This document shows positions 1 to 64,000 of a stretch of 64,000 bases of DNA, in pieces; within the stretch, counting starts at the first letter, position 1; the number at the start of each line of letters is the position of its first letter. The translations under genes and the position numbers were made by a program. The notes under the pieces are model-generated. The model was not told where the DNA came from and did not search any database. It saw nothing but the letters and a program-made list of their open reading frames with translations. The stretch is from Ophelia neglecta (lineage: Eukaryota): positions 12,896,001 to 12,960,000 of the forward strand of contig OZ260666.1 in assembly GCA_965285935.1 (NCBI GenBank). The letters run 5' to 3'.

Positions 1-3000
1 TGTAGTTGCAGAGCTCAAATACATGACGTCACACCCAGGAGCTATAGGTTATTAAGTTGCCCAAGGGTACAAAAAGCGGAACATATATAGCATGAACAAT
101 TGTTTGTGCAGAGGTTCCAAATGAGTTGAAGGTTTTTGTTTTAATCTTTACGTTTAGCTAAGCTCAACTGTGCGTGGTTTTCTATGGAAAAAGAAGATTC
201 TTATGACATTTTTCTTTTAATAGCGGCCTCCGGTATATTGCTAGTATTTACCGTTTTTTTTATGGGTTAACCTTTGTTGCTTAATCCAGTCTTACACCAA
301 ATACCATATTATTGCCGACGAAATGTCTTGCTTAAAATGCACCTTAACAACGCGTTGGTAATTATTTCAAATTATATTGACGGCTGTTTGTCGATGAATG
401 ATCATATCGGCGAAAAGCGACAACGACAAATTGGTTCTAGCGAAGAGTCACTATCCCGTCTTACACACAGTAAGCATGCTAACCACGTATATTAAATGGC
501 GTCCATTTTGATGATATTTAAAGCAGGCCCATAATTTCCATATTTATTTGATAAACATGTTAATAGATAAATTAGTTTTGTGATGATGCAAAGCTAAAAA
601 AAAACAATTTATCGGTATGGGAAAAGCACATTCAGATCTGATTTGAAAATTGTACTAATTATATAACACTGATGGTAGACCGATGGACATTACTTTTTTT
701 GTATGCCTGGTATTGATGCCCCATTTGTCCCCATTAAAGCTTATTGGCACCTAACGAAGTCACTGTTAAAGATCACCAACGGACAAAGTAACCAATTGCC
801 TGAAAGCTGCATACGTATGAATTGAGAGGTCTGCGTTCAACTTTCAAACTATATCAAACAAGATGGCTGCTAAAAAAAATACCGTCAGGGAAGCCAATTT
901 CCGAGAGACTAATAAAAAATTCCTTTTGGCAGTGTTGTCGCAATTTCACAGACTTACAAAGGCATCCTCACCTTCAATAATTTTGCCTTTTACCTTACAA
1001 ACCAAGGTAACTTGTGATTTTATAATTAATACACACGGCGACACATATATTCACTCTTGAAGTATAAAACCCATGTTCAAGCTGGAACCATTAGATAATC
1101 GGCAAGGTATAGGGTGGTGAATATTTTTGAAGAAAAATAACTGTGTCTGTCATATATTTGAAGAACAGCGATATTCCAAACTTTGGGGACAAGTTTTTGT
1201 TTGGATCGAAGATAATGACGAGAATTTTGTGTTCCTCCTCTTTTGATTGTCGAGATCTTTACTTGTGCTAAATGTATGGACCACTAGTCGGAAATCATAT
1301 ACAGGGAATCGAGTGCAGCCCTTCAATTTGACCCTGGGTCTCATTCTAAAGGTCAAATTAAAATGGTTGATAGCCTCAATCCTTAATAGTACAGGACAGA
1401 TATATCAAATGTATTGTACACTATTAGCAAATCAAGGAATGCAGTGTTTAGGTTGAATTTGACCTTAGAACCTCTTGATTGCTATAATGTTCTTCTCATG
1501 GTTTATGCGATAAGTATAAAGGGTGAGACGTTATGAAAGTTAAGATCACTTAATCTCATCTGAAAGTTTGACCTTTCTTCTTTTATATGCATTAATGTAT
1601 AATCATGTTCACAGCCTGTGGGCACCTAAATTACAACTTTAACATTTTCGTGTCAAATGTCTCCAGCACCGAATAAAGAGTTCCCATACAACTCACCTCT
1701 TTCTTGATATACTTTTGACCGACTGAACAGGAGCGTCTACCCCCTAAAACCCGGTTACGTTTGCTTGAAAGTTAATACTGCCCCGCTTGCTGCCCCTTCC
1801 AAAGTATCCGTTTGGCGTCGATCGTCGAGTACGCGGAGTTGAGTAGGGTCGTAATTGAGTTATAATTAGTTTTCATACACAAAAGTATGTAGCGACAAAC
1901 TACAAAATAACTAAACAAAGTTTTCATATTAAATCTGAGAAACAAAGCGAGGGTAAACTTTTTATCTACGCCTGACCGCCATCGCTCAACCGAGCCTAAA
2001 TGTCGTGGTAACGGGAATGAGTAACAGAGAGTGTGGATTAATAGTAGAACTATGGTAAACCCAGACCTAACACTGCTTAAGGCCGGCTTCTGCCAAATCT
2101 GGCTGAGCTGACAGTAGACACCGATGCCATAACCTGACCACGATGGAAGGAAATATCCTAGCTGTTTAAAAACAACTCTCTTGGGTTTGGGAAGTGTTAT
2201 ATTCAGTCGTTAAAGAAGGGATCATCAAAGTAGCTAAAGTACACCTCTTCTAACTTAGCAATAACATTAAACTTTGTCATTTAACTATTGTAATGAAATT
2301 AAATGGGATTTAAGGAATCACTGAAAATAATAAAATTAAGCATACCATTCTCTTGGCCCGTTTCGACTGCTCGGAAATATATAAACCAGCCTAACAAAGC
2401 GACCTCTGCAACACGGTGCATTACTGATGTGACGAATCCCATATTTCAATTTCTTGCCTGAAATGTATAAAAGTCGGTTAAGGAAGAAAGTAACTAATCA
2501 TTTTGTATATATCACAGTGTGCGCTTTCCCTATATACGTGTATGTATTATAATTATCACCTCGGACGTGTTTGGTCGCAATTAAAGTGTGACTTAAAGAT
2601 TTCAAATTTAAAAATAAAATCATCTCAAATTACGAAAAAGATTCGTTCATCATTGATGATGATTGATTTACCTACTTGTTTTTTCGATCTTATTGGTTCA
2701 TGTGACAACTGTTGCCTACTTCTTATTGCAAGTGATATCAATTCAAATTTATAATAACTACATACAACTACTTGTCGCATCTACACGCGACAATTTCTCT
2801 TTGGTCAACAAAATTCAAAACTGCTTTGTACCAATTAAAGTACGAACTGGATGAAGGCACTTATATCGATCTGCCTGTCGTTACACCTGTGTAACTGCTT
2901 CCTTGCCGACTGGTATGACTGTTGTATGACAGGTTACTAGGTTTGTGTCAGGTTTCATACGAGTGAAAATAATTTCAGGTAATAATTATGCTAATATTGC

Positions 3001-6000
3001 ACCAGTTTTATCTGTTTCTATTTTTTATTTGATGCCTTTTACCACGACCCATAACACTACGACTCTCGGTCTGTGTTTGACGACTTGTCGAATCCTAGCC
3101 GTAGTCAGGTAGTATTGACGCGACAGCTCGTGACCTAATGCTTTAATATTGGTGAACTGTAGTTCTAAAGCTGTAGTTCGGAATTTGATTTCCAATTCTT
3201 TTCTCGAAGTTTAGGTATGAGCTCTTCATTCTAACATCTTTTACTTCAAGGCAAATTGATGAAAATTGATAAAACAAGAAATGGTTGTAACCATCTAAGC
3301 CATCGATGCACAGGATCTATTTGTTGTTGGTGGCGTGCTTGGGAATGGGATGGTTTTGGGGAAAAATTTTAACCAACTTTCTTCTTCAACTCAAGTAACA
3401 AAGTTTTTTAATCGACCATGATAGCGATTCAGCAAAATGTATTAATCGTGCGAGGATGAAGAGCCTATGCCTTGCTGTGAATTGAATCATTTTGAGATAA
3501 AATCTGAATATATTCTGTTAACATGGTAACTAATCTATAAACTGACACATATTTTAGGTACTCTAACTTCCTTAATATGGCAGATTGACAGCTGCTATGT
3601 CAATCTTGAAAAAGAAAATATACATATTGGACCAAGGACCGGTCCTTGGACACCGGTCTCACTTACCAAAATGTAACAAATAGATGTACAAATATCAAAG
3701 GCCGCTGCTGCTTGTGCATTACAAGAAGTAGCCCTTGCCCTATAATATTTCTATCAGCAGGCTGTTACTCGAGTGCAAAAATTAGCTGTACAATACTAAC
3801 AGGTGAGTCTTACAGAGTATCGGTTCAAATATAATGATATAAAACAAGTTGGACAACGAGGAAAATTCATAGGCAATTTGTGAACAAATCTCATATTGCT
3901 AGGACAGTAATCGAAAAAACAAATAACAACTAATTCAATAAAAAAAAAACTAAAAAAGGTTTCTAGGGCACTGTAAATTGTTACCTGGAGTCCACCGCTT
4001 CTACTGACAGGTGCAATATGGATGGTAACATTGCATTCTCGATTAATGATTTTGAATTCTTGCGGGTCGATCTTATATACCTTTCCTCCTGTTACAGGTT
4101 TATTGAAACGGCAAATCGAAACCTAAGGGTCAGATGTGGTCGCCCCCCCCCCCCCAAAAAAAAACAAACAAACAATTTTTCCCCGCAGTTTGTGAATGAA
4201 TCATCCTATTGCAGAAATATCTTTCGTTGAAGTATTTCAATGGGTGTTCCGTTCAAGCTAATTGTCTTCACCTTCAAATTAATTTCGCTGGGATCTACAT
4301 ATCTACCAGTTTGCACTTTGTCCAAATACGACTTTGACGTATCACTCCCAATGTTAAAAAAATGTCATAATCATGTTCTACTTTCTTTGGTTTGAATTTA
4401 TGGGAGAGTAATAAGAAATGATGGTTTTACCTTGACTCTATTGAAGATTATCCCAATTCTTGAGGATGAATATAGTTTGGTTATATATGGATAGTATCCT
4501 AATGTTTGAATATACATGCGTGCCATTTGAAGGCATGCACTGTTATGTCAGAATAGGATTTGAAAGGGCAACATCAAACTTACATTTGTAAACATTGTCA
4601 TACTTATAGTTGTTCATGCGTTCAAAGTCCCAAATCTGACGTCTAAGTATGCTCTCGAAAGTAGAGCAGTTTATGCGTTCAAAGTCCCATATAATAATAA
4701 AACTGACTGCTATAAGTACGGGGATATTTAATACCTGAATACTCCATTGATATTTAAATTATATTTGCTATACATTTGAGAATTATTGCCTGTATAATTT
4801 TATAATATAAGTTTTAGCATTGTATGCTCTATTTGAAACTTAAATTGACATTCAAATATGTTGGTCCCACTCATTTTCCCACAGCATATTTAATTTATCT
4901 ATACCTATCTATTTTGAGACTGTCAGCAATAATGTTTTCCTTTTCAAATTAAGATGTAATTAATATGAACGTATATGAACCATATTTCATGGTTTTCAAC
5001 AAATTAGAACACATTTATCCCTAACCAAAATACCATTCCACTTGGTTACATGATGATAGCCATGAAGCCTATGGGGGGGGGGAAATTTGGGCGATTTAGG
5101 CAAATACAAGACCTAACCTCTTCTCACAAAATGCCTTTATGAATATATATGCACTTGAGAGCAAAAATCCAATCCTCTTATATGAAGACCACGCTGTACT
5201 AGTTGAACTAACCAGCTTTTACTAGTTCTTGTATATAACATATTTAGTTATAATATATTAAATTATTACCCTCTGTTCGCTGTGATTAAAACAAAAGCTT
5301 TTTTTAGCACATCTTATCTATGATTTTGTACATTAAGGCCTGCAGTCCAGACTCAGGTTAAAGTGATAAGTCATTCCCTTAATACTGTGTTCTAGTCAAT
5401 AGCTAACCTTTCTAAAACTTGTTTGACCTGGCTAGTTATTGAAAAGGGGGAACTGCATAAAATGTGCTCAGACTGGAATAGTTACTTAATTAGCTATATT
5501 CTTCAGTAACTCTAGGCAAGCACATCGGTGGTCTACTTTAGAATTCAGTGACAGAAACAACTCTGTCAAGGTGTCATGAATTCTCCCATAGAAAGGTCTC
5601 CGCCTACCAACCTAGACAATTCTTTGACATAATTCCCTCACCTTCGTTATTTCTCTTCAACTTGATTCGAGATTCACTTAGAAAATTAAATGCAGAGGAA
5701 AAGATGTCGGTTATGATTTCAACTGTATGCCTGATGCGATCTCCAATTAGTTACTATTAATATACTGTTACTGTTAATATAGTAAATAGCTAATATTGTT
5801 GCGATATTCACCTTTAGATATGGATGGTCTTGGTTCATAAAAACTAGTTATATAGCTGTTCTGTCTTGGCAACTAGTCTTAGCTGAGGGCACGTTGTGGT
5901 GGCTTATTTCATTTTGGCCAACGATAGTTGAGTTCATCAGAGACATGAAAATAATTGGACGAGACAGATTTCGGGGGCTATAAACAATGATAAGAATTAT

Positions 6001-7714
6001 ATGAGTGTATCAATTATTTAAACATTAATAATCAACTTTAAAAACATCATTTATTTTATCAAGTCGATATACAGCAATTAGCAACGAGCAATCTTGGCCT
6101 TTAACACAATGTAGGTATATCAATAACATTACATATTTAAAAAATGAAAATCTTATATTCCGTCAAGATGTGTAGAAATACACATTTACTTTTCTTTAAC
6201 AAATTATATCAAGCTTAACGAGTGCTGTCAATCGTGGTACATGTAACGATTTATTTATTGGGCATCATGGAAATAGAGCAAACGTTCATCCATTTTGCGG
6301 ACTCAGTTGTGTCCTAGATTTTAAGGACACAACTGCTTCACAATAAACATTATAATAAACGCTATAGCAATGACAAATACTGAATAAAAAGTTTAACCAT
6401 ATATGTGGTGTACTCAATTATCGTAGTCAAGGTGACACTCCACAATTTGCAAAAATGGATAAGAAAACCGTGTTCATACTATACAAACGTGCTTTATTTG
6501 GTGCAGATCAATCGAATGTAATGAATAAACTAATCAAAATACATTTTTATAATAGTATATAAATAATAAGAATTCCATCATTTTAACCAATGGCGAAATA
6601 GCACTGTAACAGGCCAAAATTAGTGTATACCGGGCGACAAAACAAAGTCATTATTGAAGAATAGTCGGCACGACATCATGTCGATCCATGAGGCGAAAGC
6701 CCAATTCATCAATTCTTAGTTCACTAACTAATAATGCTTGTAACTAATTAGTCATGAAAAGCAATGACAAAATTCCCGACACTTCCGGAGATCCACTCCT
6801 GTTTTGGTAAAACCTATAATTAACTTGTTACTCTCAGTGAAAGTACAACCATTCCAATCTCAAGCCATCGATTGGTATTATTTGGCTGCTTGAATTAATA
6901 TAATTTTACAATCAAAATACAAAAGCGTTTTTACGCCATCTTATGCTCTAGAAGAATATTATTGTTGTGTTAACACTAACTGGGAATTTCAGGCATAACT
7001 GATTTTTGTAACATAAATCGTTTTTGATTCAGCCTAATCATAAAGTGGCCAGTTATATTAGAATAAGTTATTTGATTAATTATTGCTATCAATGTGTAAA
7101 ATTATGTAATCAAGCGGAAAATACCTCCAGATGTATGTAGTGATCTACTGTAAAATGCTTTACTCTCTGAAACAGCATTGCTAAAAGAAAGAAGCTGTGC
7201 CTTCAACACCTGGTGCAATTAGTTTTTGATCCTTGTGCCCAGTGCCAAGTTTGTTGATAATAATAGGTGCACATAGGTTTATTCAGTACATAAACCATGC
7301 CCCAGGACCCACGGGTGACTCCCACATATCAATCTACCACACAATGAAACTATTCTGTTGTGTTTAGGTCAAAATTTTCATTGAATATCTGTTGTTTTCC
7401 ACACATATTAGAGATTTCCACCAGGATTGATGGACATATCGAGCGTATGACTTGCCGAGTTTTCGTTTTCGGTGCATTTTGTGTTGTTTCCTTTAAATAT
7501 ATCAAAATAATATATTATACATTAAAATTGCAATGATAATTCAAACTATATAACTATAACTGCAAATAATATTGATGAATTATCAATGGTAAATTAATAT
7601 TTATAAAAGCACGGTAAATAAAGATTGTCCATTATAAGTAAAATTAATAATAGCGATACGGATATAAGAAGAAGCTAATTTTATGGCGTTTTAGGTGACA
7701 ACCCATTTTGATGT

Positions 7715-7854
7715 TTAGTGATCAAGTGAATTTATATGGAAGAAACACTGCAGAACAGTTCTAACTCTGGCACACTGGCACGTATATTCAATGGAGGTTA
7801 CGTCAATAACTAGACAAATTGGGCGCCTCTCATTGTGATTTCTTTTACACGGAA
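7715..7854 (-). CDS. Candidate terminal exon: cytoplasmic tail (IPCKRNHNERRPICLVIDVTSIEY...DH*)
   Basis: Acceptor ctatttcag|TT is in phase 1 and gives basic residues right after TM2. An alternative or additional acceptor (atatttaaag|G) exists near 7490, so the 3' end is uncertain. Confidence 0.4.
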
Positions 7855-10800
7855 CTGAAATAGCCAGGCACAGTGAGGAGGAGTTTGTCTGAATAGAAAA
7901 CTCAAATACGCCAATTGGCCATAACATCTGCACGCGCTTCATTTTTTGGCCAGGTTGCATTACAAGATATCTCAGTGACTGCAAACTAATTAGTTTACTG
8001 TCAACTTAAACAATGTGTGTTATTTTCTTAATATCAAGCCGGTTCCCACGTTCACCACTTCCGAAACAGTAGCATAGTGTCACTTTCAGCAATGGCCGGT
8101 TTATGTGCCATTTAATTTGTTGTTGCCCTATTTAAAATGTGTCGTACATTGTGCCGTAATAACTGTGTTGGGTTGAATTTATTATCGACATTTGTCGCCA
8201 TTCACTGTATTTTTTTCGCATTATGCCATAATATGACGATGAATTACGCCCAACAGTAATACTCTAGGTCCATTAAGAGACAATCCCTCTCCGCTTTCAA
8301 ATTTTACGTGAATCAGTTTTGGTAATTTTGCCACCCACTCCACCTTAAAAAAAGGCCATTTCAGATTGCAGAAGTTCCGTTGTCTTCGGGATTAGTTTTT
8401 CGACATAATAAAAGTACCATTAATAGACTATTATCTTCACTTAGACAACTTTAAGCAAAAACTATCACAAAAGTATCAAAGTAACATATCGTTATGTTCA
8501 TAACAGAAATAAATATAGGTTCAAAAGAACACACTTACTTTGATAGGCAACGAGGATTGAGCATAGTACGATGACTGACAGAACACACACTAGTGTGGTA
8601 GTCACCAGTGTCACTTTAGAAGCATTCCACGCATGACCTAGGGGAATATGCATTGGTCCATATCAGTATTAAGAAATTGTACTGTATTTATATCATATGA
8701 CATATCCGAGATTACCTTACACATGTCTCTACAAAATTTCCTGAATGCCTGTGCCAATCAAAATATAGCATAAACTATTTTTGGTGTAAATTTAGTATGT
8801 AAAGCAGATGACTTACCTTTCATCGAATCCTCAGTAGAAAATGACGGAGGTGAAACATGTTTCGGGTGTAATGCGGGTGGTTGAAAGTCTGTGACGATGC
8901 AAAAAGGCACAAGTGTCAATAGTATTCTGATAAGGTACGTAAGCGAAAATAAATCTATTCAGTTGCCTTTCCCTTATCGTTTTGTTGCCATTGACACTTA
9001 ACGAACCTACTTTACATAGATAACTTTTATTTTGCCATTAACAAACTCCCTGAACCATCCTTACTCACCATACATCCTCTGTCGGCCTACTAGCACTGCC
9101 CCAATACACTTTGTACATTGATTTGTATTTATAAATAGTGATTTTTCATAAGAGGGAAATACGAATAGCTTCAGGTGTGACAGGAATACAGGAAAGGTAC
9201 TAATAACAAACGCACTGAAGCATTCTATCCTAAACGCTTACATGTACCCCAAGCATGATATATATAATGGCAACAAATAATATATATAAATAATGGCAAT
9301 TGAAGAAAAGGGACAGGAAATGTTAGATACATTTTTATTTGGAGAATGTATACATTCAGAGAAACAAGACAAACCCGCCCAATCCATGGCTACTTGAATC
9401 AAATGTTTCCAAAAGATGTTTAGGTTTGTTGGTTTACTGGGTGCTACGGGGAAGATCTATACCCACCGATATAAGCACTGTTTTCTGACTGCAGATAAGA
9501 GCCCAATTCCTGTCCACGACACGCGTACTTGCTGATCTTGTTCCTATGCAGTCTTGGAACATCAAAGGTAGACAAAAAAGACGCGTTTACTATTGTTGAC
9601 CCATTTTCGACCCAAATATAAGTCATTTGGGGTCGATGGTCTGCCGGCAGGGAGGTTGACTTAACATCACATTTTAACTTGTATTTTTCTGATTCTATAG
9701 TGGCGGTCGATGGTACTCCTGAAGTAAGAACATTGTTAAACAGAGATACATAATGAGAATATTTTGCCATTGGTGTTTAAGATACAAATTGCTTACTTTT
9801 ATTTTCGATTATAGGCAGAAGTTGTATTTCGTTAGTATACCAATACATACGGAGAACTTACCCCATACAAAAACAGTGTTTTTTTCGTAATAGTTCACTG
9901 CACGACAGACGTACGTTCCGGCGTCCTTTAAGGTAACATTTATCAGGGTAATAATGACCAATGACGAATTGCTCCAACTCATTTGGAGACGGCCATCTAA
10001 GGTCTTCTCACCAGTGTGAAACACCTTGTAGTTATTTATGTTGAAGTCATGTTTTCCGCTTTTTCCATAGCAGTTGACTTGCTTCCGTTGTCTTCCTTCT
10101 TGGAGATTCCAAGTAAGATTGGCGTTACTGCCGGTCGAAACTTTTGTGACGCGATGACCTTGGAATGTATGGGTACGGGAAAATTAACTTGAACTAGGAC
10201 AGGCATATGTGCGTAATTTATGACTGGGAGAAAGTTCTGGTTGGAATGCGCCTGGATTGGCAAAAACCGGCCTTAGACGATTTTTAACCGACTGGGCGAC
10301 AAATGAACGGTTATGTTCTACCCTGTTCCTCTTTTTATGAGGCGACGAGAGCATGAACTCGGGGATGAGGTCTAGCAACTTAAGAGTATAACGCACTATA
10401 ATTCAGTGCCCATTTAAACGAAAATTTGCCCAGGTCCGTTTTTGATTGGAGATTCATACTAAGTAAATCTTGCAGCATAACACGAATAGGCGTCCACTGA
10501 TCACTTACCGGATATATCACCAGGATATACATCGGACGAGGTGGTAATCGTTGGCTTATAAGCTGTAATCCCTGTAAAGAAACGAAAACAACCTTTCATA
10601 TAAGGGCATTTTGATGCATAAAATGTTTATCAATCATTTTTCTGTATGGAATCCGGTCTTTGAAGCAATAAAATAATGGCTTTTATTGTTGGAATGAGTT
10701 TTTTACATTTTAAACACTGAAGCAATTACCATTATAATTAGTGAAAAGGGATAGAAACTTTAAACCAAGGGGAGAAAATAGGTGAAACCTAATCTAAATT

Positions 10801-11863
10801 AAGTTCAAGGCTTCGGTCAATGATTAAAGCCTAATTAAATGCTTGAGTTCAAATGCCGGCCAGCATGACATGGCAATAGTTGACAGAAATAATGTTTAAA
10901 TTTATAAAAGTTACATGGAAGGAAATATCGTAAAGATTTACCTCTCTGCGTGGTTGGCGCACTGTTTACAATTGTTGATTGCGAAGTTGTCCCAATTTCA
11001 GCTGTCTCAAAATTATCAAATTTTCCTGAAATTACAGGTGTGTAAGTCCAAAAAAGCGTGGAGCATGTGACATACAAATAATCCAGTAAGATCTTAGGTC
11101 AACATCTGCGTACCAAACATATCAATTATTTACTTCAATGTCATATACATAACTGCAATAGGTTTTTCGATAGATATGACATATTTCTGATTAATTGCAC
11201 TGTTAACCTACCTGACTGCATGCCAAACTGCCACAGTATTCCCAATATACCTATAATTGAAATTGTGGTCAACGCCGATGTTGCTATGTAACCTATGATT
11301 CTCCAATTGACACGTCTTTTTCCAAGTCGACGTTTGATGAGCTGCTGGTAGATATTTTTGCCTCCTGTCAATTCAAACTCAATGCGTACTCGCTCCTCGC
11401 TGGATGTTCTTGATGGATATTCATAACCTTGTTCGTTATTCGGTTCGTCATTACAATCACTGCTGGCTTGGTCGAAATTAGGGAGGATGGCAGAATCGGG
11501 TATCTCAGAGTATGAATGGTAGTCGTCAGAGCTGGAAGTCTCGTCGGTCGATTCGCCTACTTCCGGTATGACATCAGTGGTGGTAACTTTATCAGAAGAC
11601 TCCATAACACTTGGTGGAAGTTTTTGCGACAGATTGGTGATAACCCTGATTTGTGTCTTTGGTCTGGCACCCTGGTATCCGGCAAAGGAGTGCGGATGTT
11701 CTTTTGGCAAGTTTCCGGGCACGGTATTGTCATTCAGGCAATTAACGCTAGTGTCTATGGGTCCATCATCCGCGTCACTAGATACAGCTTTAATAGATAC
11801 TTTGCCTCCGGCATAAGAAACCTCGTGCTCGTTGTCATGTTTGATGTGATCGGTATGTTCCAT
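7715..11863 (-). CDS. Multi-exon gene: Ig-superfamily membrane receptor with two Ig domains between two TM segments. Exons 11863-11212, 11025-10942, 10571-10509, 10158-9862, 9718-9467, 8888-8817, 8637-8539, and tentatively 7854-7715 (552 aa)
   Basis: Each internal exon has a pyrimidine-rich AG acceptor and a GT donor. All junctions are phase 1, the internal exon lengths are multiples of 3 (84, 63, 297, 252, 72, 99), and the spliced frame has no stops. Ig motifs and two hydrophobic segments fall in a coherent order. The last exon is uncertain. Confidence 0.85.
8539..8637 (-). CDS. Exon 7: TM2 (GHAWNASKVTLVTTTLVCVLSVIVLCSILVAYQ)
   Basis: Acceptor attcccctag|GT, donor AA|GTAAGT, 99 nt, ~23-residue hydrophobic run. 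Confidence 0.82.
8817..8888 (-). CDS. Exon 6: Pro/Ser-rich juxtamembrane stalk (DFQPPALHPKHVSPPSFSTEDSMK)
   Basis: Acceptor cctttttgcatcgtcacag|AC, donor AAG|GTAAGT, 72 nt, phase 1-1. Confidence 0.8.
9467..9718 (-). CDS. Exon 5: second Ig (I/C2-like) domain (GVP...LKCDVKSTSLPADHRPQMTYIW...YACRGQELGS...SENSAYI)
   Basis: Acceptor ttcttacttcag|GA, donor G|GTGGGT, 252 nt; LxC...YxW...YxC Ig core. Confidence 0.88.
9862..10158 (-). CDS. Exon 4: atypical V-set-like Ig domain (GHRVTKVSTGSNANLTWNLQEGRQRKQVNCY...ITLINVTLKDAGTYVCRAVNYYEKNTVFVW)
   Basis: Acceptor catacattccaag|GT, donor GG|GTAAGT, 297 nt. Contains the canonical Ig E-F motif ITLxNVxxxDAGTYxC, a D-strand GR and N-glycosylation sequons NLT, NSS, NVT. 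Confidence 0.9.
10509..10571 (-). CDS. Exon 3: S/T/P stalk (GITAYKPTITTSSDVYPGDIS)
   Basis: Acceptor ttttcgtttctttacag|GG, donor CG|GTAAGT, 63 nt, phase 1-1. Not present in the ORF track. Confidence 0.8.
10942..11025 (-). CDS. Exon 2: S/T-rich stalk (GKFDNFETAEIGTTSQSTIVNSAPTTQR)
   Basis: Acceptor gtaatttcag|GA, donor AG|GTAAAT, 84 nt, phase 1-1. Confidence 0.8.
11212..11863 (-). CDS. Exon 1: acidic/Ser-rich cytoplasmic head with Tyr motifs (YSEI, YEYP, IYQQL), basic cluster KRRLGKRR and TM1 (IIGYIATSALTTISIIGILGILW)
   Basis: Longest ORF in the window (11141..11863); donor TCAG|GTAGGT at 11212/11211; the basic residues before the TM indicate an N-in signal anchor. Confidence 0.85.
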
Positions 11864-14800
11864 CCCGACAGAAGCGGCTAACTTCGGACAATTGGCCTAA
11901 TCATGATTACTGTATTTAGGGTCCGGCACGATCGCCATCTGACTCCTTGGTACATTGGGGAAAGTCAAATAGTCTTTTCTTGAACATCAAGACTCTTCAA
12001 TCATAATCGCTGGGACGTGGCGTCCTTTCTTCCGCTATCACCTTTTGCTCAAAAACATTCGTAACACTTTTTGTAGGAAAAGGTCCACTGTCAACGATGA
12101 CTTAAGGAGAAATGGAATTATCGCAACTATCGAGTGCTGATATATCCATAAAATGTATCATCAGACTGACTAGTGTTATCTGTCCGCATAAGGAAATTTG
12201 CATGACGTTGAATGATCTTGTAATTTGGTACAAATAATGATGTATATAAACAATAAATGACGTTTTTATGGATATTAATTATATCAATTATTCCGCGCAG
12301 CAGACAATAATTGTAGGTCGGTATCTTGATATCGTGACCTAGGAAGTTATTTTCATATCCTACTGTCAAAACCCTTTGTAAAAAACGGGAGTGGGTATCG
12401 GGCAGAGAAAGCCAAATCATCAATCAGGAACCAGCAGCCAAATACGTAAGGTCAACCAAATCTAAATACACTTATATCAATTTTATTCATGATGATCCCA
12501 CCCCCTATAATCAGTGGCCAGGTGGCTGATACTTGAGGGCGATTGGTACTTTGCCCCCCCCCCTACCCCCTCCTTTTCGTTACCTCCCTCTCCCCACATT
12601 TGTACTCGTATATCTTTCCCAGTAGTTTTCTATATCATCATTTTTGGCTTTAAATAGAAATGTACTGTTTTACCTTGACTTTGATCGTAGTGTACATAAC
12701 AATTTCTTTCTGGCAATGTTAAACTGATATCGCAACAGAAATAACGCGAGCAAAGAGGAATGGTAAAATGACAGAGCTGAAAGGCTATTCGTTTCCACTA
12801 AAGTCTTGGTTATGTATAAATATTAAAATTGTTAAAATATATGTGGACTGCATTCCATTCCTCTGCCATTACACTGGTGGCGTTTTATTGACCCATTACC
12901 TAAACAAAATATCTGTTCTTAAGTACGTACAAAAGGGAGGCAGATTATCGACGCGCGATCGGTTTTGACCTACTTCCCGCATTTCTTTATCCGGAAAGTA
13001 TAATGGTGACTTTTTAACTCCTGTACAATGTATACAGAAATTTTACACAGACATGTAGGAATCATGTGTCTAATGAAAAGAAAGTGCTGTATAATTACCA
13101 ATTTATAAAAAGAAATTTAATAAACAAACAGGGAAATTGTTTCCGACGAGAAGTCTTAGCAAGGTCAAACTATGCAGATCTTGGTTTTGAAATAAGTGCG
13201 AAGCCCACCGACCAACATAGAGCTGAGGTAGTCATGGTGAAGCGGGAGGGTGGGTCAAAGACAGAGTAAAACATACTAAGAATACTCCATATGCTCTTCA
13301 TCAGCACGGTTGCCTCATCTTGCGTATGTACGAGGTAGGTTGACTAGCTCCAGGGGTTGTTTTTGATACTATTGCCATGAGTTTTGGGTTATTCTTATTT
13401 TCGATGTGTAGCCAGTCAAATGTCTTTCATTGAAGAATGCCCCAGTTGTGTTTCTAGTCTGTGTTATAATCAATTAACTAACTGCTGACCACGGTCTACT
13501 TTCGTCTGCTGCAAGATTTTGGTTAAATTTGCTATCGCGCGACCTTAAAATCACAATAAGTCCTTAGCGAACATGTTTAATTTTCATTATCGATTTGAAC
13601 TTTTTCGATCTATGAATGCAATGCTCTCATCTTACACGTGTCTCTCTTGTGACAGTTAATAGGTGAAAACTGGGCTAGCATATTTACAGGCACCACACAA
13701 TGTACCCTAATCGGCTACTTCAGACTTTTACCTGCACCGAATTGTGGCCGCCAATCAATTATACAAATAAAATATATATGCAAAGCTTTCAGTGATAGGT
13801 TTACTCCTTATTTTAAGGTTTTGATATTTTTAAAATTTGGATGAGACAAGTAAAATGTTCTCTTGAATTGTCATATATAGAAATATAAGACAACTCATGT
13901 TTTGCGGAATCTGTTCATTAAAATTGCTTTTCAAACCCAGGTATAGTCGAACTTAATTTCTTTGCCTACTTTAAGACAATCTCTTTATGTTAGTACAATA
14001 CAATATAACTTGCTTTTATTAAACAAGTAACTTATACAAACTATAGATGGTATATTGTATAAATATACATGTAGCCGAGGTGCGAAAGGCCTAAAGGAGA
14101 TTTATTATGAACCTGAGGTATATACGGCTAAAATGAGGGTCATTACCAAGCTAATGACGCCGGCTTAAGCCGGTTTTCAATAAAAGTTTTTGTGCCGTAT
14201 CCAGTGTTACCTAGAATATTTATTAATTAGTTAAATAATCACAATTTTCAATTTTGTGGCTATACATTTTGAAAGAAGTCAGATGTAGAAGATTTTTAAA
14301 CTGAAGAAGTAAGAGTAAACAAATATCTTACGTTAAGAAAATAATTTTGATATCAGTAGCCATGGTTACCATAGGATAAGGGCAAATGCGAATTTATGAC
14401 ATCTTAACCTTTTTTTTCAGATTTGATATACGGTTGTTATCAGTTATTTGATCAAAAAGCCCATATCTCGTGATTCTTATGGTAATCTCACTACCCATTT
14501 ATGAGTTAGGTCCGGAGCTTTAGACTTTTCAAAATGCAACGTCCGTTAAGAAAGGGATAAATTGGTTTACGTTATATATTAACTAGGCTAAGAACATTCA
14601 GATGACCCCCTCAATAGGTCTGTGTAATACATGAACCAAGGCCCGGATGTTTTTTTTATTCCGTGATGCCCAACCCCCTCAATTCACCTGTTACTAATGT
14701 TCCCAGGTGTACGGAGTCATGGTGGTAACCGTTCACAAACAAAGTTTTCGACCGCAGACGTTAAACTTGCCAATGTTATTATGTCATTTGAGACTTGTAT

Positions 14801-16181
14801 ATAATGGACAGCTGAAATGAACCATTTTTTTACAGGAGCTTAATCATATAAGCTTTCAAGCAAAATAGAAGAATCACAGTTAAAATTTATATTGATGGGA
14901 CAGGGCCTACCTGCAAACCGTAGTGCCTATGAGTAAATTTCGGTCATCATGCTATTCGAGCAGGCAGACTATTCTCTTGCGTCTAGCATAGACCATGAGT
15001 CAGCCTCTGTAGGAGGATGGAAAGAGGTTTCTGTTCCTCTCGAGGGGAATCTAATGTTTTTTAAAAGCTTTTTTTTGGAAAGCTGGTGACCTGAATTTTC
15101 CGAATCCATTTGTTCCCAACAAACAAATGCATTCTGAATATGGCAGATCAGAGATGTCTCAGCATTGGGACCGCGACTGGTGCTAAATCATTATACTGAT
15201 TGATATTGTTCAGTTGCTATTGTAATCGCATAGTGAGATTTAAATAATGATGTTCAATGTTATTGAATTGTTATCTTAACTTTATTCAACTATTTTGCCA
15301 ATGAAAAGTTCAGATAGATGAAATGAGTTGTTTTATTCAACCACTATCTAGCTCATGTCACTTACATATGCTTATTAAAATACGTCTATAGGTTCAAAAT
15401 CTAAGAACTCGGGGCTATTTTGCATATATATGATCAAAACATGTCAAGAAAATTTGTCATATTTGACGTTGGAATTGTTAATATTATTAGAACCTCATAA
15501 TTGTGGGAAAATTAAGGTGAAGCCTCAATTGAAAGCTAGTCAACACGATCCCCGACAAAGTGTTTCAGAAAAGAGTAATTTGGCAATCTAGCTTGTGTGG
15601 ACACACTTTGCATGACAATATAATAACATCAACACATGTCATCGCTTCACATTATTTTCGACTGCAAAGCAAGCGTTTGATTTATCGTTTGGGCTTGGGC
15701 GCATAGATTAACTAGATTAGTCTGTGCTCTCATAACATGGACAGGTTAAGTAAAATAATATGAGTCAATAACAGTGTGTAGTTAATATCTGTTAAATTTG
15801 TTATATGTGCGCTGCTCCTTTCTGGCATAAATGACATGTTAAAATACTCCTTGACCTATAGACCTACGGAATATCCGTCGTGTTGTATTCTATATACGCA
15901 TGCAAATTTTACGTCTCTGGAGATATACACTAACCGCTAGAAATTGTTACACGATTTGCTATTCTGTGTTATATTGCGCGTTTAAAAAATGTACCAAATA
16001 GAACGCTGAAAACCAGTAACTTTATGATAAGAAACAGTTGATGATAATTGGCGTTCGTCCTGATATAATAGGCTCTTGATGTTAAGCTAACATAATCCTG
16101 TAAGATAGTTAGCTGAGCATAAGGTGTAGCACAAAGTTCACATGAACCATATATTCATAAAATACTTGTCAATTGAGACTT

Positions 16182-16411
16182 GGGCCCTGTTTGTGAAGAG
16201 ATCTTATGTTTTGGATTAGTTTGTCTTATATCTAATTAGCCGAGATCTCATAAATCGGGGTTTACATTGACCAGGATTAAGTTTAAGACTAAAATGGCTT
16301 GGTATATACCAAATCCTGCTTCAAGAATCCCCGATCAGCAAGTTATCACTCAATAATCATTTTAATCACGTTTTAAGTTATGAGTTAAGACCACTTCTAG
16401 AAACCGGGCCC
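16182..16411. mobile_element. Non-autonomous DNA transposon (PIF/Harbinger-like MITE)
   Basis: Imperfect TIRs: gggccctgtttgtgaagagatcttat versus the reverse complement of the right end, gggcccggtttctagaagtggtcttaa. Confidence 0.55.
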
Positions 16412-17729
16412 TGTTGATAATTGACTTACTATACTGGGTTATATTGCACGTTATATTGCACTGAATATCAGAAACTTCATTGAATTAGAAAATAGAAAGG
16501 ACGGGCCTGTGGCTAAAAGGAAAGGAATGGTGGGTCTTTGTTAGATGTAGGCAATTCCATTATAGGTGTATTACACTCAAATTCAATATTAATTTTTTTG
16601 TACAATATTTGCCTTAAACAAATATATTAGGCCTAGTTGTAATTTTGTTTTATATATTGGATCTGTGTGAAATGACACTAGGCAAGTGGTATGACACTAA
16701 GCACTGATGCAATGATGTATTTTCATACATTGTGGCTGGATTACCACTACATTACTACTTTACTTTTATCAGAACTACCTTAAGTTTACATGAAGAAGAA
16801 AGCATGATTACAAATAACTCAAAATATTGCTGCTCTCATTGTGAGCTTGCCCATATTGCTCTCTTCCCGAGAGAGCTAATGGTAGCGGTCTAGGTTAAGG
16901 ATTATTTTCAACCTTGTTGAATTTCTAGATTGTTGCTTGAATAGCTCCACCATATTTTGTTGACCCCACACCGGACCGATGTAATGCATCATTTTGTACT
17001 GGCCTTACTTAAATTGAATTTTTGCCTGGTATTTTGTCTCCTTTTAATTTTTTTTTTTTGGGGGGGGGGGGGGAGGGGGCGGTCCTCAATGGGAATTGGA
17101 AAGCATAAGGGATTAGTATTTGTGTATTGGGATGGTTGGAGAATGTTGAAGTGAGTAGACGACACGATCAGGACGGGCTAATGGATAAACTATAGGCTCA
17201 CAAATGGCACGGTACGGCAGATGATGAAATGATGTGACAAGAATACCAAACAGCAGAAAGAGTGGAATAAGAAAGCGTTGGCGATGAGAGAGTAAGGCAT
17301 TTTTTTCAGGGATACGACAAATTACTTTACATCCTCGGCTGGTTATTTCATGCATATAACGTAACTTTTGGTTTCATCACTTGATTCGTACATTTACACT
17401 AATTGATAATAATACTTCCCTTGCAATGGTTATAACGATATAGCAGGAATACATATGGTTTTGACACATACCACATAAAGTGTCCTTATTTACCAGTCAA
17501 TAATTTGCTGTGAATTATATTTTCTTTAACTACACTTCTTTAATTCACTTCAAATGACATATCAAATAGTCTATTACATACTTTCTCTCTCTCTCTATAT
17601 ATATATATGGAGGGTAAAAAATATATGGTAAGAAACAATTATTGAGGACCATATTCCAGACGGTAGCTTGTTTCAAGCCATTATAAAAATAAGAGCATGT
17701 GTAACAGTATAACACATTCTGTTTATACA

Positions 17730-17995
17730 AGACATATTTATTATGAATATTTACTGTACCCACCGGCCTGACCTTTATGGTAGTTTCATAGATAGGCCTT
17801 CTATTGATACAGTCACCTAATATTGGTTTATTGTCAAGAGCACAACATACAGTAATGCTGATCAATTGACTTTTAATACATGGTGTATATTTACACTGAC
17901 TACTTGATAGCTGATCAGCTGAGCTAGGTTTGATAGATTGATAATATTATCCAACCCCTTAATCTACCCTGCACGGACGGTGTAACCACCGTCTA
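17730..17995 (+). repeat. Old, highly diverged outlier copy of one array module
   Basis: ttatgaatatttactgtaccc...agagcacaacatacagtaatgctgatca...cagctgagctagg...cttaatctaccctgca matches the array module at 27735-28010 and 37380-37680. Confidence 0.75.
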
Positions 17996-20900
17996 ATTGT
18001 ATTACTCCCGGGGCGGTTTAAAACTGGCAGCATGCCATGATAGCCAGAAAGTGATGTTTTAATGTGCATATCGCAAGATGGCAATTCATATTTATGGTTA
18101 ATAGAGGACGACTCTATCAGGTTAACCTTGTTAAGTCGTAGCCATACAACATCATTATATATAGTGACTGTGCATTACATAACTGAATACATGCAAAACG
18201 TAATTCCTCCGGTCACACAATAACATATGTTATAGATAATGTGAAGTTGAAGCCGGTATGTTAGTGTGTTACCGGAGGTATTATGCCGGTAATAGAGCAT
18301 ATTTTGAAAGTGGGAAAAAGCTTATTTTCTCTCATTCAATAGCAAGCTGTAATCACAAAGTCAATTTTATGAAATTTGCCACTTTCTGTGTGCAATCCTT
18401 TAAAATAAAATACTCATTAAGTATATTGCTGGGGCCTTAATCCTGTTTCTTGAATAGCATCAGTCAGTAGCAAAATGTACCGTGTGGTGTGAATATTTAT
18501 ATATATTATAAAAGGACAACACGTACAAACCGTTTATTGTAAACGCTGGTGTCCACAGTACGCCAAATTTGCTAACCTTAGTTAAAGTTATTATTATGTA
18601 TATACGTAATCAGTCGTGGCGTTAGCATCATTCAAGCGTCCATCAGATGCAAAACATTAATGTATATACAAGAACCCTCTCAAATCCTACGGTAACATCA
18701 TATGAGCCTTATACGAATTCGACAGGCTTATGTTATTATGCGAGAAATCCAGCTAGCTAAAATGCCAACTAGATGAGCCATTGGGACTATATTCAGGGCA
18801 CATAACATGAACCCTTTATTTTGCCCCTCTGTTTTCTCAACTGGATCAGGCCCGACGTTTTATACTAAAATGATCAATTTTAGTTTCTTCATTTAATATG
18901 TAATCAAATGTTATCACTTTAAAAGAATACCTCCTAATATGACTTTTGGTGTTTGTCCATGAACCAAATAGTGGAAATAAGAATAGTTGCATCTCTCCAT
19001 GGTCACTGACACATAAATTGGTACCTATGCTAGGGCTTAGCCTACTTCTTTCAATACTACCATTTGTTTCCACGAACTGACATCAAATGTGCATGATTTG
19101 TTGAAAGAAAATGCATGAATTTGCGTCAATGATTAGCTCATTGGTAAGTAATAGTACTGATTATATTGCAAAAATGAACTTTTATACCCTAATGCGTGGT
19201 TATTAAGGGGCACGAAAGCAAGGATGAATAGGCAGCTATGGACGAGAAATTGTGGCTTGAGAGTAACATGATGTAACGGTAGTCATCGACTTGCCATTTA
19301 GCAGCCCAGTTTAAAAGAGTAAATGAGCCTAGAGCCGTATATGATGGTTTACATGCGTTGGGTACATGCGTATTTCGGCGTTATTTGGCGCAGACAAACA
19401 CAATAATGTCGGGAAATGTAAATCGTTATCATCAGACGCATGAATAGTTTGCTAATTTGGTTGCGCCTATATAATATAGAACAATAAGTCAATGACTAGG
19501 TTATTACTAGCTATTTCCGTGTTTTCATAACTAAAGTGGTATTACTAACGTGATGCATTGCGCATAGTTGTGACTTAATAGAACAAGGCAAGGCTAAGGT
19601 TGAGAGTATCTCATATGCACTAAACGTAAATTATGCTTTTGATCTAAACTGTTACCTATTGCACCATTCAGCAAAAGAAAAGTCAATCCCCCATCCCCCT
19701 CCCCTTCCTTCTTTTAGATTAGTATTATTTTACTTCCCTCGCATTTATGCGAGTGAAAAAATATGAGAAGTATTAGTGGTCTTAATTAAACTCTGGACCC
19801 AACTTAATATGGACCCAACAGTAGCTATGACATCTGACAGGTGAGACAAGTGGCCAATTAATCTTCCCTGTTTAAACACAACAAGTCGTTTATAACTGAT
19901 CATGATGATAAAATGTAACACTCATCGCCATGTGCCAATTTTTCATGCAGTTTTGTTGTTAATGACCTGAATTGTTATTTTATTCAAAGTGAAGGAAAGT
20001 CCCTGTCCTTTTGTGAACCACTTGTATAGATTATAATCCTCCAATAATCCTTGATACACACCTAGTGTACCATGACTTATCTATTATTTTATTTGTATGA
20101 CAAATTGTAGTTCGTTACATGGGGAATGATTAAATAATAGACAACATTGTCCATAGTGTGCCAACACATATAATGAACACCTTTTTTTCTATTCATTCAA
20201 TACTGCGAGAGTTTCCTGGGCATAAAATCATGTGGACAGCCGATTATATGATATCAACTAACAATGGACACTGCGGGTATCCAGCGTTGACCTTCGGGGT
20301 GCATGAAAACCCGGAAGATATACTCCAGCAATTTGGTTTGACCCATGAAGGCAAGTCAATATTTCCTTGACCGGTTACGCGTACCGTGCGTTGCATTGTC
20401 ATGGTTGGTTGAAATGCTAAACTGGCGCTTAATGTTTTACCTTATTACGCTTTATTTTAATACATTATTTTCTCAACTTCGCTGCAAAGGCTAAATCGAA
20501 TGTTGCTGGTGCCTATTCAAAGGAAATCAACTACATGTACAAAGTAATGTGTGTTCGGCGTCGGACGAGCGGTGGTGAGGCTATATAGTTGACACGGCCC
20601 TAGTTTGTCGACTTGGCGAAGGACATTTCGGGTACTTCTTTTTACTTTAGAGCTTCTCTTTAAAAAAAAAAGAGACATGGAAGTGCACCCAACTTTTCCT
20701 TCTGATACTTGTGTGTACATTAATACTTGTGAACCAAGTACAGTGAGTTCCCGAGGGCATTCTTTTCAAAACACTTTTCTTTTTAGGCTTCTAATAATAT
20801 GGTGCAAATTACATATTGGAGCATGAGGTCCAATAGTGGGGCGAGGGGGGGGGGGGGCACATGGCCAATGCTGGGCCATTAAAGACCTGTTTATCATAAA

Positions 20901-23900
20901 CACGCTGTACAAAATCAGTCAAATTCTGCGACTTTCTAACGACCTGTTTTTAAAGACGGCGCCGATATCACTTGATAGCGTATTGTACTAAATTTATAAT
21001 CCAGACGTCAAATCTTCTTGCACATTTAGGCGTGTACAATTCTTGTTAACGTCGTGGATGTATGCCTGTTAGCAGATAACCAGCACCACTCGCTGTAACT
21101 CCTGCAGCAGTAGTCCTGACCGGATTGAGGCGTAAACGCTGCATATACCGGGCCACGGGGTCTCAAGACTGTAGAATAGATTTAATCAATTTCATGAATA
21201 TAACATCACTGCCTTATGGCATCGTGCTTCGACACTATTTGATGTATATACAGTGGTACGAAAGGCTCTCCTGACACGTGAGAGAGAAAACAAAATGTGT
21301 CGCAAAAGGATTTAAAGCAGTTAAACAATTTCCCGTAAACTCTCAAGTCTTTTAACCTGTAATTTAAAAGGCTTTAAGGGAGACAGAGACAGATTTGTGT
21401 ATTGAAAATGTACCTCGGGTGAGGATAGGTAGTGGTGATAGGTGTGTGTGTGTGTGAGGGGGGGGGGGGGCTTGAAGATGTTTGGACGTTACATGATGGC
21501 GGATTAAAATAGGCTATCAATTCAACTGAAAGGGCGCGTGTAGATGGTGCATGTAGAAGAAGGGAAACACCCGGGCCTATGTATTGGTTAATTCTTGAAT
21601 TACCTCAGTGTAATTATATGTTCTACTATAGTCAAAATAGTCAGTAACGCGACTTAGTTTTTTGCGGTTTTTGACTTCTAAACTTCTGAGTTGAGTTCAG
21701 ACAATTTGCATATGGTCTTAGTCGGTCGCACGCATATCTCAAACCATATTTGAGACCAACATTGTCCGATAAGGCTTCTATCTTTGTTTTTTGAGGAGAC
21801 ATTGCCGGCGACTTGATATGACTCATTTATACTGTGACGCCGGCCGATTTAAAATGGCGCGAAAATTACAAGAAACGTACTATTATGTAAATTTGCGTTC
21901 TGTTTTTTAGTCATATCCTTATCATGCAATGACCTTGGTACGCCAGAGTACCCATGCTGACATAAGCATCGACAGCTCCAAATCCTAAGTCAATTGTTAT
22001 TTTGCCGGCGGGGTAGCCAATACTCAGTACTAACGATTTGGATCGAAGAATATTTAAAATATATACTATTTCACTGATATAAATTTTACCTGCAATGCTG
22101 ACTCACATGCAGTAAAACATTTTTTGGCTGTGGAATGTGAAATTTACTTATTGATGTCATAAATCAATGGGACCCTTACAACATATGTCAACAGTAGCTA
22201 TGGCAACCAGCCTCGACACTGTAGTGCCCTCAGATCAGGTTAACTGACCAATCTATCTTCTTTGAGTACACAAAACATAATAATAATTGAGTCAGTACAT
22301 GATAATACTTTACAGTGTATTAAGATAAAGAGATACCAGCTGATCAAATTAGGAGGCAAGTTTATGCCTACTAAGTGTTTATATGCATTCTGGTAGAAAG
22401 CTAGGTACAAGTTAAATTAAATATCTCATTGGTACGAAAGTCTCTCATTGCACGTGAGAGGGCAGACAAAATGTGGCTCAAAAGAAGTCAAAGCAGTTTA
22501 AAAGTTTTCCCTACACTGTTTAGTCTTTTAATTTGTAATTTAAAAAGTTTTAACAGGGACAGAGACAGATTTGTGTATTGAGAATGTCAATCGGGCGGGG
22601 ATAGATGGAACATTGGCTGCTGATGGGTTAGGAGCGTTACTTGGTTGCTGCACGTGGGTGGGGATGGGGAGGACATGCCATTGGGAAGTGACGTCAAAAG
22701 GAAAATATGGATTCCTGAAGGGTTGACCAAGTTATGTAATGTCAGATCAATGGTTTGATGCCGACTCGGGGTAGTTTGGGGCATACACTAGCAGTTACCA
22801 GATAAAAGACTGGCCTGGAGTGACGCAGAAGTTCTTTTTGCAACTTTTTACATTCGTGATCACCTCAGTATAAAGTAAAGTCGGTAACTAACATTATAAT
22901 ATTTAATAGACCTATTCTAGTAACGTCTGCCACAGTCATGAAATCCAAAACTGAAATACAGCCCTATGAAATAACTATTCGATCTGCACGTACCTCAAAA
23001 CATTAGCAAATGTTATTTCTCTATATAATGCCTCATTGACATAATACAGTAAGTAATTACTGACAAACATCATCTCTGGTAGCATAACCTTGGTATAAAA
23101 GCGGTAGAGCTTCGTGAAAATCCCTGTTTTTTAATTATTAAACAGTTCATGAAATTGGAGGTAAAGGCAGGTTATTGATCTGTATGCCTAGGCCTAGATA
23201 CTATTTAGACAAGAGCTGATATGGTGTGCATTAAAATGGTAGTGACACCTGGTGTTCGCTTATGGTAGCAACCCAATGGGTATGACTCGATATGGTTATC
23301 ATTGATCCCAGGGTTAGAATGGGGCGGGGTGTGACTGTGTGTGTTTGCATGTATTCGGGATGGGAAGGTGAAGGTACAAAGTACAAAGCAATTACTGCCC
23401 AGAAGAGCTGGAAAATACCTTGTGTTTTATTAATACTGACTGAAGGATGGCTGGGATGCTGGTAGTGGTGATAGGTGTCGCGGGGATGGGGTTGGGGCTG
23501 GGCGGGTAGGGATGTAACTGAGTACCTGAAGAGTTTTCGATGTCTCATGGCGACGAATTAAAACAGGCTATCAATTCAACTGAAAGGTCGTGCGTTTAGA
23601 AAAAGGGACACAAAATGATCAACAATCTCCGACGCAGGCATGTGCAATAATTTCTGGGTACATTGTTTTAAATGATAAAGCTAGATACTGAGTTGTGTAT
23701 TATCAGCTGAGTGTTCCTGATGCTTTCCGGCCTATGTATTCATTCATATTTGAATTACCTCAGTGAAGTTGTATTTTCTACTAGGCATTTTTCTCCTGTT
23801 TTGTTGACCTCTAATTGGGAATGGAAGGCATAATAATGGATTGGAATTCATGGACGGATGACTTGGTAATGTTGAAATATGGAGACGAGCAGATCAAGAT

Positions 23901-26463
23901 TACTAAATGACAGGGTATAAGGGGAAAAGCAAGCTGCAAAATGAGGGGAATTGAAACCGATGGGTAGGATTCAGTAATGTTTTCGTCAGGAATAAGGCGA
24001 ATCTCATATCGAGCTGCATTTATGTGAGGATATGGGGCAATAAGTGCCCTTTATAGCTAGACAAGCATATTTAGACAATTTGAAATGTTATTTATGAGTC
24101 ACGAAACCATTCCCCTTCATTCCCCTTTTTATTTACTCTATTATTTGAGAACCACCCAGTATTGTCATTATTTTTTGGAGTGTAAGGAGAAAGAAACCAT
24201 GTCGATGAGCACACATACTACATTATTTAATTCATTTCAGACTCGAATTCGGTATTACAAGTTAGATTCAAATATCACTCTATAAGAATAGTGAAAAGTA
24301 AATGGAAACAAGGCGCTATACAGCATTAAATTCTAGTCAGTAGTTTATTGCCACCCATTAATAATCCTATTATTAGGCAATGTAGTATATCAAATATGGT
24401 TTTACAGTAAATATTGATTACGGATATTTACTCTGCCCTTCGGATTGGCATGTTGGTGACTAGAAATACTATTTTCATATATATGCGCCTCTATTAACAT
24501 AGACTATCTACGACCATTCATTGTTTTCGTGTAGAGAGCACGAAACATAGTGATGCTGATCAGCTGACAGTTGATACAGTACCTATATTTGCAATCGCCA
24601 GTTGAGTTTACCAGCTGATCTAGGCTAGATGGATATGTAACACTTCCTCTGCCCTAATATACCCTGCATTGGCGAGCTCACCATTACAGCTTCGTACATG
24701 GTTCTCATAGTCAACAATGTTGAGAAAAAGCCTATAATTTCAAGCCGTCGGCCAATGGACGTAATTTATGGCACATTAACACACGTATCATGTAATTTTG
24801 TTGCCATATGATTCAGTAAGTTTGAATTGTATTCATGAGTTGCAAAGTTAAAACAATTAGTTTGTTTAAATTCTGTTAATAGGCATATGCTGAATCAATA
24901 AATGAGCCAATCAATCAATCGATCTATCAATCCAATCAAACACGCCTTTGGGTACTTGACGAGTTTCGCAAGCAAAAGGGTCATCAGTCGCCGAAGTAAG
25001 CATGATCAATGATTTTCCCTAAGACTAAAGAAGCTTGTGAGAAAAAGGCTCCGCGACTCGGGCCATGCTTACTAAGTGCCGAAGAATGGCTAAATATCTG
25101 GTGGCTTAAATGCTAATCTGAAAGCCATTTGGTCAAAGTTAAGCCCATAGAGAAGTTGGAGTATGGAAATGCAAACACAAAAACCTAACATTTTGCAGTT
25201 AATTGTCAGCGTCTTCGGCCCGCAAGAGATAGCAACGTTCGTGTCATGCCTTTTTTTTGGATCCATGCCATTGACATCGGCTTAGGACGTGTTTGACGAT
25301 GTAACATGGCAATATACTATATTCATACCTGGAAACAGGAGTTTAGACATAGTAATTTACCAGGAAAACTGCTCCACATTGTTATAGCAACGTTTAACAT
25401 CCCTCTATTGAATGATTTCAAATATCAAAAAGAGGCCAGTGCCAAAACATATTTAAGAACACCAAATAATATTTCCATGATATCAATTTTACCCGCAATG
25501 CTGACTCAGAGTACATCATATTATGGCTGTGGGGTGTGAAATTTACTTAATGATGTCATAATTAATGAGAGCCTTACAACATATGGCAACAGTAGCTATG
25601 GCTACCAGGCAACCAGTAGTGCCCACAGATCAGGTTAAGAGGACGATCTGTCTTTTTTGGTTACACAAAACAAGAAAATTATTGCGTCAGTACCTGATAA
25701 TGCTTTACACTGTACATGTATTAAGATAAAAGAGCTACCAGCTGATCAGATAAGTGGGCAAGTTGATGTATATACAGTGGTACGACAGTTCTTATTGCAC
25801 GTCAGAAGACAAACAAAATGTGGCACAAAAGGAGTCAAAGCAGTTAAACAATGTCCCTTATAGTGTTAAGACTTTTAATTTGTAATTTATAGGCTTTAAG
25901 AGAGACAGAGACAGATTTATGCATTGAACATGTAAATCGGGTGACGATAGATGGAATGTGGTTTGTTGAGGGGTTAATAGTATAATGCTGTTGCTTCAGG
26001 TGGGTGGGAATGGGGAGGGCGCGGCATTTAGAAGTGACGTGTAAGGGAAATTATGGATTCCTGGGGTTTGACCAAGTTATGTAATGACAGAGAGCCTCAT
26101 AGCTTGATGTCAAATCAGGAGCTTAAGGAAAACAGTGGCAGTCAACAGTTAAAGGACTGGCCCGGAGCGACACATCTGAGGGCTTCTTGTATCTATATAC
26201 ATTCGTAATCACCCCAATGTATAGTAAAGCCGGTAATTATCCACATAATCGTTAATAGACCTTATTCTGGTGTCGTATGCCACAGTCACAAAACCTAAAA
26301 CTTTAATACAGCGCTTTGAAATTACCATCCCATCTGCATGTACCCCACAACCTTAGCAAATGTTTTTTCTCTATATAATGCCACATTAATACAATTCAGT
26401 AAGTAATTACTAAGATACGTAATCTCTGGTAGCATAACTTTGATATAAAGCGGTAGAGCTTCA

Positions 26464-26473
26464 GGAAAATCCC
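26464..26473 (-). promoter_or_regulatory. NF-kB/Rel consensus site GGGATTTTCC (representative copy; also at 30234, 36039, 41295, 46604, 49271, with variants at 23115, 39432, 45535)
   Basis: Exact match to GGGRNYYYCC on the minus strand. Function is not demonstrated. Confidence 0.35.
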
Positions 26474-29400
26474 TGTTTGTTAATTACTATTATACAGTTT
26501 ATGAAAAAGGAGGTAAATGCAGGTTATTGATCTATATGCCTAGGTCTATATACTTATTATATATTAAATTTAAAGCTGACATGGTGTGCATTAAAATGGT
26601 AGTGACACCTGGTGTTCGCTTATGGTAGCAACCCAATGGGTATGACTTGAATTTATTGTCATGGTCCCTGGGTTAGAATGGGGCGGGGTGTGACTTTTTG
26701 TGTTTGAATGTGTGCGGGAGGTGGGAGGGGGGGGGGGTACAAAGTACAAAGGAATAAGTGCCCAGAAGAAGAGCTGGAAAACACCTTGTGTTTTATTAAT
26801 ACTGACTGAAGGTGGTTGGGATGCTGGTAGCGGTGATAGGTATGGCGGGGATGGGGGTGGGGGCTGGGTGGGGTGGAGAGTGGGGATGTTAGTGGGTACT
26901 TGAAGAGTTTTCGATGATTCATGGCGACGGATTAAAACAGGCTATCAATACAACTGAAAGGGTCGTGCGTATAGAAGAAGGGAAACAAAATGGTCAAAAA
27001 TCTCCGACGCAGGCATGTGCAATGATTTCTGGGTATATTGTTGTTTTAAATTATGAAGCTGGATATTGAGCTCTTTACATTCAGCTGAGTGTTCCTACTG
27101 CTTTCGGGTCTATCTATTGGTTCACTCTTGAATTACCTCAGTGAAGTTCTTTTTGTCGAGCACTAATTGGAATTAGAAGGCATAAAATGGGATTGGAGAT
27201 TATGGACGGGTGGCTTGGATATGTTGAAATAGGTCAGGATTACTAAATGACAGGGGACTAGCAGACGATGATAGGCTAATGCTTGCGGGTGTGAGGGGAA
27301 AAGGAAACTGCAAAATGAGTGGAATTGAAACAGATGGGTAGGATTCGGTAATGTTTTCGTCAGGAATACGGCGAATCTCAGGTCAGGCTGCATCTGTGAG
27401 TGCAAATGGCGCAATAAGTGCCCTTCATAGCTAGACAAGCATATTTAGACTATTTGGAAATGTTACTTATGGGTCACAAAACCATTTCCCTTCTTTCCCC
27501 TTTTTATAGGTCAGGATTACTAAATGACAGGTACACGTACTACATTTTTTCAATTAACTTCAGACTCTATATCAAGTTGGGTATTACAAGCAAGAGTCAA
27601 ATAATATTATATGTATAGTGAAAAATGGAAACTATGCGCAATTGAGCATTATATTCTAGTCAGTAGTATATTGCCACCCCTTAATAACCCTAATATTAGG
27701 CAATGTAGTATATCAAATATGGTTTTACAGTAAATATTGGTTATGGATATTTACTCTGCCCATCGGATTCGCCTGTTTGTGACTAAAAATGATATCTTCA
27801 TATATATGCGCCTCTATTTACATACGTGGTCTAAGGCCATTCATTGTTTACATGTAGAGAGCACGAAACACAGTGATGCTGATCAGCTGAGACCGATAGT
27901 TGATACAGTACCAATATTTGCAATCACCAGTTGAGTTTACCAGCTGAGCCAGGCCTGATGGATATGTAACACTTCCTCTGCCCTAATATACCCTGCATTG
28001 GCGAGGTTACCATTACAGCTTCGTACATGGTTCTCATAGTCAACAATGTTGAGAAAAAGCCTATCATTTGAAGCCGTCGACAAATGGACGTAATTTATGG
28101 AACATAAACACGTGTATCATGTAGTTCTGTTCCCATTTGACTCAGTAAGATTGAATTGTATTCATCAGTTGCAAAGATAAAACAATTAGTTTAAATGTGA
28201 CTTGTTTAAATTCTATTAATAGGCATATGATGAATCAATAAATGACCCAATCAATCAATTGATCGATCAATCCAATCAAACATGCCTTTGGGTAATTGAC
28301 GAGTTTCGCAAGCAAAAGGATGATCAGTCGCCGAAGTGAATTGGTCGATGATTTTCCCTAAGACTAAAAATGCTTGTGAGATTTGCAAATGGATATAACA
28401 TCGCTGCATATGGCGGTCTAATGGTACAAATCCGGCGTGAGCTATAACTACGCTTAAATCCGAAAATTAGTTCGTCGCACGTACACGATATTGCCGGGCG
28501 GCAATTATATATACCCCCGGGCGGTGATTATTTAAGCGTCAAGCGTAAACAATTCCTACGCCAATATCTACGCTCAAAGCATTAATTGCGGCTTTGTTTA
28601 TTTCAAACAGTACGATTATCCTATTGGCATCGTTTGTTTCCGATGCCCTGTAGGGCTTTTCACACAGCCCGGTGTCCGGAGTGTCGACCGTACGGTGCCT
28701 CCGGAAACCGAGTGCATCTCCACTTCTTCTACCCCTTCCTATCCATTAGGACATCAATTATGAATATTTTAAAGGCACCGGATGACCTAAACATATCCTA
28801 AAGTTTACAATGGCTTTTCTTAGACGCATCCTCGACTCGGGCCATGCTTACTTAGAGGGTGCCAAAAAAGTGATAAATATCTTAAAATATGCTGGTGGCT
28901 TAAAGCTCATCTGATTGCCATTTGGTCAAAGTTAAGACTCAAAGAGAAGTTCGAGTATGGAAAGGCAAACACAAACACTTGACATTCATCAATTAGTTGT
29001 CAGCTGCTTCGGCACACAAAAGCAAGGAACGTTCAGTTCATTTTTGCTTTTTATTCTTGTCATTGTTATCGGCTTGCGAAGTGTTTGGCGATGTAACATG
29101 GCATTAACTATATTCATACGTGGAAACAGGAGTTTAGACATAATATTTTCCTATGAAAACTGCTCCACATTGTTATAGCAATGTTTAACATGTCTCTAGT
29201 GAATGATTTCAATGAACAAAAGGAGGCCAGTGTCATAACATATCTACGAACTATATATACTATTCCAATGATATCAATTTACCTGCAATACTCACTCACA
29301 GTAAATCATATTTTTGGCTGTGGAATGTGAAATTTACTTAGTGATGTCATAAATCAATGGGACCTTACAAAATACGTCAAGAGTAGCTATGGCAACCAGC

Positions 29401-32400
29401 TTTGACACTGTAGTGCCCACAGATTTAGGTTAAGTGGCCGATCTATTTTTATATTTAGATAAAGAGCTACAAGCTGAACAAATTAGGAGGCAAGTTGATG
29501 CCTACACAAGGTTTATGTGCATTCTGTTAGAAAGTTAAATTAAATATCTCAGTGGTATGAAAGTATCTCCTTGCACGTGAGAGGGCAGACCAAATGTGGC
29601 GCAAAAAGTAGTCACAGCAGTTAAAAAGTTTCCCGTGTATTGTTAAGTCTTTTAATTTGTAATTTAATTTTTTTTAAATGAGACAGAGACAGATGTGTGT
29701 ATTGAAAATGTCAATCGGGAGGGTACAAATGGAATATTGGCTGTTGAGGGGTCAACAGCGTTATGTGGTTGCTGCACGTGGGTGGGGATGGGGAGGGCGC
29801 GACATTCAAAAGACAATTATGGATTCCTGAAGGGTTCACAAAGTTATATAATGTCGGAGAGCTGAATGGCTTGATGTCAAATCGGGGTAGTTCCGGGCAT
29901 ACAGTAGCAGTTCCCAGATAAGAGACTGGCCCGGAGCGATGCATCCGAAGTTCTTTATGTATCTATGTACATTCGTGATCACCTCAGAATAAAATATAGT
30001 CGGTAACTAACATTATAATCTTTAATAGACCTATTCTGGTGTCGTATGCCTCAGTCACGAAATCCAAAACTAAAATATAGCGCCTTAATATCACCATTCG
30101 TTCTGCATGTACCTCAGAATATTAGCAAATGTTATTTCTCTATAAAATGCCTCATTGACACAATTCAGTAAGTAATTACTAAGAAACGCAATCTATGGTA
30201 AAATAACTTTGATATAAAAGCGGCAGAGCTTCAGGAAAATCCCTGTTTGTTAATTATATTATACAGTTCATGAAAACGTCAGTAAATGCAGGTAATTGAT
30301 CTGTATGCCTAGGCCTATATACTTATTATATATTACTTTTAAAGATGACATGGTGTGCATTAAAATGGTAGTGACACCTGGTGTTCGCTTATGGTAGCAA
30401 CCCAATGGGTATGACTTGAAATTATTGTCATGGTCCCTGGGTTAGAATAGGGCGGGGTGTGAATGTGAATTAGGATGGGGGGGGGGGGGGGTAGGTACAA
30501 AGTACAAAGGAATAAGTGCCCAGAAGGAGAGCTGGAAAACACCTTGTGTTTTATTAATACTGACTGAAGGTGGCTGGGATGCTGGTAGTAATGATAGGTG
30601 TGGCGGGGATGGGAATAGGGGCTGGGTGGGATGGAGAGTGGAGATGTAACTGGGTACTTGAAGAGTTTTCGATGGCGACGGGTATGAGGAGAAAAGCAAG
30701 CTACAAAAGGAGGGGAATTGAAACAGATAGACAGGATTCGGCAATGATTTCATCAATGATGCGGCGAATTATCTTATATCTCAGACTGCTTTTATTGATG
30801 CATATGGTGCCATATGTGCTTTCATTGCTAGACAAGCATATTTAGACTATTTGGAAATATAATTTGGGTTCCTCCCCTTTTAAGTCTTTTTTAGAGCATA
30901 ACACAGTATTGCCGTCATATGGAGTAAAAGGAAAAGAAACCATGTTGATGAACACTTGAGCTGACTTTTCCCAACCACAATGAAGAGAAGAATATCAGAG
31001 AAGGTCCCTGGTTAACTCATGAAGAGGTTTAATTTTGGTTCTTTTGAAGCAGAAATAAGGTTTGTGAGTACACTAATATTGTTATTATTTGACTATTCAG
31101 TCCACGACAGCGAGATTTCATTGCCATATACCACATTAGTTTAATTCACTTCAGACTCGAATCTCGAATTGGATATTACAATCAAATGTAAATAGCACTA
31201 TATATGGATAGTGACAAATAAATGGAAACAAGGCGCTGTTGAAAATCAAATTCTAGTCAGTAGTTTATTTCCACTCACTAATAACCCTAATATCACACAA
31301 AGGAGTGTATCACTTATGGTTAAACAGTAATTAATGATTATACAAACAGGGGGGTAATAAGCTGGTAAAATTCCGGCCCCATATTGGATACAAAGGCATT
31401 GTTTCGAAGAACACGTCATTGACGCATATAATGAGTCAATAAATGATTCAATCGATCAATGCAATCAAAACCACCAGTCCAGTAATTGCAAGCAAAAGGG
31501 TCATCAATCGCCGAAGTGGGCATGTTCAATGATTTTTCCTAAAACTAGAAGGGTTTGTAATCATTGCAAACGTTTTAATTGGCGAATATGTTGGTCCTGG
31601 CCAAACTTCTTTTGAGGCCAAAAAATTACATTCCCACATTATATTCAGGTCACATGAACCGCAATTATGCTGTTATAAAATTAATCACCAGGGAGAATAG
31701 CTTGTTGCTATCCGAGTCGATGTCACGCACCATTTCTTATATCTTGTATTCATTCGTGTGATCATCGCTAAACAGTAGAGTATACATTTATTTGAAATAA
31801 CGTCATTAGTATCACGTTAAATGAATCTTCATGTCCAATATTGTATTATATTTATATTAATTCAGAATTTTAAGCGTATGCACAAGCTGCCTTATGCGCA
31901 ATAGATATTTTAGACTATCTATATGCTTCGAAATTTAGAGTGTTCGTACGAATTTCATCATACGTTTTTGTGTTTATTTGGCCATTGAAGGCCTATTTAT
32001 AAGCTAGATGTAATGATGTATGGGCCACATCATAACGGGGGTAAACTCGTGGCGGTGGAAGGAACTAGTAAACATGTCCGTACATGCACATTTGTAATCG
32101 ATGAAATGATTGCATATAAGATTTGTATCACAGGTCAACTATCTTCTGGGATGGTTGTCTGAATGTGAGCAGGTTAATGAGTGTGTGTAACAAATATGTA
32201 GGAAGTGGAGTGGGTAGGTGTTTTTTCTTGTGTGGTTAAATTGCAAAAGGCTTTAGGGTCTATGGAAGGCAGTAAATGTTTTAAAAAGAGGAGTTTGGGC
32301 TTTTGGGCTTGAGGTTATAAGTTATACGTTTGTGAGACTGGTACTTGTCGGTAGCACAGGTTTATAACCAGCAGCATGCAATTTTACCGAGAAAAAATTG

Positions 32401-35400
32401 TTTTCGAGTTTTAAATGGTAATTGGAAGGCATACTAAGGGATGGGGTTTATGGATGGGGCTGCTCGGTAATGTTGAACTATGGAAACGAGCCAATCAGGT
32501 TAAGGCTTCGGCAAAAACCGCATAGTTGGCGAGGAGGCATGCTCCGAGACACATGCACTTGATGGTAGGTTGATACGAAAAGCTAGGGCTCCATGTTTTT
32601 ACCATATTTGTAAACTATCAGACTATTTGTCTCCTTGGAGTTATCTCGATTCGTGGGCAATATAAGAAGAAATTAGCATTTCTTTCATTTTTTTCTCGAT
32701 TTTCGCTGCATAGAATAATTTTTAATATTAAATTGCGTGCTTGCCCTGTGTTGCGACGACTCAAAGCAAGGCTGCGTTTCACATTACTGGTTCCCATTCA
32801 AATGAAATAAACAACATAGAAATGTGTGTTTTGGGTCGGACAAGCGGTTACGAGGCTAAAGTTGACCCGGCTATAATTTGTCGACTTGGCGAAAGACATT
32901 TCAAGTGCTTGCTTCTTCACCTAGTTTTATTTTTCCTACAGAGCTCCACTTCCAAAAGATGCAAGTAGACTGTTAGCATTGTTTTCATGGGTTACTGGCT
33001 GGTTGCCAGTATTGTGATGAGCAGTCCTCACATCATGACCACAGCAAATACAGCATGATGATGGCATCCCTGATCCCTGATCAGTTTTTCTGGTATACAG
33101 ATTTGTTTTGTGATATGGTAGGCCAGCCCCCTAGTCCTGAAATCGGCACCCTTTTCGTTTATTCGAATTTCGTGGCCACCTGAGGGCGATGTCAAGAGCC
33201 ATTGTGAGAGGGGGAGGAGAGGGAGAAGTTCACTCAAATATTTCTTCTGGTATTTGGGTGCAGATTCTTAATTGCTAACCGAGTGCATTGTGATCTCGAC
33301 TACATTTTTTTAAAAAGACTTCTTGTTTAGGCTTCAAATGCAATGGTCCAAATTGCATATTGGAGGTGGAACACGCGGGCAAATTGTTGGGGAGGGGGAG
33401 GGGGGTCGGTGGAGGTGGATCAATGCCAGGCCAAAGTGGGATTTTGTAGACCTCTATCTTAAACATGGTGCACCTAGTCAGTTAAGAGCGCTGTTATACT
33501 GGATAATAGGCTATATCCGAGGCGCCGGGCCTATTGTCAAGACGTCGCCGAAATCTCCTGATATTGGTCGAGTTAGATGTACATCCTAATTTCGCCGTTA
33601 TGCTGTACCATATGACCCGATTTATTTTATTGCCGCCGGACAATTTCTCTCATGATAAACACGCCGCGTGGCAAGTTTAGTCTGTGCTAAAGCGCCTGCC
33701 TAGCAAAAGCTACCGCGCGGTAGCTTTGACATTGTTTACCTTTTACCCGCGGAAAACTTGGCATAGTTAATTTTTTAATTACGCCTTGCCATTAGGATCG
33801 CATGAGAACATTTTTAGAGTTCGTAGTAAACTGATCAATCAATGAAGCAATAGATCTATAGGCCTATTCCTAAAACAAGCATTGTGTAATATAGCCGCGA
33901 CAACAGACAATTCATCAGACTACTTATCAAGTTATTCTTGCAGAACACGGCTTGCAGAAAATGTTATAGCATTGAATAAAAAGATATTTTACCCTATTTC
34001 AACCTGGCTTGTGTGAATTCAAAACAAAATATTTCATTTTATATAAATGTGTTGGTAGCAAAGGAATATTATGGCTTATCACCTTTGATTAAAATAATAT
34101 TCAAATCGTGCGAATCAGTAGATATTCGCATAGGTTTTTCCTCATTATCAGGCACTTGAATAAAGTAAAGTGAATATTTTACATTCTAATGGTAATCGAT
34201 TATTGAAGTTGCAATCCATTAGAATAGTTGGTTGGAGTTATCACCCTCTTTTTTATTACATTCGATGATCATCTCATCCCTAATGTATCAAACTAAACGT
34301 TTTATCCAGGCGGTAAATTTTCTTTCACATTTACACGCTTACAGTTCTTGTAAACGCTACGAATGTTCGCCTGATAGCAGATAGCGGGCCTACCAACACC
34401 ATTCTCTGTGACTCCTGCAGCAGTAACGCTATATCTAGGCCGGGATCTAGGCGTAAAAGCTGCATATACCGGGCCTCAGGATCCCGAGACGGGAGAATAG
34501 ATTTGAACGATTTCATGGATATAACATCACAGACATTGGCGGGCTAATGGTACGAATTCGACGTGAGCTAAAACTACGCTTAAGTCCGCAAATTATTGCG
34601 TCGCACGTACACAATATTGCCGGGCGGCAAATATTTATACACCAAGCGGTGATTATTTTTTACGCCAAACGTAAACATTTCCTACGGCTGTCAATATCTA
34701 CGCTCCAAGCGTAAAAAACGGCAACATTTTATTTATAACAGTACGATTATCCTACTGGCACAGTTGCGATCCGATGCACGGTCGGACTTTTGTCACAGCA
34801 CGGTGTCCGGGGGGGTGATCGTACGGTGCCCCGGGGACTGAGTGCACCTCCCCCTCTCCTACCCCTCCCTATCCTTGAGGACATCAACTATCAATATCTT
34901 AAAGTCACCGGATGGCCTTAAGTGTCCTAGAGGCTTTTCTTAGACGTATCCTCGACTCGGGCCATGCTTACTTAGAGGGTGCCGAAGAATTGCTAAAATC
35001 TAAAAACATGCTGGTGGCTTAAATGCTAATCTGGCCATGTAACATGGCCATAAACTATATTCATACCTGGAAACAGGAGTTTAGACATAATATTTTACTA
35101 TGAAAACTGGTCCTCCTTGTTATAGCAATGTTAAACATGCCTCTAGTGAATGATTTCTAATAACAATGGAGGCCAGTGCTATATATGCGAACACCATATA
35201 CTACAGTATTTCACATTTTGTCCGTGGGATGTGAAATTTACTTATTGGTGTCATAAAGGATTGGGACCCTTACAACATATGTCAAGAGTGGCTATAGCAA
35301 CCAGCCATGACACTGTAGTAGCCACAGATCAGGTTAAGTGGCCGATCAATCTTTTTTGCGTGCACAAAACTTGACATTAATTGAGTTAGTACATGATAAT

Positions 35401-38400
35401 ACTTTACAGTGTATTAAGATAAAGAGCAACCAGCTGATCAAATTTGGGGGCAAATTTAATTTTTTTTTAAATGAGACAGAGACAGATGTGTGTATTGAAA
35501 ATGTTAATCGGGCGGGGACAAATGGAATATTGGCAGTTGAGGGGTTAAGAGCGTTATGTGCTTGCTGCTCGTGGGTGTGGATGGGGAGGGCGCGGCATTT
35601 GGAAGTGACGTCAAAAGAAAATTATTGATTCCTGAAAGGTTGACCAAGTTATATAATGTCAGAGAGCTCAATGGCGTGATGCCCCATCGGGGTAGTTTCG
35701 GGCATACAGTAGCAGTTACCAGATACAAGAATGGCCCGGAGCGATGCTTCCCAAGTTCTTTTTGTATCTATGTACATTTGTGATCACCTCAATAAAAAGT
35801 ATAGTCGGTAACTAACATTATAATATTTAATAGACCTATTCTCGTGTCGTGTGCCACAGTCACGAAATCCAAAACTTCAATACAGCGCCTTAAATTTACC
35901 ATTCCATCTGCATGTACCTCAAAACATTAGCAACTGTTATTTCTCTATAAAATGCCACATTAATACAATTCAGTAAGTAATTACTAAGATACGTAATTTC
36001 TGGTAGCATAAGTTTGAAATAAAAGCGGTAGAACTTCAGGAAAATCCCTGTTTTTTTATTACTATAATACAGTTCATGAAAACGAAGGTAAATGCAGGTT
36101 ATTGATATGTATGCCTAGGTCTATATACTTATTAGGCAAGAGCTGATATGGTGTGTAATAAAATGGTAGTGCCACCTGGTGTTCGCTTATGGTAGCAACA
36201 CAATGGGTATGACTCGATATGGTTGTCATTGATCCCAGGGTTAGAATGGGGCGGGGTATGACTGTGCGTGTTTGCATGTGTGCGGGGGGTGGGGGTGGGG
36301 GGCGGAAGGAATCAGTGCCCAGAAGAAGAGGGCTGGAAAGCACCTTATGTTTTATTGACACTGACTGAAGGTGGCTGGGTTGCTGGTAGTGGTAAAAGGT
36401 GTGGCGGGGATTGGGTGAGGGCTGTGTGAGGTGCAGAGTGGGGATGTAACTGGGTACTTGGTATAGATTTCGATGTTCCATGGCGACGGAGTTACAACAG
36501 GCTATCAATTGAACTTAAAGGGTCGTGCGTATAGAAGGGTAATACAATGGTCAACAATCTCCGACGCAGGCATGTGCAATGATTTCTGGGTACATTGTTT
36601 TAAATCATAAAGCTAGATACTGAGTTGTGTATTATCAGCTGAGTGTTCCTATTGCTTTCGGGCCTATGTATTGGTACATTCCTGAATTGCCTCAGTGAAG
36701 TTGCAGTTTTCTACTAGGCATTTTCTCCTGTTTTGTTGAGCTCTAATTGGGAATTGGAAGGCATGATAATGGATTAGAGTTTATGGATGGGTGACTTGAT
36801 AATGTTGAAATATGGAGACGAGCAGATCAGGATAACTAAATGACAGGGGACTAGCGGATGATGAAGCGCTAATGCTTGCGGGTATAAGGGAAAAAGAAAG
36901 CTGCAAAATGAGGGGAATTGAAACAGATGGGTAGGATACGGTAATGTTTTCGTCAGTAATACGGCGAATCTCAATGCTCGAGCTGCATTTATGTGTGCAT
37001 TAGGCGCAATAAGTACCCTTCATAGCTAGACAAGCATATTTAGACTATATGGAAATGTTATTTATGGGTCACAAAACCATTTTCCTTCATTCCCCTATTT
37101 TATTTACTCTATTTGAGAATCACCCAGTATTGCCATTATTTGTTGGAGTGTAAGGAGAAAGAAACCATGTTGATGAGCACACGTACTACATTTGTTTAAT
37201 TAACTTCAGGCTCAATATCAAATTGGGTATTACAAGCAAGAGTCAAATAGCATTATATGTATAGTGAAAAATGGAAACTAGGCGCAATTGAGCATTAAAT
37301 TCTAGTCAGTAGTATATTGCCACCCATTAATAACCCTAATATTAGGCAATGTAGTAAAGCAAATATGGTTTTACAGTAAATATTGGTTATGAATATTTAC
37401 TCTGCCCATCGGATTGGCCTGTTTGTGACTAGAAATGGTATTTCCATATATATATGCGCCTCTATTTACATACTTGGTCTAAGGCCATTCATTGCGGTTT
37501 AAGGCCATTCATTATTTACGTGTAGAGAGCACGAAACACAGTGATGCTGATCAGCTGAGACTGAGAGTTGATACAGTACCAATATTTGCAATCACCAGTT
37601 GAGTTTACAAGCTGAGCTAGGCTTGATTGATATTAAACACTTCCTCTGCCTTAATATACCCTGCATTGGCGAGGTCACCATTACAGCTTCTTACATTGTT
37701 GTCATAGTCAACAATGTGGAGAAAAAGCCTATCATTTCGAGCTGTCGACCAATGGACGTAATTTATGGAACATAAACACATGTACGATGTAGTTCTGTTC
37801 CCATTTGACTCAGTAAGATTGAATTGTATTATTGAGTTGCGAAGTTAAAACAGTTAGGTTTTAATGTGACTTCTTTAAATTATATTAATATTCATATGAC
37901 GAATCAATAAATGACCCAATCAATTGATCAATCCAATCAAAATGGCCGTTGAGTACTTGACGAGTTTCGCAAGCAAAAGTGTCATCAGTCGCCGAAGTGA
38001 ACATGCTCAATGATTTTCCCTAAGACAAAAAAAGCTTGTAAGAAAAAGGCTCCGCCACTCGGGCCATGCTTACTTAGTGCCGAAGAATTGCTAAATATCT
38101 TAAAAACATGCTGGTGGCTTAAGTGCTAATCTGATTGTCATTTGGTCAAAGTCAAGCCTCAAAGAGAAGTTGGAGTACGGAAATGCAAACACCAAAACTT
38201 GATATTATGCAGTTAATTGTCAGCGTCTTCGGCCCACAACAGATAGCAACGCTCGTGTCATGTTTGCTTTTTATTTTTGTTATTGTCATCAGCTTGCGAA
38301 GTGTTTGACGATGTAACATAGCAATATACTATATTCATACCTGGAAACAGGAGTTTAGATATAGTATTTTCCTATAAAAACTGCTCTACATCTTTATAGC

Positions 38401-41400
38401 AACGTTTAACATCCCTCTATTGAATGATTTCAAATATCAAAAGGAGGCCAGTGCCAAAACATATTTAAGGACACCATAAACTTTTTCCATGCTATCGATT
38501 TTTACCTGCAATGCTGACTCACAGTAAATCATAGTATGGCTGTGGGATATGAAATTTACTTATTGATGTCATAGATTAATGGGAGCCTTACAACATATGG
38601 CAACAGTAGCTATGGCAACCAGGCAATCTGTAGTGCCCACAGTCCAGGTTAAGTGGACGATCTGTCTTTTCTCGCTACACAAAACATGACAATAATTGCG
38701 TCAGTACATGTTAATGATTTACACTGTATTAAGATAAAGACCTACCAGCTGAACAAATGTGTGGGCAAGTTGATGTATATACAGTGTTACGAAAGTTCTT
38801 ATTGCACGTCAGAAGACAAACAAAATGTGGTGCAAGAGGAGTCAAAGTACTTAAACAGTGTCTCATATACTGTTCAGTCTTTTAATTTGTAAATAAAAGG
38901 CTTTAAGAGAGACAGAGACAGATTTCTAAATTAAACATGTAAATCGGATGAGGATAATCGGAAAGTTTTTGCTGCACGTGGGTGGAGATGGGGAGGGCGC
39001 AGCATTTCGAAGTGACGTGAAAGGGAAATTATGGATTCCTGGGGTTTGACCAAGTTATGTAATGTCAGCTTGATGCCGAATCGGGTGCTTTCAGGCAGAC
39101 AGTGGCAGTCACCACATAATAGACTGGCCCGGATCGACACATCCGAAGGTCTTCTTTTATCTATATACATACGTAATCACGCCAATGTAAAGTAAAGCAG
39201 GTAACTGTCCACATAATCTTTAATAGACGTTATTCCGGGGTCGTATGCCACAGTCACGAAATCCAAAACTTCAATACAGCGCTTTAAAGTTACCATTCCA
39301 TTTACATGTACATCAAAACATTAGAACTTTTTGGTTCTCTACATAAAACTTATTGGTATGATTCAGTAAGTATTTACTAACATATGTACTCTCTCGAAGC
39401 ATAACTCTGATATAAAAGTGCAAGCGCTTCAGGGACATCCCGGATTTTTGATTACTAATATATAATTCATGAAAACGGAGGTAAATGCAGGTCATTGATC
39501 TGTATGCAGAGGCCTAGATATAATTAAGCAAGAGCTCATATGGTGTGCAAAACTATGGTAGTGACATCTGGTGTTCGCTTTTCGTAGCAACCAAACGGGT
39601 GTGATTTGAACTTGTTGACATTGATCACAGGGTTGGAATTGGGCGGGGTGTGTACCGTTTGGTTCCGATGCCTGGTAGGACTTTTTACATAGTACGCTGT
39701 CCGGGGGGTGACCGTATGGTGCCTCCGGGACTGAGTGCACCTCCCCCTCTCCTACCCCTCCCTATCCGTGAGGACATCAAATATCAATATCTTAAAGTCA
39801 CCGGATGACCTTAAGATATCCTGAAGCTGACAATGCCTTTATTTAGACGTATCCGCGACTCCGGCCATGATTACTTAGAGGCTGCTGAAGAATTGCTACA
39901 AATCTTTAAAAATCTGGTGGCTTAAATGCCAAACTGAATGCCATTCGGTCAAAGTCAAGCCTCAAACAGAAGTTATAGTATGGAAAGGCTTTACATTTAT
40001 CAATTAATTGTCAGCGGCTTCGGCCAACAAGAGCTAGGAACGTTCGGGTCATGTTTAATATTAATTCTTATCATTGTTGCCGGCTTGCGAAGTGTTTGTC
40101 GATGTAACATGGCCATGGACTATATTCATACCTATGGAAACAGGAGTAATAGACATAATAGTTTCCTATGAAAACTGCTCCTTCTTTTTATAGCAACGTT
40201 TACCATCCCTCTATTGATTGATTTCAAATAACAAAAGGATTCCAGTGCAATAACATATTTACGAACACCTTATACTACAGTACTTCCATTATATCAATTT
40301 TACCTGCAATGCTGGTTCACAGTAAATCATATTATGGCTGTGGGATGTAAAATTTACTTATTTATTTCATAAATCAATGGGACCCTTACAATATATGTCA
40401 ACAGTAGCTATGGCAACCAGCCTCGACACTGAAGTGGCCACAGATCAGGTTAAGTGGCCGATCTATCTTCTTTGAGTACACAAAACATGACAATAATTGC
40501 GTCAGTACATGATAATGCTTTACACTGTATTAAGATAAAGGGCTACCAGCTGATCAAATAAGGAGGCAAGTGTATGCCTACACAATGTTTATATGCAAGA
40601 AAGGAAGGTACAAGTTAAATTAAATATCTCAGTGGCACGAAAGTCTCTCATTGCACGTGAGAGGGCAGACAAAATCTGGCGCAAAAGGAGTCAAATAGTT
40701 TCCCTTATACTGTTTAGTATTTTAATTTGTAAATTGAAATCTTTGACAGGGAAAGAGACAGATTTGTGTATTGAAAATGTCAATCGGGCGGGGTAGATGA
40801 TACATTGGCTGTTGAGTGATGAATAGTGTTATGTGATTGCTGCACGTGGGTGGGGACGGGAAGGGCAAGGCATTTTGAAGTGACGTCAAAAGAAAATACT
40901 GGATTCCTGAAGGGTTGACCAAATTATATAATGTCAGAGAGCTCAATTGCTTGATGCCCTATCGGGGTAGTTTCGGGCATACAGTAGCAGTTACCAGATA
41001 AAGGACTGGCCTGAAGCGATGCAGAAGTTCTTTCTGTATCTATGTACATTCGTGCTCACCTCAGTATAAAGTATAGTCGGTAACTAACAATATAATATTT
41101 AATAGACCTATTCTACTGTCGTCTGCCACAGTTACGAAATCCAAAACTAAAATACAGCAACTTAAAATAACCATTCTATCTGCATGTACCTCAAAACATA
41201 TTTCTCTATAAAATGCCTCATTGACAAATTTCAGTAAGTAATTACTAAGTAATCTCTGGTAGCATAACTTTGATATAAAAGAGGTAGAGCTTCAGGAAAA
41301 TCCCTGTTTGTTTATTACTATTATAGAGTTCATGAAAACTGAGGTAAATGCAGGTTAGTTATATGTATGCCTAGGCCTATATACTTATTACATATTAATT

Positions 41401-42726
41401 TTAAAGCTGACATGGTGTGCATTATAATGGTAGTGCCACCTGGTGTTCGCTGATGGTAGCAACCCAATGGGTATGACTTGAAATTATTGCCATGGTCCCT
41501 AGGTGAGAATGGGGCGGGGTGTGACTTTTTTTGTTTGAATGTGTGCGGGAGGGAGGGGGGGGGGAGTACAAAGGAATAAGTGCCCAGAAGAAGAGTTGGA
41601 ATACACCCGGTGTTTTATTAATACTGACTGAAGGTGGCTGGGATGCTGGTAGCGGTTATAGGTGTGGCGGGGATGGGGTTGGGGGCTGGGTGGGATGGAG
41701 AGTGGGGATGTTAGTGGGTACTTGAAGTGTTTTCGATGATTCATGGCGACGGATTAAAACAGGCTATAAATACAACTGAAAGGGTCGTGCGTATAGAAGA
41801 AGGGGAACAAAATGGTCAACAATCTCCGACGCAGGCATGTGCAATGATTTCTGGGTATATGGTTGTTTTAAATTATGAAGCTGGATATTGAGCTCTATAC
41901 ATTCAGAGTGTTCCTACTGCTTTCGGGTCTATCTATTGGTTCACTCTTGAATTACCTTAGTGAATTTCTATTTTTCGAGCAATAATTGGAATTAGAAGGC
42001 ATAAAAAGGGATTGGAGATTATGGACGGGTGGCTTGGTAATGTTGAAATAGATCAGGATTACTAAATGACAGGGGCCAAACAGATGAGGGGAATTAAAAC
42101 AGATGGGTAGGATTCGATAATGTTTTTGTCAGAAATACGGCAAATCTCATAGCTCGAGCTGCATTTATGTGTGCATATGGCGCAATAAGTGCCCTTCATA
42201 GCCAGACAAGCATATTTACACTATTTGGAAATGTTATTTATCAGACACAAAACCATTTTCCTTCATTCCCTTTTTTTATTTACTGTATTTGAGAACCACC
42301 CAGTATTGCCATTTGCGTTTTGGAGCGTAAGGAGAAAGAAACCATGTCGAGGAGCAAAAGTAAAAAAATGAAAACTAGGCGCAATGGAGCATTAAAATCT
42401 AGTCAGTACTTTGTTGCCACCCATTAATAACCTTAATATTAGGCAATGTAGTATATCAAATATGGTTTTACAGTAAATATTGATTACGGATATTTAATCT
42501 GCCCATCGGATTGTCCTGTTTGTGACTAAAAATGATATTTTCATATATATGCGTCTCTATTTACATACTTTGTCTAAGGCCATTCATTGTTTTCGTGTAG
42601 AGAGCACGAAACACAGTAATGCTGATCAGCTGAGAGTTGATACAACACAAATATTTGCAATCACCGGTTGAGTTTACCAGCTGAGCCAGGCTTGATTGAT
42701 ATGAAATAATTCCTCTGCCCTAATAT

Positions 42727-43674
42727 AGTCTAAATATGCTTGTCTGGCTATAAAGGGCACTTATTGCGCCATATGCACATATAAATGCAGCTCGAGCAAT
42801 GAGATTCGCCGTAATCCTGACCAAAACATAATCGTATTCTACCCATCTGAATCAATTCCCCTCATTTTGCAGCTTTTTTCCCCTCATACCCGCAAGCATC
42901 ATCCGCTAGTCCCCTGTCATTTAGTTATCCTGATCTGCTCGTCTCCCTAGTTCAACATTTCCAAGTCACCCGTCCATAAATTCCAATCCATTATTATGCT
43001 TTCTAATTCCCAATTAGAGGTCAACAAAACAAGGCATGAATCAAAAGCAGGCATGACACGAGCGTTGCTATCTCTTGCGGGCCGAAGACGCTGACAATTA
43101 ACTGCAAAATTTCAAGCTTTTATGTTTGCCTTCTCATACTCCAACTTCTTTTGCGCTTAACTTTGACCAGATGGCTTTCAGATTAGCATTTAAGTCACCA
43201 GCATGTTTTAAAGATATTTAGTAATTCTTCGGCTCTAAGTAAGCATGGAGTCGCAGAACCTTTTTCTTACAAGGTTTTTTAGTCTTAGGGGAAATCATTG
43301 AGCATGCTCACTTCGGCGACTGATGACACTTTTGCTTGCGAAACTCGTCAAGCAGCCAAAGGCATGTTTGATTGATTGATTGGGGCATTTATTGATTCGT
43401 CATATGCCTATTAACAGAATTTAAAGAAATCACATTAAAACTTATTGTTTTAACTTTGCAACTCATGAATATAATTCAATCTTACTGAGTCAAACGGGAA
43501 CAGAACAACATGTGCTTATATTCCATAAAATACGTCCATTGGCCGACGGCTTGAAATGATAGGATTTTTTCTCAACATTGTTGACTATGAGAACAATGTA
43601 AGAAGCTGTAATGGTAACTTCGCCAAAGCAGGGTATATTAAGGCAGAGGAAGTGTTTTATATCAATCAAGCCTG
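42727..43674 (-). repeat. Inverted segment of the array unit (two inverted pieces joined near 43030)
   Basis: 42727-43030 is the reverse complement of the module seen at 41985-42225 and 49955-50270. 43033-43674 is the reverse complement of 43748-44315. Confidence 0.92.
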
Positions 43675-46600
43675 GTGCTAATCAGCTGAGACTGAGAGTT
43701 GATACCATACCAATATTTGCAATCACCATTTGAGTTTACCAGCTGAGCCAGGCTTGATTGATATGAAATAATTCCTCTGCCCTAATATACCCTGCATTGG
43801 CGAGGTCACCATTACAACTTCTTACATTGTTCTCATAGTCAACAATGTTGAGAAAAAGCCTATTATTTCAAGCCGTCGACCAAAAGACTTAATTTATGGA
43901 ACATAATCACATGTATCATGTAGTTCTGTTCCCATTTGACTCAGTAAGATTGAATTGTATTATTGAGTTGCAAAGTTAAAACAGTTAGTTTTAATGTGAC
44001 TTCTTTAAATTCTATTAATAGGCCATAGACCATAGTGATCATGGTCAATGATTTTCCCTAAGACTAGAAAACCTTGTAAGAATAAAGGCTCTGCGACTCC
44101 ATGCTTACTTAGTGCCGAAGAATTGCTAAATATCTTAAAAACATGCTGGTGGATTAAATGCTAATCTGAAAGCCATTTGGTCAAAGTTAAGCGCAAAGAG
44201 AAGTTGGAGTATGAAAAGGCAAACATAAAGGCTTGAAATTTTGCAGTTAATTGTCAGCGTCTTCGGCCCGCAAGAGATAGCAAAGCTCGTGTCATGCCTG
44301 CTTTTGATTCATGCCACTGTCTTCGGGCTAGGGACATGTTTGAAGATGTAAAATGGCAATATACTATATTCATAGCTGAAAACAGGAGTTTAGACATATT
44401 ATTTTCCTATGAAAACTGCTCCACATTGTTATAACAACGTTTAACGTCCCTCTATTGAATGATTTCAAATAACAAAATGAGGCCAGTTCAATAACAAATT
44501 TACGAACACCATATACTATTGCCATGATATCCATTTACTTGCAATGCTAGCTCACAGTCAATCATATTATGGCTGCGGGATGTGAAATTGATCCGTTGAT
44601 GCCATAAATCAAACAACATATAGCAATGTATCTGTGGCTACGCGCCTCGCAACTGTAGTGTACAAAGATCAGGTTAAGTGGCCAAGTTATCTTCTTTGCG
44701 TACATACAACAACACATTTATTGCGTCAGTACATAATAATGCTTCCCACTGTATTAAGAAAAAGGGCTGTTAAAAATTTGTGGGCAATTTGAGGCCTACA
44801 CAGGGTTCATATGGATTCTGTTAGAAAGCCAGGTACAAGTTAAATTAATTATCACAGTGGTATGAAAGGCTCTCCTTGCACGGGGAGGGCTAACAAAAAG
44901 GTGGCGCAAAAGGAGTCAAAGCTCTTAAACAGTTTCCCGTGTAGTGTTAAGTCTTTTAGCCGGTAATTTAAATGGCCTTAAGGGAGACAGAGACAGATTT
45001 GTGTATTGTAAATGTCTATGGGGTGGGGATGGGTGCAAAATGGGCTATTTATGGTTAAGAGTTTATGTGGTTGTTGCAAGTGGGCAGGGATAGGGAGGGC
45101 GCGGCATTTGGAAATGACTTGAAAGGGAAATCATGGATTACTTGGGGTTTGACCAAGTTATGTAATGACAGTTTGATGCCAAATCGGGTGCTTTCAGGCA
45201 AACAGTAGCAGTTACCTTATAAAAAACAGACCCGGAGCCATGCATCCGAAGGTTTTCTTGTATCTATGTACCTTCGTGATTACGCCAATCTAAAGTAACG
45301 TCGGTCACTAAAACATAACCTTTAATAGATTTCATTCTGGTTTCGTATGCCACAGTCCCGAAATCCAAAACTATAGTACAGTGCCTTAAAGTGACCATTC
45401 CATCTGCATGTACCTCAAAAAAATTGAAACTTCTGTTTCTCTATATAATGCCTTATTGATATATTTCAGTACTTAATTACTAGCATCCCTAATCGCACGT
45501 AGCGTAACTTTGATATGAAAGCGGAAGAGCTTCAGGGACATCCCTGTTACTGGTTCCTAATATATGATTCATGGAAACGGAGGTAAATGCAGACTATTGA
45601 TCTGGATGCCTAGGCCAAAATACTAATAAGGCAAGAGCTCATATGGTGTGCAAAAATATGGTAGGGGTGCGACCGTTTGAGTTAACTTTTGTCAATTCAA
45701 TCCTTTAAAAAATTATTTAATTCGAATTAAATGTGTTGCAAACAAAGGAACACTATGGCTTGTCCCCTTTTAATAAATTTAATTAAAAGCATGCAAATCA
45801 GTAGCATTTTGAATAGGTTTTTTTCTTATCAGGCACTTGAATAAAGTAAACAGAATAATCGATTATTGAAGTTGCGATCGATTAGAAGAGTTGATCGCAA
45901 TTATCACTCAGATTACTATATTCGATGATTGTCCCTTCACTAATGTATCGTACTACCTGTATAATTCAGGCGGCAAATTGTCTTGCACATTTAGGCGTAA
46001 TCAATTCTTGAAAACGCCCCGTATGTTTGCCTGGTAGCAGATAACAAGCCTACGAGCACCACTCACTCTGACTCCTGCAGCAGTAACATTATATAGAAAC
46101 TGGGATATAAGCGTAAAAGCTGCATATTCCGGGCCACAGGGTCTCGGAATTAAAGAATAGATTTAAAACTACGCCGCGGCTTAAATTCGTCAATTTCTTA
46201 GACTCCGATGGCGATTAATATGATCTGAAGCATAAACAGTTCTGCGCCTGTCGATAAAAGCGGCAATACTATTTTTCAAACAGTACGGGTATCCTACTGG
46301 CACCGTTGGGTGTATCTTTTTTGCGTGTATTTCTATGTACATTCGTGATTACCTCAATAAAAAGTACAGTCGGTAACTAACAATATAATATGTAATAGAC
46401 CTATTCTAGTGTCGTATGCCACAGTCACGAAATTCAAAACTAAATTACAGCACCTTAAAATAACCATTCCATCTGCATGTACCTCAAAACATTAGCAAAT
46501 GTTATTTCTCTATGAAATGCCTCGTTGACACAATTAAGTAAGTAATTACTGACATACGTAATCTCTCGTAGCATAACTTTGATATAAAAGCGTTAGAGCT

Positions 46601-48124
46601 TTAGGAAAATCCCTGTTTGTTTATTACTATTATACAGTTCATGAAAACGAAGGTAAATGCAGGTTATTGATAAGTATGCCTAGGCCTATATACTTATTAT
46701 ATATTACTTTAAAGGCTGTTATGCTGTGCATTAAAATGGTAGTGACACCTGGTGTTCGCTGATGGTAGCAACCCAATGGGTATGACATGAAATTATTTTC
46801 ATGATCCCTGGGTTAGAATGGGGCGGGGTATGAGTGTGGGTTAGGATGAGGGGGGGGGGGAGGTTCAAAGTGCAAAGGAATAAGTGCCCAGAGGAAGAGC
46901 TGGGAAACAATGACTGAAGGTGGCTTGGTTGCTGGTAGTGGTGATAGGTGTGGCGGGGATGGGGGTGGGGGCTGGGTGGGATGGGGAGTGGGAATGTAAC
47001 TGGGTACTTGGTGAATTTTCGATGTCTCATGGCGACGGATTAAAATAGGCTATCAATTCAACTAAAAGGTTGTGTGTATAGAAGAAGGGAAACAAAATGG
47101 TCAACAATCTCCGTCACAGGCATGTGCAATGATTTCAGGGTATATTGTTTTAAATTATGAAGCTGGATATTTAGCTGTATACATTCAGCTGAGTGTTCCT
47201 AATGCTTTCCGGCCAATGAAGTTATATGTTCTACTATAGTCAAAACAGTCGTTTTGTGCGGTTTTTGACTTGTCAATATCTGAGTTGAGTTCTGACAATT
47301 TGCATATGGTCTTAAACGGTCGCACGCATTTATCACTCTATATTTCAAGACCACCATTGTCGGATAAGGCTTCTATCTCGCTTTTTGAGGAGCCATCGCC
47401 GGCAACTTGATATGACGTCATTTATACTGTGACGCCGGCCGATTGCATTTGGCGCGAAAATCCCAATAAACGTACTAGTTAGTAAATTTGCGTTTTGTAT
47501 TTTTGTCATGTCCTTATCATGCAATAATATCAGTACAACAGAGTACCCATGCAGAGTACCCGACAGCTCAAAATCCCGAGCCAATTACTATTTTTGCCGG
47601 CGGGGTAGCCTATGCTCAGTATAGTATCGATTGAATCAAAGAATCGGACGTTTAAAATTCAAGATACAATGCTGGGTAAATCGAGACCGGGAAAATATAG
47701 TTAAATGCGGTCTTATTGACTGTTGGTTTTAGATGTGTGAAGTAGCCACTTTGCATAGTAAGACTTTTTTTTTATTTTGCTCATAGTCAACAATGTTACT
47801 AAACATTTAGCTGACGGTTGACAGTTGACAATACACGATATTGTTGGGCGGCAATTATTTATACATCAGTCTGGGATTATTTTAACGTCAAGCGTAAACA
47901 TTTCCTACGCCTGTCAATATCTCCGCTAAAGCGTAAAAAGCGGCAAAATTTTGTTAAAAACAGTTCGGTTATTCTTCTGTCCACACAGCACGGTGTCCGA
48001 GGGGGGGGGGGTGACCGTACGGTGCCTCCGGAGCTGTGTGCACCTCCCCCTCTCCTGCCCCTCCCCATCCGGGCAGGAGAGGGGGAGGTGCACACTTTTA
48101 ATATCAATATCTTAAAGTCACCGG

Positions 48125-48500
48125 ATGACCTTTAGATATCCTAAAGCTTACATGGATTTCCTTAGACGCATCCTCGACGCGGGCAATGCCTACTTAGAGG
48201 CTGTCGAAGAATTGCTAAATATCTTAAAACATGCTGGTGGCTTAAATGCTCACCTAAATGCTATTTGGTCAAAGTTAAGCCTTAAACAGAAGTTCGAGTA
48301 TGGAAAGGCAAACAGAAAAACTTGACATTTATCAATTAATTTTCAGCGGTTTCGGCCAACAAGAGCTAGGAACGTTCGGGTCATGCTTGCTTTTTATTCT
48401 TGTTATAGCTATCGGCTTGCGAAGTGTTTGGCATTGTAACGTGACAATATACTATATTCATAGCTGGAAACAGGATTTTAGACATAATATTTTCCCATAA
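48125..48500 (+). pseudogene. Best-preserved copy of two overlapping small ORFs in the repeat unit (HMG-box-like ORF 48125-48325; hydrophobic ORF 48300-48500); probably a decayed coding remnant
   Basis: WSKLSLKQKFEY resembles the HMG helix-3 pattern WxxLSxxEKxxY. Homologous segments at about 28810, 34930, 39833 and 51745 carry frameshifts or deletions. Confidence 0.3.
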
Positions 48501-51500
48501 AAACTGGTCCTCCTTTTTATAGCAATGTATAACATGCCCCTACTAAATAATTTCAATAAACAAAAGGAAGACATAACATTTCTACGAATTTCATATACTA
48601 TCTCAATGATATAAAAATTTACCTGCAATGCTGACTTAGAGTAAAACATATTTTGGCTGTGGAATGTAAAATTTACTTAGTGAGGTCATAAATCAATGGA
48701 AAGTTTACAACGTATGTCAAGAGTAGCTATGGCAACCAGCCTCGACACTGTAGTGCCCTCGGAACAGGTTAAGTGGCCAATCTATCTTCTTTGAGTACAC
48801 AAAACATGACATTGCGTTAGTCCATGCTAATGCTTCACAGTGTATTATGATAAAGAGCTACCAGCTGCTGAAGGGTGGACAAAGTTATGTAATGTCAGCT
48901 CAATGGCTTGATGCCGAATCGGCGTAGTTTCTGGCTTACAGTAGCAATTTCCAGATAAAAGACTGGCCCGGAGCGATGCATCCGAAGTTCTTTTTGTATC
49001 TATGTACATTCGTGATCACCTCAGTATAAAGTATAGTCGGTAACTAACAATATAATATTTAATAGACCTATTCAAGTGTCGTCTGCCACAGTCCCGAAAT
49101 CCAAAACTAAAATACAGCGCCTTAAATTTACCATTCCATCTGCATGTACCTCAAAACATCAGAAACTGTTATTTCTCTATAAAATGCCTCGTTGACACAA
49201 TTCAGTAAGTAATTACTAAGGTACGTAATCTCTGGTAACATAACTTTGAAATAAAAGCGGTAGAGCTTCAGGAAAATCCCTGTTTATGATTACTATTATA
49301 CAGTTCATGAAAACGGAGGTAAATGCAGGTTATTGATCTGTATGCCTAGGTCTATATACTTATTAGGCAAGAGCTGATATGGTGTGTAATAAAATGGTTG
49401 TGACACCTGGGGTTCGCTTATGGTAGCAACCGAATGGGTATGACTTGAAATTGTTGTCATTGATCCCTGGGTTAGAATGGGGCGGGGTGTGACTGTGTGT
49501 GTTAGCATGTGTGCGGTGTGCATGTGTGCATGTGTACAAAGGAATCAGTGCCCAGAAGAAGAGGGCTGGAAAACACCTTGTGTTTTATTAATACTGACTG
49601 AAGGTGGCTGGGATGCTGGTAGTGGTGATAGGTGTGGCCGGGGATTGGGGTGGGGGCTAGGCGGGTAGGGATGTAACTGAGTACCTGAAGAGTTTTCGAT
49701 GTCTCGTGGCGACGGATTAAAAAAGACTATCAATTCAACTGAAAGGTCGTGCGTCTAGAAAAAAAGGGTCACAAAATGATCAACAATCTCCGACGCAGGC
49801 ATATGCAATGATTTCTGGGTATGTTGTTTTAAATCATAAAGCTAGATACTGAGTTGTGTATTTTCAGCTGAGTGTTCCTATTGCTTTCGGGCCTATGTAA
49901 TGGTTCATTCTTGAATTACCTCGGTGAAGTTGTATTTTCTACTAGGCATTTTCTCCTGTTTTGTTGACCTCTAATTGGGAATTGGAAGGCATAATAATGG
50001 ATTGGAATTTATGGACGGGTGACTTGGTAATGTTAAAATATGGAGACGAGTAGATCAAGATAACTAAATGACAGGGGACTAGCAGATGATGAAAGGCTAA
50101 TGCTTGCGGCTATGAGGGGAAAAGCAAGCTGCAAAATGAGGGGAATTGAAACAGATGGGTAGGATTCGGTAATGTTTTCGTCAGGAATACGGCGAATCTC
50201 GAGCTGAATTTATGTGTGCATATGGCGCAATAAGTGCCCTTCATAGCTAGACAAACATAGTTAGACTATTTGGAAATGTTATTCATGAGTAACAAAACCA
50301 TTCCCCTTCATTTCCCTTTTTATTTACTCTATTATTTGAGAACCATCCAGTATTGTCAATTTTTTGGAGTGTAAGGAGAAAGAAACCATGTCGATGAGCA
50401 CACGTACTACATTATTTAATAAATTTCAGACTCTATCTCGAATGGGGTATTACAAGCAAGGGTCAAATAGCACTCTGTATGAATAATGAAAAATAAATGG
50501 AAACAAGGCGCTTATCCTATTATTGGGCAATGTAGTATATCATATGTGGTATTACAGTAAATATTGGTTATGGATATTTACTCTGCCCTTCGGATTGGCC
50601 TGTTTGTGACTAGAAATACTATTTTCATATATATGCGCCTCTTTTAACATAGACTGTCTACGACCATTCATTGTTTTCGTGTAGAGAGCATGAAACACAG
50701 TGATGCTGATCAGCTGAGAGTTAATACAGTACCTATAGTTGCAATCAGCAGTTGAGTTTACAAGCTGAGCTAGGCTTGATGGATATGAAATACTTCCTCT
50801 GCCCTAATATACCCTGCATTGGCGAGGTTACCATTACAGCTTCGTACATTGTTCTCATAGTCAACAATGTTGAGAAAAAGCCTATCATTTCAAACCGTCG
50901 GCCAATGGACGTAATTTATGGAACATTAACACACGTATCATGTAGGTTTGTTGCCATATGATTCAGTAAGTTTGAATTGTATTCATGAGTTGCAAAGTTA
51001 AAACAATTAGTTTAAATGTGACTTGTTTAAATTCTGTTAATAGGCATATGATGAATCAATAAATGAGCAAATCAATCAATCGATCTATCATTCCAATCAA
51101 ACACGCCTTTGTATACTGGACGAGTTTCGCAAAAGGGTCATCAGTCGCCGGAGTGAGCATGGTCAATGATTTTCCCTAAGACTAAAGAAGCTTGTGAGAA
51201 AAAGGCTCCGCGACTCGGGCCATGCTTACCAAGTGCCGAAGAATTGCTAAATATCTTGAAAAAATGCTGGTGGATTAAATGCTAATCTGAAAGCTATTTG
51301 GTCAAAGTTAAGCCCAAAGAGAAGTTGGAGAATGAGAATGCAAACACAAAAACCTAACATTTTGCAGTTAATTGTCAGCGTCTTCGGCCCGCAAGAGATA
51401 GCAACGTTCGTGTTATGCCTTTTTTGATCCACGCCATTGACATCGGCTTAGGACGTGTTTGACGATGTAACATGGCAATATACTATATTCATACCTGGAA

Positions 51501-54500
51501 ACAGGAGTTTAGACATAATATTTTCCTAAGATAACTACTCCACATTGTTATAGCAACGTTTAACATCCCTCTATTCCGATGCCTGGGAGGACTTTTCACA
51601 CAGTACCCTGTCCGGGGGGTGACCGTACGGTGCATCCATGGACTGAGCGCAACTCCCCCTCTCCTACCCCTCCCTATCCGTGAGGACATCAAATATCAAT
51701 ACCTTAAATTCACAGGATGACCTTAAGATATCCTTAAGCTTACAATGCCTTTATTTAGACGTTTCCGCGACTCCGGCCATGATTACTTAGAGGCTGCTGA
51801 AGAATTGCTACAAATCTTTAAACATCTGGTGGCTTAAATGCTAATCTGAATGCCATTCGGTCAAAGTCAAGCCTCAAACAGAAGTTAGAGTATGGAAAGG
51901 CTTTACATTTATCAATTAATTGTCAGCTGCTTCGGCCAACAAGAGCTAGGAACGTTCGGGTCATGTTTGCTATTAATTCTTATCATTGTTACCGGCTTGC
52001 GAAGTGTTTGTCGGTGTAACATGGTCATGGACTATATTCATAACTATGGAAACAGGAGTTTAGACATAATAGTTTCCTATGAAAACTGCTCCTTCTTGTT
52101 ATAGCAACGTTTACCATTCAAATAAAAAAAGGATGCCAGTGCAATAACATATTTACGAACACCTTATACTTCGGTACTTCCATGATATCAATTTTACCTG
52201 CAATGCTGGTTCACAGTAAATCATATTATGGCTGTGGGATGTGAAATTTACTTATTGTTGTCATAAATCAATGGGACCCTGTAGTGCACTCAGATCAGGT
52301 TAAGTGGCCAATCTATCTTCATTGAGTACACAAAACATTACATTGCGTTAGTACATGCTAATGCTTTATACTGTATTAAGATAAAGGGCTACCAGCTGAT
52401 CAACATTTGTGGGAAATTTGAGGCCTACACAGGGTTTATATGCATTCTGTTAGAAAGGCAGGCGCAAGTTAAATTAATTATCAAATTGGTGCCAAAGGTT
52501 CTCTTGCACGTGAGAGGGCAAACAAAATGTGGCGCAAAAGGAATCAGAGCAGTTAAACAGTTTCCCTTATATTGTTAAGTATTTTAATTTGTAATTTAAA
52601 AGGCTTAAAGGGAGGCTGATACAGATTTGTGCATTGAAAAGGTCAAAGGGAAAGATGGAATATGGGCTGTTCACGGGTCAAGGGTTTTATGTGGTTGCTG
52701 CACGTGGGTGGGGATGGGAGGCATTTGGAAGTGACGTGAAAAGGGAATTTATGGAATCCTGGAGGGTAGACCAAGTTATGTTATGCCAGAGAGCCTAATG
52801 GATTAATGCCGAATTAATAGTTTCTGGCATACAATAGCAGTTACCGGGTAACAAATAGTCCCGGAGCAGTTAAAAGACTGGCCCTGGAGCGATGCATCCG
52901 ACGGTTTTCTTGTATCAATAGAGATTTCTCCGATATAAAGTATATTCGGTAATTAACAACATAATCATTAAAAGACATTATTCTGGTGTCGTATGCCACA
53001 ATCACGAAATCCAAAACTAAAATACAGCACCTTAAAGTTACCATTCCCTCTTCTTGTACCTTTAACAAAAAGATAATGTTATTTCTCTATATAATGCCTT
53101 ATTGATACATTCAGTAAATAATTACTAACATTCGTAATCGCTCGTGGCGTAACTTGGATATAATGATTACTTATACAAAATTCATGAGGTAAATGCAGGT
53201 TATTGATCTGTATGCCTAGGCTTACATACCTTTTGACAAGAGCACACATGGTGTGCAGTAAAATGGTGGTGACATCTGGTGTTCGGTTACTGTAGCAACT
53301 AAATGGGTATGACTTGACTTTATTGTCATTGATTCCAGTGTTAGAATGGGGGTAGGGTGTAACAGTCTGTGTTTGTATGTTTACGTGTTCGAGGGATGTG
53401 GTGAACAAAGGGATATAGTGCCTGATGAAGGGGGCTGGATGATACATAGTGGTTTAGCAAAACTGACTGCAGGTGGGTGCGGTGCTGGTCGTAGTGATAG
53501 GTGTGTATGTGTGTGTGTTTGCGGGGGGGGGGGGGAGGGTATAACTGGGTGCTTGAACAGTCTTGCGTTTTGCATGTTACATGACGACGGATTAAGACAG
53601 GGCATGAATTCAACTGAAGGGTCGCGTGTAGATGGTGCATAGAGAATAAGGGAAATACCCGCCTAAGTAGGCATGTGCTCTGGGTTCATTGTTTTAAATC
53701 ATGAAGCTGTATATTGAGGTTTGTATGTTATTTGCAGGCTCCTGGTGTCATCAGCTTAAACATCAGTGAGATTAGCTTGTCGCTAATAATGAATGTACAT
53801 TTATTTGAAATAACGTCTGTAGTACCGCGTTTAAGGAATCTCCCTACCCGTGATTGATTGTATCGCATTTATATGAAGTCAGAATTGTAAGCACATACTT
53901 AAGCTGCGATACGCCCATTAAGTATATTAGGCTTTCTTTATGCTTCGAAATTTAGAAGGTTTGTACAGATTCCTTCATTCGTTTCTGTGTATATTTGGCC
54001 ATTGAAGGCCCATTTATAAGCAAGATGTAATCATGTATGGGCCACATCAAAACAGTGGTGAACCTTGTGGGAGTGGTACATATCTGACCATGCACATTTG
54101 TAATCGATGAAATGATCGCATATTTGATTTGTATCACAGGTCACCTATCACCTGGGAAGGATGGCTGAGCGTGAACAAGTTAATGAGTATGTGTAGGAAA
54201 TATCTAGAAAGTGGAGTGGGTAGGTGTTTTCTTGTGTGGTTAAATTGTAGAAGTTGTTTGGGTCTGTGGAGGGCAGTAATTGTTTTAAAAAGTGGAGTTT
54301 GGGGTTAGAAAGTAGGTTATTATATATACGTATGTGAGATTGGTACTTGTACTTATATGGCAGGATATCGGTTCTTGCTCACGGCAAATAGAGAAAATTG
54401 TAGATAAACATTAATTGGTCACAACCATTCAATAATATGTACTTTAATACGTGAGCCCGTTGTAGGGGAATGGGGCATGGTGGTGAAGCGGCAAGGTATG

Positions 54501-57500
54501 TTGGCCCGAGTATTTTGTAGGGGACGTGGTGATTGGGCGACAGTATGTGAGGGCTGGGTGTGTTATGGGGAACGGAAACGTGGTGATGGAACGACGGGGT
54601 ATACGGACCCGAGTTTGCTGTAGGGGAAGAAGCCATGATAATGAAGCGAGGGAGTTTATTGGCCGCAGTATGCTGTAGGAGGTTTATGTGAAGGGGCGTC
54701 AGTGTTTGTCATATGGATGTGGTTTAGAGGACGGGGCTCTGGTGATGGGGCGACTGGGTACGTAAGCTCGAATTTTAGGGGACAAGGAATGATGGAGTGA
54801 CGGGGTATGTGGGCCTGGGTGCAGCGTAGGGGCGGAGCCATGATGTTCGTGAGGCAGAATATAAGAGTTTGATTGTATTCTAGGCTACGAGACCAAAACA
54901 AAAGGGATGTAACGCAACTAATACGCGACATGATACGTAAAAGGCATTACAGGTTCATTGTCTATATAAACGAGTTATTTATATCTCCCAAATATTCGAA
55001 TAAAAACAACGAGTACGAACCGTTTATTGCACCAAATGGTATCCACATTATGCCAATCCTGCTTCATTTCTTTTTATGTTATTTCTTGTTTAGATATGTA
55101 GATAACCATATAGGTAGGTAAGCAGCATAATCAAAGCATCCACTAGATTCAAAATTACTAAAGAGAAACCATGAACCAGACAAATGAAACGATCACATGT
55201 GTGTTATAGGGTTATGCCGGATTAAACAATTATGGATAAAATACAGCTTATAGTCAGCGTTGTTAGTAGCAAAATAATGCAAATAACCGTTACAGGCCGG
55301 ATTTGCAGTGCAAACATTTTAAGTTCAAGGGGCATCGTTGAATAGAGTGTATACGAACAGTCACATGTAAGGACCACCAAGCTGTTCATCGATGTCAGAT
55401 TATGCTCAGTGCATAGCTTTACATGGGCTAAAAACTTGATCTCATATAGGTCTATTGTACTAGAAAATTGCACTAGAAAACCCAACCGACGATAAGTTAT
55501 AAAACAGTGTTGACATCGCTTGTAGATAGATGGTACTCTGCAAAAAGGCATTAACACAACATCAAACATTGTGGTCAATGTATGCACAAGTCAAATAGGA
55601 AAGTTTTGCCCCCGAAATATATTGTTTTCAGGCTATCTGCAGGCATCAAAGCATACATCGAAAGAAAATTATTTATTAATTTATTCTCTCAGATATTATC
55701 ATTATTAATTTGAAACTGACACATGTTTTTGTAAACGTAGAATTGTAGCATGTCAAATAACCGGAGGAGACAGGTAACAGGAGGTGATGAAAGGGTCAGT
55801 GGAAGGAAAATATTATTGACTGAAAGTTTTAGCTCTAAGGTTTGTATAGTTCTGAATAAACTTTAAGAACAATATTGCAATGATGTGTTTCTCACTAAAA
55901 GTTAAATATATCGTGTTTATTACGTGCTCTCTCCTAAATCGAGTACATCTAGGTTCACCTCTGAAGGTGTATTATTTATCAAACCACCATCTGAACGTAA
56001 TTCGCTGCTAAAATGATAAAACCGAAGAAAATAAACATTACTGGATTAAGACGAAACCTGCATAATATGACCAGGTGGACATTTTAATGAAAAGGGGAAT
56101 AATAACATACATACGGGTCTAGTTGTCCTGTTTATTGATGAAATATTATATTCATACCAAGCTGACAATGAGGGTTTTTCTTGGAGAACTAATATTTGCC
56201 ATTCGTTTTGATTTGCCTGTACGCATGCTGTCCTGGCACTTTGCAGCTAAGCTCAGCAAAATGAAAAAAAAGTAATTCAACAATGAAATGTTGTTTGTTG
56301 GCGTTTTAGCTAATTTATGTACTGTTTGTATAACAGTTGTGTCTCAGTCTTCTCGTAAACGATATTTTTAACTAAAGTGGTCCGGCAAATATTTCTACTA
56401 AGCACCATTTAGCCTCTTGGTACCCTCAAATATGTGATTTTAATATCAGGTGCAAGGCCACTTCGGCATACTAGCATGTGGATTGGTTGACATTAATGTA
56501 CATTGTAGGCAAAGTATACGCAAAGTATATAATCAAACATAACCCATACGGGACCTAGTTAAAATGGGCTTATTACTGTGTGAGATTCAAATTAAATGGT
56601 GATATGATATATTGAATATATGCGTGGAAGCATTTTGCTATTCACCTTAAATGACTTAAGCTGAATTCAGACGAATATAAAATGACTGATCTAGGGGGTT
56701 TTGAGTGGCTGCAGACTATAATATGCCCTGTAGGTGTATTTACGTCGCGTAGGTATTGAATGTTCAAAGATAAGGCGCGGTTAGAATGGTGTTTATGTAG
56801 GACGAAGTGCAATACGGTTAACATTTTTGATAAGACAAGAGTAATTGAAACTTATATATTAACTGTGATCAATTCTCTTAAAGTATTACATGACATTATC
56901 AATTGGCTCTGATCATGAGTATTATAAGTGTGTTTTGTAATCATATTCAAATACTTCTATATCCCAGAAATAGCACCATCAAAGTGCCAAACTGGCATTT
57001 GCAGAAATGAAAGTATAGATTTGTTTCTAAACCCTCGACGTTTAGTACAATGGGGTCAGTTGATGACACAGCCTACTTTCTTAAATGATTTTTATGCGAT
57101 TCAATGTCATCCTACATTCCTACATATAATGTGTGGTAGGAGTTTGTTCCTTAGATTTAATAATAAATGAAACTGAAATTTATTGCACAAGGCTAAATAG
57201 AAAAAAAAGTTTTCTCTCAATGTTCCGATTTGCTAGCGTTTTCGTCGTTTATGAAGTATCCATGTATACATTTGCACATTTAGTAAGATGAATATAAGAT
57301 TTATCTACGTTTGTGTTAAGGATATGTACAAGTGGAATATAGCACTACAAGTCAACTACACCTTTATATTATCTGCTATTTCTTCCGATTACAAATAAGC
57401 TTTTATGAAGCTTCATCTACCTATGGTACTTTTTAAAAATAGCCTTTTGTACAATGCCTTCTCTCATTGTACATATATGAATATGGGAATTCCCTGCCGG

Positions 57501-58005
57501 GGAAGCCCTTGTTTGTGTGACGTATTTATTATCAATGTGCTAGGATGACCTACAAACCTGCATGTATCTGTAGGCTACCCGATGTTCGCGCCTGCCTTGC
57601 CTTGTTTACTTTGAACAAACATTGAATAACTTAACACAGTTCTCCTACGACTGGGTTCACTGTCCCCAATGCTTGTAACGGCTATTAGTGGTCCAGTTTA
57701 ATAGAACTTTAATGTTTGGATATTACTGGCAATATGAGACACCAGGTTAGTGTTTATTAGTTAACGGCTAGCTTGGCTCTGATAATAAATACATTGCCAT
57801 GTTAAGAATGCTGGTTAGAAGCATATTAATATACATACTAGTTAGTTTAGGGTTGGTAATTATGTGGGAATGACTATAGACGACCTGTTTAGCAAATCTA
57901 TTTCGTTGAATGTTTTGGTTTAAAGCGACATAAATTGGCAGAGCATTCAGATGTTGGATACCGGTGACTTGGCGAGTAAATGATGTGTACACGAAATAAT
58001 CTTAC

Positions 58006-58124
58006 TTGAGGTAAAATGTAGAAACTCGTGCCCTGATAATGAACATGATCGGGCGATAATACCGGCTGGATAAACGCACATGCTAAGGCAGGATATTCAG
58101 TGCCATCAGGATTCAATACACCCA
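58006..58124 (-). other. Possible isolated exon of an unidentified transcript (xGVLNPDGTEYPALACAFIQPVLSPDHVHYQGTSFYILPQ)
   Basis: Acceptor atgttcaccag|, donor CAA|GTAAGA, one open frame. No partner exons or domain were recognised. Confidence 0.25.
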
Positions 58125-59680
58125 CTGGTGAACATGTAATTTGTGTAAATAATGAACGGTTCCAAAGAGCTTAAAATTTGAAGTACATAATGTTCACTCC
58201 CAACAATTAAATGTAAGACAGGCAGTTCAATCAATCTAGTACAGGCGAGTTAAGTAGACACTTAACTCTGTGACATGAAGGGTAACTGTCACGATGAACT
58301 CTAATGATAAAGATAACTGTCCTACATGGCTTGATGCTTTTGTATTAATAATATGATGAGCTATGTACTCCTAATGAATAAGGTTATATTGGCTAGCCGC
58401 ACCTCTTATAAGGTAATTTGGCTAATGTGAAGACCTGCTTTTGCCTGCGCTAGCACTTCGAATCTAATGCAAAAGATACACATGAATTATATTGACCAGT
58501 CAGTGTTCACATAGTTAGGTTTAGCTACAACTCTCATGCATCAATAAATATTAGGTATACATCAGCTGCTCCCAGACCTCAGTTGAATGAATCAAGTTTA
58601 CTGTCTTGACCCTGCCCTGTGCTGATCAGTCCATCACGGCCATCAGACCAGATTTGTGGTTTTAATAGCCCGTAGACTTTGGCAGAATTATATTGGTCGT
58701 TGAATACTGAGCAGGGTCCAGAGTGATGGAATTTAGCATATACGACATTTACCAATTTGTGATGGTCGGAGTTATAAGGATGTTATCGAGCTATTGAGAT
58801 ATTCTGGGCGGGGGTGGGGGGTGGGGGGTGGTTCAAGGATGACAACTGACAAAAACAATTGACTTTCCATGGCTAAAGCAAGTTCGAGGTAAGAGAATGA
58901 GACTAGAGAGTGTCAGGCGGAACGAGGGGGGCGGAAATGTTAACATTTGGCTCGATTATTTCTATTAATCAAATTTAAAATAACTCGGTTTAACTATCTT
59001 TGTAAGTTCGTCTATATTATATAAGCATGGGACTGAAGATACAGAAAATAGGATTTTTTATTTTGACATCAAATACATATGTTTGAATTTATATTTGTTT
59101 ATATTAGGTTCATCGTGTGCATATTGGATATAACATTGATCCGTGCCCATAAGATACACCTTGTGGTCCTAGCCAATATGGTGGTGACCTCTAGGGTATA
59201 CGACTGAAATGATAGTAAAGGCATGAGTAGTTGTTCTCAATATCCTTTCAGTGATGAGTTTTGACTCCCGACAGGTATCTCTGCAAGGCTGTTTATGGTG
59301 CAGCACTGTTTTGTTCGCCTCATACATCGTACTCACACGTCCATGTGCTACACGGTACGTTTAAAATATTAGCCATTATACACAAGTGTCTGAATAAATC
59401 TGGGCCTCCCTCACATATTATCGGCATATTGCCCGACACGTAAACTGCGCTCGTGTACCCAGCCGATTCTCGCAGAACCGAGGGCAAGGTTTAGGAAAGT
59501 CGGGGTTTGGGCATTCTCCTTGTTTTCTCGAAAGGCCTGCAATATTCTGCTAGCCCATATCAGTTTGAGAGCTTCGGTTATATATTGTGATTCTCAGTTA
59601 AAAACAATCTTATTGAGATATGGACATGGTTGTTAGTATATGCTTATTTGTATAAATTAAATGACTAAAATGAAGAAATA

Positions 59681-59842
59681 CAGTGAAACTTGTCTTATCA
59701 GGTCAGTCCAGGGACTTGATAAAACTGACCACATTACACAGGTGACCTTAATAGGCAGGTCATTTGACACAGGCATAAATGAGGATTGGGCTGTTATTTA
59801 GTGACCTTAGTGGGCAGGTGACCACAGACACCGGATTCACTG
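59681..59842. mobile_element. Tc1/mariner (pogo/Tigger-like) MITE, 162 bp
   Basis: TA|CAGTGAA...TTCACTG|TA terminal inverted repeats with TA target duplication; internal caggtgacc subrepeats; no coding capacity. Confidence 0.7.
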
Positions 59843-62800
59843 TAGGCATACTGATGCTACTTTCATATCATGTCAATTTACCTTGTAAAGCGCATTTGCG
59901 GAAAATTTTAATATAGAGTGTGCGCTGTTATCAATGTCAGTAGAATATATATAAGAGGATTATCTAGTTCCCCTCAGAGGTTCCATTAGGTTTGGTAAAG
60001 CTAAAATTGAATGAAGTTGGTTTACATACAAACGTCTTATTGGTATTGATCTTATGGTTCGTCTTAACACCCATTGACTAGGACAGTCTGGGAAATAATG
60101 TTTGCATGGAATTGTCAACTTCTCCAACGTAACATTTAAAAAGATGTTTTGCATGGCCCCGGCAGCTAGTCAATAAACGCATAGCTATTCATTGTAGCAT
60201 AGTCATTGCCTTGAGTGAGTCGGTATAGTCCATAAGAGATAAGTCAATACACGTGATTTAAAGCAGTGTACATGTATATCCAGTCACGAGCAGTTTATCC
60301 ACAGAATATTAACCTTATCAGTGAAAGCCCATATATTGTACAATAAACAAATTGTTTCCCAGTCTAGCTTCACAAAGACGCCAAAACCTTTAAATTCTCT
60401 TTGTGGATTTGAATTTCCCAATCGATTATCTTCAGATAAATGTATTTATCATAACATTACACTGCTTATGTGTATTTCTTTCTACTATTTAAAATGTTTA
60501 AAAAAAGCAGTGATATGTAAGGAATGGATGAGAGCCATATACAGTGGACATGATACTATAGCTACAAAATTCGACGCCAGATGTCTCCTCTTTCTAACCA
60601 TGGACCACTAGATATCAATTAGGCCTACTTTGGCCTAACACTAAAACCATTTTCAGATATACTGGTGACATTAAATAATACCAACTGCGAGAGTAACAAA
60701 TTATCAGGCGATGTTTTTCGAGTTGATTTGAAGCTGTATGGCAACTGTTGCCTTCATTCATCATACCAAATTTTATTGGAATACCAAATAATACCATAAA
60801 ATGCACATTTGGTTAGTGCATTCAATTTTTTTACTCTGTGATGAAGTGCAATATCATCGGGTTTGTTTATATGATGAAGCTTGGTGGATAGGTTTTGATT
60901 AAACGTATCCCAAATAATTAGAGGCCATAGCGACACACTGTTTTGATAACTTACCGAACCAGCTTATTTTGTTTATACCAACAGCACTTGAGCTTGTTCA
61001 ATTATACATAAATGATAGATAGTTGGAGGCTGAGACGGCCTGGTCAATTTGGGAATGCAGTATGCTGCAAAGAATATATATCAATCTGTGAGAAGTTTCC
61101 CGCCAACGGCTCAAACAAAGCCATGAACCCAGTTAACCTTGAGCATCCTCTATAATCTCTGTCAAAGGTCCTGGGCCTACGACAACACACTCATTCATGC
61201 AACCTTTCAGATCCCATAGCTTCCTTCAAATCCAACCAGAACATAATCATAGCTTCCTTAAATATCAAAATAATATCATGCTTTCATAGTTCCACACCAG
61301 ATCTAATAACTTTCTTATCGCGCACTATTAGATATCGAAGGTCTAACACTAAAGCTTTTATGTGTGACTGCACATGGTCGATTTAGTACGAGAGAAAGAA
61401 GCAATTTATACAACGACCTTACTATATTTGAACGAATGTTGATGTCCATTGCTTCTTCTGCCAGTATTAACACATGCATATATATTTTATTTTTCTGGAT
61501 TGACAGTTTGGCCGTGGACTCTGATGTTAATACACTGGCCCTATCTGTGATAATCGCGATGATGTAATTATCAGACGACTGACATCCCAGCTGATGTGTC
61601 GGTTTATAGCCTCTCCTGGGCAATACGTCTATTTGGCTGCCTAAAGCGCATTCTAAAGATAAAAAGAGTTTGAAGATGCATTTCAAATGATATTTGTTCC
61701 TCAAGATTATCTATTTATTCAACTTATTATGAATTTCCTGGGTAGATGTGCTATTCGTCAAATCGACGTTTGTATCTGTGAATTGATTATCCATCCAAAG
61801 TTAAATAATTTAAATGGGCGTGAAGTATGAAGTCTTCTCACCCGCTAGGCAAGGCTGCTGTAATCAGCGTTGCGAATACCGACCGATCTACAGGTCCCAA
61901 ATGGTCATTTCGGTTTGGACTGACAGACCTATTGTGGTTTTTCAAAACAGTGCATTCTCGACCGTGCGAAAAATAAACATCTTTGAACAAATAAAATTTC
62001 CCTTGACGCGGAAGGCCGTGAAATAAATGTAGATTGTGTTTTATTGCTTTTTACGGCCTTTGGCTGTCACAGCATAAAACTGAAGCGTACGGCCTGATTT
62101 TTTTACGGCTAACACGACATGGACCGATACTTTAGCAGGATTGACAGTTAAGCCATATCTATCACAGATATAAAAGCCCCAGACATCCACTCATTCTAAC
62201 CACTGACCGTCATAGGTATCTGCTGAGAAAATATAATGTATATGTGTAGCGTTTTGTTGTGTTCTCTTAACATCAACAACAAAGGAAAGTTAATAAATAA
62301 ATGATGACCCGTGCAATAGTGAAGCCAATCTATCCTATTAAAAACAATTATACGCTTTGGAATTTTGTCTTAAACTGGATGATAACAATATTTGTGGATT
62401 ATTTTTATCCAATATATGATTATCTGGTTGAATGCCGTGGCAACTGCCATGGAGGTCATTGTACTAGCATATAGTGAGACTATATTTCAAAAAACAAATC
62501 TTGCATCACTCAGAATAGATGATATTACATATATTTCATGGCATTTAAAAATAGGAGAGGAGATAAAAGTGTCATAAAATGAAACTCCCGTCTAAAGCTC
62601 CCCTGTACATGCTCTTGCCGTTGGTGTCCTATCTTAATGCAGAATGCAGTCAGTTTAAATAGATTGATATTTAAAAAAGGCAAAGCTTCTTTACCATCGT
62701 ATCTTCTTAGGCCACCTAATATGATTCTCAGTCTAATGCTTCAGTAACAATAAAACAGACACCCGTATAAGGTGGTACCCACTATGGCGAGACTGGTTGA

Positions 62801-64000
62801 AGTGTTAATTTATCAAACGACCCTCAGAAGGGGTCATATACTTGAACTCGTCTTACATCAGACCGTATATTACTTCTTGACACGGCCTTATGACTGGTCT
62901 TCAGTGTTATTTAAGTCAATCAAACTTATGTACCAAGGATTATATTATAATATAGTTTATCATCGAAATAACATATGCTAAAAAACCTTTAAATGTGGTC
63001 AAATCAATGGTGCTCTTTTGTTGCAAACACAATTTAACGTTTCACCTACGATTTGTGTAATATAGTCCGCAATCATTAATAGCAACTTTATTATACACTA
63101 GGCGTCAGCACTATACTAGTGTATACCATAATCTTTTCATTTGTTATATGCAGATTCATGTTTGACTAAAATAGTGATATATATCAAGTTTAGAACTTTA
63201 CCTGGCGCCACCGGAAAGAAGCTTTTAATTTTACCCTTTAAGGATATTTTACGTCTCATAGACAGATATAAACGGGGTACATATTCTGTACTTACTTTAT
63301 ATGAAAAAACTTATACCCACAGTTGTTGATATTTAGCATGGTTGTGATAACTTTGATGCTGAGACAGGCAAGGTATGGTTGAAGTCAGCAGACCTGGAAG
63401 ATAGGAAAAACGGCATGGGCAGAGAGAGGGGGAGGGGTTGGGCAAGAGGTGTGGGTAAAATGTAAGGTACTTAAGGTTGAAGATTGGATTAACGTTTTAA
63501 ACAATAATCTACTTTAGTTTCTGAAACCGTCAGGTGCCACAAGTATAGAGAAAATAGTTGGAATGCCAAAATTTTACAAAAGTTAATCAATACATCCGTG
63601 CTATGGTGTATAGATAATCAGGATAATCCAAGCTTAGGAGCTCCATCATTGACTTTCCACAGCCATCGGCAACAGCACATACCATCTTTCTAGTATTGTT
63701 TTCCATCTTCACCAGACAATGTTCTTTTTGTTCGTATAAGGGCCGCTTACACCCTTTCATTTACCATGTAGGTCAGTGATATTTATAATCTCAGTCGTAT
63801 ACACTAGATGTCACCACCATATCAGTGAGTACCACAAAGTACACATGTTATGGATCAATGTTCTTTGCAGTTGATACATGAACCTAAGCACACATGCAGA
63901 GTCAAACACATATATCCGATGATTATATGGAAAGAAAATTCACTCATTACATCTTCTGTTCGCTTCTAAATATAAATGGGCGAAATAAAAATTCAATACC

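Follow-up and report, generated by a model that had tools for sequence, protein, structure and literature searches.

The 64-kb window, meaning the whole stretch of Ophelia neglecta DNA that was analysed, carries on its minus strand a gene that probably codes for a hairpin receptor of the immunoglobulin superfamily (IgSF): a head bearing tyrosine motifs, together with a signal anchor, would have replaced the signal-peptide exon of related genes, the Ig domains would form a loop outside the cell, and the window copy would be a short-head variant. As far as its sequence indicates, the gene probably represents an undescribed, lineage-restricted family of about 25 IgSF receptor genes, of which the window copy is probably a functional member.

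The gene extends from 11863 to 8539 and consists of seven exons with AG/GT borders throughout, whose joining yields 506 stop-free codons; hydropathy and residue counts refer to this joined frame, whereas the searches took the exons one at a time. The ORF of exon 1 is the longest of the whole window.

11212-11863, minus strand: exon 1 (217 codons and 1 nt), coding for an acidic Ser/Thr-rich head, a basic cluster and the first transmembrane span (TM1); its phase-1 donor (G/GTAGGT) lies at an identical codon position across all modelled paralogs
10942-11025, minus strand: exon 2, Thr/Ser-rich stalk, 28 codons, phase 1-1
10509-10571, minus strand: exon 3, Thr/Ser/Pro stalk, 21 codons, phase 1-1
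9862-10158, minus strand: exon 4, V-set Ig domain (Ig1)
9467-9718, minus strand: exon 5, C2-type Ig domain (Ig2)
8817-8888, minus strand: exon 6, Pro/Ser-rich membrane-proximal spacer, 24 codons, phase 1-1
8539-8637, minus strand: exon 7, second transmembrane span (TM2), with a phase-1 donor (A/GTAAGT)

Every junction from exon 1 to exon 7 is in phase 1, as an earlier note on this DNA had proposed, and the chain that it had drawn between 11863 and 8539 stands as open and bordered by GT-AG. Its last exon and the resulting 552-aa product are unsupported. The public reads that cover the region, from three runs of DNA from a single sample, give short unitigs that mix paralogs and extend over intronic and exonic sequence equally, with no joint between exons. 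Exon 2 shares 96-100% identity with the close duplicates L021 and L022 without indels and has no detectable counterpart in distant paralogs; support for the stalk exons 2, 3 and 6 comes from close duplicates only. The terminal exon of that earlier model is the following.

7715-7854, minus strand: proposed terminal exon, 46 codons, unsupported

This candidate (acceptor at 7854, stop at 7715) is considered unsupported because a 2-nt gap shifts its frame in the close paralog L022; moreover, its conservation is no higher than that of the flanking non-coding DNA, and it has neither a counterpart in distant paralogs nor a Pfam match. Of the TM2 and short tail previously described, the TM2 is thus retained, with a Kyte-Doolittle (KD) hydropathy of 2.67 and equivalents in the paralogs, and the 46-codon tail is not. 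Since the phase-1 donor that closes the TM2 exon is conserved, at least one further exon, for the tail, probably lies beyond it. No such exon emerged from tblastx between divergent paralogs, from peptide comparison across all phase-1 candidate terminal exons or from Pfam searches of the downstream ORFs, and the comparison of the window copy with the paralog L023 was uninformative as a guide to the tail, since homology between the two breaks at TM1.

The head comprises 185 residues and is acidic (32 D+E vs 19 K+R), and it contains the three tyrosine motifs first noticed in the earlier reading, at the following positions.

11501-11512, minus strand: YSEI, aa 118-121, with the acidic Ser cluster ETSSSDD upstream
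11414-11425, minus strand: YEYP, aa 147-150, with RTSSEER directly after it; YExP in the family consensus
11339-11353, minus strand: IYQQL, aa 171-175, 14 residues ahead of TM1; N-I-Y-Q-x-L in the family consensus

All three motifs are invariant across 10 paralogs and present in both fragments from other species. Specifically, in the paralog alignment A1 the Y, E and I of YSEI are invariant or nearly so, and Y256, E257 and P259 of YEYP and N279, Y281, Q282 and L284 of IYQQL are invariant; the foreign fragments P0001 and P0002 also contain YSEI, and the counterpart of YEYP reads YERP in the former and YEHP in the latter. The motif set of the family head is Y[S/D]EI, YExP and IYQxL. An ITAM (YxxL/I, 6 to 12 residues, YxxL/I) is not formed in the head, where the motif tyrosines 118 and 172 are 54 residues apart and YEYP sits between YSEI and YQQL. 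Nor is an ITIM ([S/I/V/L]-x-Y-x-x-[I/V/L]), the -2 position being occupied by His at YSEI and by Asn at YQQL, as in most paralogs, with Ser in L032 only. A hemITAM is a single YxxL/I closely preceded by an acidic triplet within the N-terminal cytoplasmic tail of a type II receptor; the arrangement SSSDD-Y-H-S-YSEI has acidic residues upstream and belongs to an N-terminal head, but its acids are at -5/-6 and the ectodomain of the receptor is no C-type lectin. Searches of the head against Pfam and a word search using alignment A1 returned no match, ESM Atlas scores were all at or below 0.81, and the head profile retrieved from 1.84 billion proteins only two unannotated head fragments.

The 5' end of exon 1 retains traces of a longer coding region. 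An in-frame TAG (11899-11897), common to the window copy, L021, L022 and L023, precedes the ATG at 11863 by 11 codons, and tblastn with paralog heads detected the following remnant.

11864-11983, minus strand: relic of a longer ancestral head (RKDY..VPRSQ region), in the exon-1 frame and cut by the TAG at 11899-11897

A more distal head remnant is in a different frame. These remnants indicate that an old in-frame stop has removed about 100 ancestral N-terminal residues from the window copy, whose translation would begin at the next Met as a short-head variant. The same stop, together with a TAG that replaces the first Q of IYQQL in exon 1 of L023, makes it possible that the window copy, L021, L022 and L023 form a decaying or non-functional subclade whose frames are open through youth or gene conversion. 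Among the three recent copies (the window copy, L021 and L022), dN/dS is 0.7-0.9, indistinguishable from neutrality, and a mosaic pattern of identity suggests gene conversion, in keeping with decay. Against it, the stop is shared with L023 at a dS of 0.30, yet exon 1 has a dN/dS of 0.35 in this comparison (p 1e-5), falling to 0.22 when only the motif region and TM1 are counted, so that the remaining head is, by these estimates, under purifying selection. Moreover, the three recent copies have each kept 1,519 coding nucleotides without an indel or a stop, at 97.2% identity in the coding exons vs 91-94% in non-coding DNA, whereas their introns carry indels, and a Met is available 11 codons past the stop. 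Decay of the subclade is accordingly judged unlikely, although it is the strongest of the rival explanations, and a functional short-head receptor is the preferred reading.

The membrane topology proposed for this receptor depends on two hydrophobic spans, the first of which is encoded at the end of exon 1.

11231-11299, minus strand: TM1, aa 189-211, 23 residues, KD 1.94, proposed uncleaved signal anchor

Both the basic cluster and the TM1 previously recognised are evident: the span is preceded by KRRLGKRRVNWR, the net charge of the 15 residues upstream is +7, and the hydrophobic stretch, ending in a conserved WQFG, is kept in all paralogs. TM2 occupies about aa 481-504, and phase 1-1 exons matching it occur in 12 paralog loci, where they end in RSR, CPR or RCR; in the window copy only Y-Q follows the span. 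The positive-inside rule orients membrane spans, and a long hydrophobic region favours an uncleaved signal anchor; the sequence would place positive charge on the cytoplasmic side of TM1 and, in the paralogs, of TM2. N-glycosylation and Ig disulfides, for their part, require the ER lumen, and of the seven N-x-S/T sequons all but one fall in the stretch from TM1 to TM2, in agreement with the sequon-rich region described before. Hydropathy also confirms that a signal peptide is absent, as no hydrophobic stretch is found at the N-terminus (the top 19-residue Kyte-Doolittle value in the first 60 aa is 0.07). A separate signal-peptide exon, which the earlier note had regarded as incompatible with its reading, was sought in the interval from exon 1 to Ig1: in the window copy this interval contains no ATG exon that resembles a signal peptide and has a phase-1 donor, and it is equally devoid of one in 9 of 14 paralogs. 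The one weak candidate (12853-12799), about 1 kb ahead of exon 1, combines a short hydrophobic run with a poor donor and was judged a chance occurrence. Given the lack of a signal peptide, the basic residues in front of TM1, the sequons and Cys pairs conserved in the Ig exons and, in the paralogs, the basic residues that follow TM2, the simplest reading is that both termini are probably cytoplasmic and the Ig domains are held in an extracellular loop.

A mature protein with a single anchor is somewhat less likely still than decay of the subclade. It would arise either by cleavage of TM1, leaving a type I receptor and a head stub, or by use of TM2 as a GPI signal or its skipping, leaving a type II protein. 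Such a protein would be in line with the position of the TM2 exon near the C-terminus, with the undefined tail and with the small residues N-A-S ahead of TM2. However, TM1 has 23 residues, and its WQFG end, which offers no small residue at -3, would be poor for signal peptidase under the -3/-1 rule, while TM2 has 24 residues, and in the paralogs basic residues come after it and the exon closes with a conserved phase-1 donor, which speaks against a GPI signal. The head is also unlikely to be a discarded pro-piece, because it is under apparent purifying selection. The hairpin with two retained anchors therefore continues to be preferred.

The locus is a member of the immunoglobulin superfamily by sequence profile and by fold, and the two Ig domains of the earlier description were recovered in both ways. 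Exon 4 matches the Pfam V-set (E 6e-6, 26.9 bits vs a cut-off of 26), and the paralog profile of Ig1 matches pIgR, titin and CEA in the PDB, down to 1e-13. Its AF2 model (pLDDT 82.5, 9 strands) retrieves CD4 D1, ZIG-8 and CRTAM with Foldseek at TM 0.7-0.8. The domain departs from the usual pattern, since the B-strand Cys and the C-strand Trp are replaced by a Trp at the B-strand position and a Cys in strand C, and W16, C29 and C84 are invariant in the family. Ig2, encoded by exon 5, shows a C..W..YxC pattern in which C16, W35 and Y64-x-C66 form the canonical Cys(B)-Trp(C)-Cys(F) pin; its paralog profile matches sidekick, contactin and FcgR in the PDB at 1e-4 to 0.02, and its AF2 model has a pLDDT of 93.9 and 7 strands. 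For both domains, the top Foldseek matches are exclusively Ig domains. The genome contains more than 150 exons related to Ig1 and more than 145 related to Ig2. Among recent duplicates, the dN/dS of Ig1 is 1.16 within L024-27 as against 0.17-0.43 within the group of the window copy, in pairs that are not independent, and diversifying selection on Ig1 is not claimed, given a signal that is inconsistent between paralog groups.

A search for paralogs and orthologs, one of the checks suggested by the earlier note, found 28 head-like exons in the Ophelia neglecta genome and a contig from another species (L041) in which a head is likewise followed by an Ig exon and whose best match in this genome is the window gene, at 45%. 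For 23 of the 28 head-like exons, an Ig1 exon follows on the same strand at a distance of 1-6.5 kb, a pairing whose chance is estimated at about 3% per exon from an Ig1 density in the cluster of roughly one exon every 130 kb, and the order of exon 1, Ig1, Ig2 and TM2 is kept in paralogs of merely 26-45% identity. The assignment of exon 1 and the Ig/TM2 exons to one gene is upheld by this order and strand, in the 23 loci as in L041. A mis-joined model, in which exon 1 and the Ig/TM2 exons belong to different transcripts and are adjacent owing to tandem arrays, is improbable, since the head exons without an Ig exon within 7 kb (L029, L040), the locus with a TM2-like exon only (L035) and the homology break near TM1 in L023, from which it follows that head and ectodomain can be recombined, are set against the same-strand pairing and the conserved order in another species, against matching phases (1 to 1), against an exon 1 that has no conserved in-frame stop and only a conserved donor, and against Ig exons that without exon 1 have neither a start nor a signal.

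The type I relatives bear on the origin of the head exon. Related Ig1-Ig2 genes at 3-4 Mb of C9 carry, 250-350 bp ahead of Ig1, a signal-peptide exon of the ordinary kind in phase 1, a signal-peptide exon is also present in the relatives L019 and L020, and in the head-type genes the large head exon occupies the place of this exon. The identical phase of the signal-peptide exon in the type I relatives fits a swap of the first exon, and the exon shuffling suggested earlier gains support from it. A 289-aa open frame across Ig1-Ig2 in L016 (C9:2.997 Mb) was considered as a retrocopy and found to reflect an open intron rather than a processed copy.

In the mechanism proposed, a large first exon would have taken over from the ordinary signal-peptide exon and would encode a cytoplasmic, acidic, Ser-rich and possibly disordered head. 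The 23-residue signal anchor would insert with the N-terminus in the cytoplasm and carry the Thr/Ser stalk, the V-set Ig and the C2-type Ig across the membrane, and TM2 would act as a stop-transfer anchor that leaves both ends cytoplasmic. A ligand bound by the Ig loop may then alter receptor clustering, and the head tyrosines, once phosphorylated, may become docking sites for SH2 proteins or sorting adaptors, in a manner that resembles type II lectin receptors and their N-terminal tyrosine tails.

IgSF receptors are nearly always depicted as type I, with signalling motifs at the C-terminus, and the literature searched, of which coverage was partial, describes no IgSF protein with such a topology, which is weak evidence of absence. 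The known systems closest to it include CLEC-2 and Dectin-1, hemITAM C-type lectin receptors of type II whose tyrosine motifs lie in the N-terminal cytoplasmic tail. Like them, the predicted protein has an N-terminal cytoplasmic tail, an acidic stretch before YxxL/I, an uncleaved signal anchor instead of a signal peptide and a clustered multigene family; unlike them, it has Ig domains instead of a C-type lectin domain, a predicted second span where they are single-pass with a free C-terminus outside the cell, and three spaced motifs (YSEI, YExP, YQxL) instead of one hemITAM, without sequence similarity. With the class B scavenger receptors CD36/SCARB and the channels P2X and ENaC/ASIC, whose loop is large and glycosylated, the likeness is one of topology only, and here predicted: a hairpin with both ends cytoplasmic and the ectodomain in one loop, whereas their loops are non-Ig and non-homologous and their short N-termini lack a motif-bearing head. 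The adhesion and immune receptors CD4 D1-D2, JAM-A, nectin-like/CRTAM and CEACAM share the ectodomain folds, a V-set and then a C2-type Ig, one phase 1-1 exon each, but their signal peptide is cleaved off and they span the membrane once, identity is only 15-21%, and the Ig1 Cys lies here in strand C and not in B as in type I V-C2 receptors.

The ITAM/ITIM-motif tails of Alr-type receptors are C-terminal, and fester of Botryllus is not known to be an IgSF protein. Hydractinia Alr combines a V-set with further Ig domains, non-canonical V-set Cys/Trp positions and tyrosine signalling motifs (PMC9546547). The present family is, like Alr and the fester family (PMC12582321), large, tandemly clustered and lineage-restricted, with pseudogenes. 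Its head has no detectable sequence relation to them. Polymorphism and a recognition function are established for the Alr and fester systems; the immune or allorecognition role suggested in the earlier note would be conjectural for the gene described here.

The family is part of a very large, duplicating IgSF cluster in a poorly studied invertebrate lineage, and no annotated relatives are found among 1.84 billion representative proteins; it may therefore provide an entry point to the origin of a recognition repertoire by exon-1 swapping. More speculatively, and as a tentative proposal, the head-type genes could be one arm of a paired-receptor system within a giant IgSF complex on a single chromosome, with more than 100 genes and built by first-exon swapping. 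Hairpin receptors signalling through the N-terminal tyrosine head would there share V-C2 ectodomains with type I receptors that have other cytoplasmic modules, as a previously unknown system for self/non-self or pathogen recognition in invertebrates, possibly annelids, and the hairpin receptors would be the first class of IgSF proteins to keep both termini in the cytoplasm. If the hairpin reading is true, IgSF ectodomains can be rewired for N-terminal signalling with retention of the original C-terminal anchor, and a topology so far tied to scavenger receptors and ion channels would extend to the IgSF.

The gene in the window is encoded on the minus strand by seven exons delimited by splice-site pairs:

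11863-11212, minus, exon 1, acidic N-terminal head and first hydrophobic span (TM1)
11025-10942, minus, exon 2, stalk
10571-10509, minus, exon 3, stalk
10158-9862, minus, exon 4, first Ig domain (Ig1)
9718-9467, minus, exon 5, second Ig domain (Ig2)
8888-8817, minus, exon 6, spacer
8637-8539, minus, exon 7, second hydrophobic span (TM2)

All the junctions proposed in the earlier note proved to be genuine splice-site pairs on this strand, with AG acceptors, GT[A/G] donors and introns invariably in phase 1, and the joined exons maintain an open frame of 1,519 nt (506 stop-free codons); the exon-1 ORF (240 aa up to the read-through stop) is the longest of the entire 64-kb window. The terminal exon of the earlier model (7854-7715) is unsupported: in the close duplicate L022, a 2-nt gap alters both its frame and its stop, its conservation is no higher than that of the flanking non-coding DNA, and no counterpart was found among the distant paralogs. 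Read-through of the exon-7 donor would add 12 residues, and no domain was found downstream of exon 7.

Hydropathy, charge and motif counts derive from local translation of the joined model, while homology and fold work was performed per exon. The spliced frame lacks a signal peptide, as originally described, since the maximum 19-residue Kyte-Doolittle value (KD19) over the first 60 residues is 0.07, i.e., the N-terminus is not hydrophobic. The head of about 185 aa carries 32 acidic versus 19 basic residues and three tyrosine motifs:

aa 118, window protein head, YSEI
aa 147, window protein head, YEYP
aa 171, window protein head, IYQQL

The cluster KRRLGKRRVNWR precedes TM1, which occupies aa 189-211 and is hydrophobic over its 23 residues. 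Of the seven N-x-S/T sequons, six fall between TM1 and TM2, the latter spanning approximately aa 481-504 (KD 2.67).

Profile matches and fold models agree on the two Ig domains recognized at first reading in exons 4 and 5. Specifically, exon 4 reaches the Pfam V-set threshold (E 6e-6), its 12-paralog profile matches polymeric-Ig receptor, titin and CEA in the PDB (best 1e-13), and its AlphaFold model (nine strands, pLDDT 82.5) retrieves CD4 D1, ZIG-8, CRTAM and nectin-like V domains with Foldseek (TM 0.7-0.8). In Ig1, W16, C29 and C84 are invariant across the family; Trp replaces the usual B-strand Cys, and a Cys is placed in strand C. Exon 5 has a weak Pfam match (E 0.034) and shows the C..W..YxC pattern in its classic form, without variation among 10 paralogs; its profile matches sidekick, contactin and FcgR, its model has seven strands (pLDDT 93.9), and every fold match is a C2/I-type Ig domain.

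The chief evidence for the predicted gene model is its membership of a family, retrieved by searching the 762-Mb assembly, in which the window corresponds to C9:12,896,001-12,960,000. Exon 1 has 28 matches genome-wide, nearly all at C9 10-17 Mb, and the Ig1 and Ig2 exons have about 150 matches each, mainly at C9 3-5 Mb and 10-23 Mb; near C9:14.88 Mb, a head-like exon and Ig exons both occur. Of the 28 head-like exons, 23 are followed on their own strand, at a distance of 1.1-6.5 kb, by an Ig1-like exon. Because Ig1 exons are spaced at roughly one per 130 kb within the cluster, the estimated probability of such an arrangement arising by chance is about 3% for each exon. Paralogs with the TM-Ig-Ig-TM architecture, which the earlier note had proposed to seek, do exist: by tblastn, the order head-Ig1-Ig2-TM2 recurs among the 20 loci compared, even where identity to the window protein is only 26-45%. 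Moreover, the exon-1 donor occupies the same codon position and phase in every paralog modelled, a few residues past the conserved WQFG end of TM1, and TM2-type exons, found in 12 loci, are phase 1-1 and terminate in RSR, CPR or RCR followed by GTAAGT. The region occurs in only three public runs, all of DNA and from one sample; their unitigs span introns and exons equally and contain no exon-exon joint. A head-TM1-Ig-Ig-TM2 protein is favoured, with fair rather than high confidence, as the product of the window gene.

Other elements were also observed. The head-like exons L035 (G000:C7:97971900-97981200), L029 and L040 (C9:12.57 and 12.67 Mb) have no Ig exon within 7 kb and may represent either fragments or two-TM variants devoid of Ig domains; the head of L035 contains an internal repeat (NVTWT.. 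units), and its sole downstream partner is a TM2-like exon about 1 kb away. At the locus L016 (G000:C9:2995827-2999114), an Ig1-Ig2 pair is followed by short, tandemly repeated units (~2300-3260). Several frames of this array are open on both strands, one giving, for example, repeated ..CGVEGVVGG.. peptides, and it is probably a minisatellite rather than coding. Lastly, positions 20000-58000 of the window are occupied by an extensive array whose repeat units, about 3.3-3.8 kb long, have diverged to 60-96% identity. The array has G-rich tracts and a strong positive GC skew on the plus strand (up to 0.26), and TRF (score 200) is silent on it because the period exceeds its limit.

Head conservation was scored over 10 paralogs (27-46% identity), in which the following elements are invariant or nearly so:

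SSS of the acidic Ser cluster
Y, E and I of Y[S/D]EI
Y, E and P of YExP
the RTSSEER block
N-I-Y-Q-x-L
one Arg of the basic cluster
the Trp ending TM1

The spacing of the head motifs is incompatible with an ITAM, and canonical ITIMs are excluded by the His and Asn found at position -2. As putative functional sites, Y[S/D]EI resembles Src-family SH2 ligands, YxxP resembles Crk/Abl-type SH2 ligands, and YQxL, 14 residues ahead of the membrane, also fits a YxxØ sorting signal (Ø = bulky hydrophobic). The head has no Pfam match, no match in a word search using a 10-sequence alignment, and none above 0.81 in the ESM Atlas. The head HMM retrieved, from 1.84 billion representative proteins, only two unnamed ORF fragments (131 and 280 aa), both from a single Logan-assembled run, ERR14113986. 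Within this genome they match the window gene best, at 45% identity, and therefore derive from another species. Both retain the acidic Ser cluster as well as Y-S-E-I, Y-E-x-P and Y-Q-x-L, and on one of their contigs, L041, an Ig1-like exon follows the head exon after about 800 bp in the same orientation.

Most other paralogs start about 100 residues earlier, at MAEGG..FELTE, and carry an additional NDGYEVP motif. A remnant of this longer N-terminus lies in frame upstream of the window ATG:

11864-12098, minus, decayed N-terminal remnant, RKDY..VPRSQ in frame, TAG at 11899-11897

A more distal remnant, with a weaker match to the MAEGG..FELTE start, sits in a different frame, and the TAG is common to the paralogs L021, L022 and L023; judged from these sequences, the present start of the window gene is secondary.

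Such decay raises the alternative that the window copy is non-functional, which is considered unlikely. The window locus, L021 and L022 are segmental duplicates whose introns and flanks align at about 91-94%, and dN/dS among them is 0.7-0.9, as would suit a copy released from constraint, although this value comes from few changes and the coding exons are 97.2% identical with zero indels in 1,519 nt, whereas the introns contain indels. Moreover, in exon 1 the comparison with L023 (dS 0.30) gives a dN/dS of 0.35 (Fisher p 1e-5), decreasing to 0.22 in the motif region and TM1; since L023 has the same upstream stop, the shortened head has itself evolved under purifying selection. A functional window copy thus remains the preferred reading. 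In L023 (G000:C9:13314000-13323500), the promoter and head exon are 84-87% identical in nucleotides to those of the window gene, a TAG falls within the IYQQL motif, and the Ig/TM2 part is strongly divergent (51-53% aa). These features suggest a recombined copy that has since become a pseudogene, and the end of homology near TM1 shows that heads and ectodomains recombine. Between the window and L022, exons 2 and 3 and intron 2 (10509-11025) are 99-100% identical and the adjacent segments 93-97%, a mosaic that suggests recent gene conversion between duplicates.

A hairpin, with both ends cytoplasmic and the Ig domains in an extracellular loop, is the simplest reading of the predicted product. 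The Ig domains must enter the ER lumen, because their exons hold family-conserved sequons and Cys pairs, and TM1 would be the sole segment able to carry them there: between exon 1 and Ig1, the window gene has no hydrophobic mini-exon that starts with ATG and ends in a phase-1 donor, nor was any signal-type mini-exon found at this position in 9 of 14 paralogs. N-terminus-in insertion of TM1 is predicted from its strongly basic N-flank, and its 23 residues, together with the Q at -3 of the WQFG end, resemble an uncleaved anchor, not a cleavable signal; TM2, followed by basic residues in the paralogs, would act as a normal stop-transfer anchor. The predicted protein does not classify as type I, and IgSF is the only class to which it is assigned.

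The head-type genes have type I relatives in the Ig1-Ig2 genes L019 (G000:C9:3.51 Mb) and L020 (3.97 Mb), and dozens of similar pairs occupy C9 3-5 Mb. In L019 and L020, Ig1 is preceded at 250-350 bp by an ordinary signal-peptide mini-exon, alike between the two loci; it comprises about 24 codons, encodes a strongly hydrophobic core and ends in a phase-1 donor. In the head-type genes, a head exon of 217-330 codons occupies its place in equal phase, which supports the exon shuffling suggested previously; TM2 is therefore probably the original type I anchor, although the TM exon is too short for its ancestry to be traced directly.

With its V and C2 domains, the ectodomain is of the usual IgSF kind. 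The predicted N-terminal tyrosine head and signal anchor are comparable to the tails of type II hemITAM lectin receptors, and the predicted two-anchor topology is similar to that of CD36-type scavenger receptors; no IgSF protein with both termini cytoplasmic is described in the full-text literature searched. Among recent duplicates, Ig1 dN/dS is 1.16 in one paralog group and 0.17-0.43 in the window group, and because of this difference diversifying selection on Ig1 is not claimed. The genomic setting is similar to that of the Hydractinia Alr family (PMC9546547) and may be similar to that of the Botryllus fester family (PMC12582321). A role in immunity or allorecognition may be guessed for these receptors from their setting in a huge and duplicating IgSF cluster.

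Follow-up and report, generated by a model that had tools for sequence, protein, structure and literature searches.

A 34-kb nested tandem array resembling a degenerate macrosatellite lies 5′ of an Ig-domain gene in Ophelia neglecta

The array and the gene beside it

The 64-kb stretch of DNA analysed here, which we call the window, contains an intact Ig-domain gene on the minus strand and, 5′ of this gene, a 34-kb array of repeated modules together with both of its flanks. The gene has its ATG at 11,863, about 8.6 kb from the array edge. Our hand-built model has 7-8 GT-AG coding exons and an open frame of 509-533 aa, and the predicted product has a V-set Ig domain, another stretch that looks Ig-like and a pair of hydrophobic segments; an earlier note on this DNA had placed an Ig receptor gene here, and an Ig-domain gene is indeed present. 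Word-index searches with the exons as queries found no homologue, and a HMMER search with the gene returned 134 matches, mostly to generic Ig stretches, with the best full-length match at 38% identity.

Non-self BLASTN matches (E<1e-5) cover 93% of the bases between 20,450 and 54,350 and 2% of those elsewhere in the window, and the repeat structure is visible in a dot plot; we conclude that the array is real. It comprises ten copies of a core, A (2.1 kb), seven copies of a segment, B (1.3 kb), and rarer modules C to G, arranged head to tail with one inverted segment, at unit spacings of 1.1-5.9 kb, most of them 3.3-4.2 kb. The eight anchor spacings reported previously were recovered from an anchor that occurs nine times (3403, 3791, 5904, 3317, 1794, 4241, 4082 and 3571 bp), and a second, adjoining anchor occurs ten times, matching the proposed copy number of 9-10. 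The range proposed for the array, 20,450-54,350, stands as repeat but is not the whole of it, since older collinear copies (relics) lie beyond it at 15,560-17,988 and 19,807-19,893 and extend the structure to 39 kb. The features are as follows.

7,408-11,863, minus strand: adjoining Ig-domain gene, outside the repeat
15,560-17,988, plus strand: relic 1, with A~585-680 at 15,560-15,657 and B 1-950 at 16,972-17,988
19,807-19,893, plus strand: relic 2, the A~540-650 element alone
20,500-54,350, plus strand: whole recognisable nested tandem array, modules D, E, C, A, B, F and G
21,235-21,605, plus strand: left-edge remnant of A with heavy deletion, 75-81% identical to other A copies
22,061-25,049, plus strand: A (from ~430 of 2113), then B; this B and the one at 49,953 share 94% identity
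25,050-28,381, plus strand: full A, then B, entered through the B-to-A junction
28,389-31,560, plus strand: C, A (to ~1887) and a diverged B (70-79% identical to other B copies)
31,783-32,348, plus strand: outer module F, copy 1, 80-83% identical to 53,796-54,350
32,784-34,515, plus strand: outer modules D and E, the second block head; further copies lie at 20,519-21,209 (D, E) and 45,686-46,167 (E)
34,515-38,050, plus strand: C, A with three internal deletions, and B
38,051-42,727, plus strand: A cut at ~1672, partial C, full A (39,852-41,965) and B cut at ~934
42,723-43,673, minus strand: inverted segment, B 326-to-5, A 225-to-1 and B 1326-to-895
43,033-44,315, no strand: fold-back palindrome
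43,673-45,665, plus strand: partial B, then A (to ~1580)
45,686-47,644, plus strand: third block head, with E, C fragments, the 3′ half of A (46,332-47,212) and G, whose partner is the G at 21,606-22,060
47,832-53,718, plus strand: C, A (355-bp deletion), B, A stub (51,207-51,575), partial C and the last A
48,036-48,095, no strand: perfect hairpin with a 25-bp stem and a 10-nt loop
53,796-54,350, plus strand: outer module F, copy 2, the right end of the array

The outer modules are duplicated as had been described, 20,519-20,856 matching 32,784-33,405 at 73-77% identity and 31,783-32,348 matching 53,796-54,350 at 80%. The two higher-order blocks drawn from these pairs are nonetheless too simple a scheme, because E, which marks a block head, occurs at 20,980, 34,000 and 45,686, and G occurs at both 21,606 and 47,214. 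The third block head (45.7 kb), the inversion with its fold-back, the 25-bp hairpin and the relics are all new to this analysis.

Divergence, mosaicism and rearrangement of the copies

Copies of A are 75-95% identical to one another, and copies of B 70-94%. Identity to the best partner is 72-83% in the edge and outer parts, 84-96% in most inner tiles and 57-66% in the relic, and the 3′ half of the last A is the most diverged. This edge-to-inner gradient is imperfect, because some inner A copies, at 38-39.6 kb and 44.6-45.6 kb, are themselves only 81-88% identical to their best partners.

The starts of the A copies group by their left neighbour, five of B type and four of C type, with 99/98 support; 9-10 of 500 label shuffles gave a value as low as that observed. 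In four copies the start of A runs on from C, and the B-to-A junction has a single origin. The nearest relative shifts along each copy, so that the copies are mosaic, and neighbouring-site incompatibility is 0.242, compared with 0.30 after permutation (0 of 1000 permutations). Both the split by left neighbour and the mosaicism agree with the nested tandem amplification that had been suggested. Junctions carry short overlaps or short insertions, as judged by eye and without a null.

The inverted segment at 42,723-43,673 is 94-95% identical to the forward copy directly downstream. The stem at 48,036-48,095 is the only perfect stem of at least 13 bp in the window (loop up to 30 nt), and it is perfect in one of five aligned C copies, the four sister copies having the left arm alone. 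From this pattern, the hairpin was apparently made by template switching.

Both relics lie on the Ig-gene side of the array, at 15.6-18.0 kb and 19.8 kb (3.7 and 8 kb upstream of the ATG), with about 62% identity to the array. Relic 1 falls on one diagonal, with 1.3 kb between its A and B parts in which no homology is detectable; relic 2 matches with an E of about 3e-6, compared with 0.056 for the best decoy. The relics adjoin the array in register, indicating a local origin. An element of ~90 bp (A~540-680) is the sole part of A detectable in both, the remainder of A having been lost (1/35 and 0/13 windows significant), a pattern that uniform neutral decay would not predict well.

A search for conserved islands found none in A (107-345 of 1000 shuffles were as conserved) and none when B was restricted to its four recent copies (264-957 of 1000). 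A 150-bp island in B at 27,914-28,063, reached by 4 of 1000 shuffles with all B copies included, was lost once diverged and partial copies were removed, and the best-conserved 16-mer (25,322-25,337), in the top 2% of windows, was chosen post hoc. With about ten copies that differ by 10-20%, power is limited, and short binding sites under constraint could escape detection.

Base composition differs among modules. The array as a whole has a GC fraction of 0.395 and a CpG observed/expected ratio of 0.71, similar to the 0.71-0.77 of its flanks; the ratio is 1.05-1.41 in C, G and E (0.87 in the C copy at 47.8 kb), compared with 0.55-0.66 in A and B. We considered germline CpG methylation over the history of the array and rejected it, the excess of CpG transitions being non-significant (59/106 CG versus 89/188 GC sites, p=0.18); B shows a weak trend to CpG transitions (cell fraction 0.19 versus 0.10).

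Origin of the array

We consider it probable that the array arose long ago by nested local duplication of non-coding intergenic DNA, and that its copies have evolved without detectable constraint. The module map, the identities, the grouping by junction, the mosaicism and the missing coding and conservation signals are results; the sequence in which events occurred, the mechanisms behind them and the absence of function are what we infer. We propose that a segment of ~6-7 kb, D-E-C-A-B-F, was tandemly duplicated more than once, and that two sets of survivors date from these early rounds, the outer modules (~76-83% identity) and the relics (15.6-18 kb and 19.8 kb). A single deletion or junction event would then have brought the B end up against the A start, and the resulting A-B unit, shorter at ~3.4 kb, would have undergone further amplification. 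Misaligned (unequal) exchange or gene conversion between neighbours may have kept the inner copies alike and made them mosaic, while edge copies decayed. Lastly, template switching during replication, or end-joining, could account for the deletions, for the inversion that makes up the fold-back and for the de novo origin of the 25-bp hairpin.

We think it rather unlikely that a non-autonomous transposon, be it Helitron/Helentron-like or pieced together from several old elements, makes up the unit or seeded it before tandem copying. The CpG-rich modules C, G and E bear short palindromes, A and one re-entry point in C both start with TC, and, by simple count, four of the six copies with C are broken within ~14 bp at a small hairpin, two of them perhaps through one event. 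Nevertheless, a both-strand scan found no hairpin-plus-CTRR end common to the copies, all matches being copy-specific, and a profile search, of a kind that would overlook 11-bp repeats, found no inverted homology between module ends. Around A~1515 there is a weak resemblance (E 0.012-0.027) to an element with two copies, at 59.1 and 63.8 kb, and tandem 3′-truncated Helitron copies are among those described in PMC7492417. By contrast, the continuity of A with C in four copies and the once-arisen B-to-A junction speak against a transposon, as do the relics in register beside the array, which point to a local origin. Pfam scans of 145 ORFs (43 of the 162 array ORFs of at least 55 aa among them, with 2 scanned separately), and of six-frame read-throughs of 19.2-22.1, 31.5-35.0, 35.45-38.1 and 38.05-41.0 kb, which amount to ~12 kb of the 34 kb and were picked to cover modules A to G once, gave no family at cut-off, and no transposase, RT or Rep/helicase domain. 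With one A copy as query, there was no match among phage records.

A role as a small-RNA source, which had been raised earlier without a structural basis, is distinctly unlikely, and would be compatible with local duplication as a by-product. Read-through of the fold-back would yield a long hairpin RNA and, from it, siRNAs that match the remaining copies; for the 60-nt hairpin, a nascent miRNA is conceivable, template switching having been described as a source of new miRNA hairpins (bioRxiv 2023.04.19.537475). Folded as a single RNA strand, 43,033-44,315 (~1.3 kb) forms one long interrupted stem at -896 kcal/mol, a value without a shuffle control at such length, and its arms are 89-95% identical; these arms have, however, gathered mismatches and, in one of them, a ~100-bp deletion. 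The 48,036-48,095 hairpin folds with z = -9.8 (0 of 200 shuffles were as stable), unlike its sister copies (z -1.2 to +0.7), yet matches to Rfam miRNA families reach 30-40 bits, under cut-offs of 74-230, and CpG hypermutation of the kind that would suggest long silencing is not significant.

We regard as improbable the idea that the array amplifies a cis-regulatory element of the Ig gene, namely A~540-680 beside an RFX X-box-like motif, with copy number tuning expression. Conservation within the array lends no support to the regulatory array suggested earlier. The position of the array 5′ of an intact gene and the detection of the ~90-bp element, alone among parts of A, in both relics would fit such a role. 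Using what we take to be the X-box (RFX) consensus, we found 11 matches in the array and 1 in the rest of the window. This motif was picked after looking, though, and all 11 matches go back to two sites per unit that are unremarkable in conservation among copies (48th and 16th percentile); moreover, one relic has a degenerate X-box and the other none. We view the relic-retained element and the fold-back hairpin as leads for candidate function. A broader conjecture, in which the array would be a self-regulating control region of a lineage-specific two-pass Ig receptor gene, with A~540-680 multiplied, siRNAs from the fold-back silencing copies and rearrangements altering expression between individuals, strikes us as very improbable.

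The suggestion that a dead protein-coding gene or gene family left the unit behind, as the graveyard of an amplified gene, is largely refuted, and we give it hardly any credence. Common stops occur in 18 of 18 module-frames, 36 of 182 short gaps have a length that is a multiple of three, whole-frame omega is 0.67-0.95, and the best stop-free window (p=0.007) is one of 1,286 overlapping windows; the shared-stop scan, indel lengths and omega windows are thus all negative for a hidden exon or pseudogene. As previously stated, there is no long ORF, the array maximum being 146 aa. Two minus-strand frames lack a common stop for 110-122 codons at 26,559-26,944, and it is there that one copy has this ORF. 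In one copy, 28 of 1000 local shuffles gave an ORF as long; the two other copies are ordinary (130 and 403 of 1000). The stretch is C-rich and G-poor, with omega of 0.63-0.88 in the open frames (p>0.1), and we rejected a recurring peptide-like stretch there, as composition accounts for it. Searched against proteins of 80-256 aa, the 146-aa ORF gave no homologue, and the array has no homology to the Ig-gene exons.

We also rejected a hidden RNA gene in each unit, since Rfam gave 11 matches at E≤1, none at gathering score and none recurring per unit, and ARAGORN found no tRNA. A tandem RNA-gene or histone array (snRNA, 5S, tRNA, histone) was rejected too, there being no conserved RNA or protein gene per unit.

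Block 1 and block 3 are in part collinear, at 94-95% identity, a level that heterozygous marine invertebrates can come near, but an assembly artefact, whether from noisy reads or from the joining of two haplotypes one after the other, is scarcely believable: identity along collinear blocks is uneven (81-95%), trees are well supported, and read error is unlikely because core copies differ chiefly by substitutions, many of them common to copies (11,332 substitutions versus 1,059 indel events, or 10.7 to 1, over 65,922 aligned pair-bases; 364 informative versus 670 singleton columns). Collapse of near-identical copies in the assembly may hide extra units.

Comparison with known repeats

The array resembles a degenerate macrosatellite. 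The earlier term "macrosatellite-like" holds for the head-to-tail units of several kb, and fails for several features of the class: the array spans 34 kb in the assembly (where collapse is possible) rather than up to hundreds of kb, it is not CpG-rich, and its monomers are heterogeneous, whereas neighbours in human DXZ4 differ by <1%. Human D4Z4, DXZ4, RNU2 and TAF11-like arrays, as described in PMC5687341, share the head-to-tail complex units of 3-4 kb; they extend up to hundreds of kb and are CpG-rich, with near-identical units that often encode RNA or protein, whereas the array here is 39.5% GC with a CpG ratio like that of its flanks, and non-coding. Another comparison, with no sequence homology implied, is mouse Dxz4, which the account in PMC3491370 gives as 36 kb of about seven multi-kb monomers, length-variable, >5% diverged, gene-adjacent and less GC-rich than primate DXZ4. 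That account also has Dxz4 transcribed, with a mammal-wide conserved CTCF motif and length variation through an internal VNTR; the array here is 5-25% diverged, varies by deletion and module shuffling, and has a fold-back and no conserved island.

Among invertebrates, the sea-urchin SpTransformer (Sp185/333) locus is described as an immune-type locus with tandem duplications of 2.7-4.5 kb, each containing a gene and edged by GA/GAT microsatellites (PMC8634487). Here the gene lies outside the repeat, and TRF finds a sole tandem repeat in the window, of 38 bp. The tandem Helitron and Helentron HINE copies of an invertebrate genome (PMC7492417) are similarly tandem and variably truncated, and palindromes occur in some modules; HINEs are described there as dispersed, with central repeats of 140-180 bp between fixed subTIR modules, and no terminal structure common to the array copies was found. 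Within the literature searched, no paper combined macrosatellite, invertebrate, tandem and immunoglobulin.

The fold-back is similar to fold-back inverted duplications in which an inverted copy is joined to its forward template across a short spacer (PMC3907307), although the human cases described are megabase events with terminal deletions and kb-sized spacers, whereas the one here is ~1 kb, interstitial, within an older array and has a spacer of <100 bp. Likewise, the 25-bp hairpin, perfect in one lineage with a single arm in its sisters, recalls template-switch mutations, in which a perfect hairpin apparently forms in one step (bioRxiv 2023.04.19.537475).

The locus is a clean illustration of the formation and decay of a complex tandem array in an invertebrate, useful to researchers of repeat evolution and unsurprising. 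One window holds age layers at ~62% (relics), ~80% (outer modules) and up to 95% identity (inner copies), together with a fold-back, a junction that arose once before its amplification, and a hairpin for which four sisters still show the state before mutation. Its importance would be greater if the relic-retained element or the fold-back hairpin acted on the Ig gene.

We also considered G-quadruplexes as drivers of breakage and rejected them: 5 of 28 hand-listed A breakpoints lie within 50 bp of one, with 5.25 expected (p=0.62). The window contains 17 strict G-quadruplex motifs, 14 of them inside the array and all 17 on the plus strand.

Extent and modules of the array

Internal homology in our self-comparison of the window is confined almost wholly to ~20.5-54.35 kb, where 93% of bases have a non-self match, versus 2% outside. 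The earlier note had described this stretch as 9-10 copies of a complex-sequence unit. Indeed, anchors from one unit tiled across the window recur 9-10 times, the spacings given there were reproduced (3403, 3791, 5904, 3317, 1794, 4241, 4082 and 3571 bp), and a single 38-bp tandem repeat is the sole TRF match in the window, so the units are complex sequence. We conclude that the array is real: non-coding DNA duplicated in tandem in several layers, with a history that is well reconstructable. We divided it into modules A, B and C and outer modules D, E, F and G.

Modules of the array
Module A, 2.1 kb: ten core copies, together with a stub of 370 bp and, at 21.2 kb, a fragment carrying deletions
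Module B, 1.3 kb: seven forward copies, part of them partial
Module C, 0.44 kb: six copies, counting fragments
Outer modules: D, two copies; E, three; G, two; F, two

The longest module order observed is D-E-C-A-B(-F). Module E heads three blocks (at 20,980, 34,000 and 45,686), and 21.0-25.4 kb is collinear with 45.9-51.6 kb over the run E, A-fragment, G, A, B, A-start, along which identity climbs from 81% in E to 86% in G and then 94-95% in B and the A start; the two higher-order blocks proposed previously are therefore an incomplete description. A and B have similar ends (41,807-41,851 versus 37,927-38,016), and a stretch following F is similar to the beginning of B (32,401-32,503 versus 36,730-36,835); both likenesses are older duplications inside the unit. 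Within module E, 34,000-34,400 folds, as DNA, more stably than shuffles in five of nine windows, each compared with 20 shuffles (z between -2.1 and -3.4).

Growth and rearrangement

Read error is an unlikely source of the array because substitutions greatly outnumber indel events (11,332 versus 1,059 in 65,922 aligned pair-bases), there are 364 phylogenetically informative columns, and specific deletions are common to copies, such as one of 54 bp in three and one of 12 bp in two. The assembly may nonetheless have merged copies that are nearly identical, or joined two haplotypes.

The nine A starts divide by left neighbour, five following B (the inverted one included) and four following C, with 99/98 support, suggesting that the B-to-A junction most likely arose once and was then amplified; the tree is unrooted, and "once" holds if C-A is the older of the two contexts, which the order D-E-C-A would suggest. 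Unequal exchange or conversion among copies, a general model cited in PMC4280042, would be expected to produce switching relatives and local site compatibility. Indeed, the nearest relative changes along each copy, and near sites are more compatible than far ones (incompatibility 0.242 versus 0.30; 0 of 1000 permutations). The most diverged parts are outer and edge parts, although 38-39.6 and 44.6-45.6 kb depart from this pattern; the fastest ageing at array ends is an idea attributed to McAllister and Werren (1999). Junctions carry short overlaps or small insertions, as judged by eye in 23 panels with no null. All G-quadruplex-type motifs of the window (17-22), including those outside the array, lie on the + strand, and they are not enriched near the A breakpoints. 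GC skew is positive over 10,000-60,000.

Sequence at 42,723-43,673 is inverted and shares 95% identity with the forward copy directly downstream, making 43,033-44,315 a fold-back, the predicted folding of which is one long stem (no shuffle control at that length). Microhomology-associated fold-back formation is described in PMC3907307. A second hairpin, a perfect 25-bp stem of pre-miRNA size at 48,036-48,095, occurs in a single C copy of the five aligned; its four sisters have the left arm alone, show no unusual folding, and preserve the pre-hairpin state. This hairpin fits a template-switch mutation, a process described in bioRxiv 2023.04.19.537475. In four of six C-bearing copies, breaks fall within ~14 bp at a small hairpin (28,620-28,654, with equivalents at 39,656, 46,308, 47,979 and 51,575) that the 28.6-kb copy retains whole and that is possibly a breakpoint hotspot.

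Coding potential, relics and constraint

Several tests speak against an array of coding or RNA genes. No open frame is common to the copies, with shared stops in 18 of 18 module-frames; 36 of 182 short gaps are divisible by three; and omega is 0.67-0.95 over whole frames, with 7.8% of 1,286 overlapping windows at p<0.05 and majority stops in all 15 best. Two long stop-free minus-strand stretches sit in C-rich DNA, and in the three copies tested local shuffles equalled the stop-free stretch in 130, 28 and 403 of 1000 cases. The longest ORF has no homologue among proteins of similar length. Translated searches returned no Pfam match at cut-off in four six-frame read-throughs (~12 kb) or 145 ORFs, ARAGORN found no tRNA, and eight of 11 sub-threshold Rfam matches are the hairpin at 48 kb.

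Old diverged copies, or relics, lie outside the array. In a profile search of the flanks, A~585-680 (at 15,560) and B (16,972-17,988) fall on a single diagonal, with E values as low as 1e-13, and this A element is found once more at 19,807 (E 3e-6); among 10 decoy matches the lowest E was 0.056. Relic B is 57-66% identical to array B copies.

Constraint on the array copies is not detectable from sequence. Sliding conservation reveals no island in A, staying inside the shuffle range at four window sizes; CpG shows no significant excess of mutability over GpC (p=0.18); and an apparent island in B (4 of 1000) was gone when the comparison was limited to four recent near-full copies. Two observations argue against neutrality: both relics keep the same ~90-bp part of A, the remainder of A being undetectable there, and an RFX X-box consensus has two matching sites in each unit (11 matches). 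These sites, however, rank no higher than the 48th and 16th percentile of conservation, and the motif was chosen after looking. We find no evidence in the sequence for a function of the array.

Comparison with known structures, and the flanks

The nearest system in outline is mouse Dxz4 (PMC3491370), and the array behaves like a small degenerate macrosatellite, but it lacks the size, the richness in CpG and the homogeneity that PMC5687341 and PMC3491370 set out for that class. Duplication of the SpTransformer type (PMC8634487) was rejected, the array having no gene inside and no microsatellite edges. Of the Helitron/HINE terminal features (PMC7492417), a 3' hairpin followed by CTRR and common to the copies was not found; a profile search detected no inverted module ends, although repeats of 11 bp would escape it, and A begins with TC yet runs on continuously from C in four copies. 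Our search for literature on macrosatellite-type tandem arrays with invertebrate immunoglobulin found none, which says little about novelty; the array is a fresh instance of an already known kind of structure. The fold-back hairpin and the relic-retained A element are the two features of most interest for expression or comparative data.

The neighbouring Ig-domain gene (11,863 to 7,408, minus strand) is intact, with an open frame of 509-533 aa in a hand-built model with GT-AG introns and four compatible variants. Its product has a long tyrosine-bearing N-terminal region, a hydrophobic segment (seen by eye, under the 2.0 threshold applied), a Ser/Thr-rich stalk, two Ig-like domains and a second, C-terminal hydrophobic segment over threshold, an apparent two-pass topology that is unusual. 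A V-set Ig domain was matched with E 5e-6, homologue searches found no named homologue, and we found no homology between the exons and the array repeat.

To the right of the array, 59,067-59,214 (+) and 63,784-63,921 (-) form an inverted pair, 71% identical over 150 bp and 4.6 kb apart, with further weak matches at 63,092-63,131 and in module A; the pair could be a dispersed repeat in two copies or what is left of terminal inverted repeats. The array's right edge, 54,350-55,000, is a G-rich single-copy stretch. It contains a weak direct repeat, 66% identical over 142 bp, and matches 18,508-18,566 over 59 bp.
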